Origin: Bacteriovoracaceae bacterium
Lineage (GTDB): Bacteria > Bdellovibrionota > Bacteriovoracia > Bacteriovoracales > Bacteriovoracaceae
Reading direction: 5' to 3'
Length of the DNA stretch: 64,000 nucleotides
NCBI GenBank assembly: GCA_018649885.1
Contig: JABIHA010000036.1
Span: 62,001 to 126,000 of the forward strand
The notes under the pieces: model-generated
The model's input: only the letters and a program-made list of their open reading frames with translations
What the model was told of the DNA's origin: nothing
Database searches by the model: none
Translations under genes and position numbers: made by a program
In this document: positions 1 to 64,000 of the stretch, one piece after another
How positions within the stretch are numbered: the first letter of the stretch is position 1
Layout of the letters: each line of letters opens with the position of its first letter

Positions 1-332
1 GATAGAGGAATAGATATGGAACCTAGCAGGGCAACCCATACAAATCGATTGAGAACCAGGAAGTCTTCGTAGTTATTTGGAAAATTTGAAAAAAGAGATG
101 TGAGCCTTGCAAGCCATACAGGAAATTTGAAATTTAAGGCACCCGACAAGAAGACATTTACAAAAATGCTTCCTTTTTTAAACATATTAAAAGCAGGTGC
201 AAGGTACATATCTTCATCACAGAAAGTGTAGGGAGGCATTTGCTGAAATACACCCTTAAAACGAAAGGCAATGAACAGAGTCATGGTTAAGAGAATGAAA
301 AAAAGTTCATGACGTTTAATTTTAGAAAACAC
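1..332 (-). CDS. Partial (runs off left edge) membrane protein, probably GT-C fold glycosyltransferase (ArnT/PMT-like)
   Basis: Not in the ORF track. Manual minus-strand translation from GTG at 332: MFSKIKRHELFFILLTMTLFIAFRFKGVFQQMPPYTFCDEDMYLAPAFNMFKKG...NRFVWVALLGSISIPL. An N-terminal TM helix is followed by R...DE..Y, typical of the GT-C first loop. Confidence 0.55.
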   Translation of the reverse strand, partial: MFSKIKRHELFFILLTMTLFIAFRFKGVFQQMPPYTFCDEDMYLAPAFNMFKKGSIFVNVFLSGALNFKFPVWLARLTSLFSNFPNNYEDFLVLNRFVWVALLGSISIPL

Positions 333-546
333 GAATAAATGATCTTTTGAAAATAGATTAGTTTTTCAAAAGATTAAGGTAAAAAAGAGCAAAAATCTAT
401 TAGAATGACAGGTTGGTCGTGGCGCGCCGAAGTCTTGGTTTTGCATTAACCCCTTGTGTATTCTTTTCAATTTTTCACCCCCAATTTCTAGGCAATGTAA
501 GGTTGTGAGAGTTATTCATTGGTCATTGTCACTTGCGGGGGTCGAC

Positions 547-2127
547 ATGTTGCACTTATTAGTAATATCGGTATTTTTTGGCATTTTTTCGAGTAATATC
601 CATGCTCAAGATAGTAGACCTCTCACTAGCATTCAAAGAGTTTTTAGTCCTGTACTTGATTTGAGATTTCACAAATTGGGCACTGAAAAAGTGGGCGAGT
701 ACCAAAACAAGTCTGGGGAAAAGCGGATTTATAGGGACGATCTTGAGGTTGCAGAAAAAAATGATTCAAAGAAAAAATCTCTCCTCCATATTGCTCACTT
801 ATCAGATTCTCATATTATTGACGAAGAAAGTCCTGCCAGGTTTTGGAGATCAGGGTTTGTTAATGGCACGGTTTTTCGTTATCAAGATGCCTATTCTACC
901 CATGTGCTCGATGCCATGGTTGGCACTATTAACCAGTTAAACAGGCACGCTAAAAATAAGAAACTGGATTTTGCTGTGGTGACAGGGGACTTGATCGATA
1001 ATTCGCAACGAAATGAGATGGAATGGTTTTTTCAGGTTATGGATGGAAAGGATGTGACTCCCAATAGTGGAGATCAAAGAGATAATCCACTGCCTTCCCA
1101 AGATAATCCCCATATTAAGTTTAAGGCCCAGGGCCTGGACATTCCCTATTTTATCACTCCTGGGAATCATGATTTGGCATATGATGGATTTATCACTGAG
1201 AAAAACCGCAGATTTTTTGGAGTTCCATCTCCTACTGCCACTAGGGCAAAATTTCAGGTGGCACCCAAATGTAGCCCCAGATATCCTATTCTTGCAGCTT
1301 GTACTCCATATAATCCACTACTACCCAGTGAGAAGGATCATTACTGGTCACTCAAAAAAAGGGCGATCGTGGGCGATAACAATAGAGAGAAAATATCGGC
1401 TGAAGATATCTACCGAATTAGTAGGGACTCAGATCCAATTAATGGGCATGGTTATGGCAATAAAGATGAAAAGCGAGATCATGGGCACTATAGTCGCCAG
1501 CCTGTCTCTCATATTCCGATTCAACTTATAAATATAGACACCTCTAAAGAGGGAACTCTCTCTGGTGTGATTACGAGAGATACAGTCAATAATTTTTTAA
1601 TTCCCTGGCTTGATGAAACAACTAAAAAAGGAAATGAAAAATTGGTGATTCTTATGTCTCATCACCCTTTGTCTCATATCCTACCGGGGAGAGGGAAAAG
1701 ATTATTCGAGAAAACTGTGAAAAAATATCCGAATATCTTTTTACATCTTGTGGGCCACGGGCATAAGCACGACGTTGTCTCCTATAAAGGAGATGAAGCT
1801 GGAAGTGGTTATTGGGAAATTCAAACGGCTTCTCTTATTGAATGGCCTCAGCAGGCAAGACTTGTGGAGGTGGCCCTAAGAGAAGATGGGGTTGGGGAAG
1901 TTATCACAACTGTAATTGATTATGGGGAATCAAACTCCATCGCCACTGACTCTAGAGCGCTGTCAATTTTGACTAAACAAATTCCAACAGCCCTCATTAC
2001 CGCAGGAGACCGAGGTGACTTAGAAGATCGTAATCTAAACCTACCCTTTAAAATTCCACCTAATATTCTGAAACGATTAGTAAAAATACAATCTCAATTA
2101 CCAGAGATAGAATCAAGTACCTATTAG
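547..2127 (+). CDS. Secreted calcineurin-like metallophosphoesterase
   Basis: Motifs HLSDSH, TGDLID, PGNHD, SHHP, GHGH. ATG 547 begins a signal peptide (MLHLLVISVFFGIFSSNIHA) and is preferred over TTG 454. Confidence 0.85.
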   Translation: MLHLLVISVFFGIFSSNIHAQDSRPLTSIQRVFSPVLDLRFHKLGTEKVGEYQNKSGEKRIYRDDLEVAEKNDSKKKSLLHIAHLSDSHIIDEESPARFWRSGFVNGTVFRYQDAYSTHVLDAMVGTINQLNRHAKNKKLDFAVVTGDLIDNSQRNEMEWFFQVMDGKDVTPNSGDQRDNPLPSQDNPHIKFKAQGLDIPYFITPGNHDLAYDGFITEKNRRFFGVPSPTATRAKFQVAPKCSPRYPILAACTPYNPLLPSEKDHYWSLKKRAIVGDNNREKISAEDIYRISRDSDPINGHGYGNKDEKRDHGHYSRQPVSHIPIQLINIDTSKEGTLSGVITRDTVNNFLIPWLDETTKKGNEKLVILMSHHPLSHILPGRGKRLFEKTVKKYPNIFLHLVGHGHKHDVVSYKGDEAGSGYWEIQTASLIEWPQQARLVEVALREDGVGEVITTVIDYGESNSIATDSRALSILTKQIPTALITAGDRGDLEDRNLNLPFKIPPNILKRLVKIQSQLPEIESSTY

Positions 2128-2273
2128 GGGTTTTCTCACTCTAAGCCTTTAAATTTAAATAAAGTTGCAACTTTTTGGTCACTGGGCCGTAATATTTACA
2201 TATCTTAGGATTTTGCTCACGTCTGCTGATTCAAATGAAATTTATTTAATTTAAACTCTAAAGGTATGAAGAG

Positions 2274-3698
2274 ATGAACAATCTATTAAAGCAACTTCTT
2301 ATGCTCATTTTATTATTAGCTTCGTTTTCTGTATTTTCAGAAGATGGCCTTGAAGATCAAGTAGATGAATTAGGAGGTGATCCTATTGAAGAAGCTGAGT
2401 TGGCGATATCCACTGAAGGGCTTAATGAAAACCTAGATGAGTTTATTGAATCAAAGGGAAAACTAAATTGGTGTCCATACAAAGACAATACAGCTTTTGA
2501 GATAAAAGGTGGATACAGTACTGCCATTTCTCTTGCCATTGGCGCCATTAGAAGTCCTGGGTGCCATGATGTAAGTAATGATTTGAGTCGCGCACTTAAT
2601 GGAATAGGTAATATCATTTCCAATGAAACCTCAGAGCTAAAAGATCCTTACTTGACTGAAGACTACACCAACCAGACTCTTGTTGATATTCAACAAGCCG
2701 TAAATTCTGCTAACCAAAAACAATGTAAAGCATCCCCTGAACAGTTATTTAATGCCATAGGCGGACTGGCCTATGGTCTTTCTGTTGCTACGGGAGGAAT
2801 TTCATTTGCGGTAGGGGCCACGTTTGATTTGCTAATAAGCTCAATTGAACTAGGAAAAACGATTAGAACAAATAAAATAGAGAGTGCATTTTTTGGAGGT
2901 AATCCTCAAAATTTAAAAGATAAGCTAAATGAGCTGATGCTATGTCAAAATTGGTACCTATACGACAAATTACAGTGTAGTGAGAATATTGGAAGCGGTA
3001 TATTGGGTGAATCACTCCAAGAAGCTGAAGAAGCTCCAAGCTTTGAAGAAGATTTAACAAATGCTCTTCGTAATAACCAAAACTACAACGGCCAACTTGA
3101 GTATCATCATATTCTTGATAAATCGACGAAGCTGTCAAAGAAAATGTTGCTTAAAAAGGCCAAGCAGTCGCTTGAAAAAATGGTTGATAGGTTTGATGCT
3201 TGGGCTGATCCAAAATCTACACGTATTGATTTTCTTCCGCTTGATAAAGATGTTGAGTATCAAATTCATTTACATAGCCTGATACGTTATTGCTACAATG
3301 GCTATCCTATTATTCATTCTAATAAACAGAAAAAGAGAAAACAGGGTAGAAAGGGCAGAAGTTATGAAAATATTGACTATTCAAAAGAGTATGATGAAAT
3401 TTGTGGCCCTTTAAGAGACTGTGTGGCCAAACTTGATCCAGATAGCACCTTCCTGCCTGGACCATCACTATATCCTCTGGACAAAAATAAAAAGGATTTC
3501 AGATGGAGTCAAAAGAATTTATGTGCAGGCATGGGACAAAGTTGGATGACAGAGAGTGAGGCCAATGAAAAAGACTTTCACTTTCGTATAAAAGGCGCCC
3601 TTGCGATTTCAAATTTTAATGGAAAGTCTTGTACTGCTCCTAATATAAAATTTTTGAGGACCCTGGATGCAAAGCCAGCAGAAGCACTTTCAGAGTAA
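2274..3698 (+). CDS. Secreted hypothetical Cys-containing protein with Gly/Ala-rich hydrophobic hairpin
   Basis: 474-aa ORF with signal peptide MNNLLKQLLMLILLLASFSVFS and segment AIGGLAYGLSVATGGISFAVGATFDLLI. No family recognised. Confidence 0.75.
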   Translation: MNNLLKQLLMLILLLASFSVFSEDGLEDQVDELGGDPIEEAELAISTEGLNENLDEFIESKGKLNWCPYKDNTAFEIKGGYSTAISLAIGAIRSPGCHDVSNDLSRALNGIGNIISNETSELKDPYLTEDYTNQTLVDIQQAVNSANQKQCKASPEQLFNAIGGLAYGLSVATGGISFAVGATFDLLISSIELGKTIRTNKIESAFFGGNPQNLKDKLNELMLCQNWYLYDKLQCSENIGSGILGESLQEAEEAPSFEEDLTNALRNNQNYNGQLEYHHILDKSTKLSKKMLLKKAKQSLEKMVDRFDAWADPKSTRIDFLPLDKDVEYQIHLHSLIRYCYNGYPIIHSNKQKKRKQGRKGRSYENIDYSKEYDEICGPLRDCVAKLDPDSTFLPGPSLYPLDKNKKDFRWSQKNLCAGMGQSWMTESEANEKDFHFRIKGALAISNFNGKSCTAPNIKFLRTLDAKPAEALSE

Positions 3699-3841
3699 TT
3701 AATGCTAGGTTAATTTAATCCAGCAATTTGAAACACTCAATTTTCAATAGGATATAGATACCAGAGGATCGCTCTCGGGTACTAACATCCTATTGATATC
3801 CTTCCGAAAAGCGACTGCAAAGTATCTCTTGGGAGGGTTAT

Positions 3842-6800
3842 ATAAAAGAGAAGTTTATTCTCACCATTTTAATCATACTTACTTTTGTCAGTTGCAATGG
3901 AACTGGAAGTAAGGTTGATGACAATTTTCTTCAAACGGAAATTGAAGGTATTGCTTTTTCTGGCAGCATGACAGACTTTGGTTCACTTTTTAAAACAGAG
4001 GAAGTGTTAACAAAATCTCTTACCTTTCAAAATATTGGCACAACGGAATTAAAAAACTGCTTGGCCCCATCGCTAATTTCAGGTGACACGAGTTTGTTTA
4101 CCATTAGTGCAGATTCTTGCGGTAGCTTCGATTTAAATAAAGGCGAGAGCTGCAACTTTGATGTTACCGCAGCTCCGGTGGGCGTAGGTACTTTTAGTGC
4201 AATGATTGGAAGAAGCTGTAATGGAACCATGGCCGTTACGACTGTCCAGGTAACTGGAGTTGGTTTGACTGTCACGGCCTTTTCTCCTGAATCTGGAGCG
4301 AGCTCAATTGACCCCCATTCAAATCTATTTGCCACATTTTCTCACGCTCTCAGTACTTTCACCGTTTCTGGAAGCAATATATCTCTACTAGACACTGGCA
4401 CTGGAATAAATTTTCCAGCGGACTTAAGCTACAATAGCTCAAGTAAAATAGTGACCATTGATCCCAAGATACCCCTGCCTTCATCGCGTTCAATCACAAT
4501 TACAATGGGGACAGGTTTTAAAACTGCACTTGGTACATCTCTTGAGTCTTCCACCAGTAATGTTTTCACCACAGGGGACGCGCAGGTTATAGCTCATGGC
4601 TATGCAACTACCTACAATACTCCTTCGCTTAAGGGGGCTTGCTCAACCACCTCTACAAATCTGACTGCCACATTGAATGGGGCGGCGGCAGGAGTGAATA
4701 TTACCTACAACGATGTAGACTGTTCGGATGGAAACTTTGAGATCACGCCTAACTTAGCAATCGCTGGTAATGGTGCCCAAACAATTTCTATTAGCGTTGA
4801 TAGTAGCAGTACTTCAAGCACTGCCACTACATCACTTACCATGACAAAGTGTGCTTCCTTTGCTGCCATTGGTGCCTTTGGAGCTTTCGATGGGGGAGAT
4901 GGCTCTGTTGGGGATCCCTATTTGATTAGTACAAGGGAGCAACTAAACCAAGTCAAAAATGATGTGACCAAAGCTTTTAAGATGACTGCCGATGTGGATT
5001 TGTCTTGTTATTCTTTCGATCCTATAGGTACCAATGGTGGGCGTTTTTCTGGTGTTTTCGACGGAGCTGAGTACGCTGTCAATGGACTCTCATTTGAAAA
5101 TAATAGTACCTCCACTATAGGACTATTTGGTTATATTGATGATGCCACAATTAAGAATTTAGATTTGACTAATGTCTTTACTGAGCAGGTGGGAACTCAA
5201 CCCTATACATCAGGGTTAATTGGAAGGCATTTTAATGTTGGTGGTCCAGTAGTAGTAACGAATATTTTAGTTACAGGAAGACTAATTTCTGACTCAACCT
5301 CTGTTGGTTTATTAGTGAGTGCGGGTTCTGGATCTGGGCATAGTTATAGCAACCTTTGGGTTTCAGGGCACTCGTCCAGTACTGCCAATCCAGGTTCCAC
5401 TGGTTTAGTATCTGGAGCTATGGCCAATTCAAGCTTTGATAATGTTTATATTCAAGGCGCTATGGAGGCTAATCGAAATTCTGCTGGAATCGCAGGTTAT
5501 TCCGGTGGGGGCTTGGTTATCAAAAATGCCTTTTGCGACACCAATATTGATGGTGGTGAAGATAAAGCTGGGGCATGTTTAGGATATGCCCAAAATCCAA
5601 CTCTATATAATGTTTATTCAAAAGGAGTTGTTATTGGTTCCAACTATGTAGGAGGAATCATAGGACTTGCCAATACACAACCATTTTTTCACAACGTTAG
5701 CTCTGACTCTAACGTGACTGTAAACACGGGTAACGGGGGAGGAATTGCTGGACATGTTGATGTGATAGGAATTGTTAGCCACAGTAAGGCCACAGGCAAC
5801 GTAACAAACACAGGTTTGTGGGATAGATCTGGTGGAATTGCAGGGAAAATAAGTAATGTGGCCATGGTTTTAAATACCAAATCTACAGGAAATGTTTCAG
5901 GAGGAGATAATTGGAACGGGGGAATAGCGGGTATTTTTCTCAATGGGGTATTTGCAATTAATACCTATGCCACAGGTTCTATCACCTCCAATGATTTGAA
6001 CGGCGGGATCCTTGGAAGGATTGGTGATGCTAAAAGCTATCTTCTAAATTCGCATTACTATGGAAGCTCAAGTCTTGTATCGACCCTCAATAGGGGAGGT
6101 GGATTAATGGGAATTAATGATGGAACTATTGAAAATAGTTATTTTCTCTCAGGCCTTTGCGAGTTGGGTAATGGGTGCGATGATACTGTTGGTGGAGTTG
6201 AGTATTCAGCCGCTCAAATGGCCGTTCAATCAAACTATACGAATTGGGATTTTTCTAGTGGTAGAAACTGGGTATTTAAGACCGGAGCAACTTATCCCAC
6301 TCTCAGCTTTGAAGACTGCTCAAGCTACAGCTCTATTACTGCTGCTACAAGTTTTGCAGGAGGGGACGGAAGTGGAGGGGATCCCTTTCAGATAGCGACT
6401 TTGTCACAGCTTGCCTATGCAGCAACTCTACCTACTTCAAATTTTATTTTAACGGCGAATATTGATGCCTCCGGGTCTTGTTATTCTTGGACACCTTTTG
6501 GGACAAATGGAACTCCCTTCACAGGAGTTTTTGATGGAAATTCAAAGTCCATTCAAGGTCTCTATATTGCAAATGAATCTGTTGATTCAGGTTTTTTTGG
6601 ATCCATTAACGGTGCTACTGTTAACAATTTAACTCTATATAATTTTGTTACTGGTATCAATAATGAGAGAGCGGGAAGCTTGGCAGGAGATGCAAATAAC
6701 TCAACGATTACTAGTGTAATTAATTATGGTCATATTGTGAATGGAGCTAACGACACGGCAGGCTTGGTGGCCCTTGCACAAAATGGCACAGTCATCACAT

Positions 6801-7318
6801 CTAGCACCAACTACGGTTATGTAGGCTCTAACTCAGATAGAGTGGGAGGCCTTGTTGGTCATTGCAATAACTGTACTATTACTAAATCGACCAATGCAGG
6901 TGGAGTCATAGGCAATGATGATGTTGGTGGAATTGTAGGTATGAGTTCTGCTGGCGCTACTTTAACAGACGTGAACAACCTTGGAAACGTCCATGGGGAT
7001 ACATCAGTCGCAGGCCTTGTTGGCAATTTATCGGCAGCAGCTGATACCGTTACCAATGGATTAAGCGTAGGGGTAGTCTATGGAAGAACAAGTTCAGCAA
7101 GTTTTGTGGCAGACAAAGATGCAGGAGCCACAATTACTGATAGCTTTTTTCTAGACACAGCTTGCGGAGTAGCTCCTCCGGTGGGTTGTCCTGAAGCCAG
7201 TACTGCCATAGGCCTTACTCAGGCAGATTTGATCTTGCTAGCGAGCTATCCAGGGGGATGGAATTTCACCACTATTTGGGAGATAAATAACGGTGTGAGT
7301 TATCCAAGTTTGCGATAA
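3842..7318 (+). CDS. Large surface lipoprotein/adhesin: Ig-like domains plus two tandem GLUG-type beta-helical modules
   Basis: Frame is open upstream of ATG 3968 to a stop at 3794. ATA 3842 after GGAGG (3832-3836) gives a lipoprotein signal ending FVSC. Ig-like segments TDFGSL..FQNIGT..SCNFDV and VTAFSPESGA..FATFS; two modules beginning GGDGS.GDP(Y/F).I.T..QL and containing F.GVFDG; many GG(L/I)(V/A)G repeats. Confidence 0.8.
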   Translation: MKEKFILTILIILTFVSCNGTGSKVDDNFLQTEIEGIAFSGSMTDFGSLFKTEEVLTKSLTFQNIGTTELKNCLAPSLISGDTSLFTISADSCGSFDLNKGESCNFDVTAAPVGVGTFSAMIGRSCNGTMAVTTVQVTGVGLTVTAFSPESGASSIDPHSNLFATFSHALSTFTVSGSNISLLDTGTGINFPADLSYNSSSKIVTIDPKIPLPSSRSITITMGTGFKTALGTSLESSTSNVFTTGDAQVIAHGYATTYNTPSLKGACSTTSTNLTATLNGAAAGVNITYNDVDCSDGNFEITPNLAIAGNGAQTISISVDSSSTSSTATTSLTMTKCASFAAIGAFGAFDGGDGSVGDPYLISTREQLNQVKNDVTKAFKMTADVDLSCYSFDPIGTNGGRFSGVFDGAEYAVNGLSFENNSTSTIGLFGYIDDATIKNLDLTNVFTEQVGTQPYTSGLIGRHFNVGGPVVVTNILVTGRLISDSTSVGLLVSAGSGSGHSYSNLWVSGHSSSTANPGSTGLVSGAMANSSFDNVYIQGAMEANRNSAGIAGYSGGGLVIKNAFCDTNIDGGEDKAGACLGYAQNPTLYNVYSKGVVIGSNYVGGIIGLANTQPFFHNVSSDSNVTVNTGNGGGIAGHVDVIGIVSHSKATGNVTNTGLWDRSGGIAGKISNVAMVLNTKSTGNVSGGDNWNGGIAGIFLNGVFAINTYATGSITSNDLNGGILGRIGDAKSYLLNSHYYGSSSLVSTLNRGGGLMGINDGTIENSYFLSGLCELGNGCDDTVGGVEYSAAQMAVQSNYTNWDFSSGRNWVFKTGATYPTLSFEDCSSYSSITAATSFAGGDGSGGDPFQIATLSQLAYAATLPTSNFILTANIDASGSCYSWTPFGTNGTPFTGVFDGNSKSIQGLYIANESVDSGFFGSINGATVNNLTLYNFVTGINNERAGSLAGDANNSTITSVINYGHIVNGANDTAGLVALAQNGTVITSSTNYGYVGSNSDRVGGLVGHCNNCTITKSTNAGGVIGNDDVGGIVGMSSAGATLTDVNNLGNVHGDTSVAGLVGNLSAAADTVTNGLSVGVVYGRTSSASFVADKDAGATITDSFFLDTACGVAPPVGCPEASTAIGLTQADLILLASYPGGWNFTTIWEINNGVSYPSLR

Positions 7319-7484
7319 AAAAGAACTTATTTTTGGTGGAAAATATCCCTCTAATTACCTGTAAAAAATTCATAAAATGGACAGAAAATCTTAGTCTTTC
7401 TTAAGAACTTTAAATAATGATTCTCAATTGGCACTCATTAAGTTTATAGTCTCAAAAAAAATTAAACTACTTTGGGGAGTACGT

Positions 7485-8168
7485 TTGGGAACAGATTCAG
7501 CTGCAATCTTTAAGAAGTTTGGTCTAAAGGCTTTTCTTTTAGATAGATCAATCTATTTGGCTTCAAGATTACTTTTTTTCAAATCAATCGATTGGCTAAC
7601 GCTTTCTCTTGATGACGTTGGAGAAGGCTACCTGGCAATACCAAAGGGGCATCAGGCTAAATTTTCAAATATTCAGGAAATGAAACACTTTGTTGGTAAG
7701 GAATATCAGCTAGAATATCAGTTTATCAAAGAGGCCTTCGCCAAAGGTGACATTCCTTATACTATTACAAAAGACTCAAGGCTGTGCTCTTATGGATGGT
7801 ATGCAAAGGCACCAAATGAAATCTATCCAGGCATCAAATTCATCATCCCAGAGAGGCATATCTATATGTATAAGGGGTTTACCCATCCTGAACATAGAGG
7901 AATGAGACTCCATGCCATCAACATGGCGCGTGCCCTAAGAGAATTGAACAATAGCAGTGCTCACAGTTTTCTTTCCTTTGTTGAAACTCAAAATTTTGCA
8001 AGCCTGCGCTCTTGCTATCGCCTAGGCTACCAGAAGTCAGGGCGCTCAATTTTGTTTGAAATTTTGGGAAAGACCTTTGTTTTTTCAAGTGCCAAGGCGC
8101 GAGCTGCAAAGGTTGAGCTTATGACAAATACATATGAATCATTCGCGGGGTTTGCTGAAAAGATATAA
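7485..8168 (+). CDS. GNAT-family N-acetyltransferase
   Basis: FTHPEHRGMRL acetyl-CoA motif and N.ASLRSCYRLGY. TTG 7485 follows GGGGAG (the track starts at 7428). Confidence 0.75.
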   Translation: MGTDSAAIFKKFGLKAFLLDRSIYLASRLLFFKSIDWLTLSLDDVGEGYLAIPKGHQAKFSNIQEMKHFVGKEYQLEYQFIKEAFAKGDIPYTITKDSRLCSYGWYAKAPNEIYPGIKFIIPERHIYMYKGFTHPEHRGMRLHAINMARALRELNNSSAHSFLSFVETQNFASLRSCYRLGYQKSGRSILFEILGKTFVFSSAKARAAKVELMTNTYESFAGFAEKI

Positions 8169-8192
8169 GTTCAAATATCTCTAAGCAGAGTG

Positions 8193-8819
8193 TCAGTGAA
8201 TTTGATGGCCAAACCAAATATTTTCTAAATAGAGTGTAAGTGAGTTGCCAAGCTTGATGGCCAGGTTCCTAGTGGTATCGGCACCTTCACAGGCTATATA
8301 GGCACCATTTTCAAGCTCTATAAGGTAGTTATCAAGTTTCTTACTTTCAACTTTTTGCTCTTCAAAGACAGCCTTCAATTGATCTCTTTCACCGCAGTAG
8401 TGAAGATGTTCAACTGAAATTTCTCTGCACTCAGCAATACCTTTTCTATTAATATAACTTGTCGTACAAAGGGCCTTTTTTTGAAAGTATCTTTTTTCAC
8501 ATTCAAGGTTAAGCTTGGCAAGCTCAGGGAGCTGTGAGAAATCATAGGTTGGGCCAAATGCTTTAACATCAAGATAATCACCTGCCCTCATGCGAGAACT
8601 TCCAACACTCTCATGTATTCTATGGGCCCTACAGCTAGCAGATAATCTTGAACCTTTTATGGAGGGATAGATATTTCCAGAAACATAAATTTGTTTAACA
8701 ATAAATCCACCACCTTTGATAGGAAACTTGTGGTGATAAGCACGAATTGTTTCCGCCGAGGCGACCGAAAGAATATTGAGTAAAATAATTGCTAGATAAA
8801 TGTGTCTCATGGAGAGCAC
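8193..8819 (-). CDS. Secreted hypothetical protein
   Basis: 208-aa ORF with signal peptide (RHIYLAIILLNILSVASA) and six Cys. Confidence 0.6.
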   Translation of the reverse strand: MLSMRHIYLAIILLNILSVASAETIRAYHHKFPIKGGGFIVKQIYVSGNIYPSIKGSRLSASCRAHRIHESVGSSRMRAGDYLDVKAFGPTYDFSQLPELAKLNLECEKRYFQKKALCTTSYINRKGIAECREISVEHLHYCGERDQLKAVFEEQKVESKKLDNYLIELENGAYIACEGADTTRNLAIKLGNSLTLYLENIWFGHQIH

Positions 8820-8872
8820 ATTAAGAGAGCATTAACGCTTTGCATAGAGTCATAGTAAAAATGATAGGGTTT

Positions 8873-10009
8873 TTAGTGTGCGCTTATAAGATTTATAAAT
8901 GTCTCTTTTTTTGAGCTCCAACTCTCTGATTTTTTAAAGGATTCTCTTAAAGTCTCGCTAAAAAATGGGCCAGACTTTTCAATGCTCAAGCATTTTTGAA
9001 CAAAACCATCAGCATCTGCCTCGATATTTATGGAGGATTTAAGTTCTTCAAGGTCCGGTAGAGCAGTGGCAACAACAGGCCTTCCAGTCATTATATATTC
9101 TTTAATTTTAAGTGGGTATATGGTCCTTGTCAGCGCATTGATTTTATAAGGCAGGATAAATATATGCCCATTTTCAATGACTTTAGGAAGCTCACTATAG
9201 GAGACATGGCCATGAAAGAAGATATTTTTCTGCCCTTTTAGATTATCTATATTGCAATTGACTGGCCCGTAAATGTGGATCTCTCCGTTGTCAGTTCTCT
9301 GTGCGATATTTTTTAAAATTTCTTGGTCACACCTCTCATCTATAATTCCGTAATAAATATAAATGGGCCTTTCATGACTCTTTGGTGGAGGGAGTTCAAA
9401 GTGAGCTGTGTCTACACCATGGGTAAACATATGAGTATTTGGGTTTTTTACTATGCGGGTTTGATACAAGTGCTTTGAAGTTGTCAAAACGATGTCAGCT
9501 TTTTTTATGAGTTCGTCTTCAAGTCCTGTAAGAAGTTTGCTGTCAACCAAAGGCCACAGCTTGAATTCGTCAACACAGTAGTAAATCGTTTTCTGAGCGC
9601 CAGCTAAATCTAAAAAATCACCTGTGTTAGGAATTGATGTGATAAGGGTAGTGTAGCTCGTTTGATTTCCAGTTGTTGCTTTTTTTATACTGCGTGCAAC
9701 GCTTGCTTTGTTAAAAGCGCGGCAGATTTTCGAGCCAAAAAATGGAAGCATTAAGGGTCTGATGACCTTGATATTATCTGGTACTTGAAATCCTTCAATA
9801 TTATTTTCTTTTGAAACAAAAAGCGAGCGAAGCTTTTGAAAACTTCTTTTGATGTCGTATAGATTAAGCTTAGGTGCTCGCAGGCCTACTGTTTCAACCC
9901 ACAAAATTTGAGTATCATTTGAAAATTGATTCATCAAGTGCTCTAAGCAGTGTGCACGCCTGCCATAGTCTTCTCCAAAAACAATGAAACCATCGTGGTC
10001 CCTACTCAT
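8873..10009 (-). CDS. GT-B fold glycosyltransferase (family 1/4-like)
   Basis: IYYCVDEF, HGVDTAHF, YYGIIDER, PLKIKEYIMTGRPVVAT. Overlaps the upstream GT2 gene by 4 nt. Confidence 0.85.
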   Translation of the reverse strand: MSRDHDGFIVFGEDYGRRAHCLEHLMNQFSNDTQILWVETVGLRAPKLNLYDIKRSFQKLRSLFVSKENNIEGFQVPDNIKVIRPLMLPFFGSKICRAFNKASVARSIKKATTGNQTSYTTLITSIPNTGDFLDLAGAQKTIYYCVDEFKLWPLVDSKLLTGLEDELIKKADIVLTTSKHLYQTRIVKNPNTHMFTHGVDTAHFELPPPKSHERPIYIYYGIIDERCDQEILKNIAQRTDNGEIHIYGPVNCNIDNLKGQKNIFFHGHVSYSELPKVIENGHIFILPYKINALTRTIYPLKIKEYIMTGRPVVATALPDLEELKSSINIEADADGFVQKCLSIEKSGPFFSETLRESFKKSESWSSKKETFINLISAH

Positions 10010-11157
10010 CTATCCGCCTTAATCCATAAACTACCAATTGATGTCTTCTTGAGAAATTGTATCAAGCCGCTGGCAGCAGCTGTATTCATCAAGACATAGT
10101 AGTAGGGTATATACAGCAGTTTTATTCTTTTACCTTTTAAATAGCTAATTCCGCCTATGGCAGCTAGTGTATACATAAAGGCCTGGCAGTAAAAAGCAAA
10201 CTGGTAAATTGCAGCACCATTTTGGAATGCTAAGAAGGCACTAGATATGAAAAATAAGAAGAGATACAAAAACATAGTATATCTTAAAAATTTGTGGAAG
10301 AAAAAATGCAAAGAGAACTTGGAGTTTAGTGGATTGATAATCCAGGGGTACTGAGCAATAATTTGATAAGCTCCGCAAACCATTCTTCTTTTTACATTGT
10401 AATCATCTTTGAGTGTGACGCTAGCTTCTTCGTAAGTAATGGCATCTGTTTCATAAATAATGCGTTTGTCATTTTTTATTGTTTCAATAGTTAAAACCTG
10501 GTCATCATTAATAATGTCATCAGAAATACTAGGATACAGCTCTCTTCTTAGAGCAAAAATTTCTCCGTCTGCATTTGTTATTGAATAGGCATCAGATTGC
10601 GCCTTTTTCAAACGACTTTCAAGAGACCAAAAGAAATGATCCCCTAAAGAGGCTCCTCTTTTCGCATAGTTTTTTACAATATCTTTTCTACCGCAAACTC
10701 CTCCAATAGAAGAGTCGTGTAAGTTTTCTACAAGATGAATAATTGAATCATCACTAAAGTAGCTATTTGCATCTGAAAAAATGATGATCTCATTTGATGA
10801 ATTGGCCACGGCCCTATTAAGAGCAGCTGTTTTTCCTCTTCGAAGTGGTGAGTGAAGAGATTTGACTCCCTTGGTTTCATAAGACTTTGCAATTTTTTCA
10901 GTTCCATCATTCGAACCATCACTGACTACAATGATTTCAATTTTGTCTTTTGGATAGTTTAAAGAAAGTGTGTTTAATATTTTTTCTTCGATAACGGCCT
11001 CTTCATTATAAGCTGCAACAATATAGCTTACACTTGGCCTGTGCCCTTTTTTCTTGTAGTGCTTTTTCTTTCCAAATGCTCCCATGGATAAAAGAGCGGG
11101 GTATCCAATATAGTGCATGAAAATAATAAGCAAACTCAATATAAAGATGAGGGTCAT
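10006..11157 (-). CDS. GT2 family glycosyltransferase
   Basis: VAAYNEE, VSDGSNDGT, GKTAALN, FSDAN, DGEIFALRR, INDD; N- and C-terminal TM helices. Confidence 0.9.
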   Translation of the reverse strand: MTLIFILSLLIIFMHYIGYPALLSMGAFGKKKHYKKKGHRPSVSYIVAAYNEEAVIEEKILNTLSLNYPKDKIEIIVVSDGSNDGTEKIAKSYETKGVKSLHSPLRRGKTAALNRAVANSSNEIIIFSDANSYFSDDSIIHLVENLHDSSIGGVCGRKDIVKNYAKRGASLGDHFFWSLESRLKKAQSDAYSITNADGEIFALRRELYPSISDDIINDDQVLTIETIKNDKRIIYETDAITYEEASVTLKDDYNVKRRMVCGAYQIIAQYPWIINPLNSKFSLHFFFHKFLRYTMFLYLFLFFISSAFLAFQNGAAIYQFAFYCQAFMYTLAAIGGISYLKGKRIKLLYIPYYYVLMNTAAASGLIQFLKKTSIGSLWIKADR

Positions 11158-12347
11158 GATATCTCCTGACTGCTCCCAGAGGGGCCTTGTTTGAAAATAT
11201 TTAAATTTTTCTTAATACTAATTTTGATGTCAATCATTTCAATATTTTGCTTGTAAGCATTTTTACTAAGTTCAGAAAAGTTTAGCGAGTGGTTTAGCAT
11301 GGTATCAAGTAGCTGGTCTCTTTCGATGATAATAGCATTTCCACTGTGGAGGTCTAGTCCTCTGGCTCCGACTGAGGTCGTAATTATGGGAAGCTCGAAG
11401 TAGATATACTCATAATTTTTTACATTAGCACCACTACCACTCGTTACGAGGTTGAGTGCTTTATCGGCAGCGCATAGATAGGGGTAAACATCATCAACCC
11501 TCGAGGTGATGGTAAGAACTTCATCTTGGGAGCTTGCCTTTGATACACTACCGAGAACTACAATCTTGATGTTGTTTGCTTTGAGAACATGGAAGTTTTC
11601 CGTCACAAAACTCTTAATAAATTCAAGAGTCTCAATATTGGGACCAAAATAGCTCCCGCTGAAAATGTAAACATCGTCAATTTCACGAAAATCTAATTTT
11701 TTTCTAAACTCCTCTCTCAGAGAGGTCCTATCGTACTTGGCGAGTTCGCTAATATTTAATCCGTTAGGGATAATTGGACCGGGTAATTTCCTACCACACA
11801 ATTTGGATAATGCTTCACGGTCACCTTCAGTGCAATAGATACTGGTGTCACAGGAATCAATTGCTTTACTTTCTACAATTTGAACCAATTTTTTAAAAAC
11901 TCCACTGTCCCACAAATTAAATTCAGCATTGTGGGTATTGAGTATGAACTTCTTAGTGTGGTCGCTTTTTTGGGCGATTGGATAAAGATAAGGAAAATCT
12001 AGAATAATTGTTTGATGTGAGTCTATGAGATTTCTTAACTTCTTTGGAATTAAAAACTTCAGCACAAAACTTTGCCAAATAAAGGGGATGTGTAGCCTGT
12101 AGCATAAAAAGCAAATTAAACCCCAAACAGGGTTCATATATACGAATTCAGTGAGATTCAAGTTGGCACAGAATTTTGTGTCACCTTTTAACTTTAAGTA
12201 AGCATCCCTGCGGCCGGTAAGGCTGAAAATAGTTACTTCAAAACCACATTGTGTTAGGGACTCACAAATTGAGCTGCTTCTTTTTTGTCCTCCAGATTCA
12301 ACTGGATAGATTTGAAGACCGGAGATAAATAGAATTTTGTTATCCAA
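11154..12347 (-). CDS. GT4-like glycosyltransferase
   Basis: YPVESGGQKR, THNAE, IIPNG, GSGANVKNYEY, PIITTSVGARG. Confidence 0.85.
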   Translation of the reverse strand: MDNKILFISGLQIYPVESGGQKRSSSICESLTQCGFEVTIFSLTGRRDAYLKLKGDTKFCANLNLTEFVYMNPVWGLICFLCYRLHIPFIWQSFVLKFLIPKKLRNLIDSHQTIILDFPYLYPIAQKSDHTKKFILNTHNAEFNLWDSGVFKKLVQIVESKAIDSCDTSIYCTEGDREALSKLCGRKLPGPIIPNGLNISELAKYDRTSLREEFRKKLDFREIDDVYIFSGSYFGPNIETLEFIKSFVTENFHVLKANNIKIVVLGSVSKASSQDEVLTITSRVDDVYPYLCAADKALNLVTSGSGANVKNYEYIYFELPIITTSVGARGLDLHSGNAIIIERDQLLDTMLNHSLNFSELSKNAYKQNIEMIDIKISIKKNLNIFKQGPSGSSQEIS

Positions 12348-13815
12348 TTTGATATCTCCTTTTTAAAAAACTTACGATTGGTAATATACCTAAGAAATTA
12401 AGTATCACTGCTACTAAAATAGAAAATATCGATCCACCAATTACTAAGATGGTAAATCCATTTGAGATAGGAGCCGCCGTGACAATGAGTCTTGAAACGA
12501 TTCCTGCGGTAATCACACTGGCAAAGGTGATACCCATCTCTCCCCATGGAAGCAGCTCCTTGAAATCGGTTTTAAAAAATCCCTTAGCATCTTTTAAAAG
12601 CATTAATGAATACATGATTGTGCAAACGAATTTTCCAATGAGGCAGAAATATATATTGCCCAAATAGGCTCCAATACTTACTGCAATAACACTTGAGAAA
12701 ACATAGGTTCCGTATAAGGCTGCAAGCTTTTTGCCCTCATTAAAAACACGATATAGAACTTCTGCATTCATTGAGATTAAAATGAAATTAATAAGATAAA
12801 GTCTGAAAATCGGTGAGCTATTGAGATACTTTTTTGAAAAGATGAGTACAAAGAACTCATCTGCATAGAAGAAAAGAAATACCACCGGAATAATGAGGAT
12901 TAGAAAAATTTTCGAGATGACATCTTTCCAAATCTTTAATGCATCTGAATGTATTCCTTTTTTGGTTAACATATCTACGGCCATTAAATCCAAGTAGGTA
13001 TTGGCCATGGATGGAAGAAAAGGAATATCAAAGCAGCCAACACTATACATAGTAAATGTTCGAAGTGAAAAGAAAGAAGAAATAATCAATTTGTCATAGC
13101 TGAGGAAGGCTTCCGAAATTTTTGAAAACCCAATTGGAAGTCCATATCGAATTTGGGCCTTAAGTGTTGAAAAAATATGTTGATAGCTTCTCGTTAAATT
13201 CATCTGCTTAATCATATTCACATTAAATAGGATGAGTACTAGAAGTCGCAATGAGTAGAAACAGATAAGTCCCTGGATTACGATTTTGAGATCTTTGTAG
13301 AAGTAATACAATCCTACAATAATTATAGATTTACTTACCTCAGATACAATTTGCACGATCAAATTGAGTTTAATTTTATCAAGAACCATAAGGTAGTGTT
13401 CAAAATGTTGTGATGGCAGTGAGACCAAGACTAAGAAGAAAAATGATGGGTAAATATCTTTGATAGTTGGGTTATCTAGAAATGAAGATAGTTGGTCAGT
13501 AAAGAGAAAACCAATCCCCATTAATATTGCTACAGAGACAGTATTGAAAAACAGCACGTTAAGAGCATATATAGGGGTATCTTCAGGAGCCTGTTTCATG
13601 AAAAAGAAAAGGCCTTGATCAATTCCTAGCCCAAATACCTGGTAAGATAGAATCCAAATAAGCACTACCTGTTTGTAAGAGCCGTATTCCTCTACTAAGA
13701 GATATCTCGATAAGAAAATGGGTACGAAAAAAGTGAGTACAAAGCTAACCAGCTTTCCAGCTGAAAGAATAAGAGCTTTCTTATTTCTACTTTGGCTCAC
13801 CAGCTTTTCAACCAT
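12340..13815 (-). CDS. Wzx-type oligosaccharide flippase
   Basis: 491-aa polytopic membrane protein, IFLSRYLLVEEYGSY, located among glycosyltransferase genes. Confidence 0.85.
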   Translation of the reverse strand: MVEKLVSQSRNKKALILSAGKLVSFVLTFFVPIFLSRYLLVEEYGSYKQVVLIWILSYQVFGLGIDQGLFFFMKQAPEDTPIYALNVLFFNTVSVAILMGIGFLFTDQLSSFLDNPTIKDIYPSFFFLVLVSLPSQHFEHYLMVLDKIKLNLIVQIVSEVSKSIIIVGLYYFYKDLKIVIQGLICFYSLRLLVLILFNVNMIKQMNLTRSYQHIFSTLKAQIRYGLPIGFSKISEAFLSYDKLIISSFFSLRTFTMYSVGCFDIPFLPSMANTYLDLMAVDMLTKKGIHSDALKIWKDVISKIFLILIIPVVFLFFYADEFFVLIFSKKYLNSSPIFRLYLINFILISMNAEVLYRVFNEGKKLAALYGTYVFSSVIAVSIGAYLGNIYFCLIGKFVCTIMYSLMLLKDAKGFFKTDFKELLPWGEMGITFASVITAGIVSRLIVTAAPISNGFTILVIGGSIFSILVAVILNFLGILPIVSFLKRRYQIG

Positions 13816-14824
13816 GCTGATCCCTTCGAATTAGATTCCAATAAAAATAGGCTGGTGAGAAACGCCCTTTTTTATCGCAAACAAATTCATCATTAATATT
13901 AAATCTAGGGATCAGTCTATCTTCGTTTTGATCATTTTCAGTAAAGCTTTTGCACTCCGTAGAGAACTTATAGGAAAAATCAAAGCAGTTTACTGCTCTG
14001 ATAGAAGCTTGGTCATACAGTCCTGCAGGAAAAGCAAAGGATTTAAGGTCCACGCCTGTAAATGTCTCTAGCTTCGAAATCGATTGGTTGATATCACTTA
14101 GAGTTTGATCGTGGTCCATATATGGTAGAAATTGATGTGAGGAAGTATGGCAACCGATATGAACATTATCGCCTACAACCTTTTCTAACTCATTCCAGCC
14201 AAAGCTTTGATCTATGTCAATGCCAACGTGCTTTTTCTTTAACTTGTCTAAAATATGACAGCTCATTTCTTCTCTGGTTACACCATCCAGTGATTTGAGC
14301 GTATTGTAATCAAGGTGAGAAAAGTTTTGATCAATGGTAAGCTCGGCATTTGGAAAATACTCAAAAAATGAGAAATTAAGAATTTGATATTCGCCCAACT
14401 CTAAGGCCGTATCCCAAATATCCCACCAGTATGGTTTAGGGTTTTCGAGAAAATTGGTGACAGGGAAGAGTGAATAGGGAATTTCCCGTTGGTCACAATA
14501 AGGTAATGCACGGTCAAGGATTGCCTTATAAGCATCATCAAAAGTGAGGTGAAAATCAAGGTCTCGTTTGGCCTTGAAATTATCTATTTCTTCGATGGCC
14601 ACGATTTTGTCTCCGTGACCAGAAATGGTTTCAATAGTTGAAATAAAATTTTCATTACTTATGGATATGGCCTTCATTCCATGACTACTGCCATCTGTAA
14701 CCCGATGAAACATTAAAATATATTTTCTAGGTGAGAAGTAGTTTTTTAAACCTAAGTACCATTTTAAAGGCCCAAGGAAGTAGAGAGCCTTAATAATGGT
14801 ATCTACAATTGTATTACGCATCAC
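13808..14824 (-). CDS. Polysaccharide deacetylase (CE4/NodB)
   Basis: LMFHRV, LTFDDAY, IGCHTSSH, FAFPAG, IPRF. Confidence 0.88.
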   Translation of the reverse strand: MMRNTIVDTIIKALYFLGPLKWYLGLKNYFSPRKYILMFHRVTDGSSHGMKAISISNENFISTIETISGHGDKIVAIEEIDNFKAKRDLDFHLTFDDAYKAILDRALPYCDQREIPYSLFPVTNFLENPKPYWWDIWDTALELGEYQILNFSFFEYFPNAELTIDQNFSHLDYNTLKSLDGVTREEMSCHILDKLKKKHVGIDIDQSFGWNELEKVVGDNVHIGCHTSSHQFLPYMDHDQTLSDINQSISKLETFTGVDLKSFAFPAGLYDQASIRAVNCFDFSYKFSTECKSFTENDQNEDRLIPRFNINDEFVCDKKGRFSPAYFYWNLIRRDQHG

Positions 14825-15920
14825 TACCTCCTACTGACCTTGCCGAGAACTTCTTATTCAGGTTGATCGCTAACTCCCAAAGTCTTTTGTTTGATGAGAC
14901 TACTTCGTAGAGTCGGTTTACTTCCTTTGTGAATTCAAACTTGTACCTTTCATCACCTTCAAGAAAGTCATATATAAATGAATCAAGACCAATAAATTCT
15001 TTAGCATGCCTTATGCATAAAAGGTGTAATAGAAGTCCAGGGGAAAGTTGATAATGGTCAGTGGAAATTCCACCTTGGTAGAAAAAAATACTATCCATGT
15101 CGTGGTAGTAGTAATGAAACCCTATAAGTTGGTTACCTTCCTTGAGTAAGGCGAAAACCCAATTTCTATTAATAGAGCGTTTTAAAAAAAGATGGTGAAA
15201 ATTCTCAAATTCTTCTTCTGCAAAACCACCAACTACTTCTTTATCCTTAAACCGTGATTTCGCAAGTCTTGTAATATCTTCCCAAAGTGGTGATAATTTA
15301 TCGAAGTCGTTCACCCACTGGATTGTTAGATCACTATTTTGATCATAGTTTTTTAATATTCTTTTGAATTTATTTCTTTTCTTGCCCTTGGTGAGAGAAA
15401 GAAAATCATCTATTCCACCTATCCTTTGAATTCGTGGACAAATAGTTCCATCATAGCTTGTAAAAGATAGCGAAAGGCCTTGTTCGCAATAGTCAAAATA
15501 TTTTGCAAAGCTAGCGCTTAGCATCTTAAATCTAGTTAGTGACCACTTTGATTGATACTTTGATTTGAACGCTGTCCACACTGCCTTGTCTATTTTTCCC
15601 AGAAAGGCAGTGAGGTAGTTGGACCCAATACCTTCGTCACCAAGGAGTCGAAGTTCACTAACAGGGATAAAATAGCGGTGTGTTCTTAGAATATAAAACG
15701 GTAGAATCCCTACCGGACTATCTCCTTCATAGACTAGGTATATGAAAGGAGTTATCGTTTTATCTTGGAAATTGTCTAACCACGTTTTAATAAAATCGTA
15801 TTGTTGAAACACACAAGTTTCAGGACCACCATCAAGTGAGCGCCAAAGACTTATTAAAATAGGATTGTCGATTTCAACTTTTTGAAAATTCAAGTAGACT
15901 CCTATTTTTAAGTGAGACAA
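14814..15920 (-). CDS. CelD/BcsL-type GNAT acyltransferase
   Basis: VFQQYDFIKTW, VGILPF, FYQGG, LSPGLLLH, YDFLEGDERYK. Confidence 0.8.
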   Translation of the reverse strand: MSHLKIGVYLNFQKVEIDNPILISLWRSLDGGPETCVFQQYDFIKTWLDNFQDKTITPFIYLVYEGDSPVGILPFYILRTHRYFIPVSELRLLGDEGIGSNYLTAFLGKIDKAVWTAFKSKYQSKWSLTRFKMLSASFAKYFDYCEQGLSLSFTSYDGTICPRIQRIGGIDDFLSLTKGKKRNKFKRILKNYDQNSDLTIQWVNDFDKLSPLWEDITRLAKSRFKDKEVVGGFAEEEFENFHHLFLKRSINRNWVFALLKEGNQLIGFHYYYHDMDSIFFYQGGISTDHYQLSPGLLLHLLCIRHAKEFIGLDSFIYDFLEGDERYKFEFTKEVNRLYEVVSSNKRLWELAINLNKKFSARSVGGSDA

Positions 15921-17079
15921 TGGTGAAAATCAATATTGTGAACAAGAAGAAATCTTTATTCCAAATTCCAATAAATTGAATACAAAATATGAATAGAAAA
16001 AATGGAAGCAGAAATTCCCTAGATGTTTGTCTTAACTGAATAAAGATTTGTTTAAAAGCATAGAGAAAAATAGTAATTCCAATAACTCCAGTTTCAGCAA
16101 GAAGCTTAAGTGGAGTGTTATGAATTGTGAGGGCCCCATTTTGTGATAAAAACATAGGGTAACCTGTTAATTGGAAAAAATATCCAGCAGACCGGTCAAA
16201 TCCAACTCCCCAGATTGGATTTTTTGAAAATAAAATTAGACCTAACTCCCAAGTTTTAAATCGATCCATATTTGATTTATCAAAGATGTTTAGGAACCTC
16301 GATTGCAGGTCTTCACTAAGAAAGATGGGTGAGATGATTAAAAGAATAAATAAGACCAGCAAGACTGGTTTTTCAGTGATTTTTTTGCCAAACAATGCAA
16401 TCAGGCCTATGAAGAGTCCAATGATCCCCATTCTCGACTGAGTCATAAAAAGACAGAGTATTAAAAATAAAGACTCAAAAATTGTAACTGGGGCTACGGC
16501 CTTTTGTCTTAGAGGACCGATGAAAAGAGTAATCAAGAAAATCATAGATAAGAAATTGGGGTCACCAATTCTAATACCAATCACAGGTCTTAAGTCAAAG
16601 GTTCGTACTTCACCAAGGACCAGGTACCTATAAATGAAAACCATTCCAAGGACTACTGCGGATACACGGAACACCTTTATCAAAAGATCTTTCCTTTGCT
16701 GGTTATTGAAAAAGAAGGTAAATAGTGGGATTAAAAGTATGGTTTTTGTATAAGTTTTAAATTCGCCCAGAGCAAGTAAATTAGAGCTCTCATTTGCTGG
16801 ATATTGAAAATCAATGAGCATAAAAAATGAAATAACTAAAAAAAGTGCTCCATAGCCTTTAGTTATTGAAATAGGTAATTGTCGTACCATGCAAAACCAA
16901 ATGCCAGCGAAAGAAAAAGACGAAACAAAGAAGAGAAGCTCAGGTTTTACAATTTGAAGGACCTTGAAGTGAATATGAATATTTGAGATACTTAAAAATA
17001 GGTGTGCCAGCAGGGAAGTGATGACTCCCTTTTCAAAAGTACTCGGTAAAAGTAGCTGCTGCGTTCGCATTTTATTCAA
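15874..17079 (-). CDS. Wzy polymerase / O-antigen ligase family membrane protein
   Basis: Polytopic; GDPNF, TQSRMG, NPIWGVG, IHNTPL..LAETG. Confidence 0.85.
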   Translation of the reverse strand: MNKMRTQQLLLPSTFEKGVITSLLAHLFLSISNIHIHFKVLQIVKPELLFFVSSFSFAGIWFCMVRQLPISITKGYGALFLVISFFMLIDFQYPANESSNLLALGEFKTYTKTILLIPLFTFFFNNQQRKDLLIKVFRVSAVVLGMVFIYRYLVLGEVRTFDLRPVIGIRIGDPNFLSMIFLITLFIGPLRQKAVAPVTIFESLFLILCLFMTQSRMGIIGLFIGLIALFGKKITEKPVLLVLFILLIISPIFLSEDLQSRFLNIFDKSNMDRFKTWELGLILFSKNPIWGVGFDRSAGYFFQLTGYPMFLSQNGALTIHNTPLKLLAETGVIGITIFLYAFKQIFIQLRQTSREFLLPFFLFIFCIQFIGIWNKDFFLFTILIFTIVSLKNRSLLEFSKS

Positions 17080-17743
17080 ATTTCCTTTTTAAAAAAGGAA
17101 CCCCTAAAAGTATGATTCCTATAGTGATCAAGCTGGCCAGTAAATGAATCAGTAAGTAGTTTGGATAGCTCGGAGTGCTACCTGCTGTTGCAGGTTTTAA
17201 AACTTCCGTTTGTGTTCTCGCAATGAGTTTGTGATAGCGGATTTTTTCAGCAAGTTGCCTGCTAACAGTATCTTTTGTTAGCCGTTTTTCAATTTCTATT
17301 AAACCTTTTTTTGATTTCTCTTGTGCTAACAGCTCAAGCTGTTCCATCAGTGAGACTAGGAGGTTAATTCCAAAGCTTTTGTCAGGAGTGAGAAAAGAAA
17401 GCTCGTAGCGATTATCGTCACCACCAGTGAAATCAATTTTTAAATTTCTTAGTATTTTTTCAGTCTCAGAGGCCTTCCCAAATTTCTTAAGGATCGCCTG
17501 AAAACGCACAAAAGATGTTAACCTGTGCTTGAGTTCAAGCCCGTCTCTCACCCATACCCAGCGGTTGTGTGCCATTTCATAAACTTCATCTATGACTGGC
17601 GGATCAAACCTTTTTAGAAGGACAGATGCCTCAACATTGAATCTCGGTTCAACGCTTTTTAGTCCAATGTAAACACCAGTATTGACCGCTATACAGGCGA
17701 CTGCTGCTATCAACGCAATTTTTAAGTTCATTACCATTTCCAA
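17072..17743 (-). CDS. Small Wzz-like polysaccharide co-polymerase candidate
   Basis: Two terminal TM helices flank a helical periplasmic region; Pro-rich VLKPATAGSTPSYPN precedes the second TM. First gene of the minus-strand EPS operon. Confidence 0.55.
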   Translation of the reverse strand: MEMVMNLKIALIAAVACIAVNTGVYIGLKSVEPRFNVEASVLLKRFDPPVIDEVYEMAHNRWVWVRDGLELKHRLTSFVRFQAILKKFGKASETEKILRNLKIDFTGGDDNRYELSFLTPDKSFGINLLVSLMEQLELLAQEKSKKGLIEIEKRLTKDTVSRQLAEKIRYHKLIARTQTEVLKPATAGSTPSYPNYLLIHLLASLITIGIILLGVPFLKRKFE

Positions 17744-17937
17744 TTTTAGCTTCAGGCAAAACTAGTAAAATCATTGGGGACCTACTAGGTAGGCTGAAAT
17801 ATTTATAGGTAAAGTTTCCGGTGACGCAAGGCGTTGGGGTGGTAGGTATGTAAATTTTGTAACAGGCTTTACGAGGTGAGTTAGAAGGTCTAGATATTGG
17901 GCACACGAACATATTGCTTTTTTTTTGGGGAAAAAAG

Positions 17938-18741
17938 ATGTTGGATAAAAACCAAGCTAATTGGGGAAAACGAGAGTCCACAAAACAAAACCTGAGAGGG
18001 TTGGGCTTTGAATCTCTTGATGAATTATTTCGAAATGATGAAGGAATCTCACTATACGACCCTTCAGTTATTGAAGATGTCAGCTACCTAGAACTCGAAG
18101 GAAAAAAATTAGAAAAAGACGCCTTGGTTAAGGTGGGCGAAGTGATCCAATTTTTGGCAAGCTTCACTCTTTTCTTTCTATTTTTACCAATTGGCATTTT
18201 GATCGCTCTCATAATGAAAATTAGCTCACCAAGTGAGCCCATCTTTTTTACGCAAAAAAGAGTTGGCAAAGGTGGAAAAGAATTCGATGTCATTAAATTT
18301 AGAACAATGATTGTGGGTGCTGAAAATAAGACTGGAGCGGTACTATCGTGGAATGGTGATCCCAGAATAACTCCACTTGGAAGCTTTCTTAGAAAATCAC
18401 ATTTAGACGAAATTCCACAATTAATAAATGTACTTAAATCCGAAATGAATCTGATTGGGCCTAGACCTGAAAGACCCGAGTTTACAAATAGTTACAATAA
18501 AAGTGTCTATGGATACAAGTACAGAGAGTTAGTAAAACCAGGCATAACAGGCCTTGCTCAAATTGCAGCTGAATATGATGCAATTGCAGAAAAAAAGATA
18601 GTTTACGATTTATATTATATCAGACATAGGAATTCTTTGGGACTTCTCTTAACGATTGCGCTGAGCACGGCCTTAAAAATGTTGGCCTACCGCTCTCACG
18701 CAAAAATTGTGAAGAAGGCCATGAGGGTAAGTTACGTATGA
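17938..18741 (+). CDS. Priming undecaprenyl-phosphate sugar phosphotransferase (bacterial sugar transferase family)
   Basis: KFRTM, DPRITPLGSFLRKSHLDEIPQLINVL, GPRPERP, KPGITGLAQ. ATG 17938 preferred over TTG 17914. Confidence 0.92.
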   Translation: MLDKNQANWGKRESTKQNLRGLGFESLDELFRNDEGISLYDPSVIEDVSYLELEGKKLEKDALVKVGEVIQFLASFTLFFLFLPIGILIALIMKISSPSEPIFFTQKRVGKGGKEFDVIKFRTMIVGAENKTGAVLSWNGDPRITPLGSFLRKSHLDEIPQLINVLKSEMNLIGPRPERPEFTNSYNKSVYGYKYRELVKPGITGLAQIAAEYDAIAEKKIVYDLYYIRHRNSLGLLLTIALSTALKMLAYRSHAKIVKKAMRVSYV

Positions 18742-19787
18742 AAAATTTATTAATTACCATATTACTTTTAACATCGGCTTCAGCATTTAGTGTTGAAGTT
18801 ATGATTTTTGGTGAACAAAATGACAAAGATCAGTGTCAAAATAGCTCTCCATATTTTCTTTATCCACACTTGAAAGATAGTGTAGATTTAGTTCTTAAGT
18901 TTTCGAGGGAAGACTTAAATGAGTTAGGGCAAATCAAATCAATTGGAGCCTATCAATTTTCGCAGAGAAAAAGTAAGATTAGAAAACTGCACTACGATAC
19001 GAGCCCTCAATTTAAATGTATTAAAATGTGTGCTGAGGGAAGATTGTACAGGCTTACAATCCCCAACAATAAATTTAAAAGATCAAAAGAAGAAGTAACT
19101 CATCTTCAACTCAATCTACAAGTGAAGGGAGAACATGCAGATCAAACGAAATCCTTCTCCTTTGCCTTTGTTAAAGAAGGCCATGAAATATTAGTAGAAA
19201 AGCCTGATTTAACAACTTTAATTAGTGAAGAAGTATCAGTGGTTTCCGAATTGTACGACAACAGGCAATCAAATGAGATTTTAGAAATTACATATCAAGA
19301 TTACGTAAGTGATAAATTAAAAAGAGAAGACAAAAGCTCAATGCAGATAAATTTTGCTGCTCAAATGGAGCAGGGGCAGCCGGTTAGCTTTATGCCAATG
19401 ACAGCAGATTCCTTTGATTCAGCAGGTGGACAAGGAGGGCTTCTTAGTTACTTTAATCCTATTCCAAACACAAAGGATATTTTTTCCTTAGCAAATCCGC
19501 TGACTCAAGGGGTTGCGGTATCTCTTTTTGTCAATATTGGCCAATCTCATTCCACATCAATGGATTGGAAGAAAGCATTTTTCACAAAATCAAAATTTGT
19601 CTTACTTCAAGAAGAGTCAGGGCTCATTGTTGAAGTGCTAACTCTACTTCACTCAAAATTCTCTAAATATGGGGCCAATAAATGTGGCTTTCTTTCAGAG
19701 GTTGGTGAGATAGCAGTCATACAACACCTTACACATTACGAAATGATACTTGTAGAACCTGATGAACCTTTAAATATTAGTTTATAA
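18738..19787 (+). CDS. Secreted hypothetical protein, paralogue of 19801..20754
   Basis: Signal peptide; shares N.CG....VG.........T.Y....V(E/D)P with the next gene; 4-nt overlap with the priming transferase. Confidence 0.75.
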   Translation: MKNLLITILLLTSASAFSVEVMIFGEQNDKDQCQNSSPYFLYPHLKDSVDLVLKFSREDLNELGQIKSIGAYQFSQRKSKIRKLHYDTSPQFKCIKMCAEGRLYRLTIPNNKFKRSKEEVTHLQLNLQVKGEHADQTKSFSFAFVKEGHEILVEKPDLTTLISEEVSVVSELYDNRQSNEILEITYQDYVSDKLKREDKSSMQINFAAQMEQGQPVSFMPMTADSFDSAGGQGGLLSYFNPIPNTKDIFSLANPLTQGVAVSLFVNIGQSHSTSMDWKKAFFTKSKFVLLQEESGLIVEVLTLLHSKFSKYGANKCGFLSEVGEIAVIQHLTHYEMILVEPDEPLNISL

Positions 19788-19800
19788 AGTTGGAGAGAAA

Positions 19801-20754
19801 ATGAAAACATTAACCCTATTTTTATTCTTAGTGACAATTTCGCAAAATGTTTTTGCTGAAATTGAAGTAGTTATTGATGCCGGTGTTGACGGACATGATG
19901 ATGCACTTTGTGAATTTCCAAATGCCGTATTTAATCCAGACAAAAAGCAGAAAGTGAAATTTAAAATTCTTGGTGCTGAAAAAGGTGACAGTTTTGTAGT
20001 GACCTACTCTAGTAATGGATACAATGACATTAGCCTTGAAAAGTATAAAACATTTGAAACAAAGAAAGATTCATTTAAAGTTCCAGTTTATCCAGTAAAT
20101 GATGATCTTCAATTTGCAGTAAATACTGTAATTGTTGTAAAAAAAGAAAGAGATGGGGAATTAGCAGAAACAGCATCAAAAGAATTTCGCGTTTATAAGA
20201 GATTAATCTTCCAAAAAACGAAAGATACTAGTCTTGATTGCTTTCAACGATTTAGAACTGAAAAGCTAACAGGACTAATCCATAATACTACTTCAACTGA
20301 AAGAGTCATCAATGTTTCAGAGCAAGTGACTAATTCAGTATATGAGACAAAGAGTAAATCAACATCATTTTTCTTACGTCTAAGTCTTATGAATTTAGTT
20401 GATATGGGGCCAACATTCAATTCGATGAAATCTGTGGCCAAAGGAACTGTAAAAACTGTCTCTAGAAACTTAACTACAAGAATTCAGCCAGGAGAGACAA
20501 TTATCTTGGGTAAGCAACAAACACTTTTTAAAGACCACTACAATGTATATAGACCCAATCTTTGTGGGACACATGAAAATGTAGGAACTGGGGTTTTAAA
20601 TTATTACAGAACTAATTACCCTGCTGTAGTTGTTGATCCAATGGCAGACAATCCATTTGGATCTCTAGGTGTAGGATACGATGACACGTTAAATACATGT
20701 GGTGTTGATGAGTTTGAAGGTGAAGAGATTATCTTTGACCTTGGTAATATTTAA
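19801..20754 (+). CDS. Secreted hypothetical protein with aerolysin/ETX-MTX2-like Ser/Thr-rich stem
   Basis: Signal peptide; GGAG RBS; HNTTSTERVINVSEQVTNSVYETKSKSTSFF...FNSMKSVAKGTVKTVSRNLTTRIQPGET. Confidence 0.65.
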   Translation: MKTLTLFLFLVTISQNVFAEIEVVIDAGVDGHDDALCEFPNAVFNPDKKQKVKFKILGAEKGDSFVVTYSSNGYNDISLEKYKTFETKKDSFKVPVYPVNDDLQFAVNTVIVVKKERDGELAETASKEFRVYKRLIFQKTKDTSLDCFQRFRTEKLTGLIHNTTSTERVINVSEQVTNSVYETKSKSTSFFLRLSLMNLVDMGPTFNSMKSVAKGTVKTVSRNLTTRIQPGETIILGKQQTLFKDHYNVYRPNLCGTHENVGTGVLNYYRTNYPAVVVDPMADNPFGSLGVGYDDTLNTCGVDEFEGEEIIFDLGNI

Positions 20755-20765
20755 AAGGAAAAGTA

Positions 20766-22433
20766 ATGAGAGGTTTTTGGTTTTCACTATTACTTACGAG
20801 TAATGTGTTTGCTCTATCCGAAGGTTTTACGCCAGTGGCTAAAACCTTCAATGAAGCAGCTGATATTAAGGTTTCAGTCGACTTAAGTTCTGCAAATGGC
20901 GCCCATAAAATCAATTCAAAATTTTATGGCAGCCAGATTTCTAACTTTGTTCCCAATCCAAGCTCAAGTGTAATGAAGGGCCTTGGTCTGGGAATGATTC
21001 GTATTGGTGGAAACCTTTACGATGGGTTTAACTGGAAAAATGGATTCTTGTATATCCCCTTAGACGTTCCCAAAAAAAGTATCTCCTTTGAAGAATTTGC
21101 ACGGTATTTCAAGGCCAATGATGTAGAGCCCATATTCCAAGTTAATTTTTTAGGAAGGGCGGTTCGAAAACGACTACCAGAAGACGAGACAACACCAAGT
21201 GGCTATGTACTTAGAGATTTTGCCGATGAGAGCTTTGCTGCTGATTTGGTGAAACATCTTAATGGCAGCTTAGGGCTAGGGGTAAAACATTTTTGCATGG
21301 GTAATGAACCTATGCAGTGGATGGACACTCATATTGAAACGTATCCCTTTGAAGAGCCTCTTACTGCTGACCAATATATTGATAAATATGTGAGTTACGC
21401 TCTTGCCATGAGGAAGGCGCAAGATGAAATAAGTGGAAATGCAAATGATATTAAACTATGGGGACCTGAAATCTCCATTAGCTATTATGATTGGCAGACA
21501 GGGAATATGACCAAAGATTGCGAATGGACCGATATCTGGGGACAGATTTCTTGTCACTATGGCAAAAATGATGAGTTTGATCAATTTCTTCCCTATATGT
21601 TTCATCGATTATCTGAAATTGAAAAAGACAAAAAGTTGAATCCAAGAGGTTACAAACTACTCGATTACGCTAGTTTTCACTACTATCCTAATTTTAGAAC
21701 AGAAATTTCTGATGTGGACAGTATTATAACTCACGAAAATGGAAAACAGAAAATTCAACAAATTCTAGATCACACTCGTGTTCTTGATGATCCAGGATTT
21801 ACAAATACAATTGATATTAGCTCATATCGAAATTTTTCTCCAAATATTCTGGGAAGAATGAGTAAGTGGATGAAACAGTATTATCCAGATGCTAAGCTTG
21901 CTCTTTCTGAGTTTGCAGTAGATTCATTTGATACAAGTTATGGCTACCACCCCATCATAAGACCACTTTATATGGCCGATATCATTGGAAGACTTGCAGG
22001 CGCTGGAGTTTCATTTTTTGGTAGAGCATTTCTAAACACCTATGATCCATATAAAATACCTTGGGTTTTAATTGAAAATGATAGAACGACTCCTCTTTAC
22101 GATTTATATGCTCAGTTCACTCACAACTTTGTTGGTAGCATTTTGAATGTAGAGGTTGATTCAAATAAGTGGGTCAGTGTATATGCCTCTTTAAAAGGTG
22201 AAGATAAAAAGCAGATAACTGTTGTTGTCGTTAATAAGTCACCTGCATCACAAAGTGTCAGTATAAAGATAAAGGGTAGCAGTAAAGAACATCCAGCTGT
22301 AAATATAGATCAACCTGGTTGGTCAGTACGTTTTTATAAAATTCCAGCGAGAGGAAAGAAAATACAGCACACTACTTTTGGACCATCTGATCTAGGAATT
22401 GAAGCAGATCTGTTTTACCTGGATCATCTGTAA
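20766..22433 (+). CDS. Secreted GH44-like (clan GH-A) endoglycanase
   Basis: IRIGGN...FNW, MGNEP..W..TH (acid/base), SFHYYP, LSEF (nucleophile), C-terminal beta-sandwich (VVVVNKS). Confidence 0.75.
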   Translation: MRGFWFSLLLTSNVFALSEGFTPVAKTFNEAADIKVSVDLSSANGAHKINSKFYGSQISNFVPNPSSSVMKGLGLGMIRIGGNLYDGFNWKNGFLYIPLDVPKKSISFEEFARYFKANDVEPIFQVNFLGRAVRKRLPEDETTPSGYVLRDFADESFAADLVKHLNGSLGLGVKHFCMGNEPMQWMDTHIETYPFEEPLTADQYIDKYVSYALAMRKAQDEISGNANDIKLWGPEISISYYDWQTGNMTKDCEWTDIWGQISCHYGKNDEFDQFLPYMFHRLSEIEKDKKLNPRGYKLLDYASFHYYPNFRTEISDVDSIITHENGKQKIQQILDHTRVLDDPGFTNTIDISSYRNFSPNILGRMSKWMKQYYPDAKLALSEFAVDSFDTSYGYHPIIRPLYMADIIGRLAGAGVSFFGRAFLNTYDPYKIPWVLIENDRTTPLYDLYAQFTHNFVGSILNVEVDSNKWVSVYASLKGEDKKQITVVVVNKSPASQSVSIKIKGSSKEHPAVNIDQPGWSVRFYKIPARGKKIQHTTFGPSDLGIEADLFYLDHL

Positions 22434-24436
22434 TGAGAGTTCTAATAATAGTTTTGATTACTGTATTGAATTCATCGTATGGTGCTGCTCTTTCCAAATT
22501 AAAATCACAAAGATTTAACTTACCTCTAGTTGCTCATGGCAAATATGAGATTTATACTCTTAAAAAATTAACAGGTTTAGAGCGAGAAGGAAATTTCTTG
22601 AAGAGATTTTACGAAGTTTTAATCACTGACCGTAAAAACTTTGATGTTCATCTAAATAAAAAGCAACGAATTGTTCTCGATGAGCTTATTGTACGAGTAG
22701 GAATTTTAAAAGATGGTGGTTACAAAGAATCATTTGTTCGAAGCATTGAAAATGAAAAACACGAGCTTTTAATTCAAATTGTTGAACTTGCTAGACTACA
22801 TGAGCTATTAGTTCATCACCTACCTTATTATATGGATAAAAGGCCAAGGCCAAATCACCCATTCTTCTATGGAAAGGGCCATGCCTATTGGAATGCTTTT
22901 TCACTGAGAATTCGTGCATCAAGGCCTTACGGGAAGGCGCTGAATTTAGTAGATTCGGATCAACCTATCGATCAAAGAGATCCAAGAAATTCAGTTTTCT
23001 GGAATAGAAGAAAGAAGGCTGAAGAGACATATCATTATGGTAAAAAAAGAGATGAGCTCTGTAGTAAAGAGCGAATTTATTTCTTCAAGGAAAGGAAAAA
23101 TATTCCAGAGTATGGTGGGGGACGAAATCCAGGCGTAAAGCTATACACATATTTTGATGACCCCAAAAAAGGTCGTGACAAAGACAGTTATTCAGCAAAA
23201 TTTGCTATGAAATATCAAAACTCCAAAGGGGCCCTTTTTCATAAACAGGAAGCTTATATTGAAACAGGTCTAAACGGTCTTTATAAGGCAATGGGTTACA
23301 ATACTGATAAAGGATATTATTGCGATTCTATTGTAATGAGGTTTCATCCTAAGCTATTCAATTTGTCTGAGAGTAAGCTTATTCAACTCAATATTTTCGA
23401 CTTAAGGCTTTATTATAAAAGCTTGATACTTGTTGATGGTAGTGAAGTAGCGTTTGAAGATGCTGTTGATGTCTATAGGTATATGGATCATTCAAAAATC
23501 AATAAAATCAATATTTATGGCTCTCCAGTAGAATCCTATGTGATTAAAGAACAATATGTGGGAAAAATTGAATTTATCCGCACATATGGAATATACCTCG
23601 AAAAGAGATCTAAAAAGTATACACGTGTTTTTAGCTGGAATAGAACGGGCCTTTCCCATCAAGACAGAAGAGAAATACGAGCACTTTTACTTATTGATAG
23701 TTGGTTTGGGAATGTGGATAATTTTGGATTCAACCTAAAAGTTGTCTTTAAAAATGTTTCTGACAAAACTAAGCCTAGGAAAATGTCTTTTGTTCTAGTT
23801 GACAGCGGTGACTCCCTTGCTCCACATGATCTTCAAGTTGATTATCTGATTGAGGGTGGATATTTACCACTAGAGCTTCGTGAAGCACTCAAGGCCTCAA
23901 AATTTGAGTTATTCAATGAATTGAGCGAACCCTATAAAAATCTTTCTGATATAGAGGTACAAATTAATCGTTTTGGTTGGAGTATCTTTGGTGATAGCTC
24001 AGAAAGCAAAACTCTAGGTAGTTTTGAATCAGAGGAAAAGGCCATCGAGAAAGTTCGAGATGATTTAATTTTATTTCGCTCCCTTAGGCTCGAAAAATTA
24101 ACTCCGTATTTAACTATTGATGATCTGAAGTGGACCACTCGTTTGATTGCAGGCCTCACTGAAAAACAAATTCTTCATTCCTTTTCAACTTCTGGAATTG
24201 GATATGCTGGAGCTGTGCTTGTTACTGAAAAATTAATTTCACGAAGAGACCAATTGGTAAGGTATTTTGGACTTGATGGTGAGATACCACTACTTAGACC
24301 GGCGGGAGCTAATAAAGAATTGAATGTAAAAGGGGATGGCCATATTCGAATTGAGAAAAAATCGAAGAGCAAAAAAGTGTTGATACCCTCTTATGGTCAC
24401 AGTGTTGAAAAGGGCACTTTTAAAACAGCGAAATGA
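22433..24436 (+). CDS. Secreted atypical protein-kinase-like fold protein (HipA/PI3-4K/CotH-like)
   Basis: Signal peptide; GGGRNPG, SAKF, EAYIE...AMGY, REIRAL...WFGNVDNFGFN, LVDSG, KLISRR. Confidence 0.55.
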   Translation: MRVLIIVLITVLNSSYGAALSKLKSQRFNLPLVAHGKYEIYTLKKLTGLEREGNFLKRFYEVLITDRKNFDVHLNKKQRIVLDELIVRVGILKDGGYKESFVRSIENEKHELLIQIVELARLHELLVHHLPYYMDKRPRPNHPFFYGKGHAYWNAFSLRIRASRPYGKALNLVDSDQPIDQRDPRNSVFWNRRKKAEETYHYGKKRDELCSKERIYFFKERKNIPEYGGGRNPGVKLYTYFDDPKKGRDKDSYSAKFAMKYQNSKGALFHKQEAYIETGLNGLYKAMGYNTDKGYYCDSIVMRFHPKLFNLSESKLIQLNIFDLRLYYKSLILVDGSEVAFEDAVDVYRYMDHSKINKINIYGSPVESYVIKEQYVGKIEFIRTYGIYLEKRSKKYTRVFSWNRTGLSHQDRREIRALLLIDSWFGNVDNFGFNLKVVFKNVSDKTKPRKMSFVLVDSGDSLAPHDLQVDYLIEGGYLPLELREALKASKFELFNELSEPYKNLSDIEVQINRFGWSIFGDSSESKTLGSFESEEKAIEKVRDDLILFRSLRLEKLTPYLTIDDLKWTTRLIAGLTEKQILHSFSTSGIGYAGAVLVTEKLISRRDQLVRYFGLDGEIPLLRPAGANKELNVKGDGHIRIEKKSKSKKVLIPSYGHSVEKGTFKTAK

Positions 24437-25497
24437 AAATACTACACCTTGTTGAATATTTAGAGTTAGGCGGAATTGAAAGGCTACTTTCAACTTTTTC
24501 TGATTACGCAAATGATAAGGCAGTCTTTTTTGCCTATGAAATGGATGGTCCCAAAGGAATCTCTCTGGAGATGGCCCGTAAGGGAAGAAAAGTTTATTTT
24601 TATAAAAAACAGGCCGGTCATGATGGCTGCGTAGTAAAGAAACTTAAAAAAATTATCAAAGAAGAGAATATAAGTACTATTCATACTCATGATTTTGGAC
24701 CTATGGAATATGCCCTACGTCTTAAATTACTATTTCCTAAAATACAGTTAGTTCATACTCAACATACGCTACACCATTTTTTATCCAACAAAAAATATAC
24801 TTATTTTTTCCAGTTTGCTGCTCTATTTTACAAAAAGATAGTTTGCGTTAGTGAGAGCGTAAAAAAAGCACTTCAAAAAAAATTTGTCATTCCACTTCGA
24901 AACCTTGAAGTTATTTACAATGGAATTGCTCTTGAAAAATTTCCATGGAATGAGTCGGTTTATTTTTCTAATATATTGAGATTAGTTGGTGTCAGCCGAA
25001 TTTCTGCTGAGAAAAACCTCGAACATACAATAAAGAGCCTCTATTACCTTAAGCAAAGAGGCATCGAGTTTGAGTACAGGCATATTGGTTCAGGTGAACA
25101 AGAATATGAGGAAAAAATAAAAAAATCTGTAACAGACTTAGGACTGGATCAAAATATAAAATTTTTAGGGCACCAGGAAAATGTGTCACCCTTCTTAGTT
25201 GATGCTCAGGTTTTTATTTCAAGTTCTTTTACTGAAGGGCATCCAATTTCTGTGGTTGAGGCACTGGCATCTGGCTTAACTTGTTTTTTGAGTGATATTG
25301 ATCCTCATGCTATTTTTAAAAATAGTAACGTACATTATTTTTCACTTGAAAATGGATCAATGCTAGTTGATCTCCTCTCGGAATACACAGAAGATAGTGA
25401 AAAATATGGAGCCTCTCTTGCAAGAGGTAGAGATTTTATCAAAAATTATTTTTCAATTGAAACAACACTAGATGAATATATGAAAATTTATAGGTGA
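24433..25497 (+). CDS. GT4 family glycosyltransferase
   Basis: MKILHLV..LELGGIE, VHTQH, VCVS, VIYNGI, SRISAEK, EGHPISVVEALASG. Confidence 0.92.
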   Translation: MKILHLVEYLELGGIERLLSTFSDYANDKAVFFAYEMDGPKGISLEMARKGRKVYFYKKQAGHDGCVVKKLKKIIKEENISTIHTHDFGPMEYALRLKLLFPKIQLVHTQHTLHHFLSNKKYTYFFQFAALFYKKIVCVSESVKKALQKKFVIPLRNLEVIYNGIALEKFPWNESVYFSNILRLVGVSRISAEKNLEHTIKSLYYLKQRGIEFEYRHIGSGEQEYEEKIKKSVTDLGLDQNIKFLGHQENVSPFLVDAQVFISSSFTEGHPISVVEALASGLTCFLSDIDPHAIFKNSNVHYFSLENGSMLVDLLSEYTEDSEKYGASLARGRDFIKNYFSIETTLDEYMKIYR

Positions 25498-26339
25498 GTG
25501 TAATGAAAGAAGTCATGATCTCTATCGATGTTGAAGACTGGTTTTGCGTCAAAAATATGGCAAAATCAATTCCCTATGGTACTTGGGATCAGCATGAGCT
25601 TAGAATAAACCGCGGTTTAGATTTTATCTTAGCAGAGTTTAAAAAAAGAAAAATTCGTGGAACATTTTTTATGCTGGGATGGCTAGCAGACAAGTGTCCA
25701 GGAATTGTAGAAAAAATTGAAAGTGAAGGTCACGAAGTGGCAACTCATGGATATAATCACCAAACGATTGATACAATGGAGCAGCAAACTTTTAAGAATG
25801 ATTTGCGCAAGTCTGTCGATGTAATAAACAACCAATTAAAATTCTCTAAAGTGGGCGGTTATCGTGCACCAAGCTTTTCTATTACAGAAAAAACTTGGTG
25901 GGCGCTAGATTGTTTAAAAGAGCTCGGTTTGAAATACGATTCTAGTATTTATCCAGTTTCTCATCCCGATTATGGCGTAAGAGACTTTGGCCGAGATATT
26001 AAAAATATTGAAGGTATTGTTGAAGTTCCTATGAATTATGCTGAAATACTTGGTCTTCGAATACCTATCTCTGGAGGAGGCTACTTTAGACTAATGCCTT
26101 ACTTTATTTTTAAGCTTTTTTTAAAGGCCGCATTGAAAAAAAGGCATGTGGTTCTTTATTTTCATCCCTGGGAGTTTGACCCCGAGCAGCCAAGAGTGAA
26201 ATTACCTCTTTTGAAGAGTTTTCGTCACTACGTAGGCCTCTCTAGTAACCGTTCTAAATTTATTAAATTACTCGATGATTTTAATTTTACGACTATGAGT
26301 GCTTATCTTTATAATGAAGAAATGCCATTATCTAGGTGA
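25494..26339 (+). CDS. Polysaccharide deacetylase, XrtA/PEP-CTERM-system type (DUF3473)
   Basis: SIDVEDWF, GTFFMLGW, HEVATHG, GYRAPSFS, YDSSIYP, GGGYFRL, YFHPWEFDP. Confidence 0.9.
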   Translation: MSVMKEVMISIDVEDWFCVKNMAKSIPYGTWDQHELRINRGLDFILAEFKKRKIRGTFFMLGWLADKCPGIVEKIESEGHEVATHGYNHQTIDTMEQQTFKNDLRKSVDVINNQLKFSKVGGYRAPSFSITEKTWWALDCLKELGLKYDSSIYPVSHPDYGVRDFGRDIKNIEGIVEVPMNYAEILGLRIPISGGGYFRLMPYFIFKLFLKAALKKRHVVLYFHPWEFDPEQPRVKLPLLKSFRHYVGLSSNRSKFIKLLDDFNFTTMSAYLYNEEMPLSR

Positions 26340-27334
26340 TAATGGAGTCACAAAAGAGGATTCAATTTTTGACTAAATTCTTCACATTCTCACTTTTATC
26401 ACTATTCATGGTCTCCTGCGTATGGGCAGGCTCAAGTATGAAATTAACTCTCGATGGGAAAGTTTTAAAAAATAAAAATGGTGAAACCGTTACCCTTCGA
26501 GGCGTTGCCATTGCAGATCCACAACACCTGGATTTAAAAACTTGGGATAGGCCTGGTGTTAACTCTGTTTCAAGGGTCAAAGAAATTATTTCGCTTTTAA
26601 AAGTGAATGTAATTCGACTGCCAATACTGCCGGAGTCAAGTGAGGGGACTGGTTTTTTAAATTCGCCAAAAGCCTACTTTAATAATCACCTGCTTCCTAT
26701 TTTAGAATATTGTTTAACAAAGAAAATTTATGTGATTGTAGATCTTCACTATGTTGAAGATTTTACAAAAGTAAAAAAGAAGGCGCATAAATTTTGGAAG
26801 ATTCTAGCACCAAAGCTTTCGGGCTTTCCCCATATTATTTATCAGGCATTTAATGAGGCCACAACTCCTCACAACTGGGAACAATATAAGGACCAAATTG
26901 CAAGACCAATAATTAAAATCATAAGAAAATCAAATCCAGAGGCAATTGTAATCGTGGGAAGTCCAAGATGGAACACACTCTCAGTTGAAGTAAATAATTC
27001 ACCACTTGATGAAAAAGGGGTGCTGTATTCTGTTCATATATATCCAAATGAATGGAAGAGTGCGAATTTTAATACCAAATACTTACCACTACTCAAAAAT
27101 CATCCTGTGATTTTAAGTGAGTGGGGGTTTAGTCAAAATCCAAAACTTGCTAAACTCTACGGAGACAAAGATAGCTATGCCTATCCGCTGTTAAAAGTTT
27201 TCGAAGAAAATGGTGGTCATCATGTGGCCTGGGTTTATGATTCTCTATGGGTACCGTCCCTTTTGGAAAAAAATCATGTGATGTCTCAGTCATTTGGCGA
27301 ATTTTTCAAAAATTTTATCAACTCTAAAAAATAA
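26336..27334 (+). CDS. GH5 (cellulase family) glycoside hydrolase
   Basis: VTLRGV, NVIRLP, YVIVDLH, FNEA (acid/base), HIYP, LSEWGF; N-terminal signal. Confidence 0.88.
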   Translation: MIMESQKRIQFLTKFFTFSLLSLFMVSCVWAGSSMKLTLDGKVLKNKNGETVTLRGVAIADPQHLDLKTWDRPGVNSVSRVKEIISLLKVNVIRLPILPESSEGTGFLNSPKAYFNNHLLPILEYCLTKKIYVIVDLHYVEDFTKVKKKAHKFWKILAPKLSGFPHIIYQAFNEATTPHNWEQYKDQIARPIIKIIRKSNPEAIVIVGSPRWNTLSVEVNNSPLDEKGVLYSVHIYPNEWKSANFNTKYLPLLKNHPVILSEWGFSQNPKLAKLYGDKDSYAYPLLKVFEENGGHHVAWVYDSLWVPSLLEKNHVMSQSFGEFFKNFINSKK

Positions 27335-28109
27335 AGTAGTTAAGACCTAAGCCGATTTCAAGGGAATCGTCTGGATGGGTGGTAAAAAGTTTGCGATTAT
27401 CACGTGAGCGAATGAGTGAACTGTATTCGATATATGGTGAAATGGTGAAGTTTCCTCCACTAACAATATCCAAACTGATACTGGCGCCGACAGAGTCATC
27501 TCGGTTATTTGATTTGTGATAAAGGGACTCAAGCCAGCTTGCGTTCAGAGTTAAAGAAAGGCTTTCAGTGGCATCAAATCTAGCTCCAGAAGTGGATTTC
27601 AGCTCAAATATAGTGTCACCGTAGGTTATATCATCTCTTACTAGGTAGGAGTACCTACCCTTGAAAAAGGGAGTTACAAGACCAAATTCTCTGCTCTCTA
27701 ATTTAAGCTCGTAACCTAACTCAGCTTGTTTTCTAGTCTCTTTCAGCATTTCTTTATGAGTGGCGGAAACAAGAATTATGGCCTGTTCTACTGAGATAGA
27801 ATTTAGCTTACTTTTCACTCTGCCCTCTACTGCTATATTTTCTATTCCCGACAGATCTTTGCCGTGGGCAAGGTAGCGCTGAAAAATAGCTGGAGTAAAT
27901 GCTAAACTGGTATTTTTTGACAAAAATGTCAGTGCTGTTGGATAGAGTGTGCTTTTTAGCCCATCAATTTTTTGATAGTAACTGCTTCCCCAAACCCAGT
28001 TTCTTTCACTAATAGTGGACCCATACAAATTAAGATGGATATTGGCCTCTGCTTTTGCAGTCAAACACGCCATGGTAAGTGCTACAATTAATTCTGTCTT
28101 TTTGAGCAT
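27324..28109 (-). CDS. Putative outer-membrane beta-barrel protein
   Basis: Signal peptide (AKAEA), alternating amphipathic strands, aromatic C-terminus IGLGLNYFIF. Confidence 0.6.
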   Translation of the reverse strand: MLKKTELIVALTMACLTAKAEANIHLNLYGSTISERNWVWGSSYYQKIDGLKSTLYPTALTFLSKNTSLAFTPAIFQRYLAHGKDLSGIENIAVEGRVKSKLNSISVEQAIILVSATHKEMLKETRKQAELGYELKLESREFGLVTPFFKGRYSYLVRDDITYGDTIFELKSTSGARFDATESLSLTLNASWLESLYHKSNNRDDSVGASISLDIVSGGNFTISPYIEYSSLIRSRDNRKLFTTHPDDSLEIGLGLNYFIF

Positions 28110-28310
28110 AAGAAGTTTTACTTTTTCTGGCAGGCTTTAGCCAGATCAGCCTGTAAAAGTTACCTTGATTAGTGCTTATTTTTGAATAAACCTCGCTCCT
28201 AACTCCTCAAAATCAAAGGCCTGTTTTTTAGAAGATATTACACACCCCGATGACATATTGGAGCGTCTTGGTTAATTTTTGGTTATCGAAAAATCTAAAG
28301 GGGAATAAAT

Positions 28311-29387
28311 TTGTCACACATGATGCTCATGACATCCATAGATGAAATCTTACGATCAGCACCTCAATGGAATAGTTTAAAAACTAGCCTTGATCTCCCA
28401 ATGGGTGAGTTTGAGTGGCTTTTATCTTCTTTTGAAAATCTTTCATCAGGAAAAAAACCTTACCTAGAATATACTACAGAAGATGATAAAATAATGGCCT
28501 TGGCTCCACTGGTAAAAGCGCCAGGTTTTTTTTCACCGCTTGAGTTAATTGGCAGTGGTGAGCATGGTGAGCCCATTGATTTTTGTTACGCAAATTCTAA
28601 GGCACTCAGAGAGTTAGTAAGTGACCTCTCTAATAATAATAGGCCTCTTCTTTTAAACCGAGTCCCTTTGACTTCACCTCTTCATTCGGCCATAAAAAAA
28701 TCATATAAAGGAAAAGGGATTGTCTATGTTAGCAAAGAGCAAACTTGTCCTTTTATCGAAATATCAAAAGAAGATCCACTTTCTTCAAGTTTAAAACGAG
28801 ATCTCAGGCGTGCCCAAAGAAAGGCTGATGCCATGGGAGAAGTAGATTTTGAATTACATACTCCAGATAGTGAGAAAGAGTTTAACCCGCTATGGGATCA
28901 GTGTCTTGAAATAGAATCGGCAAACTGGAAAGGGGAGTGTGAAAGCTCACTAAAAAAGGATCAAATAATAGGATCTTTTTACAAAACCTTCGCTCTTAAA
29001 GCAGCTAAAAGTGGTTCACTTAAAATAGGATTACTCAAAATCTCTGGCAAGGCAGTGGCGATGCAAATCGCCCTCGAACGAGGAAAAAGATTTTGGCTTC
29101 TTAAAATTGGCTATAATGAAAATTACAGAAATTGTTCTCCTGGACAGATTCTGATGAACCATACTTTTCAATATGCATTTGATAAAAAACTGAGGTCTTA
29201 CGAGTTTCTTGGGAACCCTTCTGCTTGGACTAAGAGGTGGACCAAAAATGAAAGAGATAATTTAAGAATAAAAGTTTATCCCTATTCTCTTAGAGGCATG
29301 GGACTTTTTGCAATTGATGGATTTAAATTTCTCGCTGGGAAGCTAAGAGATGCCAGGAACAAAAATGCTAAAAGCACTAAAAAATAA
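28311..29387 (+). CDS. CelD/BcsL-type GNAT acyltransferase
   Basis: ALAPL, IESANWKG, WLLKIGYNE.Y..CSPGQIL, YEFLG..SAWTKRW. Confidence 0.82.
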   Translation: MSHMMLMTSIDEILRSAPQWNSLKTSLDLPMGEFEWLLSSFENLSSGKKPYLEYTTEDDKIMALAPLVKAPGFFSPLELIGSGEHGEPIDFCYANSKALRELVSDLSNNNRPLLLNRVPLTSPLHSAIKKSYKGKGIVYVSKEQTCPFIEISKEDPLSSSLKRDLRRAQRKADAMGEVDFELHTPDSEKEFNPLWDQCLEIESANWKGECESSLKKDQIIGSFYKTFALKAAKSGSLKIGLLKISGKAVAMQIALERGKRFWLLKIGYNENYRNCSPGQILMNHTFQYAFDKKLRSYEFLGNPSAWTKRWTKNERDNLRIKVYPYSLRGMGLFAIDGFKFLAGKLRDARNKNAKSTKK

Positions 29388-30207
29388 ATTAAGACCCATT
29401 TACCACTTTCTTATTAATAAGGCTGCGGGAAAATATATTGCCGGCGAAACTCTTTTGCTTGCTCAAGGTGCAATTAATCGAAATGCAAATAATACTATAG
29501 GTTACTGGGATGGTGATGATGATAGTATTGAAACCATTGTTGATCAATACCTAGAATCTATTGAGGCCATAAAACACAATGAAAATGGATCCTATATTTC
29601 TATTAAAGTACCTTCAATTAAATACAACTATGAGTTGATGGACAAAATTATCCACAAGGCAGTTGAATGTGGTGTTGCAATTCATTTTGATTCACTTGAC
29701 ATAGATACTGCCGATAAAAACCTAGAAGTTGCCCTCTACTGTAAACAAGCGGGTGTAAAATCTGTTAGTATTTCACTTCCTGCCAGATGGGCCAGAAGTG
29801 AAAAGGATGCTATGTGGGCCAGCCGCAATGGTATTGTTTGCAGAGTTATTAAAGGCCAATGGGAAGATCCCAGCTATGTGGATATTGATACCAACAAGAA
29901 TTTTCTTAGCTTAATCTCACTATTATCAAAGCAAGACATACTTGTTCGAGTTGCTACCCACGACTTTAAGCTTCTTAAAGATTCAATCGAAATATTGAAA
30001 TCAAATTCAAAGTACGAAATAGAACTGCTCTATGGGCTTCCCTCTTATCAAATCATCAAATTTGCCGACCTTCGCCATGAGCCTATTAGAACCTATATCC
30101 CCTACGGTCATTCCTGGGTGCCCTATTGTTTAGAGAATTTAAAAGGCAATCCTCTCGTTATACTTAATATTTTGAGAGATTCATTTTTAAGCGCTATAAA
30201 AGCCTAA
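29350..30207 (+). CDS. Monofunctional proline dehydrogenase-family flavoprotein
   Basis: YIAGE, YISIK, IHFD, RVIKG, VATHD, EIELLYG, RTYIPYG. Overlaps the GNAT gene. Confidence 0.82.
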   Translation: MPGTKMLKALKNKLRPIYHFLINKAAGKYIAGETLLLAQGAINRNANNTIGYWDGDDDSIETIVDQYLESIEAIKHNENGSYISIKVPSIKYNYELMDKIIHKAVECGVAIHFDSLDIDTADKNLEVALYCKQAGVKSVSISLPARWARSEKDAMWASRNGIVCRVIKGQWEDPSYVDIDTNKNFLSLISLLSKQDILVRVATHDFKLLKDSIEILKSNSKYEIELLYGLPSYQIIKFADLRHEPIRTYIPYGHSWVPYCLENLKGNPLVILNILRDSFLSAIKA

Positions 30208-30337
30208 TACCCCATCTAAGCGAGGGGTTGCTGGCATAAATCATCCTGATTTAAATGAGAAAAGATGATTATACTCCTCTGATGCTTGGGTAGTTGTATC
30301 GGGAATTTTGAAAATGTGAAATCCTGTGCTGGAAAGG

Positions 30338-30364
30338 GTTTTGAGCGTTACTGCCGAAAAAGGG
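30338..30364 (+). repeat. 27-bp dispersed repeat, copy 1 (possible IS end)
   Basis: GTTTTGAGCGTTACTGCCGAAAAAGGG, 25/27 identical to 30927-30953. Confidence 0.8.
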
Positions 30365-30418
30365 ATTTAGTGAGCGAAGTCTCTAATACTTGAGATATAT
30401 TAAATTTTGCTTAAATAC

Positions 30419-30445
30419 TTAAGGTTGGTTAGAGTCGTCCGATAT
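30419..30445 (+). promoter_or_regulatory. Putative sigma28 (FliA) promoter
   Basis: TTAAG-N14-TCCGATAT, ending 33 nt before ATG 30479; resembles TCAAG-N14-GCCGATAA. Confidence 0.45.
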
Positions 30446-30478
30446 ACTTCATATAAACCTGGGACAAGAGAGTGAACA

Positions 30479-30880
30479 ATGAAGACCATAATTTTTACAA
30501 TAATGCTTGGATCTGTATTTTTAGGGCAGGCAGTAGCCTCTAACTATCGTCAATTTTACAAGATGACTTGTCCTAAAGGTTACAAACTTAAAGGAGAAAA
30601 AACTACTTTAAAAAAATCTAGTAAATTTTATTGCGAAAAAACATTAAAGGAAAATAAGGGACCTCCAGCAATATGTCAATTTCCAAAGGTTTGGGATAAG
30701 GGCCATGAGAATAGTTTTGGTGCGGATAAATGTAAGGACCCTTTAAAACCAAAGAAATTTAGTAAGAAAGGTTGTTTACTCGGTTTCAAAGTTAAGGTTG
30801 TAAAGAATTCTCAAGATCTTTGCTATTCTAAGCCCTACGACTATGTGAAGCCAAAACTCTCAAAAGTAAAGTATCCTTGA
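30479..30880 (+). CDS. Small secreted Lys-rich protein with three Cys pairs
   Basis: Signal peptide (QAVA); CPKGY..C, CQFP..C, CLLGF..C. Confidence 0.8.
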   Translation: MKTIIFTIMLGSVFLGQAVASNYRQFYKMTCPKGYKLKGEKTTLKKSSKFYCEKTLKENKGPPAICQFPKVWDKGHENSFGADKCKDPLKPKKFSKKGCLLGFKVKVVKNSQDLCYSKPYDYVKPKLSKVKYP

Positions 30881-30926
30881 TAAATAAGAAGATGGAGCTA
30901 CTTGCCTAAAGTAATTCGACAGAGCC

Positions 30927-30953
30927 GTTTTGAGCGTTACTGCTGAAGAAGGG
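30927..30953 (+). repeat. 27-bp dispersed repeat, copy 2
   Basis: GTTTTGAGCGTTACTGCTGAAGAAGGG. Confidence 0.8.
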
Positions 30954-30994
30954 TTGAAATCAATATTTTATTTACGTAATTGGTATAACAAATT

Positions 30995-31026
30995 AAAAAA
31001 GACAAGCCGGCGCATTTAGCACCGGC
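30995..31026 (-). terminator. Intrinsic terminator of 31057..31914
   Basis: Minus strand GCCGGTGC-TAAAT-GCGCCGGC followed by TTGTCTTTTTT. Confidence 0.7.
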
Positions 31027-31056
31027 CCAAAGTTGAGTAGAATTCTAAGTCGCCAC

Positions 31057-31914
31057 TTAGAAGGCAGTCAGAGATAGAGTCGCGCCTATAACGAAATCGT
31101 CTCCAGCTGTTTTTGATATTGTTTCATCATCGTAAGACTTCATAAGAGTTGCATCAGCATAAAGCTCAATATTTGCATTTTTTGCAACATCGTAAGCTAC
31201 ACTTGGAATGAATTGCAGTGAATCAGATTGATCGTGCTTTCCTGGTGCTGCTTTTCCCACTCTATCAGTGTGCTTGTATTTGAACATTGTACCAGCTGAC
31301 AATTTGTCAGTGATGGTAAAAGACGGAGTTAAATAAACTCTGAATTGGTTTTTTGAAGTTCCAACTGTGGCCTTTGTTCTATAGTACATATAGTACCTAA
31401 GAGTTGTATAAACACTTAGCCAGGAAGTTACTTTTCTTGAAAGAGAAAGGTTTGGAACTATAGCTCCATTCCAAGACAAGGCATCTCTGCTTTCATCACT
31501 TAATAGGTGAAAACTTCTAATGTCTGCGCTGAGACCAACACCGTGCTTATCTTCTGTAAGAATATTTTTTCTTTTGTATTTGAATTGAGTTGAGTCTGGC
31601 TGGAATTCATTATCATCGTCATTATTAACTGTATAAGTGACGGCTCCATATAACTCTAGGTAGTCAGATTTTGTTAAAGCGTAGCCAAAGGTACTTTCTA
31701 ATACGTTTACGAAGCCTGTCGTTTCGTAAGCTCCTTTTTCCTGCTTTTTTTCACCTTTCATTTGTTCAGTCGTAGCATAAAATTTGAGATCTAAACTGTC
31801 CTTAAATGATGGGGCTGCAGTTGTAGAAGTTGCAGTCGCGGCAAATGCATTGATTGAGGTCGAGACAAGGGCAAGTGTAAATAAGTTTCTGATTAGCACA
31901 AATTGTTTTTTCAT
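31057..31914 (-). CDS. Outer-membrane beta-barrel (porin-like) protein
   Basis: Signal peptide (NAFA), amphipathic strands with Tyr girdles, C-terminal Phe; AGGA RBS. Confidence 0.75.
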   Translation of the reverse strand: MKKQFVLIRNLFTLALVSTSINAFAATATSTTAAPSFKDSLDLKFYATTEQMKGEKKQEKGAYETTGFVNVLESTFGYALTKSDYLELYGAVTYTVNNDDDNEFQPDSTQFKYKRKNILTEDKHGVGLSADIRSFHLLSDESRDALSWNGAIVPNLSLSRKVTSWLSVYTTLRYYMYYRTKATVGTSKNQFRVYLTPSFTITDKLSAGTMFKYKHTDRVGKAAPGKHDQSDSLQFIPSVAYDVAKNANIELYADATLMKSYDDETISKTAGDDFVIGATLSLTAF

Positions 31915-32204
31915 TCTTATTTTCCTATTTTAAATATTTGAAAGCTCGATAAAATTGATAAACTTTTACTGAGCTGAGGTAAAGGATGCGAAAAACTCAA
32001 AGTGAGCTAACTATCTAATTCTTACTGCAGATGTAAGAACTTTTCCAAAATTGGTGCAAAATTCATAGATTCACAATGTAAGAAGTGCAATTTTGACACT
32101 ATCAAAATCATGGGCCCTATCAACAACACCATTATTTTATAGATATAAGGAGATATGCTCTAAAGCGTTTTTTGTCGGATATTGTGAGCTGGATTTCTTT
32201 TGAT

Positions 32205-32233
32205 AAAAAAAGGCAGCAAGGATCCTTGCTGCC
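32205..32233 (-). terminator. Intrinsic terminator of 32246..32908
   Basis: Perfect 22-bp palindrome GGCAGCAAGGATCCTTGCTGCC (32212-32233) plus A7 (U-tract on minus strand). Confidence 0.85.
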
Positions 32234-32245
32234 AATTGATTTAAA

Positions 32246-32908
32246 CTATTTCATTCTTTTAATTTTTACGCTGTGATCATTTTCTGAATCTGTATCGTAC
32301 TTAATTTCGTAGTTTTCAATTGTATTGAGTGCTTTGAAATTTAAGTAAGATTTTTGGCTGTAGCTACCTTTAGGGGTGAGCTTTACTGAGAATACTTCTT
32401 CTTCATCACCTGATAGTGAAGCTACTTTTTTAAATTTAATTTTCATGTCTTTTTGAGCTGTGTACTGAAAATCTTTTGTTCTGGCACAAACTTGAGTGTA
32501 GGTATATCTCTCTGGAACCCACTGTTGACCCCATCTAGCACAGACTCTTCTTTTTGGTCTTGGTTTGTGATATCCGCCGTGACCACCACCGTGTCCGCCA
32601 CCGTGTCCACCGCCATGACCACCACCAACTGGAACGTAGCGATAGCGTCTACAAACTCTTCTATAGTATCCAGGGATAACCCTTCGTACTGTGTCCCAAG
32701 CAACACACTTGTTAACAAGGTAGTCGATTGAGAAGTTGAGTTTAACTTCTTTAGGTGTTGATGCTGTTCTTACAAGTTCAATAACTCCGTCGCCTGAGGC
32801 TTTAGAGATATTTCCGAGTGATCCGACACTGCTATCGAGGACAACAGTATTAGCTGAAGCAATGCTAGCTGTACTCACAAGTAAAAAGGTTAAAAATGCT
32901 TTTTTCAT
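32246..32908 (-). CDS. Secreted protein with Arg-rich Cys-stapled hairpin and GGGH repeats
   Basis: Signal peptide (IASA), GGGAG RBS, Cys68/86/123/141. Confidence 0.85.
   Translation of the reverse strand: MKKAFLTFLLVSTASIASANTVVLDSSVGSLGNISKASGDGVIELVRTASTPKEVKLNFSIDYLVNKCVAWDTVRRVIPGYYRRVCRRYRYVPVGGGHGGGHGGGHGGGHGGYHKPRPKRRVCARWGQQWVPERYTYTQVCARTKDFQYTAQKDMKIKFKKVASLSGDEEEVFSVKLTPKGSYSQKSYLNFKALNTIENYEIKYDTDSENDHSVKIKRMK
32573..32626 (-). repeat. Imperfect 12-bp tandem repeat encoding (GGGH)4GG
   Basis: About 4.5 units on the + strand: ccgccgtga ccaccaccgtgt ccgccaccgtgt ccaccgccatga ccaccacc. Confidence 0.85.
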
Positions 32909-33294
32909 TGGGGGCTCCCATAGGTTTAGATTTGAAAGGTTTTTTTAGAAAGTGGTTAAACACTGACTACGAGGAATCTTTCACAGCGGTAATATCATGG
33001 CAAAGTAAACACAAAGTTTGAAAAGATTACTCAGTTACTTAATAGATTTGTGTAAGGGAAAAAGAGATGCGCGCCGCGTAGCTTCGCTACACAAGAAACA
33101 CATTCCCTATGTAAATGGCCATAGTGACTCCAGGATGACCTTTCAAAGTTCTAGAGAACAGTACTCTTTCACTCCACTTTAGCAACTTCCTTATTAAACT
33201 AGGGAATAAAACGCTTGCAACAAATTTTATAGAGCTATTTTTATTCATATAATAATGATGAGTTACCGAGACTTCTCTTAGCGAGAGGTAATTT

Positions 33295-36200
33295 ATTATT
33301 AGAACATCAATTCTTTTATTTTTTATATTTGTATCACTGTCAGTTTTTTCTGCTCCAGAGAGTTATTACAGTTCTAGATATGATAATAATGATGTAATTG
33401 CAGAGAGTAGTTCAGGTGCTGAACCACTGATAACATTTTCTCTAGGCGATGCAGTTTCTGCTCTGGAAGGTGTTAGCTCTGGCGAAAAGCCTCCGGGGAT
33501 TTATTTTCTTCCTGCATTTGATAGCAATATCAACCCGAGTCCAAGTCCAAGACGTTTATACCAAGCACGGTCAGGTGGCGTAGGTGTTGGGGAGTATGAA
33601 ACAAAAGTGGCAGCGGCAGCGAAAACAGAAGTGAGCGTTGATTTTGTTTTAACTTCCATTGATGAGAAAGCATCATCAAATTTTTATTTGCAAAAATCAA
33701 TTGCTCATTGCCAAAGTTTTGTCGTTGCAGGTGAGCTGGGTTCAAGGCCCACGACAATGGGGGACTTTACCCAATGTATGGCACAGTCAGTGGCAAGTCC
33801 TCCAAAAGCTACCGAGTATGACCGAAAAGAGACAGAAGAGTTTTTAAGAGAAAAAGCAGAAATGCATGGTGGAATTTTAAAACGATATCTTAGAGGTCAA
33901 ATGACGATCTCTCCCACTGTGGCCCAGCATTATATAGAAAAAGAATGTGAAAAACTATCCCCACAAAATGGTTTGGCCCCTAGAATGCGGGTGGCGAGAA
34001 CGAGTCTTCCTACAATGACTGCCAGTGGAACTATAATATCAATGGGTGTGACCACACCACTCACTGATGTTGAAAAAGAAGAAGATTGTCTGTTCCGTGC
34101 CCAGGAATATAAAAAGTTTCATGGGCTTGCCAATAACAAGAGAGACTTAGAAAGAGATTTTGATCGTTACAAGGACTACGTCCTTGGTGATGTCATGGAC
34201 CTTGATCCTAGTGATGGCATATCATTTGAGAGTAATGGAGACATTCAAGGAATCGTAACATCGCTTAGACCTGACTTGATGGACTACCCAGCACCGGGAA
34301 GACGTTACCGTGATGAGAGTGACATACCTTCTCAAGCAGCACTTGAAGACAATACTGAAGTTCACGATTCTTTTCTTAGGTGTCCTGATATTGATGCTCT
34401 ACCAACAGGACATCAATACGGTGCATGCTTAGCACAGAGTATTGGATCTCCTTATCAATCTGTAGCTAGGATTTTAAATAATCAAACTGGCTCCAGGGAG
34501 ATGCTATTTTGTAATACCTTGGCGCTAAATGGTATTACAGAATTTTATAAAAACTATATTATGATGTTTGGTAGCTCGCCAGTGTTAGCTGACATTGAAA
34601 GACTCAATGATGATTGTATTTGTCCAGAGGAAGAACGAGAATCTAGAGGGTGTGGTTGGTACACCGATGTATTTAATGATCTAGATGGACTCCCTACTGA
34701 GGATGCACATACTCAGTTTCAAAAGAATTACCATAGCTACCCGAGTGCACATCTTAAACGGGCGCTACTCCAGGCATTAAAAACTCCAAAAAAGGCATTA
34801 CTGGATAATACTCAGCCTAAGATCACAGAAAAAAACTATGAACATAGACTTGGTTTTCCTCTTGCCAATACTCCTTATAAGCATCTTTCAACTTGGAGTT
34901 TAAAAGATATTGTTGATAAAGCATCTGAAATAGAAGATTTCAAAGTCTCTACTCTTGGCAGGGCCTGTCGCCTTGACAACTGGTCGGCTTCCACTGCAGG
35001 TGATGTAGTGGCTGGTGTAACTGGCGCAGCAGCCAGCGCCGGAGCATGGCTAGTATCAGATTCGGTTGATGAGGATGAAACAGATGAAGAAAGGGAAGTT
35101 CGAGAACTTGCTGAAAGACAGACACAAGAGAGTATTAGCTCAGCCTCAACCGCAGTGGGGGAAGGTATGGCTACCTCTTGGCGGCTTAAGTATGGCTATT
35201 GCCCAATACCGCACACTGAAATGGAAAGAATGAGTAAGTACTATACTGAGCTTCAAGGGGCGATTGCATTAAGAGAAAATGTATTTCCTGAGTACAACGC
35301 CCAAGTGGACTATATGGCCGAAGGTGAAAAAGTCATGAAGTCTAAAGAGTTTTCAGCCGGTGAGGGAAGAGAGTTTTTAAATTCTGTTTCTGAAAAGCTT
35401 GGTGAACAAATTGCTGGGGCAGGTATGAATCCACATGAGTGGGTGGGCTATGATTCTGATCTATTTGATGAAAGAGTGAAAGGACCCCTTTCTGAAATTT
35501 TTAACGAACCTGCTGTTCAAAAAATATATGCTGAAGGGATTGCGGGTTATCCTTCAATCCAAGAAGAAGCAGAAAAGAAAAAACAGAAGTGGACGCAGAT
35601 TATTGCAGGAATGTGTAGTGCCAGAAACCCCTGGGACCCTTGTTACAAGCAAAAGCCAAATGCGACTATGAGTTGTGATAGAAATAAAGCTAAAGGTAAA
35701 ATATCTTGTTTAACAGCAGGTAAAATGACTGGTCTTGTAAAGGCCACTGTTAAACACGGCAATCACTACTTTGATGGAATGGAAGAGTGCATGGCCTCAG
35801 CCGTTGGACTAAAGGGGATGGCCACAGGTATGGGGATGGGAGCTGCAGCTCTGGGGTGTCTGGCCATTGGTGTCGGCGGTGTCGCCTTAGCTGTGCCAAC
35901 TGGTGGAGTTTCTTTTATGGGTGCTATGGGAATTGGTGGAGCCATGTGCGCGCCTCTTCTTTATTATGATTATACAGAGAAAGCCAAGGCCGGTACGGAT
36001 CTTGCTTTTGTTAGGGCCTGCGTTCAAGCAGGATCTTGTAGCGCAGAGGATTTAACTACTGAAGGTAGTGCATATAATTCGGCAAGATTTTGGTTTCAAT
36101 TTGCTGCCGTTGCCGAAATTGGTGGAGCAGCTGTAGATATAATTGGAGCGGGCATTGATGTGGCCAAGGTTATGAGACATTTTCCCAAGGCCATGAGAAC

Positions 36201-36915
36201 TGTGAGGGCCCAGAGTGCTGTAGCAGGAGCACTTCCAAGCTTGAGAGGTGTCAAAACGTCAGAGGTCACCAAGGCTTGGGATGCTCTTGTGTTGGCAAGG
36301 GAAATGGAAGCCATAAAAAATGGGACACATTTAAGGCATATAAGTGATGAAGATTTAGAGAAAAATTTTATAGAATTTTTACAAACAATGCAAAGAGCTA
36401 ATCCTGGAAATCCAGAAATGGCGACAGGGCTTTTAAATGATCAATATTTTAAAAGTATGATGAGTGTAATTGGAAAAATTGATCTAAATGATCTTCCAGC
36501 AGATGAGGCATTGAGGGTGAGGTATCTGGCCGAGGCATTTAATCTCTCTCCAGATGCTGCTAAATCTCTCGGCAAAAACCTTGATCTATTCATGGGAGAT
36601 CTAGCTGACCCAATAGGTTTTCAAAAACTAATGGCCCTTGCCACAAAAGCTGATCCACAAGCAGCCGACCTTACTAAGCTAGATGAATTTTTTGACCCAG
36701 ATGCAATTGCTCGCGCCATAGAAACCGATCCTCTTTTGGCCGGGAAGTCAGTAGATGAAGTCTTTGCGGAAAGAACTGTTGCGATGTTTATTAGAGGACA
36801 AAATGGTGATTTGGCAAGTCCCAAGTACTGGGATCATGTCTATGAATTGATATCAACTCCAGGTAAATCTCGAAGGGCCTACGATGAAATTGTCACCGCT
36901 TGTAAGGGCGGTTAG
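33295..36915 (+). CDS. Giant secreted Cys-rich hypothetical protein (~1206 aa) with hydrophobic hairpin; paralogue of 57975..60983
   Basis: Frame is open from TAA 33289-33291 to the track start at 33607. ATT 33295/33298 after GAGGT gives signal peptide IIRTSILLFFIFVSLSVFSA. Shares motifs with the 57975 protein. Confidence 0.75.
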   Translation: MIRTSILLFFIFVSLSVFSAPESYYSSRYDNNDVIAESSSGAEPLITFSLGDAVSALEGVSSGEKPPGIYFLPAFDSNINPSPSPRRLYQARSGGVGVGEYETKVAAAAKTEVSVDFVLTSIDEKASSNFYLQKSIAHCQSFVVAGELGSRPTTMGDFTQCMAQSVASPPKATEYDRKETEEFLREKAEMHGGILKRYLRGQMTISPTVAQHYIEKECEKLSPQNGLAPRMRVARTSLPTMTASGTIISMGVTTPLTDVEKEEDCLFRAQEYKKFHGLANNKRDLERDFDRYKDYVLGDVMDLDPSDGISFESNGDIQGIVTSLRPDLMDYPAPGRRYRDESDIPSQAALEDNTEVHDSFLRCPDIDALPTGHQYGACLAQSIGSPYQSVARILNNQTGSREMLFCNTLALNGITEFYKNYIMMFGSSPVLADIERLNDDCICPEEERESRGCGWYTDVFNDLDGLPTEDAHTQFQKNYHSYPSAHLKRALLQALKTPKKALLDNTQPKITEKNYEHRLGFPLANTPYKHLSTWSLKDIVDKASEIEDFKVSTLGRACRLDNWSASTAGDVVAGVTGAAASAGAWLVSDSVDEDETDEEREVRELAERQTQESISSASTAVGEGMATSWRLKYGYCPIPHTEMERMSKYYTELQGAIALRENVFPEYNAQVDYMAEGEKVMKSKEFSAGEGREFLNSVSEKLGEQIAGAGMNPHEWVGYDSDLFDERVKGPLSEIFNEPAVQKIYAEGIAGYPSIQEEAEKKKQKWTQIIAGMCSARNPWDPCYKQKPNATMSCDRNKAKGKISCLTAGKMTGLVKATVKHGNHYFDGMEECMASAVGLKGMATGMGMGAAALGCLAIGVGGVALAVPTGGVSFMGAMGIGGAMCAPLLYYDYTEKAKAGTDLAFVRACVQAGSCSAEDLTTEGSAYNSARFWFQFAAVAEIGGAAVDIIGAGIDVAKVMRHFPKAMRTVRAQSAVAGALPSLRGVKTSEVTKAWDALVLAREMEAIKNGTHLRHISDEDLEKNFIEFLQTMQRANPGNPEMATGLLNDQYFKSMMSVIGKIDLNDLPADEALRVRYLAEAFNLSPDAAKSLGKNLDLFMGDLADPIGFQKLMALATKADPQAADLTKLDEFFDPDAIARAIETDPLLAGKSVDEVFAERTVAMFIRGQNGDLASPKYWDHVYELISTPGKSRRAYDEIVTACKGG

Positions 36916-37798
36916 GCTCACACTCCTATTTTTCTTAATGATAAATTCTAATATTGAGGCAGGTATTTTACAGCACTGTGTGGCCCTTATGATGATAAAG
37001 GGAGAAGATCTTGTTGTGGCCCAAATGAAATCTCATGAATATGGGGTTCACGAGTTTACACTAGAAAGTGGTGAGAAAATAAAATTGGCCATGGGGGATA
37101 AGCTGGGTTCTGGATTTTTTGGAAGCGTTTATGACCTTGAAGCTGTTGATGGGCTTGTGCGTGAAGGTTTGATGGATACAGGGTTTGAAGTTGTCGCCAA
37201 AATGCCTCACAATGATAAATACCAAGAAGCCGTTAACTTGGCCGTTTATGCACACTCAGCAAACCCAGCTGAGGCCAAGCTCTATGATGACTTAGTCTCA
37301 CTTCGTGCACCGGTATCAAGATCGGATCACTATCCAGCTGATTGGCCAGAAGATTTTATTCCAGTAGCTCCCATACTAAGAACACTCGATACGACAGAAG
37401 GGACAATTCTTTTAAAAGGAAAAGTCCCAGGTAAGTCTCTTAAAGATTTGGCAAAGCTTTATGGAGACACACTTCCTCCAGACATCGAAAAAGGATTAAA
37501 GGATATATTTTCTTGGGTAACAGCTGTAGATGAAAATGTACCCGGTGGGGCCAAGGCCAGACAAGCTCTGGCAGATGGTGGTGAGTTTAGTGGCAGTGGA
37601 TTCTCTACTGATATCAGACCACCAAATTTAGTGTGGGTAGATGACCCTGTACTATTAAAGAATTTGGGATTAAAAGGACCTGTTTTTATGCTCTACGAAT
37701 TCTCACAAGTGCCAGCAAATTTACACTGGTACGCCGGTAAAGGGTTTCCCAATTACCTAGAAGAGTTTAAAACCTATATGAGAGGCAGCATCAATTAA
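36884..37798 (+). CDS. Secreted protein-kinase-like protein
   Basis: LGSGFFGSVY (Gly-rich loop), VVAK, AEAKLY (alphaC Glu), TDIRPPNLV (catalytic loop), YEF in the DFG position; signal peptide ending NIEA. Confidence 0.7.
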   Translation: MKLSPLVRAVRLTLLFFLMINSNIEAGILQHCVALMMIKGEDLVVAQMKSHEYGVHEFTLESGEKIKLAMGDKLGSGFFGSVYDLEAVDGLVREGLMDTGFEVVAKMPHNDKYQEAVNLAVYAHSANPAEAKLYDDLVSLRAPVSRSDHYPADWPEDFIPVAPILRTLDTTEGTILLKGKVPGKSLKDLAKLYGDTLPPDIEKGLKDIFSWVTAVDENVPGGAKARQALADGGEFSGSGFSTDIRPPNLVWVDDPVLLKNLGLKGPVFMLYEFSQVPANLHWYAGKGFPNYLEEFKTYMRGSIN

Positions 37799-37803
37799 AA
37801 AAG

Positions 37804-39564
37804 TTAGCCCCAATTGGAGTAGTCAATTCTTTCGTTAAATAGAATTAAAACACCTCGGTCTAATGCTATTTTATAAAAAGTTTTTCTCAGCACATCGTCT
37901 TCAATATGGAGTTTGTCTATCCATTTATTGAAAATAGAAGCAATACTTGGATTCATGGTAGCAACAACGCCTTTTGTTGAATAACCATTAATTCTTATTT
38001 TGTAGTGCTCTGATGTGCCTGCAACTGCCAGGGCCAGGATTCGAAGGACTGTGTATTTGAGGCCAACAGGAAGTTTTACCTCAGAGTCAAAAAATTGAAG
38101 CATATTGTCTAAAAGAACTGCACATTTTCCATCCTCACAGCCATTCTCAATAATTTCTTTAACTTCATTCATAAGAAGGAAGAAGAAAGAGTTTTTCTTT
38201 AGCTCGTGATCACCCATTGTTTTTTGAAATAATTCAGATGATATGGTCTTGTGAAGGCCTAAGGATTTTAAAAGGCCTTTAAAAAATAAACTATAGTCCT
38301 TATTTTCAGTGTTTCTTGATTCTAGTAGGTTCTTCCAAATTCCGATTAGCCCCATTAGGCGATCAGCATTGAAGTCACTGGCTCTGCTAGTGTGTTCTTT
38401 TACATATTCACATATATAACTCGGGACTGTGATATTTTTTTCAAAACATAGATAGAGAAAATCAAGGTATAGTAAGAAAATTGTTTGAATTTCTAATTTT
38501 GAAGTTGAGGCGTCATCGCCCCACTCACATTTGCAGGTGTTGTGTGAGAACTGCTTAACATCATCTTGGGCCTCGTCTCCAAAAGTGTAGTGAAGGGATA
38601 GAAATAACCAAAAACAATTTAATCTAGATTTATTTATATGAATGTGGTTTTCCTCAGATTCTTCTTCTTCATGCGGTATATGCACAAGGGTCTGTTCAAT
38701 GAATGTTACGATTTCATCATCTTTTTTGATGTCTTTGAATTTGTGTGTAAGCTTGCTGTATAAAATTGAAAAGCGGTGAAGCTCGTCTTTAGTAAAAGCT
38801 AAATGGGCAATTTGGTTTTGATGAAAAATTAAACTTCTTTGAAGATAAATCTCCCAATAGCTCGATTGAGGGAGTTCAAGACCTAAAAAGTCAGAAAGTT
38901 CTTTTAAAAACTTGGCCTCTTCATTCGTTATTTTTTTGTCGTGCTGATATTCGATTTGTACACCGAGGGAAAAGAGCATTCGCCTTTCTTTTTCAGTATA
39001 TTCAACAGTTTTGAAAACAGGATCGTCATGAAGAGAGAGAATAGCATCGGAAATTCTCTCACATCCAGTGATATCAAGTTTCAAAAGCTCTCTTAATTCA
39101 TGGAGGAATTTAATTTTCTCTAAATCATTTTTTGTATTGGAAATGCAAAAAATGTAGGCGATTTTATAAGCAGTATACTTCTCAGCTCCAGTTGAAAAAA
39201 AATTTGGTAAGCGGGAATCTAGGTCACTATCTAAATCAAGATTCTTTCTTATTCCTCCATCTGTCAGGCTGAGGCTCACTTTTCCAGCTGCTCTAGGGCT
39301 TTGATTTTCTTTCTTTAGACCTTTTAAATATTCTTCACTAATATTACGACTTGTATAGTGTTTCATTTCATTCGGGAGTTGCAATAAGCTCTCAAGAGAG
39401 CTAACAATCGTAGGATTTTGGGTCCAGCTAAATGGCATTGATTCGAGCATTTTTAAAACCGCAATTTTTTGTTCAAACCCAAAAGATGATTCACTGTTTA
39501 TGCTACATCCAAGAGGGCAGTCTGGTATTACAAACAAGCTCTCTTTTGATCCTACCTCTTCCAT
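37804..39564 (-). CDS. Hypothetical helical protein with TerB-like motif(s)
   Basis: HDKKITNEEAKFLKELSDFLGL resembles the TerB D..I...E..FL..L...LGL pattern; degenerate copy EKIKFLHELRELLKL. Confidence 0.5.
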   Translation of the reverse strand: MEEVGSKESLFVIPDCPLGCSINSESSFGFEQKIAVLKMLESMPFSWTQNPTIVSSLESLLQLPNEMKHYTSRNISEEYLKGLKKENQSPRAAGKVSLSLTDGGIRKNLDLDSDLDSRLPNFFSTGAEKYTAYKIAYIFCISNTKNDLEKIKFLHELRELLKLDITGCERISDAILSLHDDPVFKTVEYTEKERRMLFSLGVQIEYQHDKKITNEEAKFLKELSDFLGLELPQSSYWEIYLQRSLIFHQNQIAHLAFTKDELHRFSILYSKLTHKFKDIKKDDEIVTFIEQTLVHIPHEEEESEENHIHINKSRLNCFWLFLSLHYTFGDEAQDDVKQFSHNTCKCEWGDDASTSKLEIQTIFLLYLDFLYLCFEKNITVPSYICEYVKEHTSRASDFNADRLMGLIGIWKNLLESRNTENKDYSLFFKGLLKSLGLHKTISSELFQKTMGDHELKKNSFFFLLMNEVKEIIENGCEDGKCAVLLDNMLQFFDSEVKLPVGLKYTVLRILALAVAGTSEHYKIRINGYSTKGVVATMNPSIASIFNKWIDKLHIEDDVLRKTFYKIALDRGVLILFNERIDYSNWG

Positions 39565-40388
39565 TTGAACCTCTTCTTCTTGATAATTAGATCGTCTGCA
39601 TTGTTTTGATCCATCATGCAGTTATCTATATGCACATCTTTTTCTCTCGTCACTTCAACTTGCTGAGGGAAATAGTGGTAGTTACTTAGTATTTTTTTCT
39701 TACTGCTTGAGTACATAGCAATTTTAAATCGGTATTCACCAATTAGGACATCTCCTCCATTGAAAGGGTTGGGACCTAGCGTGAATTTTTCAACTCTGTG
39801 GTTATAGTAATCTTTTTTATAAAATACAGATAAGGTTATTTTTCCAGGTTGGTTAAAAGAAATATCCCTTATTTCGATATTTTCAATTTTCTTTCGGTGG
39901 CCATAGGGTGGGCATTTGAACCTTGTATGTGAGGGGGCAACACTCGCGGCACGGTAATTAACTTGTAAGTTTGCCCTTTCCACTTCATTTGGCCTGATTT
40001 TAATTTTTCCCCTGTAACCTCGGTTTGTGAAAAGTGGAATATAAATGGTGCCCACTCGAGCGCGGTGTCCTTTGATAATTTTTTCAGTTTCGATTATCCA
40101 TGAGTCTACATGGAATTCTTCAGCTAGTTTTTTGAGGTCATCTCTTTTGAGTCTTGGAATACGAAATTGAATAAATAATCCTCTGGAGATTTTTCGATTA
40201 AAGCCGCCCTTCAAGCTACTCCAGGGTTTTTCTTTGGCCTTGATAATTTCGGCGTTCTCTATAAAAACATTTGCAATGCCATCTTTAATTGTTACTTCAC
40301 TGTGTTTTGCACACGAAGCGTATAGGCCCAATAAGAGCAGTAAACAGAAATTATCGAAATTTACAAAATTTAGGGCAGATTTTTTCAT
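39552..40388 (-). CDS. Hypothetical lipoprotein
   Basis: Hydrophobic stretch plus lipobox LYASC; overlaps the downstream gene. Confidence 0.7.
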   Translation of the reverse strand: MKKSALNFVNFDNFCLLLLLGLYASCAKHSEVTIKDGIANVFIENAEIIKAKEKPWSSLKGGFNRKISRGLFIQFRIPRLKRDDLKKLAEEFHVDSWIIETEKIIKGHRARVGTIYIPLFTNRGYRGKIKIRPNEVERANLQVNYRAASVAPSHTRFKCPPYGHRKKIENIEIRDISFNQPGKITLSVFYKKDYYNHRVEKFTLGPNPFNGGDVLIGEYRFKIAMYSSSKKKILSNYHYFPQQVEVTREKDVHIDNCMMDQNNADDLIIKKKRFKWKR

Positions 40389-40533
40389 ACTAATATAGTA
40401 GCTGGTAGTGCTATTAATTTGGGTTAATTTTTTTCCACTTCGGCGATATGCTGAGAATTATCATGAACAAGAATGCTCCGCGGCTACTGGGGCGGGTTTT
40501 GCGCTACTGTCCTAATCCGGTCTAAAATAGTGC

Positions 40534-41211
40534 ATGGATATTAGTGAACAGGGACTCAAAGAGTTTCGAAAATTAAAAGGCCCCAGAATAAGTGAATTAG
40601 AGGCTGGGCCAATTCATTCTGACTCCACAGGTGATGAGACAGAGTACAAACAGGTTTTCCTTACAAAGAAATTTGATAAAAAGAGAAAAGATCAAATTCA
40701 GGTAGGTCACTTTATTGATGATTTTTTTGAAAAAGATCTCAGCATTCATGTTGATCCTGTGGCCCCTAGCTTCAAAAGTCATGGTCCGGGACGCCCCAAA
40801 AAGGCCAGTGAGGAAAAAGTACGTTTTGTAGGGATGAAGCTATCGCCCAAGTATATTGCTATTTTAAAAAAATTTACATTTGGTAAGGGAGTAGGCTCAA
40901 AGGTTCGATTTTTGATCGATAAGTATGAAGACTATACGCTTAGGGAACAAAAGCAGGTAGCAGTGGTAAAAACTCAAATTGGTAGTCTTGACTTTGAAAT
41001 TAAAAAGTACTCTTCAAGGTTTAAAAAAGCTGAAAAATTCGAAACCAATCAACTACTGCTTGATGATATTTATAAGAAATCCTCAGAGATAAGACTTCTC
41101 ATATCCCTACTCCACATTGAGATCTCCCAGTATTCAGATTTTCTATCTAACTGCGAGATGAAAACCCTAGAGTTTGCTATGGGGTTTGCACCAAATGAGA
41201 GCGTTCTTTGA
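40534..41211 (+). CDS. Putative DNA-binding protein (AT-hook-like GRPKK followed by RHH-like segment and helical C-terminus)
   Basis: GPGRPKK...VRFVGMKLSPKYIAILKKF..GVGSKVRFLID; TTGA overlap with the recombinase gene. Confidence 0.55.
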   Translation: MDISEQGLKEFRKLKGPRISELEAGPIHSDSTGDETEYKQVFLTKKFDKKRKDQIQVGHFIDDFFEKDLSIHVDPVAPSFKSHGPGRPKKASEEKVRFVGMKLSPKYIAILKKFTFGKGVGSKVRFLIDKYEDYTLREQKQVAVVKTQIGSLDFEIKKYSSRFKKAEKFETNQLLLDDIYKKSSEIRLLISLLHIEISQYSDFLSNCEMKTLEFAMGFAPNESVL

Positions 41212-42191
41212 AGAGCATCGATTCGCGTTTAAAAAGATCAGTGGCGAACTCACAAGGTGGCCATGACCGAGAAAAAATTTATTATGGCTTTCTTGCCAAT
41301 TATAGGTCAGTGCATACAAGGTCTGCTTATCAAAGGGACTTAAAAGAGTTTCTGGCATTTTTAAGAGATAACTTTTCAGCTCAAAATGAATTTACATGCT
41401 CTCACTCTCATGTCGTTGCCTTCAAAGAGTATCTCTGCCAGAAAGGGCAGGGTAGTGTTAGTGGTTTTAGTCAATCAACTATAAATCGCAAGCTGTCATG
41501 CTTAGGGGCCTTCTACAGCTATCTTTTTGAACACGGATATGTTGAAGATATTCCTACAAAAAGAATTCGAAGATTTAAGATAAAAAAAGAAGTTAAAACC
41601 TCCGATCTATCTAATGATCAAGTTACCTCTCTTTTTGACTGTATTGACATCTCACATGGCCCAGGGCTCATGCACCGTGCAGTGCTGAGAGTATTATTTT
41701 CGACCGGGATGAGGCACTCTGAAGTTGTCAGTTTAAAATTCAAAAACTTTTGTTATGAAAACAAATTTAGCGTCATTAAATATATCGCCAAAGGTGGAGT
41801 TTCAATAGTGACTCCACTTAGCAGTAATGTACTTTCTGAATTGGGTGAATATTTTGATTGGTGTCAGAAAAATGGTTATAGTATGGCGCTTTCAGATTAT
41901 ATATTTAGGCCAACTAAGAACCCCAAAAACGGAAACCTCAATAAAAAATTAAAACCGAGCTCACTCAACTACATTATTAAAAAATATGCAAAACTATCTG
42001 GCGTGAAGGGTAGTATAAGTGTTCATAGTGCCAGGGCCACAGTTATTGGGAATCTTCTTGAGAGCGGAGTTTCCATTGATAAGGTAGCTGACTTTGTTGG
42101 GCATAAAGATATTTCTATGACTCGTTCTTATAATAAGAGGGTGACAAAACTCGCTGAATCAGCCGCATTCTTGGTTAATTATTCGGAGTGA
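41208..42191 (+). CDS. XerC/XerD-like tyrosine recombinase
   Basis: SAM-like N-terminus (TRSAYQRDLKEF, STINRKLSCL); catalytic R (TGMRHSE), K (AKGG), HSAR, GH and Y (TRSY). Confidence 0.92.
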   Translation: MKSIDSRLKRSVANSQGGHDREKIYYGFLANYRSVHTRSAYQRDLKEFLAFLRDNFSAQNEFTCSHSHVVAFKEYLCQKGQGSVSGFSQSTINRKLSCLGAFYSYLFEHGYVEDIPTKRIRRFKIKKEVKTSDLSNDQVTSLFDCIDISHGPGLMHRAVLRVLFSTGMRHSEVVSLKFKNFCYENKFSVIKYIAKGGVSIVTPLSSNVLSELGEYFDWCQKNGYSMALSDYIFRPTKNPKNGNLNKKLKPSSLNYIIKKYAKLSGVKGSISVHSARATVIGNLLESGVSIDKVADFVGHKDISMTRSYNKRVTKLAESAAFLVNYSE

Positions 42192-42282
42192 AATCGGTCA
42201 ATTTTACAAGTTGAGCCAGTTTACAGATGGATACAATAATACAACAACGCGGCGCGCCTTAGGTTTCTGGGGCAACCACGAT

Positions 42283-42723
42283 ATGAAGTACTACATGAAA
42301 ACTACAGTCATATTTTTTGCTGCTTTAATGTCATTTGGCCTTTTTGCCCAAAATGCTGTGGTTACTAACTCTGTTTCGGAGCCTTTTTTTTGCAATCCAA
42401 AAATAAGTGATTCCCGGCTTTCTCCCTTTATTGAAAAATTGAAAGACTACACTCTTCGAAATAAAGGTAAGAAAGTTGCTAAATTGATCAGCTTTCCTAT
42501 CTCCGTTGAATTTGAAAATGGTGATAAACAAGTCATAACAAATATGTCTTTTTTCACACTTTTTTTTAATCGTATTTTTACACAGAAGCTGCGAGCGCAG
42601 CTTCTCGAAGATAGTTTCAAACCCACTGGTTGTGATAAAGATAGAGTGATTTTTGGTAATGGAGCTATAAGCATCGCCCATAAATACGGGAAATTAAAAA
42701 TTTCTACTATCAATACATTTTAG
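42283..42723 (+). CDS. Small secreted hypothetical protein
   Basis: Signal peptide MKTTVIFFAALMSFGLFA from ATG 42283/42295 (track start 42211). Confidence 0.65.
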   Translation: MKYYMKTTVIFFAALMSFGLFAQNAVVTNSVSEPFFCNPKISDSRLSPFIEKLKDYTLRNKGKKVAKLISFPISVEFENGDKQVITNMSFFTLFFNRIFTQKLRAQLLEDSFKPTGCDKDRVIFGNGAISIAHKYGKLKISTINTF

Positions 42724-42835
42724 TTAATTCCATCCGCACATATTTTTGGCAAACCACCCTCCGAATGATTCGGTTTTAGACGTCCAACTCATTGAACTCA
42801 AACTATAAATTAATTAACCATCAAGGCTGACCTAG

Positions 42836-43150
42836 AGAGGCGGAACTCTCTATTATACAACCGGTGGCAAAACTACTTGGAATCAAAGTCCTGGCTTTGT
42901 CTTTACTTCAACTGATACCCATTTTAATGACGGTGGTTTTGTGCAAGACAAATACACTAATAATTCTCTAACTTGTTCTGATAAAGCAGGTGAAAAGGGA
43001 CTCATTGCCTTTCCTATTATTAGAGACGGAGCAGTTTATAAAACGGGTTCAGTTTTTTCTACAGACGGATTACCGTGGTTCCTTTCAGCACACATCACTT
43101 CTGTTGTTGTGACTCAAAAAGATCAGACATCAAATACTGGTTTTGGATGA
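42836..43150 (+). pseudogene. Probable gene remnant
   Basis: Frame is open from TAG 42833-42835 (RGGTLYYTTGGKTTWNQSPG...) with no clear RBS; its stop TGA lies inside the 50-bp repeat. Confidence 0.35.
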
Positions 43151-43196
43151 CCACAGCAGCTTGGCCTTTTTAAAAAACTAACTTACAAATCCAAAT
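43147..43196. repeat. 50-bp direct repeat, copy 1 (duplicates the 3' end of the SpmAB gene)
   Basis: ATGACCACAGCAGCTTGGCCTTTTTAAAAAACTAACTTACAAATCCAAAT, 48/50 identical to 45213-45262. Confidence 0.95.
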
Positions 43197-45212
43197 CAGC
43201 GTGTTATACATCAACTCTTTTACCTACGAGTATATATTATGGCTTCTTATATTTTGATAAGACATTATATAAAGACTCTTCTGTAAATGGCTTTTTTATG
43301 TACCCATCTGCAATATTCCAAAGTTCCGCTCTCTTTTTTTCAGAGTAGTTAGTTGTCACACCACCAGTGACTATAAAAAAGCCTGTATCTCCGTTCGGAA
43401 GTTTTCTCGCCTTATTAATAAACTCTTCTCCTTGCATTCGCTGCATTTTCATATCGGTGCAAATATAATCATACCTTTTATTCTTAACCTTTTCCAAAGC
43501 CGTATCTCCATCATCAGCTTCATCAACTTCTAGGCCAAGATCTTCGAGAAGGTTTACTAAAAGCTCCCTAATTGCTTTCTCGTCATCAACTATTAGAGCA
43601 ACTCCCTTAAGTTTACCATTATTTTGTTGCTGTTGCTGTTGCTGTTCAAAATCCGAGTCACTTTTAGAGGGCAGTGTAATTGAAAAAAGACTTCCTTCGT
43701 TTACAGTTGACTCAATACTTAGTTTTCCATTTAATTTTTTAGTGAGCTCATTTACAAGCCCTAATCCCATTCCTGTACCTTTACCAATTTCCTTTGTAGT
43801 AAAAAATGGATTTAGAATTTGATTCATATTATCATCAGAAATTCCACATCCATTATCTCTAACCGAAAATACCAATGAATTGCTTCCAATCTCTTCCAAG
43901 GAGAGATGAATTTCACGCTTGTCTTGCCCTTCGGTCGCATCCTTGGCATTGCTTATAAGGTTCATGACTATTTGTTGTAATTTTCCAAGACTTCCTCTTG
44001 TAAATAACTTTCGATCTGGATTTTCTCTAATAATTACTACACCCTCTTTTTCATATATCTCTGAAATTAAATTCACAGTTTGATCAATTGCCTCTCGCAT
44101 AGAAATAACTTCATTGTGGTTCGTGTCAGATCTTGAGTAAGTTCTTAACCCATCAACAATTTTTCGTATTCTCTCATGTCCATGCTCAATCTTTTTTAGT
44201 TTGTCAAAGATACTTTCTTTTTCATAATTATCCTTTTTAAGCTCTTTTTTCATCAGTGCTATATTTCCAATACTGATGGTCAAAGGGTTATTAATCTCAT
44301 GTCCCACTCCCGCAGCCATCTCACCAATGGATGCAAGCTTCGATTGGTGCACCATTTGCCTCTCAGTTTCTTTTCTATCAGTAATATTTACTCTTACTCC
44401 AGAGTAACCCGTAATTTTTTTATCCGAATCAAAAATTGGAAAAATTGTGGCCTGGACCCAGTATAAACTTCCATCCTTTGCCTTATTGCAAATTTCTCCC
44501 TTAAACGTTTCTCCTTGACGAATAGTATCCCAAAATCCCTTCCAAAAAACCTTCGAATGTATACCAGAACTAACTATATTATGAGATCGCCCAATAAGTT
44601 CTTGTCGTGAATATTTGGATAACTCACAAAAGGTATCATTGGCATAAGTAATAATACCTTTTGTGTCCGTTTTTGATACAAGCGCCGTAATATCAAGTAA
44701 TTTTTTTTGCTTTATCAAGTCTTCTACTAATTGATGATTCTTAAATAATATTTTATTAATCAAAAAATAGTAAATAAACGGTGACGAAAAAATAGATAGT
44801 AGAAGTCCATCTAAAAATATTTCTACAATTGATGACTCTACTTCAAGAAAATGAAGTAATGCCATCACAAATACTTCTGCAATAAATATGATAATAATAA
44901 TGGAGCTTAAAGCTTTAACTTTAGAAGAATTTAATTTATTAGCTGACATCCAGACAATAGTATAACAAGAACATCAGCAAATCAGTTGTTTTTAAGTAAA
45001 TATGCTAAGATCACTCTTATAAATCATCTGACCTATTTCGTTGGTTATCGTAAATTCTAAGTTCAACACGGCCTTTGATGACTCATAAATACCATCATCG
45101 AGTGTAATTTTTCCTACTTCTCAATAGGTATATGCGAATGCATTTCAAAATTCAGCTCTACTGCAGGTAGAGGGCAAGTTTTTTAAACTTGATCAAAACA
45201 TTTCATTAGAGA
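43197..45212. mobile_element. Direct-repeat-bounded 2-kb islet carrying a hybrid sensor kinase
   Basis: Flanked by the 50-bp repeats; visibly AT-richer than the SpmAB gene; no mobility gene inside. Confidence 0.6.
43237..44949 (-). CDS. Hybrid sensor histidine kinase (2 TM, PAS/PAC, HisKA, HATPase, receiver)
   Basis: GIITYANDTF, NKAKDGSLYWV, GVGHEINNPL, NLISNAKDA, DNGCG, GTGMGL, LIVDDE, TDMKM, KPF; Q7 linker. Confidence 0.95.
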   Translation of the reverse strand: MSANKLNSSKVKALSSIIIIIFIAEVFVMALLHFLEVESSIVEIFLDGLLLSIFSSPFIYYFLINKILFKNHQLVEDLIKQKKLLDITALVSKTDTKGIITYANDTFCELSKYSRQELIGRSHNIVSSGIHSKVFWKGFWDTIRQGETFKGEICNKAKDGSLYWVQATIFPIFDSDKKITGYSGVRVNITDRKETERQMVHQSKLASIGEMAAGVGHEINNPLTISIGNIALMKKELKKDNYEKESIFDKLKKIEHGHERIRKIVDGLRTYSRSDTNHNEVISMREAIDQTVNLISEIYEKEGVVIIRENPDRKLFTRGSLGKLQQIVMNLISNAKDATEGQDKREIHLSLEEIGSNSLVFSVRDNGCGISDDNMNQILNPFFTTKEIGKGTGMGLGLVNELTKKLNGKLSIESTVNEGSLFSITLPSKSDSDFEQQQQQQQNNGKLKGVALIVDDEKAIRELLVNLLEDLGLEVDEADDGDTALEKVKNKRYDYICTDMKMQRMQGEEFINKARKLPNGDTGFFIVTGGVTTNYSEKKRAELWNIADGYIKKPFTEESLYNVLSKYKKP

Positions 45213-45262
45213 ATGACCACGGCAGCCTGGCCTTTTTAAAAAACTAACTTACAAATCCAAAT
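45213..45262. repeat. 50-bp direct repeat, copy 2
   Basis: Overlaps the last 27 nt (45236-45262) of the SpmAB gene plus 23 nt downstream. Confidence 0.95.
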
Positions 45263-46570
45263 AGAGCTTATGATGCCAACTGTATCTGCAAAAAGACAGG
45301 CGGCAAGTGTATGTCTTGATTTTCTAATTTGGATACTTCCAAAGTAAACGGCAATGACATAAAAGGTCGTTTCTGTACTTCCCTGCATAGTACTGACAAT
45401 TTGGCCTATGAGGGAGTCAACTCCGTATTGTTTCATAATATCAGCAGCTACAGCGTAACCACCTGAACCAGATAATGTTCGAATTAAGGCCATGGGAAGC
45501 ACTTCACTTGGCACCCCAAAATAATTCATGACGGGGGATACATAATTTACAAATAAATCGATGGCACCAGAAGCTCTAAGCATTCCAACAGCAACTAATA
45601 TGGCCACTAGAAATGGAATAATTTTAACAGCAACTTGAAACCCTTCTTTTCCTCCTGTCGCCACAGCATCGTATACATCAACTCTTTTTCCTACTCCGAA
45701 GAGCAAAATAACTGCGATCAAAATGAGAAGTGGCCAGTCATTAATTGCGCTTTTCAGGCTTCCTATCATCCCAATTATTTGGCCAGACTCATCAGCAGTG
45801 CCCGCTTTTAGAAAAAGGGCATATCCCAGTGAGCAGGCCAAACCTACAGCAAGAAGTGTTATAGTGAGTTTAAGCAGTCCAGAAGCTTTACCGTCTGTTG
45901 TATCATCAATGATTTTTTCAGCAGAAGTTGTGTCAACTTCTGCTGAAATTTCAAGGCCTTTACTTTGGTCAATTGAAGGTGCGCCTGGTTTAAAAAATTT
46001 GAGTTTTGATAAAAATGTTGAAATTAAAATTGCTGATAGGGTAGACAGTGTTGTGGCCACAAGAGTTGTAAAGAAAATCGAAGCTGGAGCAGTTGATCCC
46101 ATACTTGCTCTTAAGGCAATAACTGTTGTGGGCAGAAGTGAGACGCTGGATGTATTGATAGCAAGGAATAAGGCCATGGCATTTGTCGCCTCACCTTTGT
46201 TTTTATTGAGCTTATCTAGCTCCATCATCGCCTTTAAACCAAAGGGAGTTGCCGCATTGGCAAGGCCTAACATATTTGAGGTCATATTGAGAATCATCAT
46301 ACTCATGGCAGGGTGTTCAGGTGGTACTTCAGGAAAAATTCGGCTCATAATTGGCCTAAGTACTCGGGCAATAACTTTTAAAAGTCCGCCTTTTTGAAGG
46401 ATTTGCATCATACCGAGCCAAAATGCCATGACTCCAATAAGTCCAAGTGAGAGCTCAACTGCAGATTTTGCACTATCAACAGATGCCTTTGAGACAGCAT
46501 CGAGGTTACCGGTGAGGGCCCCACAAATAATAGCGCCAAAAATCATGGCGATCCAAATTGCATTCATCAT
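45236..46570 (-). CDS. Fused SpmA/SpmB nucleoside-recognition (Gate) domain membrane protein
   Basis: LFLAINTSSV, NMLGLANAATPFGLKAM, RTLSGSG, GSTETTFYVIAVYFG. Confidence 0.9.
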   Translation of the reverse strand: MMNAIWIAMIFGAIICGALTGNLDAVSKASVDSAKSAVELSLGLIGVMAFWLGMMQILQKGGLLKVIARVLRPIMSRIFPEVPPEHPAMSMMILNMTSNMLGLANAATPFGLKAMMELDKLNKNKGEATNAMALFLAINTSSVSLLPTTVIALRASMGSTAPASIFFTTLVATTLSTLSAILISTFLSKLKFFKPGAPSIDQSKGLEISAEVDTTSAEKIIDDTTDGKASGLLKLTITLLAVGLACSLGYALFLKAGTADESGQIIGMIGSLKSAINDWPLLILIAVILLFGVGKRVDVYDAVATGGKEGFQVAVKIIPFLVAILVAVGMLRASGAIDLFVNYVSPVMNYFGVPSEVLPMALIRTLSGSGGYAVAADIMKQYGVDSLIGQIVSTMQGSTETTFYVIAVYFGSIQIRKSRHTLAACLFADTVGIISSIWICKLVF

Positions 46571-46752
46571 TTTTTTAATCCTTTATTTGAATGGAGAGGC
46601 TAGGTTAGAAGAGGGTTTACTGTCTATGTTGGTTGAAGAATTTTCAGGTTAGCATGAGCTTTGATTGTGAGCTGTGAAAAAGCAAAAAGCCTAGGAATAT
46701 CCGCATCTTTAATGATAAATCGTTATTTTCTTCATTCCTCCCTGTTATCTCC

Positions 46753-46758
46753 TATAAT
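46753..46758 (+). promoter_or_regulatory. Possible sigma70 -10 box of the deoC operon
   Basis: TATAAT about 100 nt upstream of deoC; no good -35. Confidence 0.3.
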
Positions 46759-46854
46759 ATCAGCTAATTAGAGGTGGTAGCTTTTACCTTGTGTGTGGCC
46801 AATCCATGCATGGAGTTCTATCTTTTCCCATTAACTCAATTTTAGGGAACAACT

Positions 46855-47826
46855 ATGCCTTCAGTATCAATTAAAGTCCCAGGCGGCAGTCGTATCACTA
46901 TCCCACACTACCCTGTCGACATGGTAGGTGCGGGTGAACGGGCCAGCTCATTTACTAAAAGAAGCATCAAGAAAGAGTCCAAATTAGATGCCTTATATTT
47001 GGCCATTACCATGACAGACCTGACGACTCTTGAGGGTGCCGATACTCCCGGCAAAGTTAAGCAGCTATGTGGAAAGGCCATAAGCCCAGTACCAGCTCAC
47101 TACCTACAAGAAATAAAAAGACTTGCTCCCGATAAAAAGATCAGACCCATCCCTTCAGTTGCCGCTATTTGCGTCTACCCAGAGATGGTTCCCATTGCAA
47201 GAAAATGCCTTGAGGGCTCTGGCGTAGAACTCGCTTCAGTGGCCACGGCCTTCCCAGCGGGACAGCTATCACTCGACTTAAAATTAAAAGATGTTGCTCG
47301 CGCCATCAAATTTGGAGCAACGGAAATAGACATGGTCATTGACCGTGGGGCCTTTCTTAGAGGTGACTATCAAAAAGTTTTTGATGAAATAGTCGCAGTA
47401 AAAGATATTTGTGAAGACCGCGCCCATTTAAAGGTGATCCTCGAAACAGGAGAGCTTAAAACACTAGATAACGTAAGATTTGCATCCACTATGGCCATGG
47501 AAGCAGGTGCTGATTTCATTAAAACTTCCACAGGAAAAGTCACTCCAGCAGCTACAATGCCAGTAACTCTCGTTATGCTTCAGGCAATTTGGGATTACTA
47601 CCAGCAAACTGGAAAAAAAATCGGAATGAAACCGGCCGGTGGAATTAGAACCGCAAAACAGGCCGTTCACTACCTTGTGATGGTTAATGAAGTACTAGGA
47701 GCTGATTGGCTTCACCCAAAAATGTTTAGATTTGGGGCCAGCTCACTTCTCAATGACCTGCTCAGGCAAATATTTAAGCAGTACACCGGACAATACTACT
47801 ATCAAGATATATTCTCATTGGATTAA
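46855..47826 (+). CDS. deoC: Deoxyribose-phosphate aldolase
   Basis: DLTTLEGADT, AAICVYP, GATEIDMVI, LKVILETGEL, GADFIKTSTGK, KPAGGIR, RFGASSLL. Confidence 0.96.
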   Translation: MPSVSIKVPGGSRITIPHYPVDMVGAGERASSFTKRSIKKESKLDALYLAITMTDLTTLEGADTPGKVKQLCGKAISPVPAHYLQEIKRLAPDKKIRPIPSVAAICVYPEMVPIARKCLEGSGVELASVATAFPAGQLSLDLKLKDVARAIKFGATEIDMVIDRGAFLRGDYQKVFDEIVAVKDICEDRAHLKVILETGELKTLDNVRFASTMAMEAGADFIKTSTGKVTPAATMPVTLVMLQAIWDYYQQTGKKIGMKPAGGIRTAKQAVHYLVMVNEVLGADWLHPKMFRFGASSLLNDLLRQIFKQYTGQYYYQDIFSLD

Positions 47827-47843
47827 ATATAAGGACTATCAAC

Positions 47844-49388
47844 ATGACTAAGAAAAAGGCCCAAAAGAAAACTAAGGCCAAAAAATCGAAAGTTACAAAA
47901 AAGAAGAAGACGACCAAGAAGACTAGCTCCGTGAAAAAAACGGTGAAAGGCCTTGATTTTGTCTACGACCCGGCTCCTGAATCCAAAGCAGTTGTACATA
48001 TTCAAAATAAGTATGACCACTTTATAGCTGGAAAATTTGTCGCTCCTAATAGTGGCAAATATATGAAGTCCATAAATCCTGCAACGGAAGAAGTTTTAAC
48101 AAAACACGCTGTCGGTGATGAAAAAGATGTGGACCGCGCAGTTAAAGCTGCAAGAGTTGCCTATGAAGGTGTTTGGTCAAAAATGCCTGCAGAAGAACGG
48201 GGACGCTACCTCTACAGAATCGCCCGAATTTTACAAGAGCGCTCCAGAGAATTTGCCGTTGCCGAAACACTCGACGGTGGAAAACCCATTAAAGAATCAA
48301 GAGATGTAGATATCCCACTAGCAGCAGCTCATTTTTTCTATTATGCTGGCTGGGCCGATAAACTTGAGTACGCATTTCCAGGAAAAAGTGTTCGCTCCAT
48401 CGGAGTTTGTGGACAAATTATTCCTTGGAACTTCCCTCTACTCATGGCCGCTTGGAAATTGGCCCCAGCACTTGCCGCCGGCAATTGCGTTGTGCTTAAG
48501 CCAGCTGAGCAAACCTCTTTAACTGCCATGCTCCTCGCAGAAGTATTACAAGAGGCTGAACTACCTGATGGAGTTGTCAATATTGTAACAGGTGAAGGCC
48601 CCACAGGCGCTGCTCTTGTTGCCCACCCTGATGTCAATAAAATTGCCTTTACTGGCTCAACTGATATTGGAAAATTAATTGCTAAAAATGTCGCCCACAC
48701 TACAAAAAAGTTAACTCTTGAGCTGGGAGGCAAGTCGGCCAATATTGTTTATGAAGATGCGGCCATCGATCAAGCAGTTGAAGGCGTTGTTAACGGAATC
48801 TATTTTAATCAAGGCCACGTCTGCTGTGCAGGCTCAAGACTTTTATTAGAAGAGTCCATCGCAAAAGATTTTCTTAAAAAGCTCCAAAAAAGAATGAAAA
48901 CCATTAGAGTTGGTGATCCACTGGATAAAAATACTGATCTTGGGGCCATTAACCATAAAGAACAATGGGAAAAAATTAAAACTCTTGTAGATCAAGGTAA
49001 AGAAGAAGGCGGAGATTTCTACCAAGCCGAATGTAAACTCCCTTCAAAGGGTTATTTCTTTTCACCTTGTTACTTTGCCAAACAAAGTGGCTCTAGCCTA
49101 ATATCAAGGCTCGAAATATTTGGACCAGTTCTTTCTGTTTCTACTTTTAGAACCCCAGACGAGGCGATTACTAAGGCCAATGATACACCTTACGGCCTAG
49201 CGGCTGGCATCTGGTCTGAAAAAGGCTCTAAGATTCACAAGACTGCAAACGGTCTAAAAGCCGGTGTCATTTGGGCCAACACATACAATAAATTTGATCC
49301 CACCTCTCCATTTGGTGGATTCTTTGAATCAGGTTACGGTAGAGAAGGGGGGCTGCACGGTCTACTTCCTTACTTGGAGGTTAAATAA
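47844..49388 (+). CDS. NAD-dependent aldehyde dehydrogenase with Lys-rich N-terminal tail
   Basis: IIPWNFPL, KPAE, FTGS, LELGGKS, GHVCCAG, EIFGP, PFGG. Confidence 0.95.
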   Translation: MTKKKAQKKTKAKKSKVTKKKKTTKKTSSVKKTVKGLDFVYDPAPESKAVVHIQNKYDHFIAGKFVAPNSGKYMKSINPATEEVLTKHAVGDEKDVDRAVKAARVAYEGVWSKMPAEERGRYLYRIARILQERSREFAVAETLDGGKPIKESRDVDIPLAAAHFFYYAGWADKLEYAFPGKSVRSIGVCGQIIPWNFPLLMAAWKLAPALAAGNCVVLKPAEQTSLTAMLLAEVLQEAELPDGVVNIVTGEGPTGAALVAHPDVNKIAFTGSTDIGKLIAKNVAHTTKKLTLELGGKSANIVYEDAAIDQAVEGVVNGIYFNQGHVCCAGSRLLLEESIAKDFLKKLQKRMKTIRVGDPLDKNTDLGAINHKEQWEKIKTLVDQGKEEGGDFYQAECKLPSKGYFFSPCYFAKQSGSSLISRLEIFGPVLSVSTFRTPDEAITKANDTPYGLAAGIWSEKGSKIHKTANGLKAGVIWANTYNKFDPTSPFGGFFESGYGREGGLHGLLPYLEVK

Positions 49389-50212
49389 TGAAAATTGAAA
49401 AAACTATAAAACTCTTTATTAATGGCCAGTTTGCACGATCTGAATCGGGCAGGACCTATCCAGTTAATGACAACTACGCCCGCGTTTGTCAGGCCTCAAA
49501 AAAAGATTTTCGAAACTCTGTAGACGCTGCTAAATCTGGCGAAAAATCATGGTCTTCAAAATCTGCTTATAATAGATCACAAATCATCTACCGAATGGCC
49601 GAAATGTGTGAAGGCAAAAGAGATCAATTTGTAAGCCTTTTCAAAACCACACTCAGCGCGTCCGACAAAAAAGCAAATGAAATGGTTGATGAAGGGATTT
49701 CAAGCTTTGTTTACTATGCTGGTTTTTGCGACAAATACTCTCAAACAATTGGCTCAGTGAATCCTGTTTCAGGACCCTTTCATAACTTTACGACTCCAGA
49801 GTCTGTAGGAGTGGTTGCACTTATAGATAGTGATGAATTTAATTTCGGTGCTACAGTCGATAGAATCTGCTCAATTTTAGTGGGCGGAAATTCTGTTATT
49901 GCACTACTGGGCCCAACTCTGCCTGCAGTTCTAGCTCCACTTTCAGAAGTCTTTGCCACCTCTGACCTGCCAGCTGGAGTTGTAAACCTTCTAACTGGAC
50001 ACCTGGAAGAGCTTGCAGAAGTCATAGCTTCCCACAGAGAAGTCAGATCAATTAGCTACCAAAATGAAAGTAAAAAATTCTATGAAACTGTCAGAGAAAA
50101 GTCAGTGGACAATATGAAGCGAATTGTCCCCAATCACAAGGAGCTTAAAAGCCTTGAGAATATTCTCTCTTTCGTTGAGTACAAAACAGTTTGGCACCCT
50201 ATTGGCGTTTAG
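49388..50212 (+). CDS. Short aldehyde-dehydrogenase-family protein lacking the catalytic domain
   Basis: KLFINGQFARSESGR, SDLPAGVVNLLTG, KTVWHPIG; no ELGGK or catalytic Cys segment. Confidence 0.88.
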   Translation: MKIEKTIKLFINGQFARSESGRTYPVNDNYARVCQASKKDFRNSVDAAKSGEKSWSSKSAYNRSQIIYRMAEMCEGKRDQFVSLFKTTLSASDKKANEMVDEGISSFVYYAGFCDKYSQTIGSVNPVSGPFHNFTTPESVGVVALIDSDEFNFGATVDRICSILVGGNSVIALLGPTLPAVLAPLSEVFATSDLPAGVVNLLTGHLEELAEVIASHREVRSISYQNESKKFYETVREKSVDNMKRIVPNHKELKSLENILSFVEYKTVWHPIGV

Positions 50213-50226
50213 CTATTTAGAAACTT

Positions 50227-51699
50227 TTAACTCGATGGAATTAAAGTTAGAAAGCATATTTTTTCATCCTCTGACTGAGGAACTTCAACTTCACAATAAG
50301 AAGTCGCCCTAATCATACAGTTATGACCATTTGAGTTGATTTTATTTTCATATTTACACTTGTAACCATGAACAGTCACCCCATCTTTATCGGTTCCGGT
50401 GGCCTGCCCACTGTCAGATTGTCTAACAAGCTTACTACTATTATCACACTTATCAGTCCCTGAAATACTGCAATACCCTCTTTGGAAAGAACTTCCATCT
50501 GGGCAGTAGGATGTAACAGTAGCCATATCAGTTCCATCAAATAATCCACTGTTTGGAGAGAATGTACTTTTATAAATAAAAAATTTTACTTTTTCAGATG
50601 AAGAAGTAATTACCTTTAATGTTTTGCAAGTGTATTGTAATTTATAGGTTGCCCCGGAAGCATCCTTAAACAATGGTCCAGAGACATTGCTAGTACTCGC
50701 ACTATCCCAATCATTGGTGTCTTTGATATTATCAGTTAAAGTGGTGGTCGAGGCTATGGTCATATCCTGAAATAGTGTTTCTGAAATCGTTCCTCCTTTA
50801 ATCGTTCCATAATTGCTGAGATCACCCGTAATAGAGTTTGTGTATTGGGGGTCCTCACCATTTATATCAACTCCTTTTAATTTAATTTTTGTCAGCCACG
50901 ACATAAGCATTGGGTCCTCACTAGCATACATTGGGTACTTTTTTGAATCGTGGAGATTAATTTTTCCATTAAATACCACGGGTGGGGGTAGTCCAAGAGA
51001 GCCTCTGATTGTCCCTCCATAGATTTCTCCCTCCCTATTATCTATAGAGCCATTATTAACGGTGGTTCCAAATAAATCCATGCCCTCACAGTGATTGTCA
51101 GCGTCCAGCGTGCCTCCAAAAACATCACATATTGCCCCTGTGGTGTCTCCTGAAGCAGAACAACTTGTCAGCTTTCCAGAGGTCACATCAAAAACAATGG
51201 GAACACTGATTTTTTTTGTTAGGGTATTACTTTTATCGACCTTGAAACTGGTCTCTATTTCAAAATCACCGTATGCAACCGTGGCACCATCAGTAAACTT
51301 AAGACCTAGGTTATAGTCATCAATAACAAGCTTGCCATAGCTATCACCTTTATTTAAATCTTGGCTCCCAACTTTTAGTGCTCCAATTGTTGCTGCTGAA
51401 ACAGTATCATCATAGTCCCCTGAAAAAGAAACTTCGTTGGACCCACCATCTCTGATCTGCTCAAAAGTTGCATCACAAATTTCAGATTTTCTAAGAGAGC
51501 CCTGTAGTAAATTGTAGGTGGTTTGGGCCTCAGAATAACCTTTATTTCTCGCCTGACCTTTAGAAACATTGGAATTCATTTTCATAAACCCAATACCCAT
51601 AATGCTCATCAAACCGATGGCCATCATGATTTCTACCATGGACATGCCTTTATCATTTAGAAGTAAAGACGAACTATTTTGCTCTTCTATATCCATCAA
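50227..51699 (-). CDS. Large prepilin-type (type IV pilin/pseudopilin-like) protein
   Basis: KG-MSMVEIMMAIGLM class III signal with Glu5; ICDATF; Cys-rich C-terminal domain. Confidence 0.8.
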   Translation of the reverse strand: MMDIEEQNSSSLLLNDKGMSMVEIMMAIGLMSIMGIGFMKMNSNVSKGQARNKGYSEAQTTYNLLQGSLRKSEICDATFEQIRDGGSNEVSFSGDYDDTVSAATIGALKVGSQDLNKGDSYGKLVIDDYNLGLKFTDGATVAYGDFEIETSFKVDKSNTLTKKISVPIVFDVTSGKLTSCSASGDTTGAICDVFGGTLDADNHCEGMDLFGTTVNNGSIDNREGEIYGGTIRGSLGLPPPVVFNGKINLHDSKKYPMYASEDPMLMSWLTKIKLKGVDINGEDPQYTNSITGDLSNYGTIKGGTISETLFQDMTIASTTTLTDNIKDTNDWDSASTSNVSGPLFKDASGATYKLQYTCKTLKVITSSSEKVKFFIYKSTFSPNSGLFDGTDMATVTSYCPDGSSFQRGYCSISGTDKCDNSSKLVRQSDSGQATGTDKDGVTVHGYKCKYENKINSNGHNCMIRATSYCEVEVPQSEDEKICFLTLIPSS

Positions 51700-51793
51700 A
51701 TTTTGCTCCCTAAAAATAAATTTTCTTTATTATACTCAAAATAAAAATTGAAGGGAGAATTTATCTATGGAGGTATTAATTATTTAGATAATT

Positions 51794-53341
51794 TCAGTCT
51801 ATATAGTGGCAACCTAAGCTCTTTCTGTTTTTTGAGGCAGCGTAGATTATCAGTTGCGCCACTTCCACGGCCGATCTTAAGTTGAGTAAAGTTCTTGTTA
51901 GAGCGCTATTTGAGTAAAACTGTTTAACTTCAAAGTTGATCTCACTGATAAGTCTTTCGGCCCGTTTTATACGCTTGGTGGTCCTGATAAGGCCTGCGTA
52001 ATTCCACATGGTCTTTCTGATTAAATCGAGATCTTGCTCCATCAATGCCGTATCTTCTTGCTGAGTTTCACCCTTCCACAGTTTAACTTCAGGCAGGTAA
52101 TAGTCTTCACGAAATTCTAGGAGATTTGCCTTCGCCGTAAGCACTCCCATAGTGACACATTCTAAGAGAGATGTGGAGGCCAATCTATTGGCGCCATGAA
52201 GTCCAGTGCATGCGCATTCACCAATAGCGCAAAGACCCTTTATATTGGTACGGCCTTCCATATCAGTATGAATCCCTCCGCAGTGATAATGAGCTGCTGG
52301 AACGACAGGAATGGGGTCACTGCTAATATCGACACCTCTTTTAAGGCACTCCCGATAGATATTGGGAAAACGATTTTGAATAAACTCACTATCATGAGCA
52401 GTCATATCTAGATAAACGCTATTTCCACTGGAATCAATTAATTCGAAAGCAATTGCGCGTGCGACGATATCTCTTGGTGCGAGCGAGCCCAGTGGGTGAA
52501 TTTTGTCCATAAAACGCTCACCTCTGGCATTAATCAGTACTCCACCTTCTCCTCTTAGGGCCTCTGAAATGAGAAGAGGATTAAAGCCGGGCTTAACAAA
52601 AACTGTTGGGTGAAACTGCAAATACTCCAAGTCCATAAGCCTTGCGCCCACTCGCTTGGCCATGGCAAGTCCATGCCCGAAAGCCTCCTTGCCATTAGTG
52701 GTATGGAGGAAAATTTGGCCAACTCCCCCTGTGGCGATGATCACATTTTGGGCCAGCACTGCATAGACTTGATTTTGTTCTAGATCGAAGACATAAGCTC
52801 CAATGCAAGTTAATGACTTGTAGCGATCAGCATAAGATTTAGAGTTGTGAGATAGTGTCATTAAATCAATGGCCATAGAATTATGACAAACAGTAATATT
52901 TGTAAGGCCTTCAATTTTTTTATAAATAGAGTCCATGATCGCCACCCCGGTGGCGTCTTTAGAATAAATAATCCGCGCTTCACTATGAGCGGCTTCTTTA
53001 ACTTTTTTTAAACTGCCGTCAGTATCCCTATCAAAAGGAACCTCCGCCTTGGTTAGAAGAATTTCCTCGACAGCGCTTCCCCCAAATTTAGCAATGGTTT
53101 CAAGTGCCTCTGGATTGTGGGCGCCACAAGTGGCGACTTCAATATCTTTGATTAAAAGCTCTGGATCATGCCCTTCATTGTAAACCACGCCCCCTTGGGC
53201 CAAGTAGCTATTACTTGTTGTCTTATCTTCAGAGCTAGCGAGGACATAGACACTTTTCCCTGCATCCGCCATCTCCATAGCATAGGTAAGACCAGCAAGG
53301 CCGGCTCCAATAACGAGGGAATCAACTTTTATGGTTTTCAT
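51794..53341 (-). CDS. nadB: L-aspartate oxidase
   Basis: IGAGLAG, SYLAQGG, EAAHS, QFHPT, LISEALRGEG, LAPRDIVARAI, PAAHYHCGG, GLHGANRLASTSLLE. Confidence 0.96.
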   Translation of the reverse strand: MKTIKVDSLVIGAGLAGLTYAMEMADAGKSVYVLASSEDKTTSNSYLAQGGVVYNEGHDPELLIKDIEVATCGAHNPEALETIAKFGGSAVEEILLTKAEVPFDRDTDGSLKKVKEAAHSEARIIYSKDATGVAIMDSIYKKIEGLTNITVCHNSMAIDLMTLSHNSKSYADRYKSLTCIGAYVFDLEQNQVYAVLAQNVIIATGGVGQIFLHTTNGKEAFGHGLAMAKRVGARLMDLEYLQFHPTVFVKPGFNPLLISEALRGEGGVLINARGERFMDKIHPLGSLAPRDIVARAIAFELIDSSGNSVYLDMTAHDSEFIQNRFPNIYRECLKRGVDISSDPIPVVPAAHYHCGGIHTDMEGRTNIKGLCAIGECACTGLHGANRLASTSLLECVTMGVLTAKANLLEFREDYYLPEVKLWKGETQQEDTALMEQDLDLIRKTMWNYAGLIRTTKRIKRAERLISEINFEVKQFYSNSALTRTLLNLRSAVEVAQLIIYAASKNRKSLGCHYID

Positions 53342-54402
53342 GGGCTTAACTCAAACATTTTATCGATTGCTCTTTTCGCCTTTAAACGAGTCGACTCCTC
53401 AACAAAGACTTCTTGATCTGCTCTGGGATTTTCAAATACCTGGATAATTTTATCTAGGCTATTTAGTTTCATATACTCACATAAGCGGCAGGCACCAATG
53501 AAGTTCTTTTCCTTCTCTTCAACTTCTAGTCGGCTAACGAGTCCACACTCAGTCAGCATCATAAAGTAAGGTGCCTCAGTTTTCCGGACGTAATCCATCA
53601 TGGCCCCCGTGCTGCCAACAAAATCACTTTTTTTAGTCACATCAGTAAGACACTCTGGGTGAGAGACCACTTTTAAACCAGGATAACGGATTCTCTGCTC
53701 ATCAATTTTGTTGTGATCAAATTGATCGTGCACAAAACAAGTTCCATCAGAACTTACAATCTCTTTATTTATGCCACGCTTTTTCATTTCAATGATAATA
53801 TTGTCGGCCATCAAACGATCGGGGATAAAAATAATTTTTTCAGCATCGAGACTTTCAATAATTGAATAGACATTTGTAGAAGTGACACAAACATCTGATT
53901 CGGCCTTAACCTCTGCAGTGCTGTTAATATAACAAACCACGGGGCACCCTGGATGCTCCCGTTTTAACTCTTTGACTTGGTCTGCATTTATTGAGTCGGC
54001 CAGTGAACAAGCAGAGCCTCTATCGGGTACAAAAACTCTAGCTTTTGGGCTTACTATTTTTGCTGTCTCTGCCATAAAAACAACTCCTGCAAAAATAATC
54101 ATAGAGGCCTTGGAATCTTTTGCGGCCAAAGACAGTGCATAGGAATCACTCTTAAAATCGGCAACTCCGTGAACAATTTCAGGTTCCACATAGGAATGGG
54201 CCAGTATCACAGCATCGTGCTCTTTTTTTAATCGATTGATTAGCAGTGTTTTCGGAGCAATTTTTTGACACTCTTCATAGGTCCACTTCCTTGAACTGTT
54301 GCAAGTAAGATTCATGAGTGATGAAAATAAGCGGTCTGCTTCGGCCTCTAGGGCCTCATTTGAAAAGTTTTCAGTGTGAATTTTATTGTGATCCGCGTCC
54401 AT
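53338..54402 (-). CDS. nadA: Quinolinate synthase
   Basis: ILAHSY, FMAETAK, ACSLAD, YINS, CFVH, HPEC, CEYMK (three Fe-S Cys). Confidence 0.96.
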   Translation of the reverse strand: MDADHNKIHTENFSNEALEAEADRLFSSLMNLTCNSSRKWTYEECQKIAPKTLLINRLKKEHDAVILAHSYVEPEIVHGVADFKSDSYALSLAAKDSKASMIIFAGVVFMAETAKIVSPKARVFVPDRGSACSLADSINADQVKELKREHPGCPVVCYINSTAEVKAESDVCVTSTNVYSIIESLDAEKIIFIPDRLMADNIIIEMKKRGINKEIVSSDGTCFVHDQFDHNKIDEQRIRYPGLKVVSHPECLTDVTKKSDFVGSTGAMMDYVRKTEAPYFMMLTECGLVSRLEVEEKEKNFIGACRLCEYMKLNSLDKIIQVFENPRADQEVFVEESTRLKAKRAIDKMFELSP

Positions 54403-54542
54403 AAATACCCTTAATAAAGCCTATTCTTATCATAAAGTTTTTAAAAATTCACCTCATGATGCTCCCCCTAATGCTGATCATGTTGCCACATATACAAGCT
54501 TTGCTAGTATAATAACAATTCGAAACCACTTAAGAGGTAAAT

Positions 54543-56180
54543 ATGTCTAGGAAAACCAGTTATGAGTACGATTTTGTCATCGTAGGAAGCGGCTTTGGCG
54601 GCAGTGTCTCAGCAATGAGATTGGCCCAAAAAGGTTATAGGGTTGCCATCGTAGAGCAAGGTGTTGACTACAAAAATACTGATTTTCCCAAGACAAATTG
54701 GAATGTAAAAAAATACCTATGGGCTCCGGTGCTGCGATGCTTCGGGATCATGCGAATTACTCTCTTAAATAAAGTGATGGTTTTAAGAGGTGTTGGAGTA
54801 GGGGGCGGAAGTTTAGTATACGCCAACACTTTAATGCAACCAGAAGAACATATTTTCAAATCCAACTTTTGGCCCGCAGGAAAAGATTGGAACAAAGAGC
54901 TTGGACCTTTTTTTGATTTGGCCAAAAAAATGTTGGGAGTAGTAGATAATGAAATTATGGAAGACGGTGAGCTAGCACTAAAAGCAGTGGGTGAAAAAAT
55001 GGGCTGTGCTGACACTTTTCACGCTACAAAAGTAGGTGTCTATTTCAACACCCCCGGAAAACTTCAACAAGACCCCTTCTTTGGTGGAGATGGCCCCGAT
55101 CGTGAAGGCTGTGATCTTTGTGGAGGATGTATGGTTGGCTGCCCAACTGGTGCTAAAAATACACTCGACAAAAACTACCTTTGGTTTGCAAAAAAATGGG
55201 GAGCTAAAATATTCTCTGAAACTTGTGTTGAAAAAATCACTCCCGAAGGTGAGGGCTACACAATTACCACAAAAAACTCAACCTCTTGGTTACCCTGGAA
55301 GGGACCAACTTTTAAGGCCAAAAAAGTGATCTTTTCAGCTGGAGTGCTGGGAACAATGGATCTTCTTTTAAAAAATAAATATGTTCATAGAACTCTTCCT
55401 CAAATCTCTGACAAATTAGGCCACGTAGTCAGGACAAATGGAGAAAGCCTACTGGGGGCAACCTCATTTAAAGAAGAAATTGACATGTCTAAAGGGATTG
55501 CTATCGGTGCGGCCATCCACCCAGATGAGCATACTAAAATAGAGGCCGTGCGCTACTCGGCTGGCTCTGATTCTATGAGGCTTTTGGCCATTCCATTAAC
55601 AGGAAAGGGCAATTTCATTACCAGGCCTATAAAGTTTCTCTGCAATATGGTGATCCAATTCCCAAATGTGGTTAAACTCTATTTAACTCCTGATTGGGCG
55701 AAAAAATCTCTAATTCTATTAGTTATGCAGTCCCTTGAAACAAAAATGAATTTAACACTGGGATGGTCTATTTTTAATCCCTTTGGAAAGAGCCTAAAAG
55801 GAAAGCTAAACCCAGGTGAAGAACCTGTCCCAAGCTACATTCCGATAGCTCAAGAAGCAGCAAAAACATTGGCCACAGAGGTTGGTGGTATTGCTCAAAA
55901 TATAGTGCCCGAAGTTTTACTTCAAACACCTGCCACCGCCCATATCTTAGGAGGAGCAATCCTCGCAGAAAGTGCAGCTGATGGTGTGATCAATTCTAAC
56001 CATGAGGTTTTTGGTTACAGTGGCCTTTATGTAATGGATGCTAGTGTCATCCCTTCAAATTTAGCTGTGAACCCATCCCTTACGGTCTCGGCAATTGCAG
56101 AAAGATTTGCATCATTATTTGAAAATAACCCCCAGGTTGACGATAAATGGAAAAAACCCGAAATTAAATTTACTGTGTAA
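54543..56180 (+). CDS. GMC oxidoreductase, cholesterol-oxidase (ChoD)-like
   Basis: IVGSGFGGSVSAMRL, GVGGGSLVYANTL, C..CG.CM.GC..GAKNTLDKNYL, TAHILGG, VNPSLT. Confidence 0.88.
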   Translation: MSRKTSYEYDFVIVGSGFGGSVSAMRLAQKGYRVAIVEQGVDYKNTDFPKTNWNVKKYLWAPVLRCFGIMRITLLNKVMVLRGVGVGGGSLVYANTLMQPEEHIFKSNFWPAGKDWNKELGPFFDLAKKMLGVVDNEIMEDGELALKAVGEKMGCADTFHATKVGVYFNTPGKLQQDPFFGGDGPDREGCDLCGGCMVGCPTGAKNTLDKNYLWFAKKWGAKIFSETCVEKITPEGEGYTITTKNSTSWLPWKGPTFKAKKVIFSAGVLGTMDLLLKNKYVHRTLPQISDKLGHVVRTNGESLLGATSFKEEIDMSKGIAIGAAIHPDEHTKIEAVRYSAGSDSMRLLAIPLTGKGNFITRPIKFLCNMVIQFPNVVKLYLTPDWAKKSLILLVMQSLETKMNLTLGWSIFNPFGKSLKGKLNPGEEPVPSYIPIAQEAAKTLATEVGGIAQNIVPEVLLQTPATAHILGGAILAESAADGVINSNHEVFGYSGLYVMDASVIPSNLAVNPSLTVSAIAERFASLFENNPQVDDKWKKPEIKFTV

Positions 56181-56323
56181 TTACAAGTATATAAACATTA
56201 CAATGACCCGCCGCGTCATTATAATGTTTTATCCCTCCTACTCTAAAAATAATACAGAGTGCCAAACTTCACATTAGCATAACGCATCTCAGGTGATACC
56301 AAAATATCACTGAGGAGAGAGCA

Positions 56324-57958
56324 TTGTTTAGCAAGCAGATGAAAGTCAGAAGGTTTACCTTTTTATGGATAACCGCATTTTTTCTAGTTAATACCGCTTC
56401 CAGCAACTGGTGCCCAGCACTTACCAAACTTCAAGACGAAATTACTGATCTAGCAAAAGCAAAAGGTGAATTTGCCTTTGAACTCAAATACTCAAGCAGA
56501 ATTACACATCTAAGGCATTGGGCCGGAAGACTTAGGGATGCCAAGTGGGTAAGCCCCACAGCTCTTAAATACAAAATCGAAACATTTTTAATTTCAAAAA
56601 ACATATCCGGACTTAGAGGTCTAATAGCTCCTCTTTTTGGAAGGGTAGAGGTTTCCTATAAATTTTTAGTTCACACAGAGGGACTTCTAAAAAGCATCGA
56701 TGATATTGAAAAAATGCTTATCAAATCAGATGATCTGGCAGTCTCTGCTGATGAGCTGGCAGAGCTCACTTTAAGTATCGATAGGTTAACTGAAATGCTC
56801 ACAAGTAGGAGTGGACTTCTCAAGCTGCTTCCAAGTAGCAAAGCTAGTGAGCTTGAAGCACTGGCCACTGGACTTAAAAGTGGCGCGATTTCTCCAAGAA
56901 CTGGAGTGGCCGCTCTAGAATGGACAAGGTCTTTAAAAACCTATCTCACTTCAGTCAGACAATACTTTTTAAAAATCTTCGGAGAAAATTTTCCTCAATA
57001 TTCAATTGCTAGATCTTATATGGAAGCTTCCTTTGGAAAAAGAATGTACTCCCAAGCAAGTGGAATGCTGGAATCTGCTTTTGAGGCCCCCGCACTTAAA
57101 AAAGGCGAGTGGGAAGAGTTAGTACAAAGACTTGAGAAAATGTTAGGCTGGAATACCGAAAGGGCCACAAGCTTTCCAGCTCTTGATCCACAAAACCTTG
57201 GAAGGCCTTCACTCGAAGTTCTAGAGACATTTAAAAACTCCCACCCTCTGGCCAGAAGAGCGGCCATCTACAGAAGTTACCTTCTTGCTGTTAGACAAAC
57301 AATGTCAAAAACTGTTCTAGATATTTTAGCATTTGAACGAACAGGTGATTTATTTAAAAAATTCAAATTTTTAGATCCAGAGCTCGTTGATGATATTATG
57401 GAGGCCTTCTACCGGCTTGATGCGAGAGAATATTTTCTAGATGTCAGTGATATTGTCTACGCTGTAGAAATGACTACGGAAGCTAAGTATGCACAGTTTC
57501 TAAGAAAATTTGGCTACAAAGAAGATGATTTTCTGACAGCTTTTTTCACTAACCCTGATGCCAGACCTCTATGGAGAGAATTTAAAGACATTGCCAAGGC
57601 CACTGATCAAGATATTTTAGAGGCAATGGAAAAAGCAGAAAAAGCTGGCAGAGAAATTGGAATTATTTCTCCCACAAAGGGCCTGGACTTTTCAAAACTT
57701 ATGGCCACAAGTGTTCACCTTGCGATCGCCGGAGGTGTACTAAAAGTTGGCCATGATAAAGTCAAATCACCAATCTCAAGCGCAGCAACTTTTGCTTACC
57801 AGAAAGTCAGATCAATGATCACTGGCGATGACATGCTTTTAGACGAAAATATCCCAGTGGATCTTCAAGATTCTGAAACGCTCGAGCGTTTAGAAAGAAT
57901 GGATAAATTAGTAGACCAAACTATAAAAATAATTGATGGGCAAAATTTAGAAGAATAA
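56324..57958 (+). CDS. Secreted helical hypothetical protein with C-terminal hydrophobic segment
   Basis: GAGGAG RBS; signal peptide followed by NWCPAL; late segment ATSVHLAIAGGVL. Confidence 0.75.
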   Translation: MFSKQMKVRRFTFLWITAFFLVNTASSNWCPALTKLQDEITDLAKAKGEFAFELKYSSRITHLRHWAGRLRDAKWVSPTALKYKIETFLISKNISGLRGLIAPLFGRVEVSYKFLVHTEGLLKSIDDIEKMLIKSDDLAVSADELAELTLSIDRLTEMLTSRSGLLKLLPSSKASELEALATGLKSGAISPRTGVAALEWTRSLKTYLTSVRQYFLKIFGENFPQYSIARSYMEASFGKRMYSQASGMLESAFEAPALKKGEWEELVQRLEKMLGWNTERATSFPALDPQNLGRPSLEVLETFKNSHPLARRAAIYRSYLLAVRQTMSKTVLDILAFERTGDLFKKFKFLDPELVDDIMEAFYRLDAREYFLDVSDIVYAVEMTTEAKYAQFLRKFGYKEDDFLTAFFTNPDARPLWREFKDIAKATDQDILEAMEKAEKAGREIGIISPTKGLDFSKLMATSVHLAIAGGVLKVGHDKVKSPISSAATFAYQKVRSMITGDDMLLDENIPVDLQDSETLERLERMDKLVDQTIKIIDGQNLEE

Positions 57959-57974
57959 ATAAGAGGAATTAGTT

Positions 57975-60900
57975 GTGAAAGAATTATTGGTATTACTCAC
58001 ATTTTTGATGGCATCACAAGCGGCATTTAGCTACGGTCTTCAAGGTTCAGGTTTTTACTTTCCTGACTCACAAAGAAAGCAAAGAAAGGTCCAGCATGCC
58101 AGTGACAAGAAGCTCTATGTCAGATCAGTAAATGATCTTGAAATCTATATCGGTTCAAAAGCAAAAGAAAAAGTTTCTAGTTTTATGTTAGATATCTCTG
58201 ATGCACTAGACAGAGAGGATACTTGGACAAAAAACACTTATGTCTTAAAAATGATCGAAAAATGCTCTAAAGAAGATATAAGTAGAGGGGAGTTCTTGCA
58301 GTGTATGGCAAATGGTTACGCAAATCCTCCCAAGATCACCAGCACATCTCGAAGTGAAAGTGTTAGCTCTCTTGAAAAAACGGTAGAGTCTTACTACGAA
58401 ACTCTGAGCTCAGTAATGAGAAAAGAAAATAGAAGCTTAAGAGCAGGATTAAACCCAGAACAAATAATAGCTAAATGCCAAACATTAAAAAGATACAGAA
58501 CTAGATGTGAAGCTACTGCCAATACATTTTCTAAATTCTATGATGCTCTTTATGGCAAAAGAAACCTAGAAAGAGATTTCGAAGAGTTTGCTCTTTTTGC
58601 TCTTGATAGCTTTGGTCTATCTGACAAAAAGATTATGATGGGAGTCAACGGAGTTCGAGGATATAAATTAATCAGCTGGTATGGTCAACCTCTAAAAGGC
58701 ACCTCTGAAAACCCTATTACTAGCTCAATGAAAACTGCATATCTTAGAGAAATTGATACAAATTACTCTTTTAGGGCCGGTGAATGGGCCTGCTCAACAC
58801 ACGAGAGAAATTTTAAATCCGGTGAAACCACAAGAGTAACCGAAGCACTTGAAGTAGGACAGGAACTTAAGGCCTATCTCAGTATGTACCCAAAGGTGAA
58901 AAGGGCCAGTTACTTGAACCTTGCAACTGCTGTAACTATCAAAGAATTTTACAGATCATATAAGTACCAAATGGGTGCTCTTCCCAATAATAATATCATT
59001 CTTGCAAAGAACCCTGCTTGTAAGCATTACGAAGGTCAATTAAAAGAGCTCACAAAGCCCAGCATGGAGCAAGAAGTAAACAGACTTGAAAATAAGCTAC
59101 GCTTCTACTCTTCAAAAGAAAAAAGAGAAAGTAGCCAGCAAAGTAGATACTTTGCTGAGAAAAACTTTGTTGATATTTATGACTTACAAAAGCAGGGGAA
59201 AAAATCAACTGCCGGAACACTTGGCGATGATCTTACAAAATACACTTTTAAAGATCTAATGGACGCTTATAAAGACCAAAAAGAATGCTGGGGCCAAAAA
59301 TCTTATTATGAAAGAGTAACAAGATCCATGAACAAAAGCGTTGATCAAGTATGGCCTCATTGTACTAAATTCTACGCGAATGCTGAGCTCACTCAGGATG
59401 TCATCAAGGAGGCGATCATGGCCCGTGAGGGACAATTTCCACTTCTAAGAATGAACTTCGATGTAGAAAAAAGAGATAAATTTTGGGCCAAAACTTTTGA
59501 GATAACTGATGGAAGAGAGTTTTTAAACAAACTTTCAACCAGCACCTACCAAGGACTCAATCTTTATAGTAAATCAAGTCACACCAAGTTTTTAACAAAG
59601 CTTGTATTGCCACAAATGCGGTTGAAAGGAAAAGAGATGGAAGAGCTTATCTCGGATACTTGCTCTGCACGATTTTTAAATAACGAAAATCACACCTCTT
59701 GTCCTAATAACGGAAAAATGTGTTGGGAAACTCTTGTAAGCTTCACTCCTCTTGTGGATTATATGGAAGAAAAGTCTTCGCCTACCTTTAATGGATTTAA
59801 GGGATGCATGGAAGCTACATTTAAAAAGAGAAGAAGAAATAGAACTATCGGATTTATCGCTGGCGCCGTGGCCTGTGTAGGTGGATCTATAATAACAGCT
59901 CCAGTAACAGGCCCTTTTGCTCCCTATATTGCAGCAAGCTGCGGCCTAGGCCTTTGGCAAGGGATTGATGTTCGCGAACAAACATTGGCATTTGATAAAA
60001 CAGAGCAAACCCTAAGATGCCTATCAGCAGGAAGCATTTGTAGTGATGAAGACTTCAATGAAGCGGTAAACGAATTATGGTGGGCCGTCTTTGGAAAAAA
60101 AGTTGGCCTTGTTGGTGAAACATTGGGCCTAGGAATGGCCACCAAGTTTGGGACAAGATTATTAAAAATTCTACCTCACTTGCGTTTGCAGGACCTCTCA
60201 GATCTAAGACAACTCAGAACAGTATTTGATATCGCCTCAGGATTTGATGGTGTAGGTGACGATTTAGCAAAATTAACCGCCAGAGAAATGGATTGGTTTG
60301 CTGAAGGGCTCGTGCGCACAGATATGGAAGACTTAGTCAGGGCCGGAAGAGCAACGGCAAGTGAAATGGAAACATTTCTCCGAAAATCTGATGTAATAGA
60401 AAAGGCCACAAGAAAGGCGATGGAGTTTGCAGACTTTCTAGAAGAGAGTGCTCCCAAGTTGGCAGCTGATCTTCCAGATGCTCTAAAAGGTATGAAACTT
60501 GAATTACTTCTCAGATCAATTCACCGAATTAACCCACTGAGAGTACCCAAAGATACTGCTGCCAAATTAAGATATTTTGAGGATCTCTTTGGAGCAGGAG
60601 AGGCGAAAGCTGTCGCCCAGGTCTACGACGAATTGTGGACAAGTGCTAGGCACGCAGATGGTCTACTAGAAATCCTGGCCAAAGCCGGGTCAAGCCTTCC
60701 AGCTGATGTTAAAGACTTCTCAAAACTACTAGATTTAAAGAAAATCAAACTCGACCCAGATGTAATGATGGCCTGGGAGAGATCGGGCGCAAATGGAACC
60801 TTTGACGAATTCGCCAAAGACGTCTTGTCCGAGAGATTATCTATGGTATACGAGCTTTCAAAAATGCACAGCATGGATGGCGGCTTATCCATCAAGGTAA

Positions 60901-60983
60901 GTGAGTGGTTTTTCGGGACTCTACAAAAAAGTGGAAGCTCACTTAGAAAATCCGTGGATAATTTGTTAACCTCTTGTAGATAG
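57975..60983 (+). CDS. Giant secreted Cys-rich hypothetical protein (1002 aa); paralogue of 33295..36915
   Basis: GAGG RBS; signal peptide (AAFS); hydrophobic hairpin IGFIAGAVACVGGSIITAPVTGPFAPYIAASCGLGL. Confidence 0.8.
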   Translation: MKELLVLLTFLMASQAAFSYGLQGSGFYFPDSQRKQRKVQHASDKKLYVRSVNDLEIYIGSKAKEKVSSFMLDISDALDREDTWTKNTYVLKMIEKCSKEDISRGEFLQCMANGYANPPKITSTSRSESVSSLEKTVESYYETLSSVMRKENRSLRAGLNPEQIIAKCQTLKRYRTRCEATANTFSKFYDALYGKRNLERDFEEFALFALDSFGLSDKKIMMGVNGVRGYKLISWYGQPLKGTSENPITSSMKTAYLREIDTNYSFRAGEWACSTHERNFKSGETTRVTEALEVGQELKAYLSMYPKVKRASYLNLATAVTIKEFYRSYKYQMGALPNNNIILAKNPACKHYEGQLKELTKPSMEQEVNRLENKLRFYSSKEKRESSQQSRYFAEKNFVDIYDLQKQGKKSTAGTLGDDLTKYTFKDLMDAYKDQKECWGQKSYYERVTRSMNKSVDQVWPHCTKFYANAELTQDVIKEAIMAREGQFPLLRMNFDVEKRDKFWAKTFEITDGREFLNKLSTSTYQGLNLYSKSSHTKFLTKLVLPQMRLKGKEMEELISDTCSARFLNNENHTSCPNNGKMCWETLVSFTPLVDYMEEKSSPTFNGFKGCMEATFKKRRRNRTIGFIAGAVACVGGSIITAPVTGPFAPYIAASCGLGLWQGIDVREQTLAFDKTEQTLRCLSAGSICSDEDFNEAVNELWWAVFGKKVGLVGETLGLGMATKFGTRLLKILPHLRLQDLSDLRQLRTVFDIASGFDGVGDDLAKLTAREMDWFAEGLVRTDMEDLVRAGRATASEMETFLRKSDVIEKATRKAMEFADFLEESAPKLAADLPDALKGMKLELLLRSIHRINPLRVPKDTAAKLRYFEDLFGAGEAKAVAQVYDELWTSARHADGLLEILAKAGSSLPADVKDFSKLLDLKKIKLDPDVMMAWERSGANGTFDEFAKDVLSERLSMVYELSKMHSMDGGLSIKVSEWFFGTLQKSGSSLRKSVDNLLTSCR

Positions 60984-61006
60984 TTACTTATCACAAGAGG
61001 ATCCTT

Positions 61007-62182
61007 ATGAGTGTCTCCTATTGGCAAGACAGAGCTAGTGGCGTCAGTGAATATGATGTCACTATCATTGGTGGAGGACTGGCAGGTCTTTCAACCGCTT
61101 TTTGGCTCGCCCAAAGTGACTCATCCCTAAAAATTGCCGTTGTAGAAAAATACCTCGTTGGCAGTGGTGCCAGCGGAAGAAATGCGGGTTTTATAACCTG
61201 CGGCTCTGTAGAGCACTTCAACAGGATGGTGGGAAAACACGGTGAAAAGCAGGCCTGTGCCATTTGGAAATTTGGCGAAAAGAACTTAGAGCTTCTCCAA
61301 GAAAAAATCATAGGATCAAATGCTGAAGAGCTAGGACTTGAGAGTAAGGGCAGCTTTTCACTAGCTGGAAGTGAAGGAGAATTCACAGAACTAAAAGAAT
61401 CTGCGGCCCTGATGAAAAACTTGGGTATAAATGTTGATGTGTTAGAGGAACAAGAAATTAAAGCTCGCCTCGGGGCCAACCACTTTGTGGGTGGAATAAA
61501 ATATACAGGAGATGCTACTGTAAATCCTATCTCACTACTACACCACATGAAAAATAAACTTTTAATCCCTCAAGGTATTGAGATTTTCGAAAATCATGAG
61601 GTTTTTGAAATTCAAAACCATGGCGACAAAAGAATAGTCAAAACAAACCTAAAAAACTTTGAATCAGACATAGTGGTCCTTGCTACCAATGCTTATCTCC
61701 CACTTATCAATAACTATTTTGCCGATAAAATCTATCCCACCAGAGGACAAATTTTAGTGACAGAAAAAGTCCCTCGCTTTATGGAAGGTCCATGTTACGC
61801 CAACTTTGTGCTCGACTACTTCAGACAACTTCCCACAGGGGAGATGCTAATTGGAGGATTCAGACAACTCCAAAAAGACACTGAAGTGGGTTATAGCGAT
61901 CAAACGACAGAGGAAATTCAAACGGCCTTAGAAAGTTTTCTTGCTCACCATCTTCCCCCATTAAAAGGTAAAAAAATCACCCACAGATGGTCTGGAATTA
62001 TGGGTTTTAGTGCAGATGGCGATCCATTTGTGGGAGCACTTCCTGCAGATCCACAACTATTTTTTATTGGAGGCTTTACAGCTCACGGAGTAGGCCTTGC
62101 CTTTCACACGGCAAAGTGCTTGAGTGAGCTGATATTTGGAGGAGAAGTTCCCTCTTTTATCAATGCAAGAAGATTTGGATAA
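61007..62182 (+). CDS. FAD-dependent oxidoreductase (DAO/DadA/PuuB family)
   Basis: IIGGGLAGLSTA, GASGRNAGF, VVLATNAY, WSGIMGF, GFTAHG. Confidence 0.9.
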   Translation: MSVSYWQDRASGVSEYDVTIIGGGLAGLSTAFWLAQSDSSLKIAVVEKYLVGSGASGRNAGFITCGSVEHFNRMVGKHGEKQACAIWKFGEKNLELLQEKIIGSNAEELGLESKGSFSLAGSEGEFTELKESAALMKNLGINVDVLEEQEIKARLGANHFVGGIKYTGDATVNPISLLHHMKNKLLIPQGIEIFENHEVFEIQNHGDKRIVKTNLKNFESDIVVLATNAYLPLINNYFADKIYPTRGQILVTEKVPRFMEGPCYANFVLDYFRQLPTGEMLIGGFRQLQKDTEVGYSDQTTEEIQTALESFLAHHLPPLKGKKITHRWSGIMGFSADGDPFVGALPADPQLFFIGGFTAHGVGLAFHTAKCLSELIFGGEVPSFINARRFG

Positions 62183-62391
62183 CAAGTTGCTTTAAATTGA
62201 AAAAATATTCGCAGTTGTCACTATTGTAAATTGAATTCAAGATCATAGGTCAGAACTAGGAACTCACAGATCACAGTGAATGAGTTAGCCAGTTCGATAC
62301 AGCCGGCCAAGGCCCTAAAAATTATTGATTTACTATGTTTTAAAACTCTATTCATTCTCAGCACTGACACTAACGGTTTCAGAGCTTACGG

Positions 62392-62408
62392 CCGTTCTTC
62401 AGCAGTAA
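62392..62408 (-). repeat. Inverted partial copy of the 30.3/30.9-kb repeat
   Basis: Minus strand TTACTGCTGAAGAACGG, 16/17 identical to 30937-30953. Confidence 0.65.
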
Positions 62409-62462
62409 AATTATATTTTTGATTGGAAACAGGTCAGAGTAGGGGGGAGTTCACCCGTGGGG

Positions 62463-62962
62463 CCCTTTTTTTTCGGCAAATTGAGGTACTACCAAATATC
62501 TCAATGACTGTTTTGGCGGCACTGGTGAGACCTTTTGCTATGTTTTAGATTTTTTCTAAGGACGTATTCACCAAGGTTGTGAATAAATAAAATCAGTGCC
62601 ATCACCACCATAATTGCTTGAATGCGATCAACCCATTTTAAGTAGAGTCCTTTTCGAAGAAATGCTGAGTCTTTAAAAAGCTTGAACTCTGCTTCGATAT
62701 TGCCGTTTCTGGACTTGTAGGAGTTGAAGATTTTCTCTGCAGGGTAGAGCTTGTCATCATAAATATTTGTCGCCAGGATAAACTTACCTTTTCGATTTCT
62801 CGCCATTTGAATTTTGTAGTGATTTTTTTCATATGAAAGATCCAGCCGAAACCCTCTGAAGAAGGGGTAGTTTCTCTTGATATTTTGTACTACTTTTTTT
62901 GCCTCTTTTTTGGAGTCAAAAATCTTTCCATTTTTCTTTTTTATAATTTTTAAAAAGCTCAA
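62463..62962 (-). mobile_element. IS1634-family transposase remnant (truncated, internally deleted)
   Basis: GKFILATN, YKSRNGNIEAEFKLFKD, LKWVDRIQA match the C-terminal half of IS1634-type DDE transposases. Only 153 aa remain. The region ends in TGCCGAAAAAAAAGGG on the minus strand. Confidence 0.75.
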
Positions 62963-63113
62963 AAGAGGCTATTTATACGACAAGAATTTGGAAATCTACA
63001 CTAAAGTCTTTGGCGTTCATATTTTTCTCTCAATTAATGCAGATTAAGCTTATTGTACAAACTAGTATCAAAAATGTTAAAAGTATGTGATAGAGGCGAA
63101 AGGAGGTAGTCAA

Positions 63114-63596
63114 TTGGAAAACGGTAACCAAAATAATGAAAATGAGCTTTTTGTTGAGCCCGGTCATGAGTTCACAACCAAGTCAGATGATCCCTTTATA
63201 GATGTACTTCATAAAATAATTCGCCTCGCAGTAAAACTACTTGCTGCATTAATGGTTTTGGTCATTGTCTGGGGTATTGGTGATGTTATCTATGTCTTAT
63301 ATCAGCGGCTTGTTGCGCCACCATTCTTATTACTTAGCATCAGTGATATCCTGGCAACGTTTGGTGCTTTCCTTGCTGTCTTAATTGCCATAGAAATCTT
63401 TATAAATATAACAATGTATCTCAAAACTGATGTCATTCCTGTCCGGCTTGTAGTTGCGACTGCACTAATGGCAATTTCACGTAAGGTTATAATATTTGAT
63501 TTTGAAAAAATTTCACCACTATATGTAGCTGGTACAGCAGCAGTTGTTTTGGCCCTCGGAATAACTTATTGGCTAATCAGTAAAAAGACTCGATAA
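63114..63596 (+). CDS. Phosphate-starvation-inducible PsiE-family membrane protein
   Basis: LAVLIAIEIF.NI..YL, VVATALMAISRKVIIFD. TTG 63114 follows AGGAGG (track start 63087). Confidence 0.85.
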   Translation: MENGNQNNENELFVEPGHEFTTKSDDPFIDVLHKIIRLAVKLLAALMVLVIVWGIGDVIYVLYQRLVAPPFLLLSISDILATFGAFLAVLIAIEIFINITMYLKTDVIPVRLVVATALMAISRKVIIFDFEKISPLYVAGTAAVVLALGITYWLISKKTR

Positions 63597-63917
63597 AGAT
63601 CAGGAAGTTAAAAGATTAATTGAAAATGCATAATAGAGATTAATTCGTTTCAACAACTCCTCGTAAAAGTCTTCCTAATATATCTGAACCTGTGATAATC
63701 TTTTTTTTGATTAGTTGTCCAAAATAATCCCAATGTCAAAGATTGATTTCCTGAAAAGAATTTTTTTATAAGGGTGTTTATATTTAATACAAACACCGGT
63801 TTTGAAGAATTTTCCTTATCAATAAAATGTTTGCTGAACGATTACCTCGCCTCAAAAATTTCAATTCATTTGCTGGTTCAAAAAATAATAGTTTAAGATA
63901 TTAAGTATAATAATTAG

Positions 63918-64000
63918 TCATTGATAAGAATTTTTGATTTCTTCTTGAATGGCTTTCTTCAAATATTCTATACCAAATCTTTCAAGAGGTTTTCCATTTA
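63918..64000 (-). CDS. C-terminal end of a gene entering from the right edge, possibly DsbA/thioredoxin-fold
   Basis: Manual translation NGKPLERFGIEYLKKAIQEEIKNSYQ-stop; NGK.L..FG resembles DsbA-family C-termini. Confidence 0.4.
   Translation of the reverse strand, partial: NGKPLERFGIEYLKKAIQEEIKNSYQ

Follow-up and report, generated by a model that had tools for sequence, protein, structure and literature searches.

A tandem gene pair with predicted aerolysin-type folds in exopolysaccharide clusters of Bdellovibrionota

Main

The aerolysin fold is familiar from proteins that serve as weapons against other cells. What, then, are two tandem genes for predicted proteins of this kind doing inside an exopolysaccharide operon? 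We address this question for the window (the whole stretch of Bacteriovoracaceae DNA analysed here, 64,000 nucleotides), in which a sequence-only reading had described secreted tandem paralogues with aerolysin-like stems. A search of the open-access literature returned no description of the pair, hereafter A and B.

The A–B locus

Both open reading frames were found at the coordinates expected from that reading, all eight of its quoted anchors (including SELYDN and TGLIHN) were located in the two proteins, and the proposed overlap between the priming glycosyltransferase and the first gene is confirmed at 4 nt (17914–18741 against a start at 18738). The features of the locus are as follows.

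8873..17743, minus: divergent polysaccharide operon encoding a putative co-polymerase-like protein, a Wzy_C protein, GNAT, deacetylase, GT4 and GT2
17914..18741, plus: priming phosphoglycosyl transferase, WcaJ/EpsZ-like (PF02397, TIGR03025-like)
18738..19787, plus: gene A (P0001), 349 aa, predicted aerolysin-type core with a long non-conserved insert
18786..19172, plus: A, predicted Ig/FN3-like beta-sandwich (model residues 1–129)
19173..19784, plus: A, predicted aerolysin-type core
19260–19604, plus: A, stem/insert, 115 aa, pLDDT below 50 for most of it
19801..20754, plus: gene B (P0002), 317 aa, predicted Ig-like domain and aerolysin-type core, four invariant cysteines
19858..20199, plus: B, predicted Ig/PKD/FN3-like domain (model residues 1–114)
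20284..20490, plus: B, stem N162–P230, insertion loop between two 20-residue strands
about 20362–20418, plus: B, hydrophobic tip of the stem
20766..22433, plus: exported GH44 glycoside hydrolase (weak match, EpsB model)
22433..24436, plus: 667-aa exported protein of no known family, with a 72% identical copy in the second A–B locus
24433..27334, plus: GT4 glycosyltransferase, polysaccharide deacetylase (TIGR03006, over cut-off) and GH5 hydrolase
27324..28109, minus: 261-aa candidate outer-membrane beta-barrel (signal peptide, C-terminal aromatic; no family match)

A and B each carry a putative N-terminal Sec signal peptide. None of 46 A/B family sequences has a lipobox and most contain four cysteines; gene A lacks the final Cys-containing segment of the family, and its insert is modelled as disordered. 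The divergent operon also codes for a Wzx-like flippase, identified by similarity to a homologous locus, and the cluster in the window itself belongs to the Wzx/Wzy type. The 667-aa protein, found in the two loci of this genome only, contains a D-x-W-x-G-N-x-D...D-x-G-x-S-L pattern, which we take to be reminiscent of atypical kinase-like folds. Just past the cluster (31057–31914, minus) lies a gene for a 285-aa protein with weak barrel matches (DUF6733, E 3e-5; OMP_b-brl, E 0.002). Profile comparison detected no kinship between the window's barrel candidates and the barrels of the synthase loci described below.

The same genome holds a second A–B locus on a different contig (G000:C82; L010:6683–15215, minus), comprising a priming glycosyltransferase, A, B, GH44, a 665-aa protein and an Ig-GH5 protein. 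Its first five genes are 55–77% identical to those of the window (A 55%, B 77%), and no flippase, polymerase or barrel gene lies nearby. A search of this genome, which is 92% complete, gave no PF02563 (OPX) match (control, 4 of 14). In three other marine DNA runs, every one of the 30 bins of 16500–28500 is covered and zero substitutions are listed, the sole difference listed being a 1-base insertion at 17917 in one contig. One metatranscriptome contributes 8 short contigs on 16500–28500, of which 4 fall at the end of A and within B, which is not proof of transcription.

A and B are distant paralogues

Compared pairwise, A and B are only marginally similar (BLASTP E 3e-4, 14 of 46 positions identical). 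Their family profiles, by contrast, can be aligned along the greater part of the sequence (probability 98.0, E 1.9e-13); in the comparison run with controls the values were 96.5 and E 9e-10, and all 15 column-shuffled controls stayed at a probability of 0.3 or below. The two proteins are thus distant homologues, as the proposal of tandem paralogues implied. By domain, core against core reached 95.8, and N-domain against N-domain just 16.9.

Within the same family, 11 of 236 other genomes carry a homologue of B, as do 10 of 400 genomes of the phylum. An exhaustive search yielded 49 proteins, of which about 30 are close to full length; the weakest, mostly long Ig-repeat proteins, were excluded. 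The sources are all Bdellovibrionota (Bacteriovoracaceae, Oligoflexia and Bdellovibrionales), except one labelled Proteobacteria. Conservation is roughly twofold higher in B than in A (median identity over 22 pairs, 40% against 21%), and the correlation between A and B identities (Spearman 0.90) is a kinship effect. A tree of A and B came from a quick search and has long branches; no order of events is drawn from it. Neither protein has a family match in Pfam, NCBIfam or PDB sequences, save one weak Ig match in the PDB, and word-indexed homologue searches returned only the genome's own copies and one other protein. Outside this set, the C-terminal third of P0051, a 502-aa lipoprotein-like protein of unassigned source, matches the core of B and the core only (probability 95.6), which suggests that the family may reach beyond the A–B loci.

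Fold and stem of A and B

An aerolysin-type fold is supported by the predicted structures of both A and B, as had been proposed. In a Foldseek search with the B model, aerolysin, a lamprey protein and Dln1 were among the best matches (E 6e-5 to 3e-4), at TM 0.11–0.22 and rmsd above 20 for the whole model. With the A model, Foldseek found nothing at or below E 0.001. An Atlas search with a homologous A produced no usable match, and a viral structure library gave only generic beta-rich matches for B. The VIA structure lists for B were filled by its Ig domain, so that the absence of aerolysin there is not evidence. Structure search identified both N-domains as Ig-like, with no recognisable lectin.

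The aerolysin-family profiles PF01117, PF03318 and PF18063 match neither P0001–P0004 nor any of 50 B proteins, and no Pfam toxin family matches any of these 50. PF03318 found nothing in 201 genomes of the phylum, where its controls were equally silent. Language-model neighbours include aerolysin families at 0.76–0.79 only, a level that shuffled proteins often exceed.

The Ser/Thr-rich alternating stem with an amphipathic tip, which the sequence-only reading had ascribed to both proteins, is evident in B (30% Ser/Thr against 10% elsewhere) and hardly so in A (17% against 13%). Measured from the conserved Asn to the PG motif, the stem spans 69–77 residues in B (SD 2.2, 50 sequences) and 51–118 residues in A (SD 17, 26 sequences); in four A proteins the loop is nearly absent. 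Columns of the B stem alternate on either side of the hydrophobic tip, with about three hydrophobic positions per strand, and the register is broken further out by two double-hydrophobic spots. B thus has the alternating polar and non-polar residues and Ser/Thr-rich flanks of an insertion loop over a short stretch, and A, with its variable or near-absent loop, does not. Because its stem is fixed, its tip hydrophobic and its sequence more conserved, B is the candidate membrane-anchoring or pore subunit, with A as its partner. Of the two-component pore proposed at the outset, a symmetric form is doubtful, because the hairpin of A is not conserved.

A and B differ from aerolysin itself, lysenin (5gaq), lamprey immune protein (5zu4) and Dln1 (4zno) in that neither matches the sequence of any family member in Pfam or the PDB, and in that their N-domain is Ig-like rather than a lectin. 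They also form a constant tandem pair, with one stem degenerate, housed in polysaccharide clusters, and are at most putative pore formers. As proteins, they are a further variant within the aerolysin kind.

Complex prediction was applied to a homologous A–B pair (G128), not to the window's own. It scored 0.50 (runs 0.18, 0.50 and 0.63) against 0.00 for the best of three controls, with contact agreement of at least 0% and partner pLDDT of at least 72. Of 157 solved complexes, 116 attained the pass mark, as did 2 of 215 mismatches; passes at or below 0.60 comprise only 18 solved complexes and both mismatches, and those at the 0.50 level are wrong more often than right unless pairing is likely beforehand. 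The prediction lends weak support to physical pairing of A and B.

Genomic neighbourhoods

We collected 25 B-containing loci from 23 genomes. Four families of the phylum are represented, yet many of the genomes are closely related, and the locus counts overstate independence for that reason. A lies immediately 5′ of B in each of the 24 loci that include upstream sequence. A is preceded by a glycosyltransferase gene in 21 of 23 cases (19 NfrB-type GT2, 2 priming) and by a glycoside hydrolase gene in the other 2, and 22 of 24 loci have a gene for a hydrolase or DUF2334 deacetylase no more than two genes further on. Polysaccharide clusters hold 24 of the 25 loci; the remaining one begins inside A and has unrelated genes downstream. 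The proposed linkage to polysaccharide loci is strongly supported by these counts. With the fold supported by both models, neither a missing stem nor a lack of linkage, the two outcomes that could have spoken against the sequence-only reading, was found. Since relatives are nearly always placed in this way, the pair likely belongs to sugar-export machinery rather than to a weapon.

The pair occurs in two unrelated pathway types, Wzx/Wzy (the window and genome G027) and synthase. In G469 (L046:11104–13668), the NfrB-type GT2 and A form one 855-aa frame, a single case that is perhaps an assembly or point-mutation effect. In G027, OPX lies about 6 kb from an A,B,B triple in the same cluster, within a single 835-aa open reading frame (L013:15937–18441) that joins a Wzx-like flippase to OPX (Poly_export plus SLBB domains). 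G027 is the exception among five other carriers examined, four of which have no PF02563 match.

Of the synthase-type A–B loci, 16 of 19 encode an exported barrel-like protein of about 250 aa (alternating strands, C-terminal aromatic); these fall into three groups mutually similar at probability 50–97, and a profile was built from 15. The NfrB-type synthase is present in 71 of 401 phylum genomes, only 10 of which carry the pair. Among 18 sampled pair-less synthase loci, 15 keep the barrel-like gene, 7 encode a different, largely helical-looking exported protein of 575 aa, and several have neither the pair nor this protein. The 575-aa protein has no significant Pfam match, TPR included, and was not found in A–B loci, the window's own genome and 5 of 5 A–B genomes, in a genome search run without a positive control. 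As a module (L131–L148, 17 genomes), the NfrB-type locus comprises a small barrel-like gene, GT2, DUF2334 deacetylase, GH113 and WecB, with accessory exported proteins that alternate between 575 and 610 aa, both without a family match.

An A-like gene (probability 99.96 to family A) also ends a different four-gene operon in 4 genomes (L076:5671–10914, L077:7871–12597, L078:9819–14461 and L079:5850–10639), with no B and no polysaccharide genes. Its products, all exported, are a protein of about 650 aa with a coiled-coil-like middle, one of 140–165 aa, one of 410–460 aa that is often lipoprotein-like, and the A-like protein. No Pfam matches were found in this operon, which possibly encodes another envelope or secretion complex. 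The 575-aa and 610-aa proteins of pair-less loci and the 650-aa protein of the A-only operon were rejected as A–B fusions or relatives (probability at most 4%).

Comparison with known export systems

As described in PMC9601211 and PMC8669472, known synthase systems combine a TPR scaffold with a 16–18-strand barrel, and Myxococcus combines a periplasmic OPX ring with a barrel; the latter source also assigns a TPR part to E. coli NfrA. The NfrA/NfrB/WecB (NGR) system of E. coli resembles the 19 homologous loci whose GT2 is NfrB-like (E of about 1e-94 to 1e-113 with the PRK14716/NfrB models, below cut-off), and these loci usually also carry WecB, hydrolases and a barrel-like protein. Unlike NGR, they encode a barrel of only about 250 aa that lacks TPRs and a GT2 of about 470 aa that is followed immediately by the pair; the window itself has a Wzx/Wzy-type cluster instead.

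A periplasmic oligomer with a separate barrel, as in OPX (Wza) and in EpsY/EpsX of Myxococcus (PMC9601211), is the arrangement that we propose for A–B, and the window shares EpsZ-like and EpsB-like genes with Myxococcus Eps. A and B themselves have no Poly_export or SLBB domain (no PF02563 or PF10531 match), no lipobox and an unrelated fold. Nor are they TPR scaffolds: both are all-beta in the models and could be functional stand-ins at most.

Discussion

From the observed gene order, cluster linkage, homology and fixed-length stem of B, and from the predicted fold, we tentatively infer that A and B co-assemble into a ring-shaped periplasmic conduit or scaffold accessory to exopolysaccharide export. 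Both proteins would reach the periplasm through Sec, and the stems of B subunits would extend into a beta-tube whose short hydrophobic tip might either anchor in the membrane or dock on a separate small outer-membrane barrel. A, with its degenerate stem, could cap or nucleate the ring on the synthase or polymerase side. Such a tube would steer the polymer past the co-encoded hydrolase and deacetylase, standing in for TPR scaffolds or OPX periplasmic rings.

A conduit accords with the constant order, the two pathway types, the in-frame join in G469, the B stem, barrels of about 250 aa that leave no room for TPRs, the 575-aa protein in place of the pair at 7 of 18 loci, and the lack of an OPX match in the genome itself. 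Against it count the dispensability of the pair for the synthase type (10 of 71 genomes), G027 with both OPX and A,B,B, and the second locus without flippase, polymerase or barrel; the A-like genes of the A-only operon speak against a purely polysaccharide role. Because the barrel is retained without the pair and most synthase genomes lack the pair, A–B is accessory, and a conduit or scaffold fits better than a sole pore.

Two further suggestions of the sequence-only reading, a matrix fibre protein and a toxin associated with the polysaccharide, persist as rivals. A less probable role is that of a secreted protein that builds the biofilm matrix or cell coat or binds its polymer, forming rings or fibres through strand pairing; matrix proteins are co-encoded with Vibrio polysaccharide, and our match to RbmA is a common-fold score. 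This role would leave unexplained the fixed-length B stem with its hydrophobic tip, as well as the fixed place right behind a membrane glycosyltransferase and the in-frame join of synthase and A.

It is unlikely that B, helped by A, inserts from the periplasm into the outer membrane as the polysaccharide exit pore. The predicted aerolysin-type core of B with its conserved amphipathic insertion loop would suit this task, and the window's Wzx/Wzy-type cluster needs an exit. The suggested substitution for Wza draws on the missing OPX match in this genome and in four of five other carriers. It accords less well with the OPX of G027 and the lack of the pair in most synthase genomes, and barrel-like proteins are present in most synthase loci with or without the pair. 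Moreover, about three alternating hydrophobic positions per strand are short for a bilayer, and OPX is not used by synthase systems anyway, according to PMC9601211.

Still less probable is that A and B make up a two-component toxin of the aerolysin type, directed at grazers, prey or competitors, and share no more than co-regulation with the polysaccharide. The host bacteria come from a largely predatory phylum, and BinA/BinB (Tpp family), tandem paralogues that both have an aerolysin-type core and work jointly, as A–B may, would be a precedent, set in an insecticidal context rather than in polysaccharide clusters. Membrane attack is the known role of the fold (PMC3110756 and PMC12691639); the Tpp head, however, is a beta-trefoil (PMC9784298) where A and B have an Ig-like domain that is not a recognisable lectin. 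The fixed order within polysaccharide clusters, the slow evolution of B (median 40% identity across the set) and the silence of Pfam toxin families also tell against a toxin. A mechanism outside conduit, matrix, pore and toxin is very improbable.

The asymmetry between a fixed stem in B and a degenerate one in A yields directly testable predictions. Our analysis also uncovered an NfrB-type polysaccharide module that is widespread in Bdellovibrionota (71 of 401 genomes), has apparently not been described before and has interchangeable accessory proteins. That the A–B family is hard-wired into two unrelated types of polysaccharide cluster suggests a housekeeping role at the envelope of the producing cell itself. 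Bdellovibrionota may, as we tentatively propose, have turned the aerolysin fold into a two-subunit, self-inserting trans-envelope exopolysaccharide channel that serves both Wzx/Wzy and synthase pathways in place of TPR or OPX scaffolds. If A–B is an export conduit or pore, it would add a new architecture by which polysaccharide crosses the Gram-negative envelope, and would be a natural case of a toxin fold made into a secretion part.

Follow-up and report, generated by a model that had tools for sequence, protein, structure and literature searches.

An uncatalogued family of likely exported helical proteins in Bdellovibrionota: a candidate system for delivering fused or neighbour-encoded cargo

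A 64,000-nucleotide stretch of a Bacteriovoracaceae genome (contig JABIHA010000036.1, positions 62,001 to 126,000; here the window) encodes two very large, apparently secreted proteins, each lying beside a gene for a different, smaller secreted protein. Do the two large proteins belong to one family, and might that family carry its partners out of the predator and into another cell? We refer to the large proteins as carriers 1 and 2 and to their neighbours as partners 1 and 2 (Table 1).

The two carrier-partner loci in the window

A sequence-only reading of the window had held the large proteins to be paralogues sharing colinear motifs. All the motifs it listed are present in the translations at the positions given, and the alignment is significant by BLASTP (22% identity over 468 columns, E 7e-9; 25% over 219 columns, E 4e-7). 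Copy 2 scores 22.7 bits against copy 1 in phmmer; the highest score among 300 shuffled versions of copy 1 is 1.5. A family profile built without both carriers and their four closest relatives still finds both among the genome's ORFs (E 2e-24 and 3e-17). Judged by their sequences, carriers 1 and 2 are true paralogues. In carrier 1 a signal peptide is followed by a Cys-rich helical trunk, a hydrophobic hairpin, a third hydrophobic segment and a helical tail; carrier 2 has the same layout, with its third segment below the hydrophobicity threshold. The signal peptide of carrier 1 is present only if translation starts at the ATT at 33295, which lies 6 nt after the sequence GAGAGG; the first GTG is at 33607. 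An assembly artefact was considered and rejected: contigs from three other runs cover the ATT codon and are identical there, and a metagenome locus (L160) carries carrier 2 and partner 2 in an order identical to that of the window.

A metagenome scan for the window's subfamily returned the window's own locus as the sole result. Single-sequence searches with carrier 1 matched none of 150 family genomes apart from the protein itself, and those with carrier 2 found only itself, with one weak match in 60 relatives. Fold prediction for carrier 2 from two sequences was too poor to use (pLDDT 31), and its atlas feature matches were all below 0.9 (PT-TG, 0.81); partner 2 gave none that was usable.

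Tight linkage of the carriers to secreted partners was borne out, partner 1 overlapping carrier 1 by 32 nt and partner 2 ending 16 nt upstream of the start of carrier 2. Each partner contains exactly one cysteine. The description of partner 1 as a protein kinase fared less well: kinase-like motifs (GSGFFG, VAK, DIRPPN) can be picked out by eye, but the protein matches neither Pfam, nor PDB sequences, nor a profile of the family's fused kinases, and single-sequence searches for relatives returned only partner 1 itself. Partner 2 matched no known family. The pairing of carrier and partner is weaker for copy 2 than for copy 1; a tight exported partner upstream, as in copy 2, is not enriched beside Cys-ending carriers (6/63 vs 4/57 for other members).

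Table 1. Features of the two loci, in window coordinates.
Feature	Position	Strand	Description
Likely ribosome-binding site	33283..33288	+	GAGAGG, before the ATT start of carrier 1 (from sequence)
Carrier 1	33295..36915	+	1206 aa from ATT; tail ends in TACKGG
Carrier 1 Gly/Ala hairpin	35815..35967	+	Residues 841-891; 51 aa without D/E/K/R
Carrier 1 third hydrophobic segment	36100..36156	+	Residues 936-954
Carrier 1 terminal Cys	36901..36903	+	Likely tether residue, by analogy with the complex model of the Bdellovibrio pair
Partner 1	36884..37798	+	304 aa with signal peptide; the only Cys is residue 32 (HCVAL, 36977-36979)
Partner 2	56324..57958	+	544 aa with signal peptide; the only Cys is residue 30 (WCPAL, 56411-56413)
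Carrier 2	57975..60983	+	1002 aa; layout as carrier 1; tail ends in TSCR
Carrier 2 charge-free hairpin	59844..59966	+	Residues 624-664; 41 aa
Carrier 2 terminal Cys	60975..60977	+	

A common core with fused or separate cargo

Carriers 1 and 2 are members of a so far uncatalogued family. Its proteins are likely exported and occur in 134 of the 401 genomes searched from the phylum, taken to be Bdellovibrionota, about one third, with several divergent copies per genome. The earlier reading had recognised no described family, and searches of Pfam, NCBIfam and PDB agree, returning no match among the members scanned (for NCBIfam, the 69 members of alignment A8); a PDB sequence search with A8 gave weak coiled-coil-type matches only, the best of them a designed protein at E 8e-4. 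A description of the family was not found in the literature outside subscription papers. All members follow one plan, in which a signal peptide precedes a helical trunk rich in Cys and a hydrophobic hairpin of Gly/Ala type. Signal-like N-termini, called by a simple rule and by eye, occur in both window copies and in most full-length members. A charge-free run of at least 30 aa is present in 117/138 members, and the hydrophobic segments, rich in Gly, Ala and Cys, are of moderate hydrophobicity (Kyte-Doolittle 1.5-2.1). The carrier model is almost wholly helical, with the hydrophobic segments lying within long helices (501-538, 540-577 and 585-613).

The family takes two forms. Long members carry a variable C-terminal domain, so that unrelated tails sit on one common core; short members have a tail that ends in cysteine. 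With tail lengths measured by a core-only profile, a terminal Cys is found in 53/64 members with tails of 20-150 aa, in 16/24 with tails of 150-300 aa and in 9/57 with longer ones, against a background of 207/2311. A profile of 59 other tails failed to pick out the ends of carriers 2 and 1, placing them only 40th and 386th of 2311. The four closest relatives of the window carriers (P0036, P0041, P0043 and P0063) all end in Cys.

The two forms differ in their neighbourhoods, and the neighbours are not random. A signal-peptide gene starts within 30 nt downstream, often overlapping the carrier gene, in 34/63 Cys-ending members and in 3/57 others. Counting one member per 30%-identity cluster gives 13/27 vs 2/43, and a second batch 10/14 vs 0/6. 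A tight exported neighbour on either side is missing from 23/63 Cys-ending carriers; one is present in 7/57 members without terminal Cys, three of these neighbours being Cys-tagged, and also at locus L178. Among tight exported partners, 38/40 have a Cys near one end (background, 547/1339 exported proteins of this genome), so that a terminal Cys on both carrier and partner, noted in the two window pairs, holds more widely. The Cys-x-Ala-Leu sequence that both window partners show after their signal peptides does not generalise as a strict motif and was rejected as such: only 14/22 N-terminal tags have a hydrophobic residue three positions after the Cys, and since the partner Cys can stand at either end, Cys-x-Ala-Leu is one case of a looser tag.

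The cargo is diverse. Homology divides the 42 partners into 23 groups; six match a fused tail of the family (E 6e-35, 6e-33, 2e-7, 1e-6, 2e-6 and 9e-4) and 36, both window partners included, match none. Kinase and Fic cargo domains are each known both fused and split. Pfam names 7/31 partners (DnaJ in six, Fic in one) and 1/43 long members, a PI3/PI4-kinase-like domain; a papain-like peptidase occurs in one long member. Most cargo has no known family, and 'toxic' is therefore an unproven label for it. The fused forms and the occurrence of Cys at either end extend the earlier picture of carrier-partner pairs.

A Bdellovibrio pair and its modelled interface

The carrier and partner at locus L081 are orthologues of Bd0676 and the J-domain protein Bd0677, whose HPD motif is intact. 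The gene before this carrier matches Bd0675 (PDB 7oc9, E 1e-87), and the locus agrees with the published gene order, 1554-nt length and overlap of Bd0676/Bd0677. In the portions of three sources that were covered, the two genes are annotated 'TolA protein' and 'protein with DnaJ domain' and figure only as annotation and expression rows, Bd0677 being discussed as a chaperone gene (PMC2797640, PMC12546842, PMC3627812). A search of main texts outside subscription papers found Bd0676 nowhere and Bd0677 only in PMC2797640; neither was found in the supplement of PMC5430801. TolA family models matched none of the 69 A8 members in NCBIfam and none of the members scanned in Pfam, sets that exclude the L081 carrier.

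When the L081 carrier was modelled together with the end of its partner, the complex scored 0.62, 0.61 and 0.62, the best of three controls scoring 0.02; the mark used for such models is reached by 116/157 solved pairs and by 2/215 mismatched pairs. The runs share at least 84% of their contacts, with partner pLDDT at 60-62, and the modelled interface joins carrier residues 480-516 to partner residues 248-261, including Cys516 and Cys249. For this one pair, the Cys-bearing helix of the partner is predicted to bind the carrier tail, as the enzyme chain of an A-B toxin binds its delivery chain. The suggestion that such a model might reveal an inter-chain disulfide was answered in part: the Cys-bearing ends dock, but no Cys-Cys pair is among the best contacts listed. 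The L081 model addresses a C-terminal partner tag, whereas the tags of the window partners are N-terminal. Docking of cargo on the carrier tail appears very probable, and a carrier-cargo disulfide is probable as well.

Published measurements place both proteins in the predatory cycle. Bd0676 protein peaks in attack phase, at log2 5.00, and stands at 4.31 at 15 min, 3.87 at 4 h and 4.52 at 7 h; Bd0677 shows a similar 4-h low and late rise but, unlike Bd0676, no drop at 15 min (3.40 to 3.41) (PMC12546842, in the part covered). Prey-free growth lowers the transcripts of Bd0676 and Bd0677 (to 0.29 and 0.37 fold), and 30 min into predation neither has risen (0.91 and 0.96 fold), according to PMC2797640.

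Delivery, anchoring and other readings

Several known systems resemble parts of this arrangement. Binary toxins (anthrax PA with LF/EF, C2, iota) combine one delivery chain with interchangeable enzyme chains from separate genes, and PA, C2 and iota use a beta-barrel pore and non-covalent docking. The carrier family would likewise pair one delivery chain with interchangeable, separately encoded enzyme chains, but its carrier is helical nearly throughout in the model and occurs in cargo-fused form as well. ClyA, XaxA, colicin and T3SS translocators also combine long helices with a hydrophobic hairpin of Gly and Ala, and the hairpins of the window copies, with 51 and 41 charge-free residues, are like those of alpha-pore-forming toxins. 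A whole-chain Foldseek search with the P0020 model (736 aa) gave no match to such a fold at E 0.001, XaxA (6gy8) coming in at E 1.1 and TM 0.06; the best VIA matches, covering only residues 516-618, are to unspecific hairpins of two helices (Z 8.8, rmsd 2.8, 78 aligned). These outcomes argue neither for a new fold nor for a different one. Diphtheria-type single chains are disulfide-tethered A-B toxins. The carrier family shows no sequence or fold similarity to A-B toxins that we could find, and its tether would join cargo directly to a helical hairpin carrier, by either cargo end and for at least 23 partner groups. In typhoid toxin, PltA and CdtB are separately encoded exported chains, shown to be linked by a disulfide bond, which is reduced once they arrive (PMC6469816, in part); separate exported chains with a disulfide tether are predicted here. 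Polymorphic toxins exported by Sec/T2SS share with the family a signal peptide, a constant N-terminal part, lineage-specific N-terminal domains and a variable, enzyme-like C-terminal domain, as described in the part of PMC3482391 covered, which contains neither 'Bdellovibrio' nor 'Bacteriovorax'. Unlike them, the carriers mostly lack an adjacent immunity gene, have a trunk without catalogued domain and occur in a split form with separately exported, Cys-tagged cargo. On balance the arrangement is best read as an A-B-like delivery system of modular build, its tether likely a disulfide.

Such a system could work as follows. Sec would export both chains, as their signal peptides (called by eye and simple rule) suggest. 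Once in the periplasm, an oxidising compartment, the tag helix of the cargo would pack on the carrier's last helices, as modelled for one pair, and the terminal cysteines of carrier and cargo may then pair up. Published data on the Bdellovibrio orthologues suggest that the complex would be stocked in attack-phase cells. On contact, to go by its anatomy, the hairpin would insert into the prey inner membrane; cargo that depends on partners in the cytoplasm, such as kinases, Fic or a J-domain whose HPD is intact, would cross, and reduction would free it, by analogy with A-B toxins. Taken as a whole, this reading of carriers with fused or neighbour-encoded, tail-docked cargo, likely disulfide-locked, that insert into the prey membrane and pass cargo to the prey cytoplasm is somewhat better than an even prospect, and the chance of delivery into another cell at all is put no higher.

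Unlikely, in our estimate, is an arrangement in which the carrier anchors enzymes in the predator's own envelope, the hairpin stopping in the inner membrane and the tail holding periplasmic enzymes, none of which crosses into prey. Docking, tags and fused/split exchange fit an anchor equally well, the hairpin has the length to span a membrane twice, and Bd0676 is not induced on prey entry. Yet the segments are only moderately hydrophobic, rich in Gly, Ala and Cys and modelled into long helices, and a J-domain with intact HPD needs Hsp70, the cytoplasmic protein with which J-domains work; a trunk that stays constant while its cargo turns over extensively is also typical of conflict systems (PMC3482391, in part). 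It seems quite unlikely that the family delivers cargo to competitors, grazers or eukaryotic cells instead of prey, as an ordinary polymorphic toxin in function. Immunity-like genes are not evident, a tight downstream gene of at least 100 aa occurring in only 5/57 members without terminal Cys (mostly fused), and the Bdellovibrio pair tracks the predatory cycle, even though a constant N-terminal trunk with varying C-terminal domains, present in several diverged copies in a genome, would suit such targets and kinase, Fic or J-domain cargo could work in any cytoplasm. Least probable of all is that the neighbours are merely co-transcribed exported proteins, that the terminal Cys serves folding or self-association and that the large protein acts alone, for example as a pore. 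The carriers without a tight exported neighbour and the commonness of a Cys near an end among this genome's exported proteins are in keeping with this, but fusion of the cargo goes with loss of the Cys, nearly all partners are tagged, one and the same domain can be either fused or separate, and the two Cys-bearing ends meet in the modelled interface.

Beyond the delivery reading favoured here lies a broader, tentative one, which we rate as possible but doubtful: a general single-carrier system of Bdellovibrionota, in which the tail of a helical translocator would load any exported protein through a Cys-bearing helix at either end, fused and split forms would interconvert, carriers without neighbours would load tagged cargo encoded elsewhere, and a tethered J-domain in Bdellovibrio would hijack prey DnaK. 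To our knowledge, there is no settled account of how periplasmic and surface-attached predators pass proteins through the inner membrane of their prey. According to a 2026 review, in the part covered, predators modify this membrane, and there are more effectors and toxins yet to be studied (PMC13689555). The family is a concrete, phylum-wide candidate for such transfer, and its terminal Cys and tag helix supply a rule for predicting cargo among exported proteins. In the model predator there is a single compact pair, Bd0676-Bd0677, and both members have been detected at the protein level. Loading of tagged cargo encoded elsewhere would, if true, explain why predators export enzymes that need cytoplasmic substrates.

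Carriers, partners and family range

The sequence-only reading had taken two long reading frames of the window for paralogous giant secreted proteins (here carriers), each linked to a secreted partner. All the motifs it listed are present in both frames, and the paralogy held up: BLASTP aligns the two over two stretches (E 7e-9 and 4e-7), and carrier 2 scores 22.7 bits against carrier 1, with 300 shuffles reaching 1.5 at best. The signal peptide of carrier 1 requires an ATT start, with GAGAGG 6 nt ahead of it, and this region is identical to the letter in contigs from three other marine runs. Carrier 1 appears to use this rare codon, with a good ribosome-binding site ahead of it; standard gene callers place its start at 33607, which removes the signal peptide (listed member P0007, 1102 aa). 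Carrier 2 and its upstream partner recur as the same proteins on an independent metagenome contig. Both partners have the signal-like start that had been read, and a single Cys each; partner 1 looks kinase-like by eye, and profile searches gave no confirmation. The tails of the two carriers (the part after the conserved core) are 219 and 251 aa long and have a terminal Cys, like those of the four closest relatives among the best 150 of 366 representatives.

Features of the window and of related loci (G000, source genome)
Feature	Position	Strand	Remark
Exported protein	32246-32908	-	220 aa; GGGH repeated four times; transcribed away from carrier 1; Pfam gave no match
Carrier 1 start	33283-33297	+	
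Carrier 1	33295-36915	+	
Partner 1	36884-37798	+	overlaps carrier 1
Two genes	40534-42191		2.7 kb after partner 1; small regulator-like gene and, by eye, what we take to be a tyrosine recombinase-like gene
Partner 2	56324-57958	+	
Carrier 2	57975-60983	+	
Gene fragment	62501-62962	-	by eye, presumably like a transposase C-terminus
Broken member L004	G000:C24, L004:6225-9171		frames 6225-7019, 7180-8007, 8046-8306, 8284-9171
Distant candidates	G000 C59:20402-23875, C72:114798-117923, C83:64326-67259, C54:62764-66105, C93:1427-3199, C94:9644-11527		E 6e-7 to 5e-3; none Cys-ending; C59 and C83 genes each overlap a large downstream gene
J-domain partner	L081:5373-6161		Bdellovibrio-type

Single-protein searches with the window proteins found almost no relatives. 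Detection began from one weak match, L003 (883 aa), and from L004, a broken paralogue in the source genome; these gave a first profile of four rows for the shared core, which was then iterated. L004 is a fused-type member split in four frames near single-base runs, and may be a pseudogene or an assembly error. At E 0.001 the core profile, grown to 21 rows, matched 366 representatives; we used the best 150. The profile search across genomes suggested earlier, run with 69 rows within one phylum, matched 134 of its 401 genomes and 103 of the 237 of the taxonomic family, the source genome included; copy numbers are lower bounds, since each genome contributed no more than 3 to 5 scored candidates. 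We take the phylum as Bdellovibrionota, because the member in a record named Bdellovibrio shares 60% identity with the carrier of the Bdellovibrio-type locus L081, and one further member belongs to a named Halobacteriovoraceae. The trunk had no Pfam match in any member scanned, NCBIfam matched 0/69 members, PDB sequences gave weak coiled-coil matches only, and no description of the family was found in the openly available papers searched.

A carrier starts with a signal peptide and a variable Cys-rich N-terminal part. Next come the conserved core, which has Pro-x-Leu and two Cys, a Gly/Ala hairpin, another helix with Cys, and a third segment of weak hydrophobicity. Of 138 members longer than 400 aa, 117 contain a charge-free run of at least 30 residues. 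As modelled from 64 rows (mean pLDDT 80, pTM 0.62), member P0020 is nearly all helix, with the hairpin where helices 501-538 and 540-577 join. Searched whole, this model matched no solved fold at E 0.001 in Foldseek and, with VIA, generic two-helix hairpins only (best Z 8.8, rmsd 2.8, 78 aligned).

Fused and split forms

We show one family in two forms, with a cysteine correlation, gene linkage, partner tags and shared cargo. Among the best 150 of 366 representatives, delimited with a core-only profile, the presence of Cys within the last 8 residues is predicted by how long the tail is: 3/5 for tails under 20 aa (mostly fragments), 53/64 at 20-150, 16/24 at 150-300, 4/29 at 300-450 and 5/28 above 450, against 207/2311 long ORFs of the source genome. 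The long tails are mutually unrelated; among them are kinase-like domains, one papain-like peptidase and one PI3/PI4-kinase-like domain, and, by eye, some carry what we take to be HExxH or GGDEF-like motifs. Loci L054, L055, L123, L124 and L134 hold conserved fused members of ~1000 aa whose tails show GGDEF-like motifs by eye; Pfam matched neither L054 nor L055.

The test for enriched neighbours proposed earlier was positive for exported proteins downstream. To the earlier loci we added 100 regions from among the matches listed in the genome profile searches, picked for frame length regardless of what lay beside them (125 members, minus 5 cut at the 3' end). A same-strand gene of at least 100 aa, starting within 30 nt downstream and with a signal peptide by a simple hydrophobicity rule rather than a trained predictor, mostly overlapping, follows 34/63 Cys-ending members versus 3/57 others. 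Since kin are not independent, we also counted one member per 30%-identity cluster (13/27 versus 2/43); a second batch of 21 loci, one cut member dropped, gave 10/14 versus 0/6, Bdellovibrio-type pairs making up 7 of the 10. Upstream there is no enrichment (6/63 versus 4/57), and the pairing of carrier 2 therefore rests on a single tag-like Cys and on four tagged upstream partners elsewhere. Members at L101, L102, L105 and L110 are flanked by a gene that looks flagellin-like by eye and by an untagged lipoprotein gene; this subgroup may use the trunk differently.

Cys stands directly after the signal peptide in 22 of the 40 tight exported partners and 6 to 25 residues from the C-terminus in 21. 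At least one end carries it in 38/40, against 547/1339 under the same rule in a background that spurious frames and missed lipoproteins push up. The short stretch after this tag Cys is helix-like and hydrophobic-faced, and many partners have no other Cys. With two added by eye, the 42 partners form 23 homology groups. One group of 400-500 aa recurs across genera (L065, L066, L076, L077, L083, L154, L157); several of its Cys are conserved, and Pfam gives no match. Searched against 105 tails, some duplicated, 6/42 partners hit a fused tail on another member: L015 (E 6e-35), the Fic partner L094 (6e-33), the kinase partner L044 (2e-7), L103, L049 and, weakly, L154. The same cargo therefore occurs both fused and split, with a Cys pair where the peptide link is missing.

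The Bdellovibrio-type pair

Here the carrier has 517 aa, ends in VCK and overlaps the gene of its partner, in which a signal peptide, a J-domain with HPD and a low-complexity linker precede a C-terminal Cys helix. The L081 partner and 15 aligned relatives (alignment A12) share this exported plan and long linker, HEA replacing HPD in L093; for an exported protein, a domain of Hsp70 co-chaperones is already unusual. The gene ahead of the L081 carrier matches PDB 7oc9, Bd0675, and the order is that given in the tables of PMC2797640 and PMC3627812: Bd0675, Bd0676 ('tolA protein', 1554 nt), Bd0677 ('DnaJ domain'). On these two grounds the pair is orthologous to Bd0676/Bd0677.

Modelled with our own alignments, carrier 24-517 and partner 226-262 scored 0.62, 0.61 and 0.62, none of 3 controls scoring above 0.02; the mark for this score, reached by 116/157 solved complexes and 2/215 mismatches, is roughly valid for such alignments. 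The runs share at least 84% of contacts, with partner pLDDT 60-62. The predicted docking is of tag on tail: carrier 421-425 and 480-516 would meet partner 248-261, Cys516 and Cys249 lying within, with no Cys-Cys pair among the listed best contacts.

According to PMC12546842, both proteins are detected (16 and 10 unique peptides), are minimal at 4 h and rise before exit; Bd0676 peaks in attack phase and drops within 15 min of prey addition, and Bd0677 shows no drop at 15 min. Both transcripts are down in prey-free growth and unchanged at 30 min in PMC2797640; RNA-seq reads in PMC3627812 are 110 versus 1 for Bd0676 and 25 versus 8 for Bd0677, the attack-then-growth order being taken from the sheet name.

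Delivery or anchorage

A disulfide between carrier and partner would form in the periplasm, the carrier hairpin would insert into the prey membrane, and the cargo would pass across and be released by reduction. We lean slightly towards this whole scheme, in which the carrier takes disulfide-tethered cargo into prey. The main rival makes the carrier an anchor that keeps kinase, Fic and J-domain enzymes in the predator's own periplasm. The periplasm is not known to offer ATP or Hsp70 to such domains, and this is our main reason for placing their action in another cell's cytoplasm. Counted against delivery are the 23/63 Cys-ending carriers with no tight exported neighbour, the 36/42 partners that match no fused tail, the N-terminal position of the tags in the window partners, and a docking model that covers the Bdellovibrio-type pair alone.

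Like polymorphic toxins (PMC3482391), the carriers combine a constant trunk with a variable end; unlike them, they mostly have no adjacent immunity gene. To disulfide-tethered A-B toxins such as PltA-CdtB (PMC6469816) the likeness would be one of working, with the tether here putative; no likeness of sequence, or of fold with the model searched whole, turned up. We file the proteins as one carrier family, undescribed and spread across the phylum, whose cargo dock is modular. The pattern is strong, and a model predator allows a direct test.
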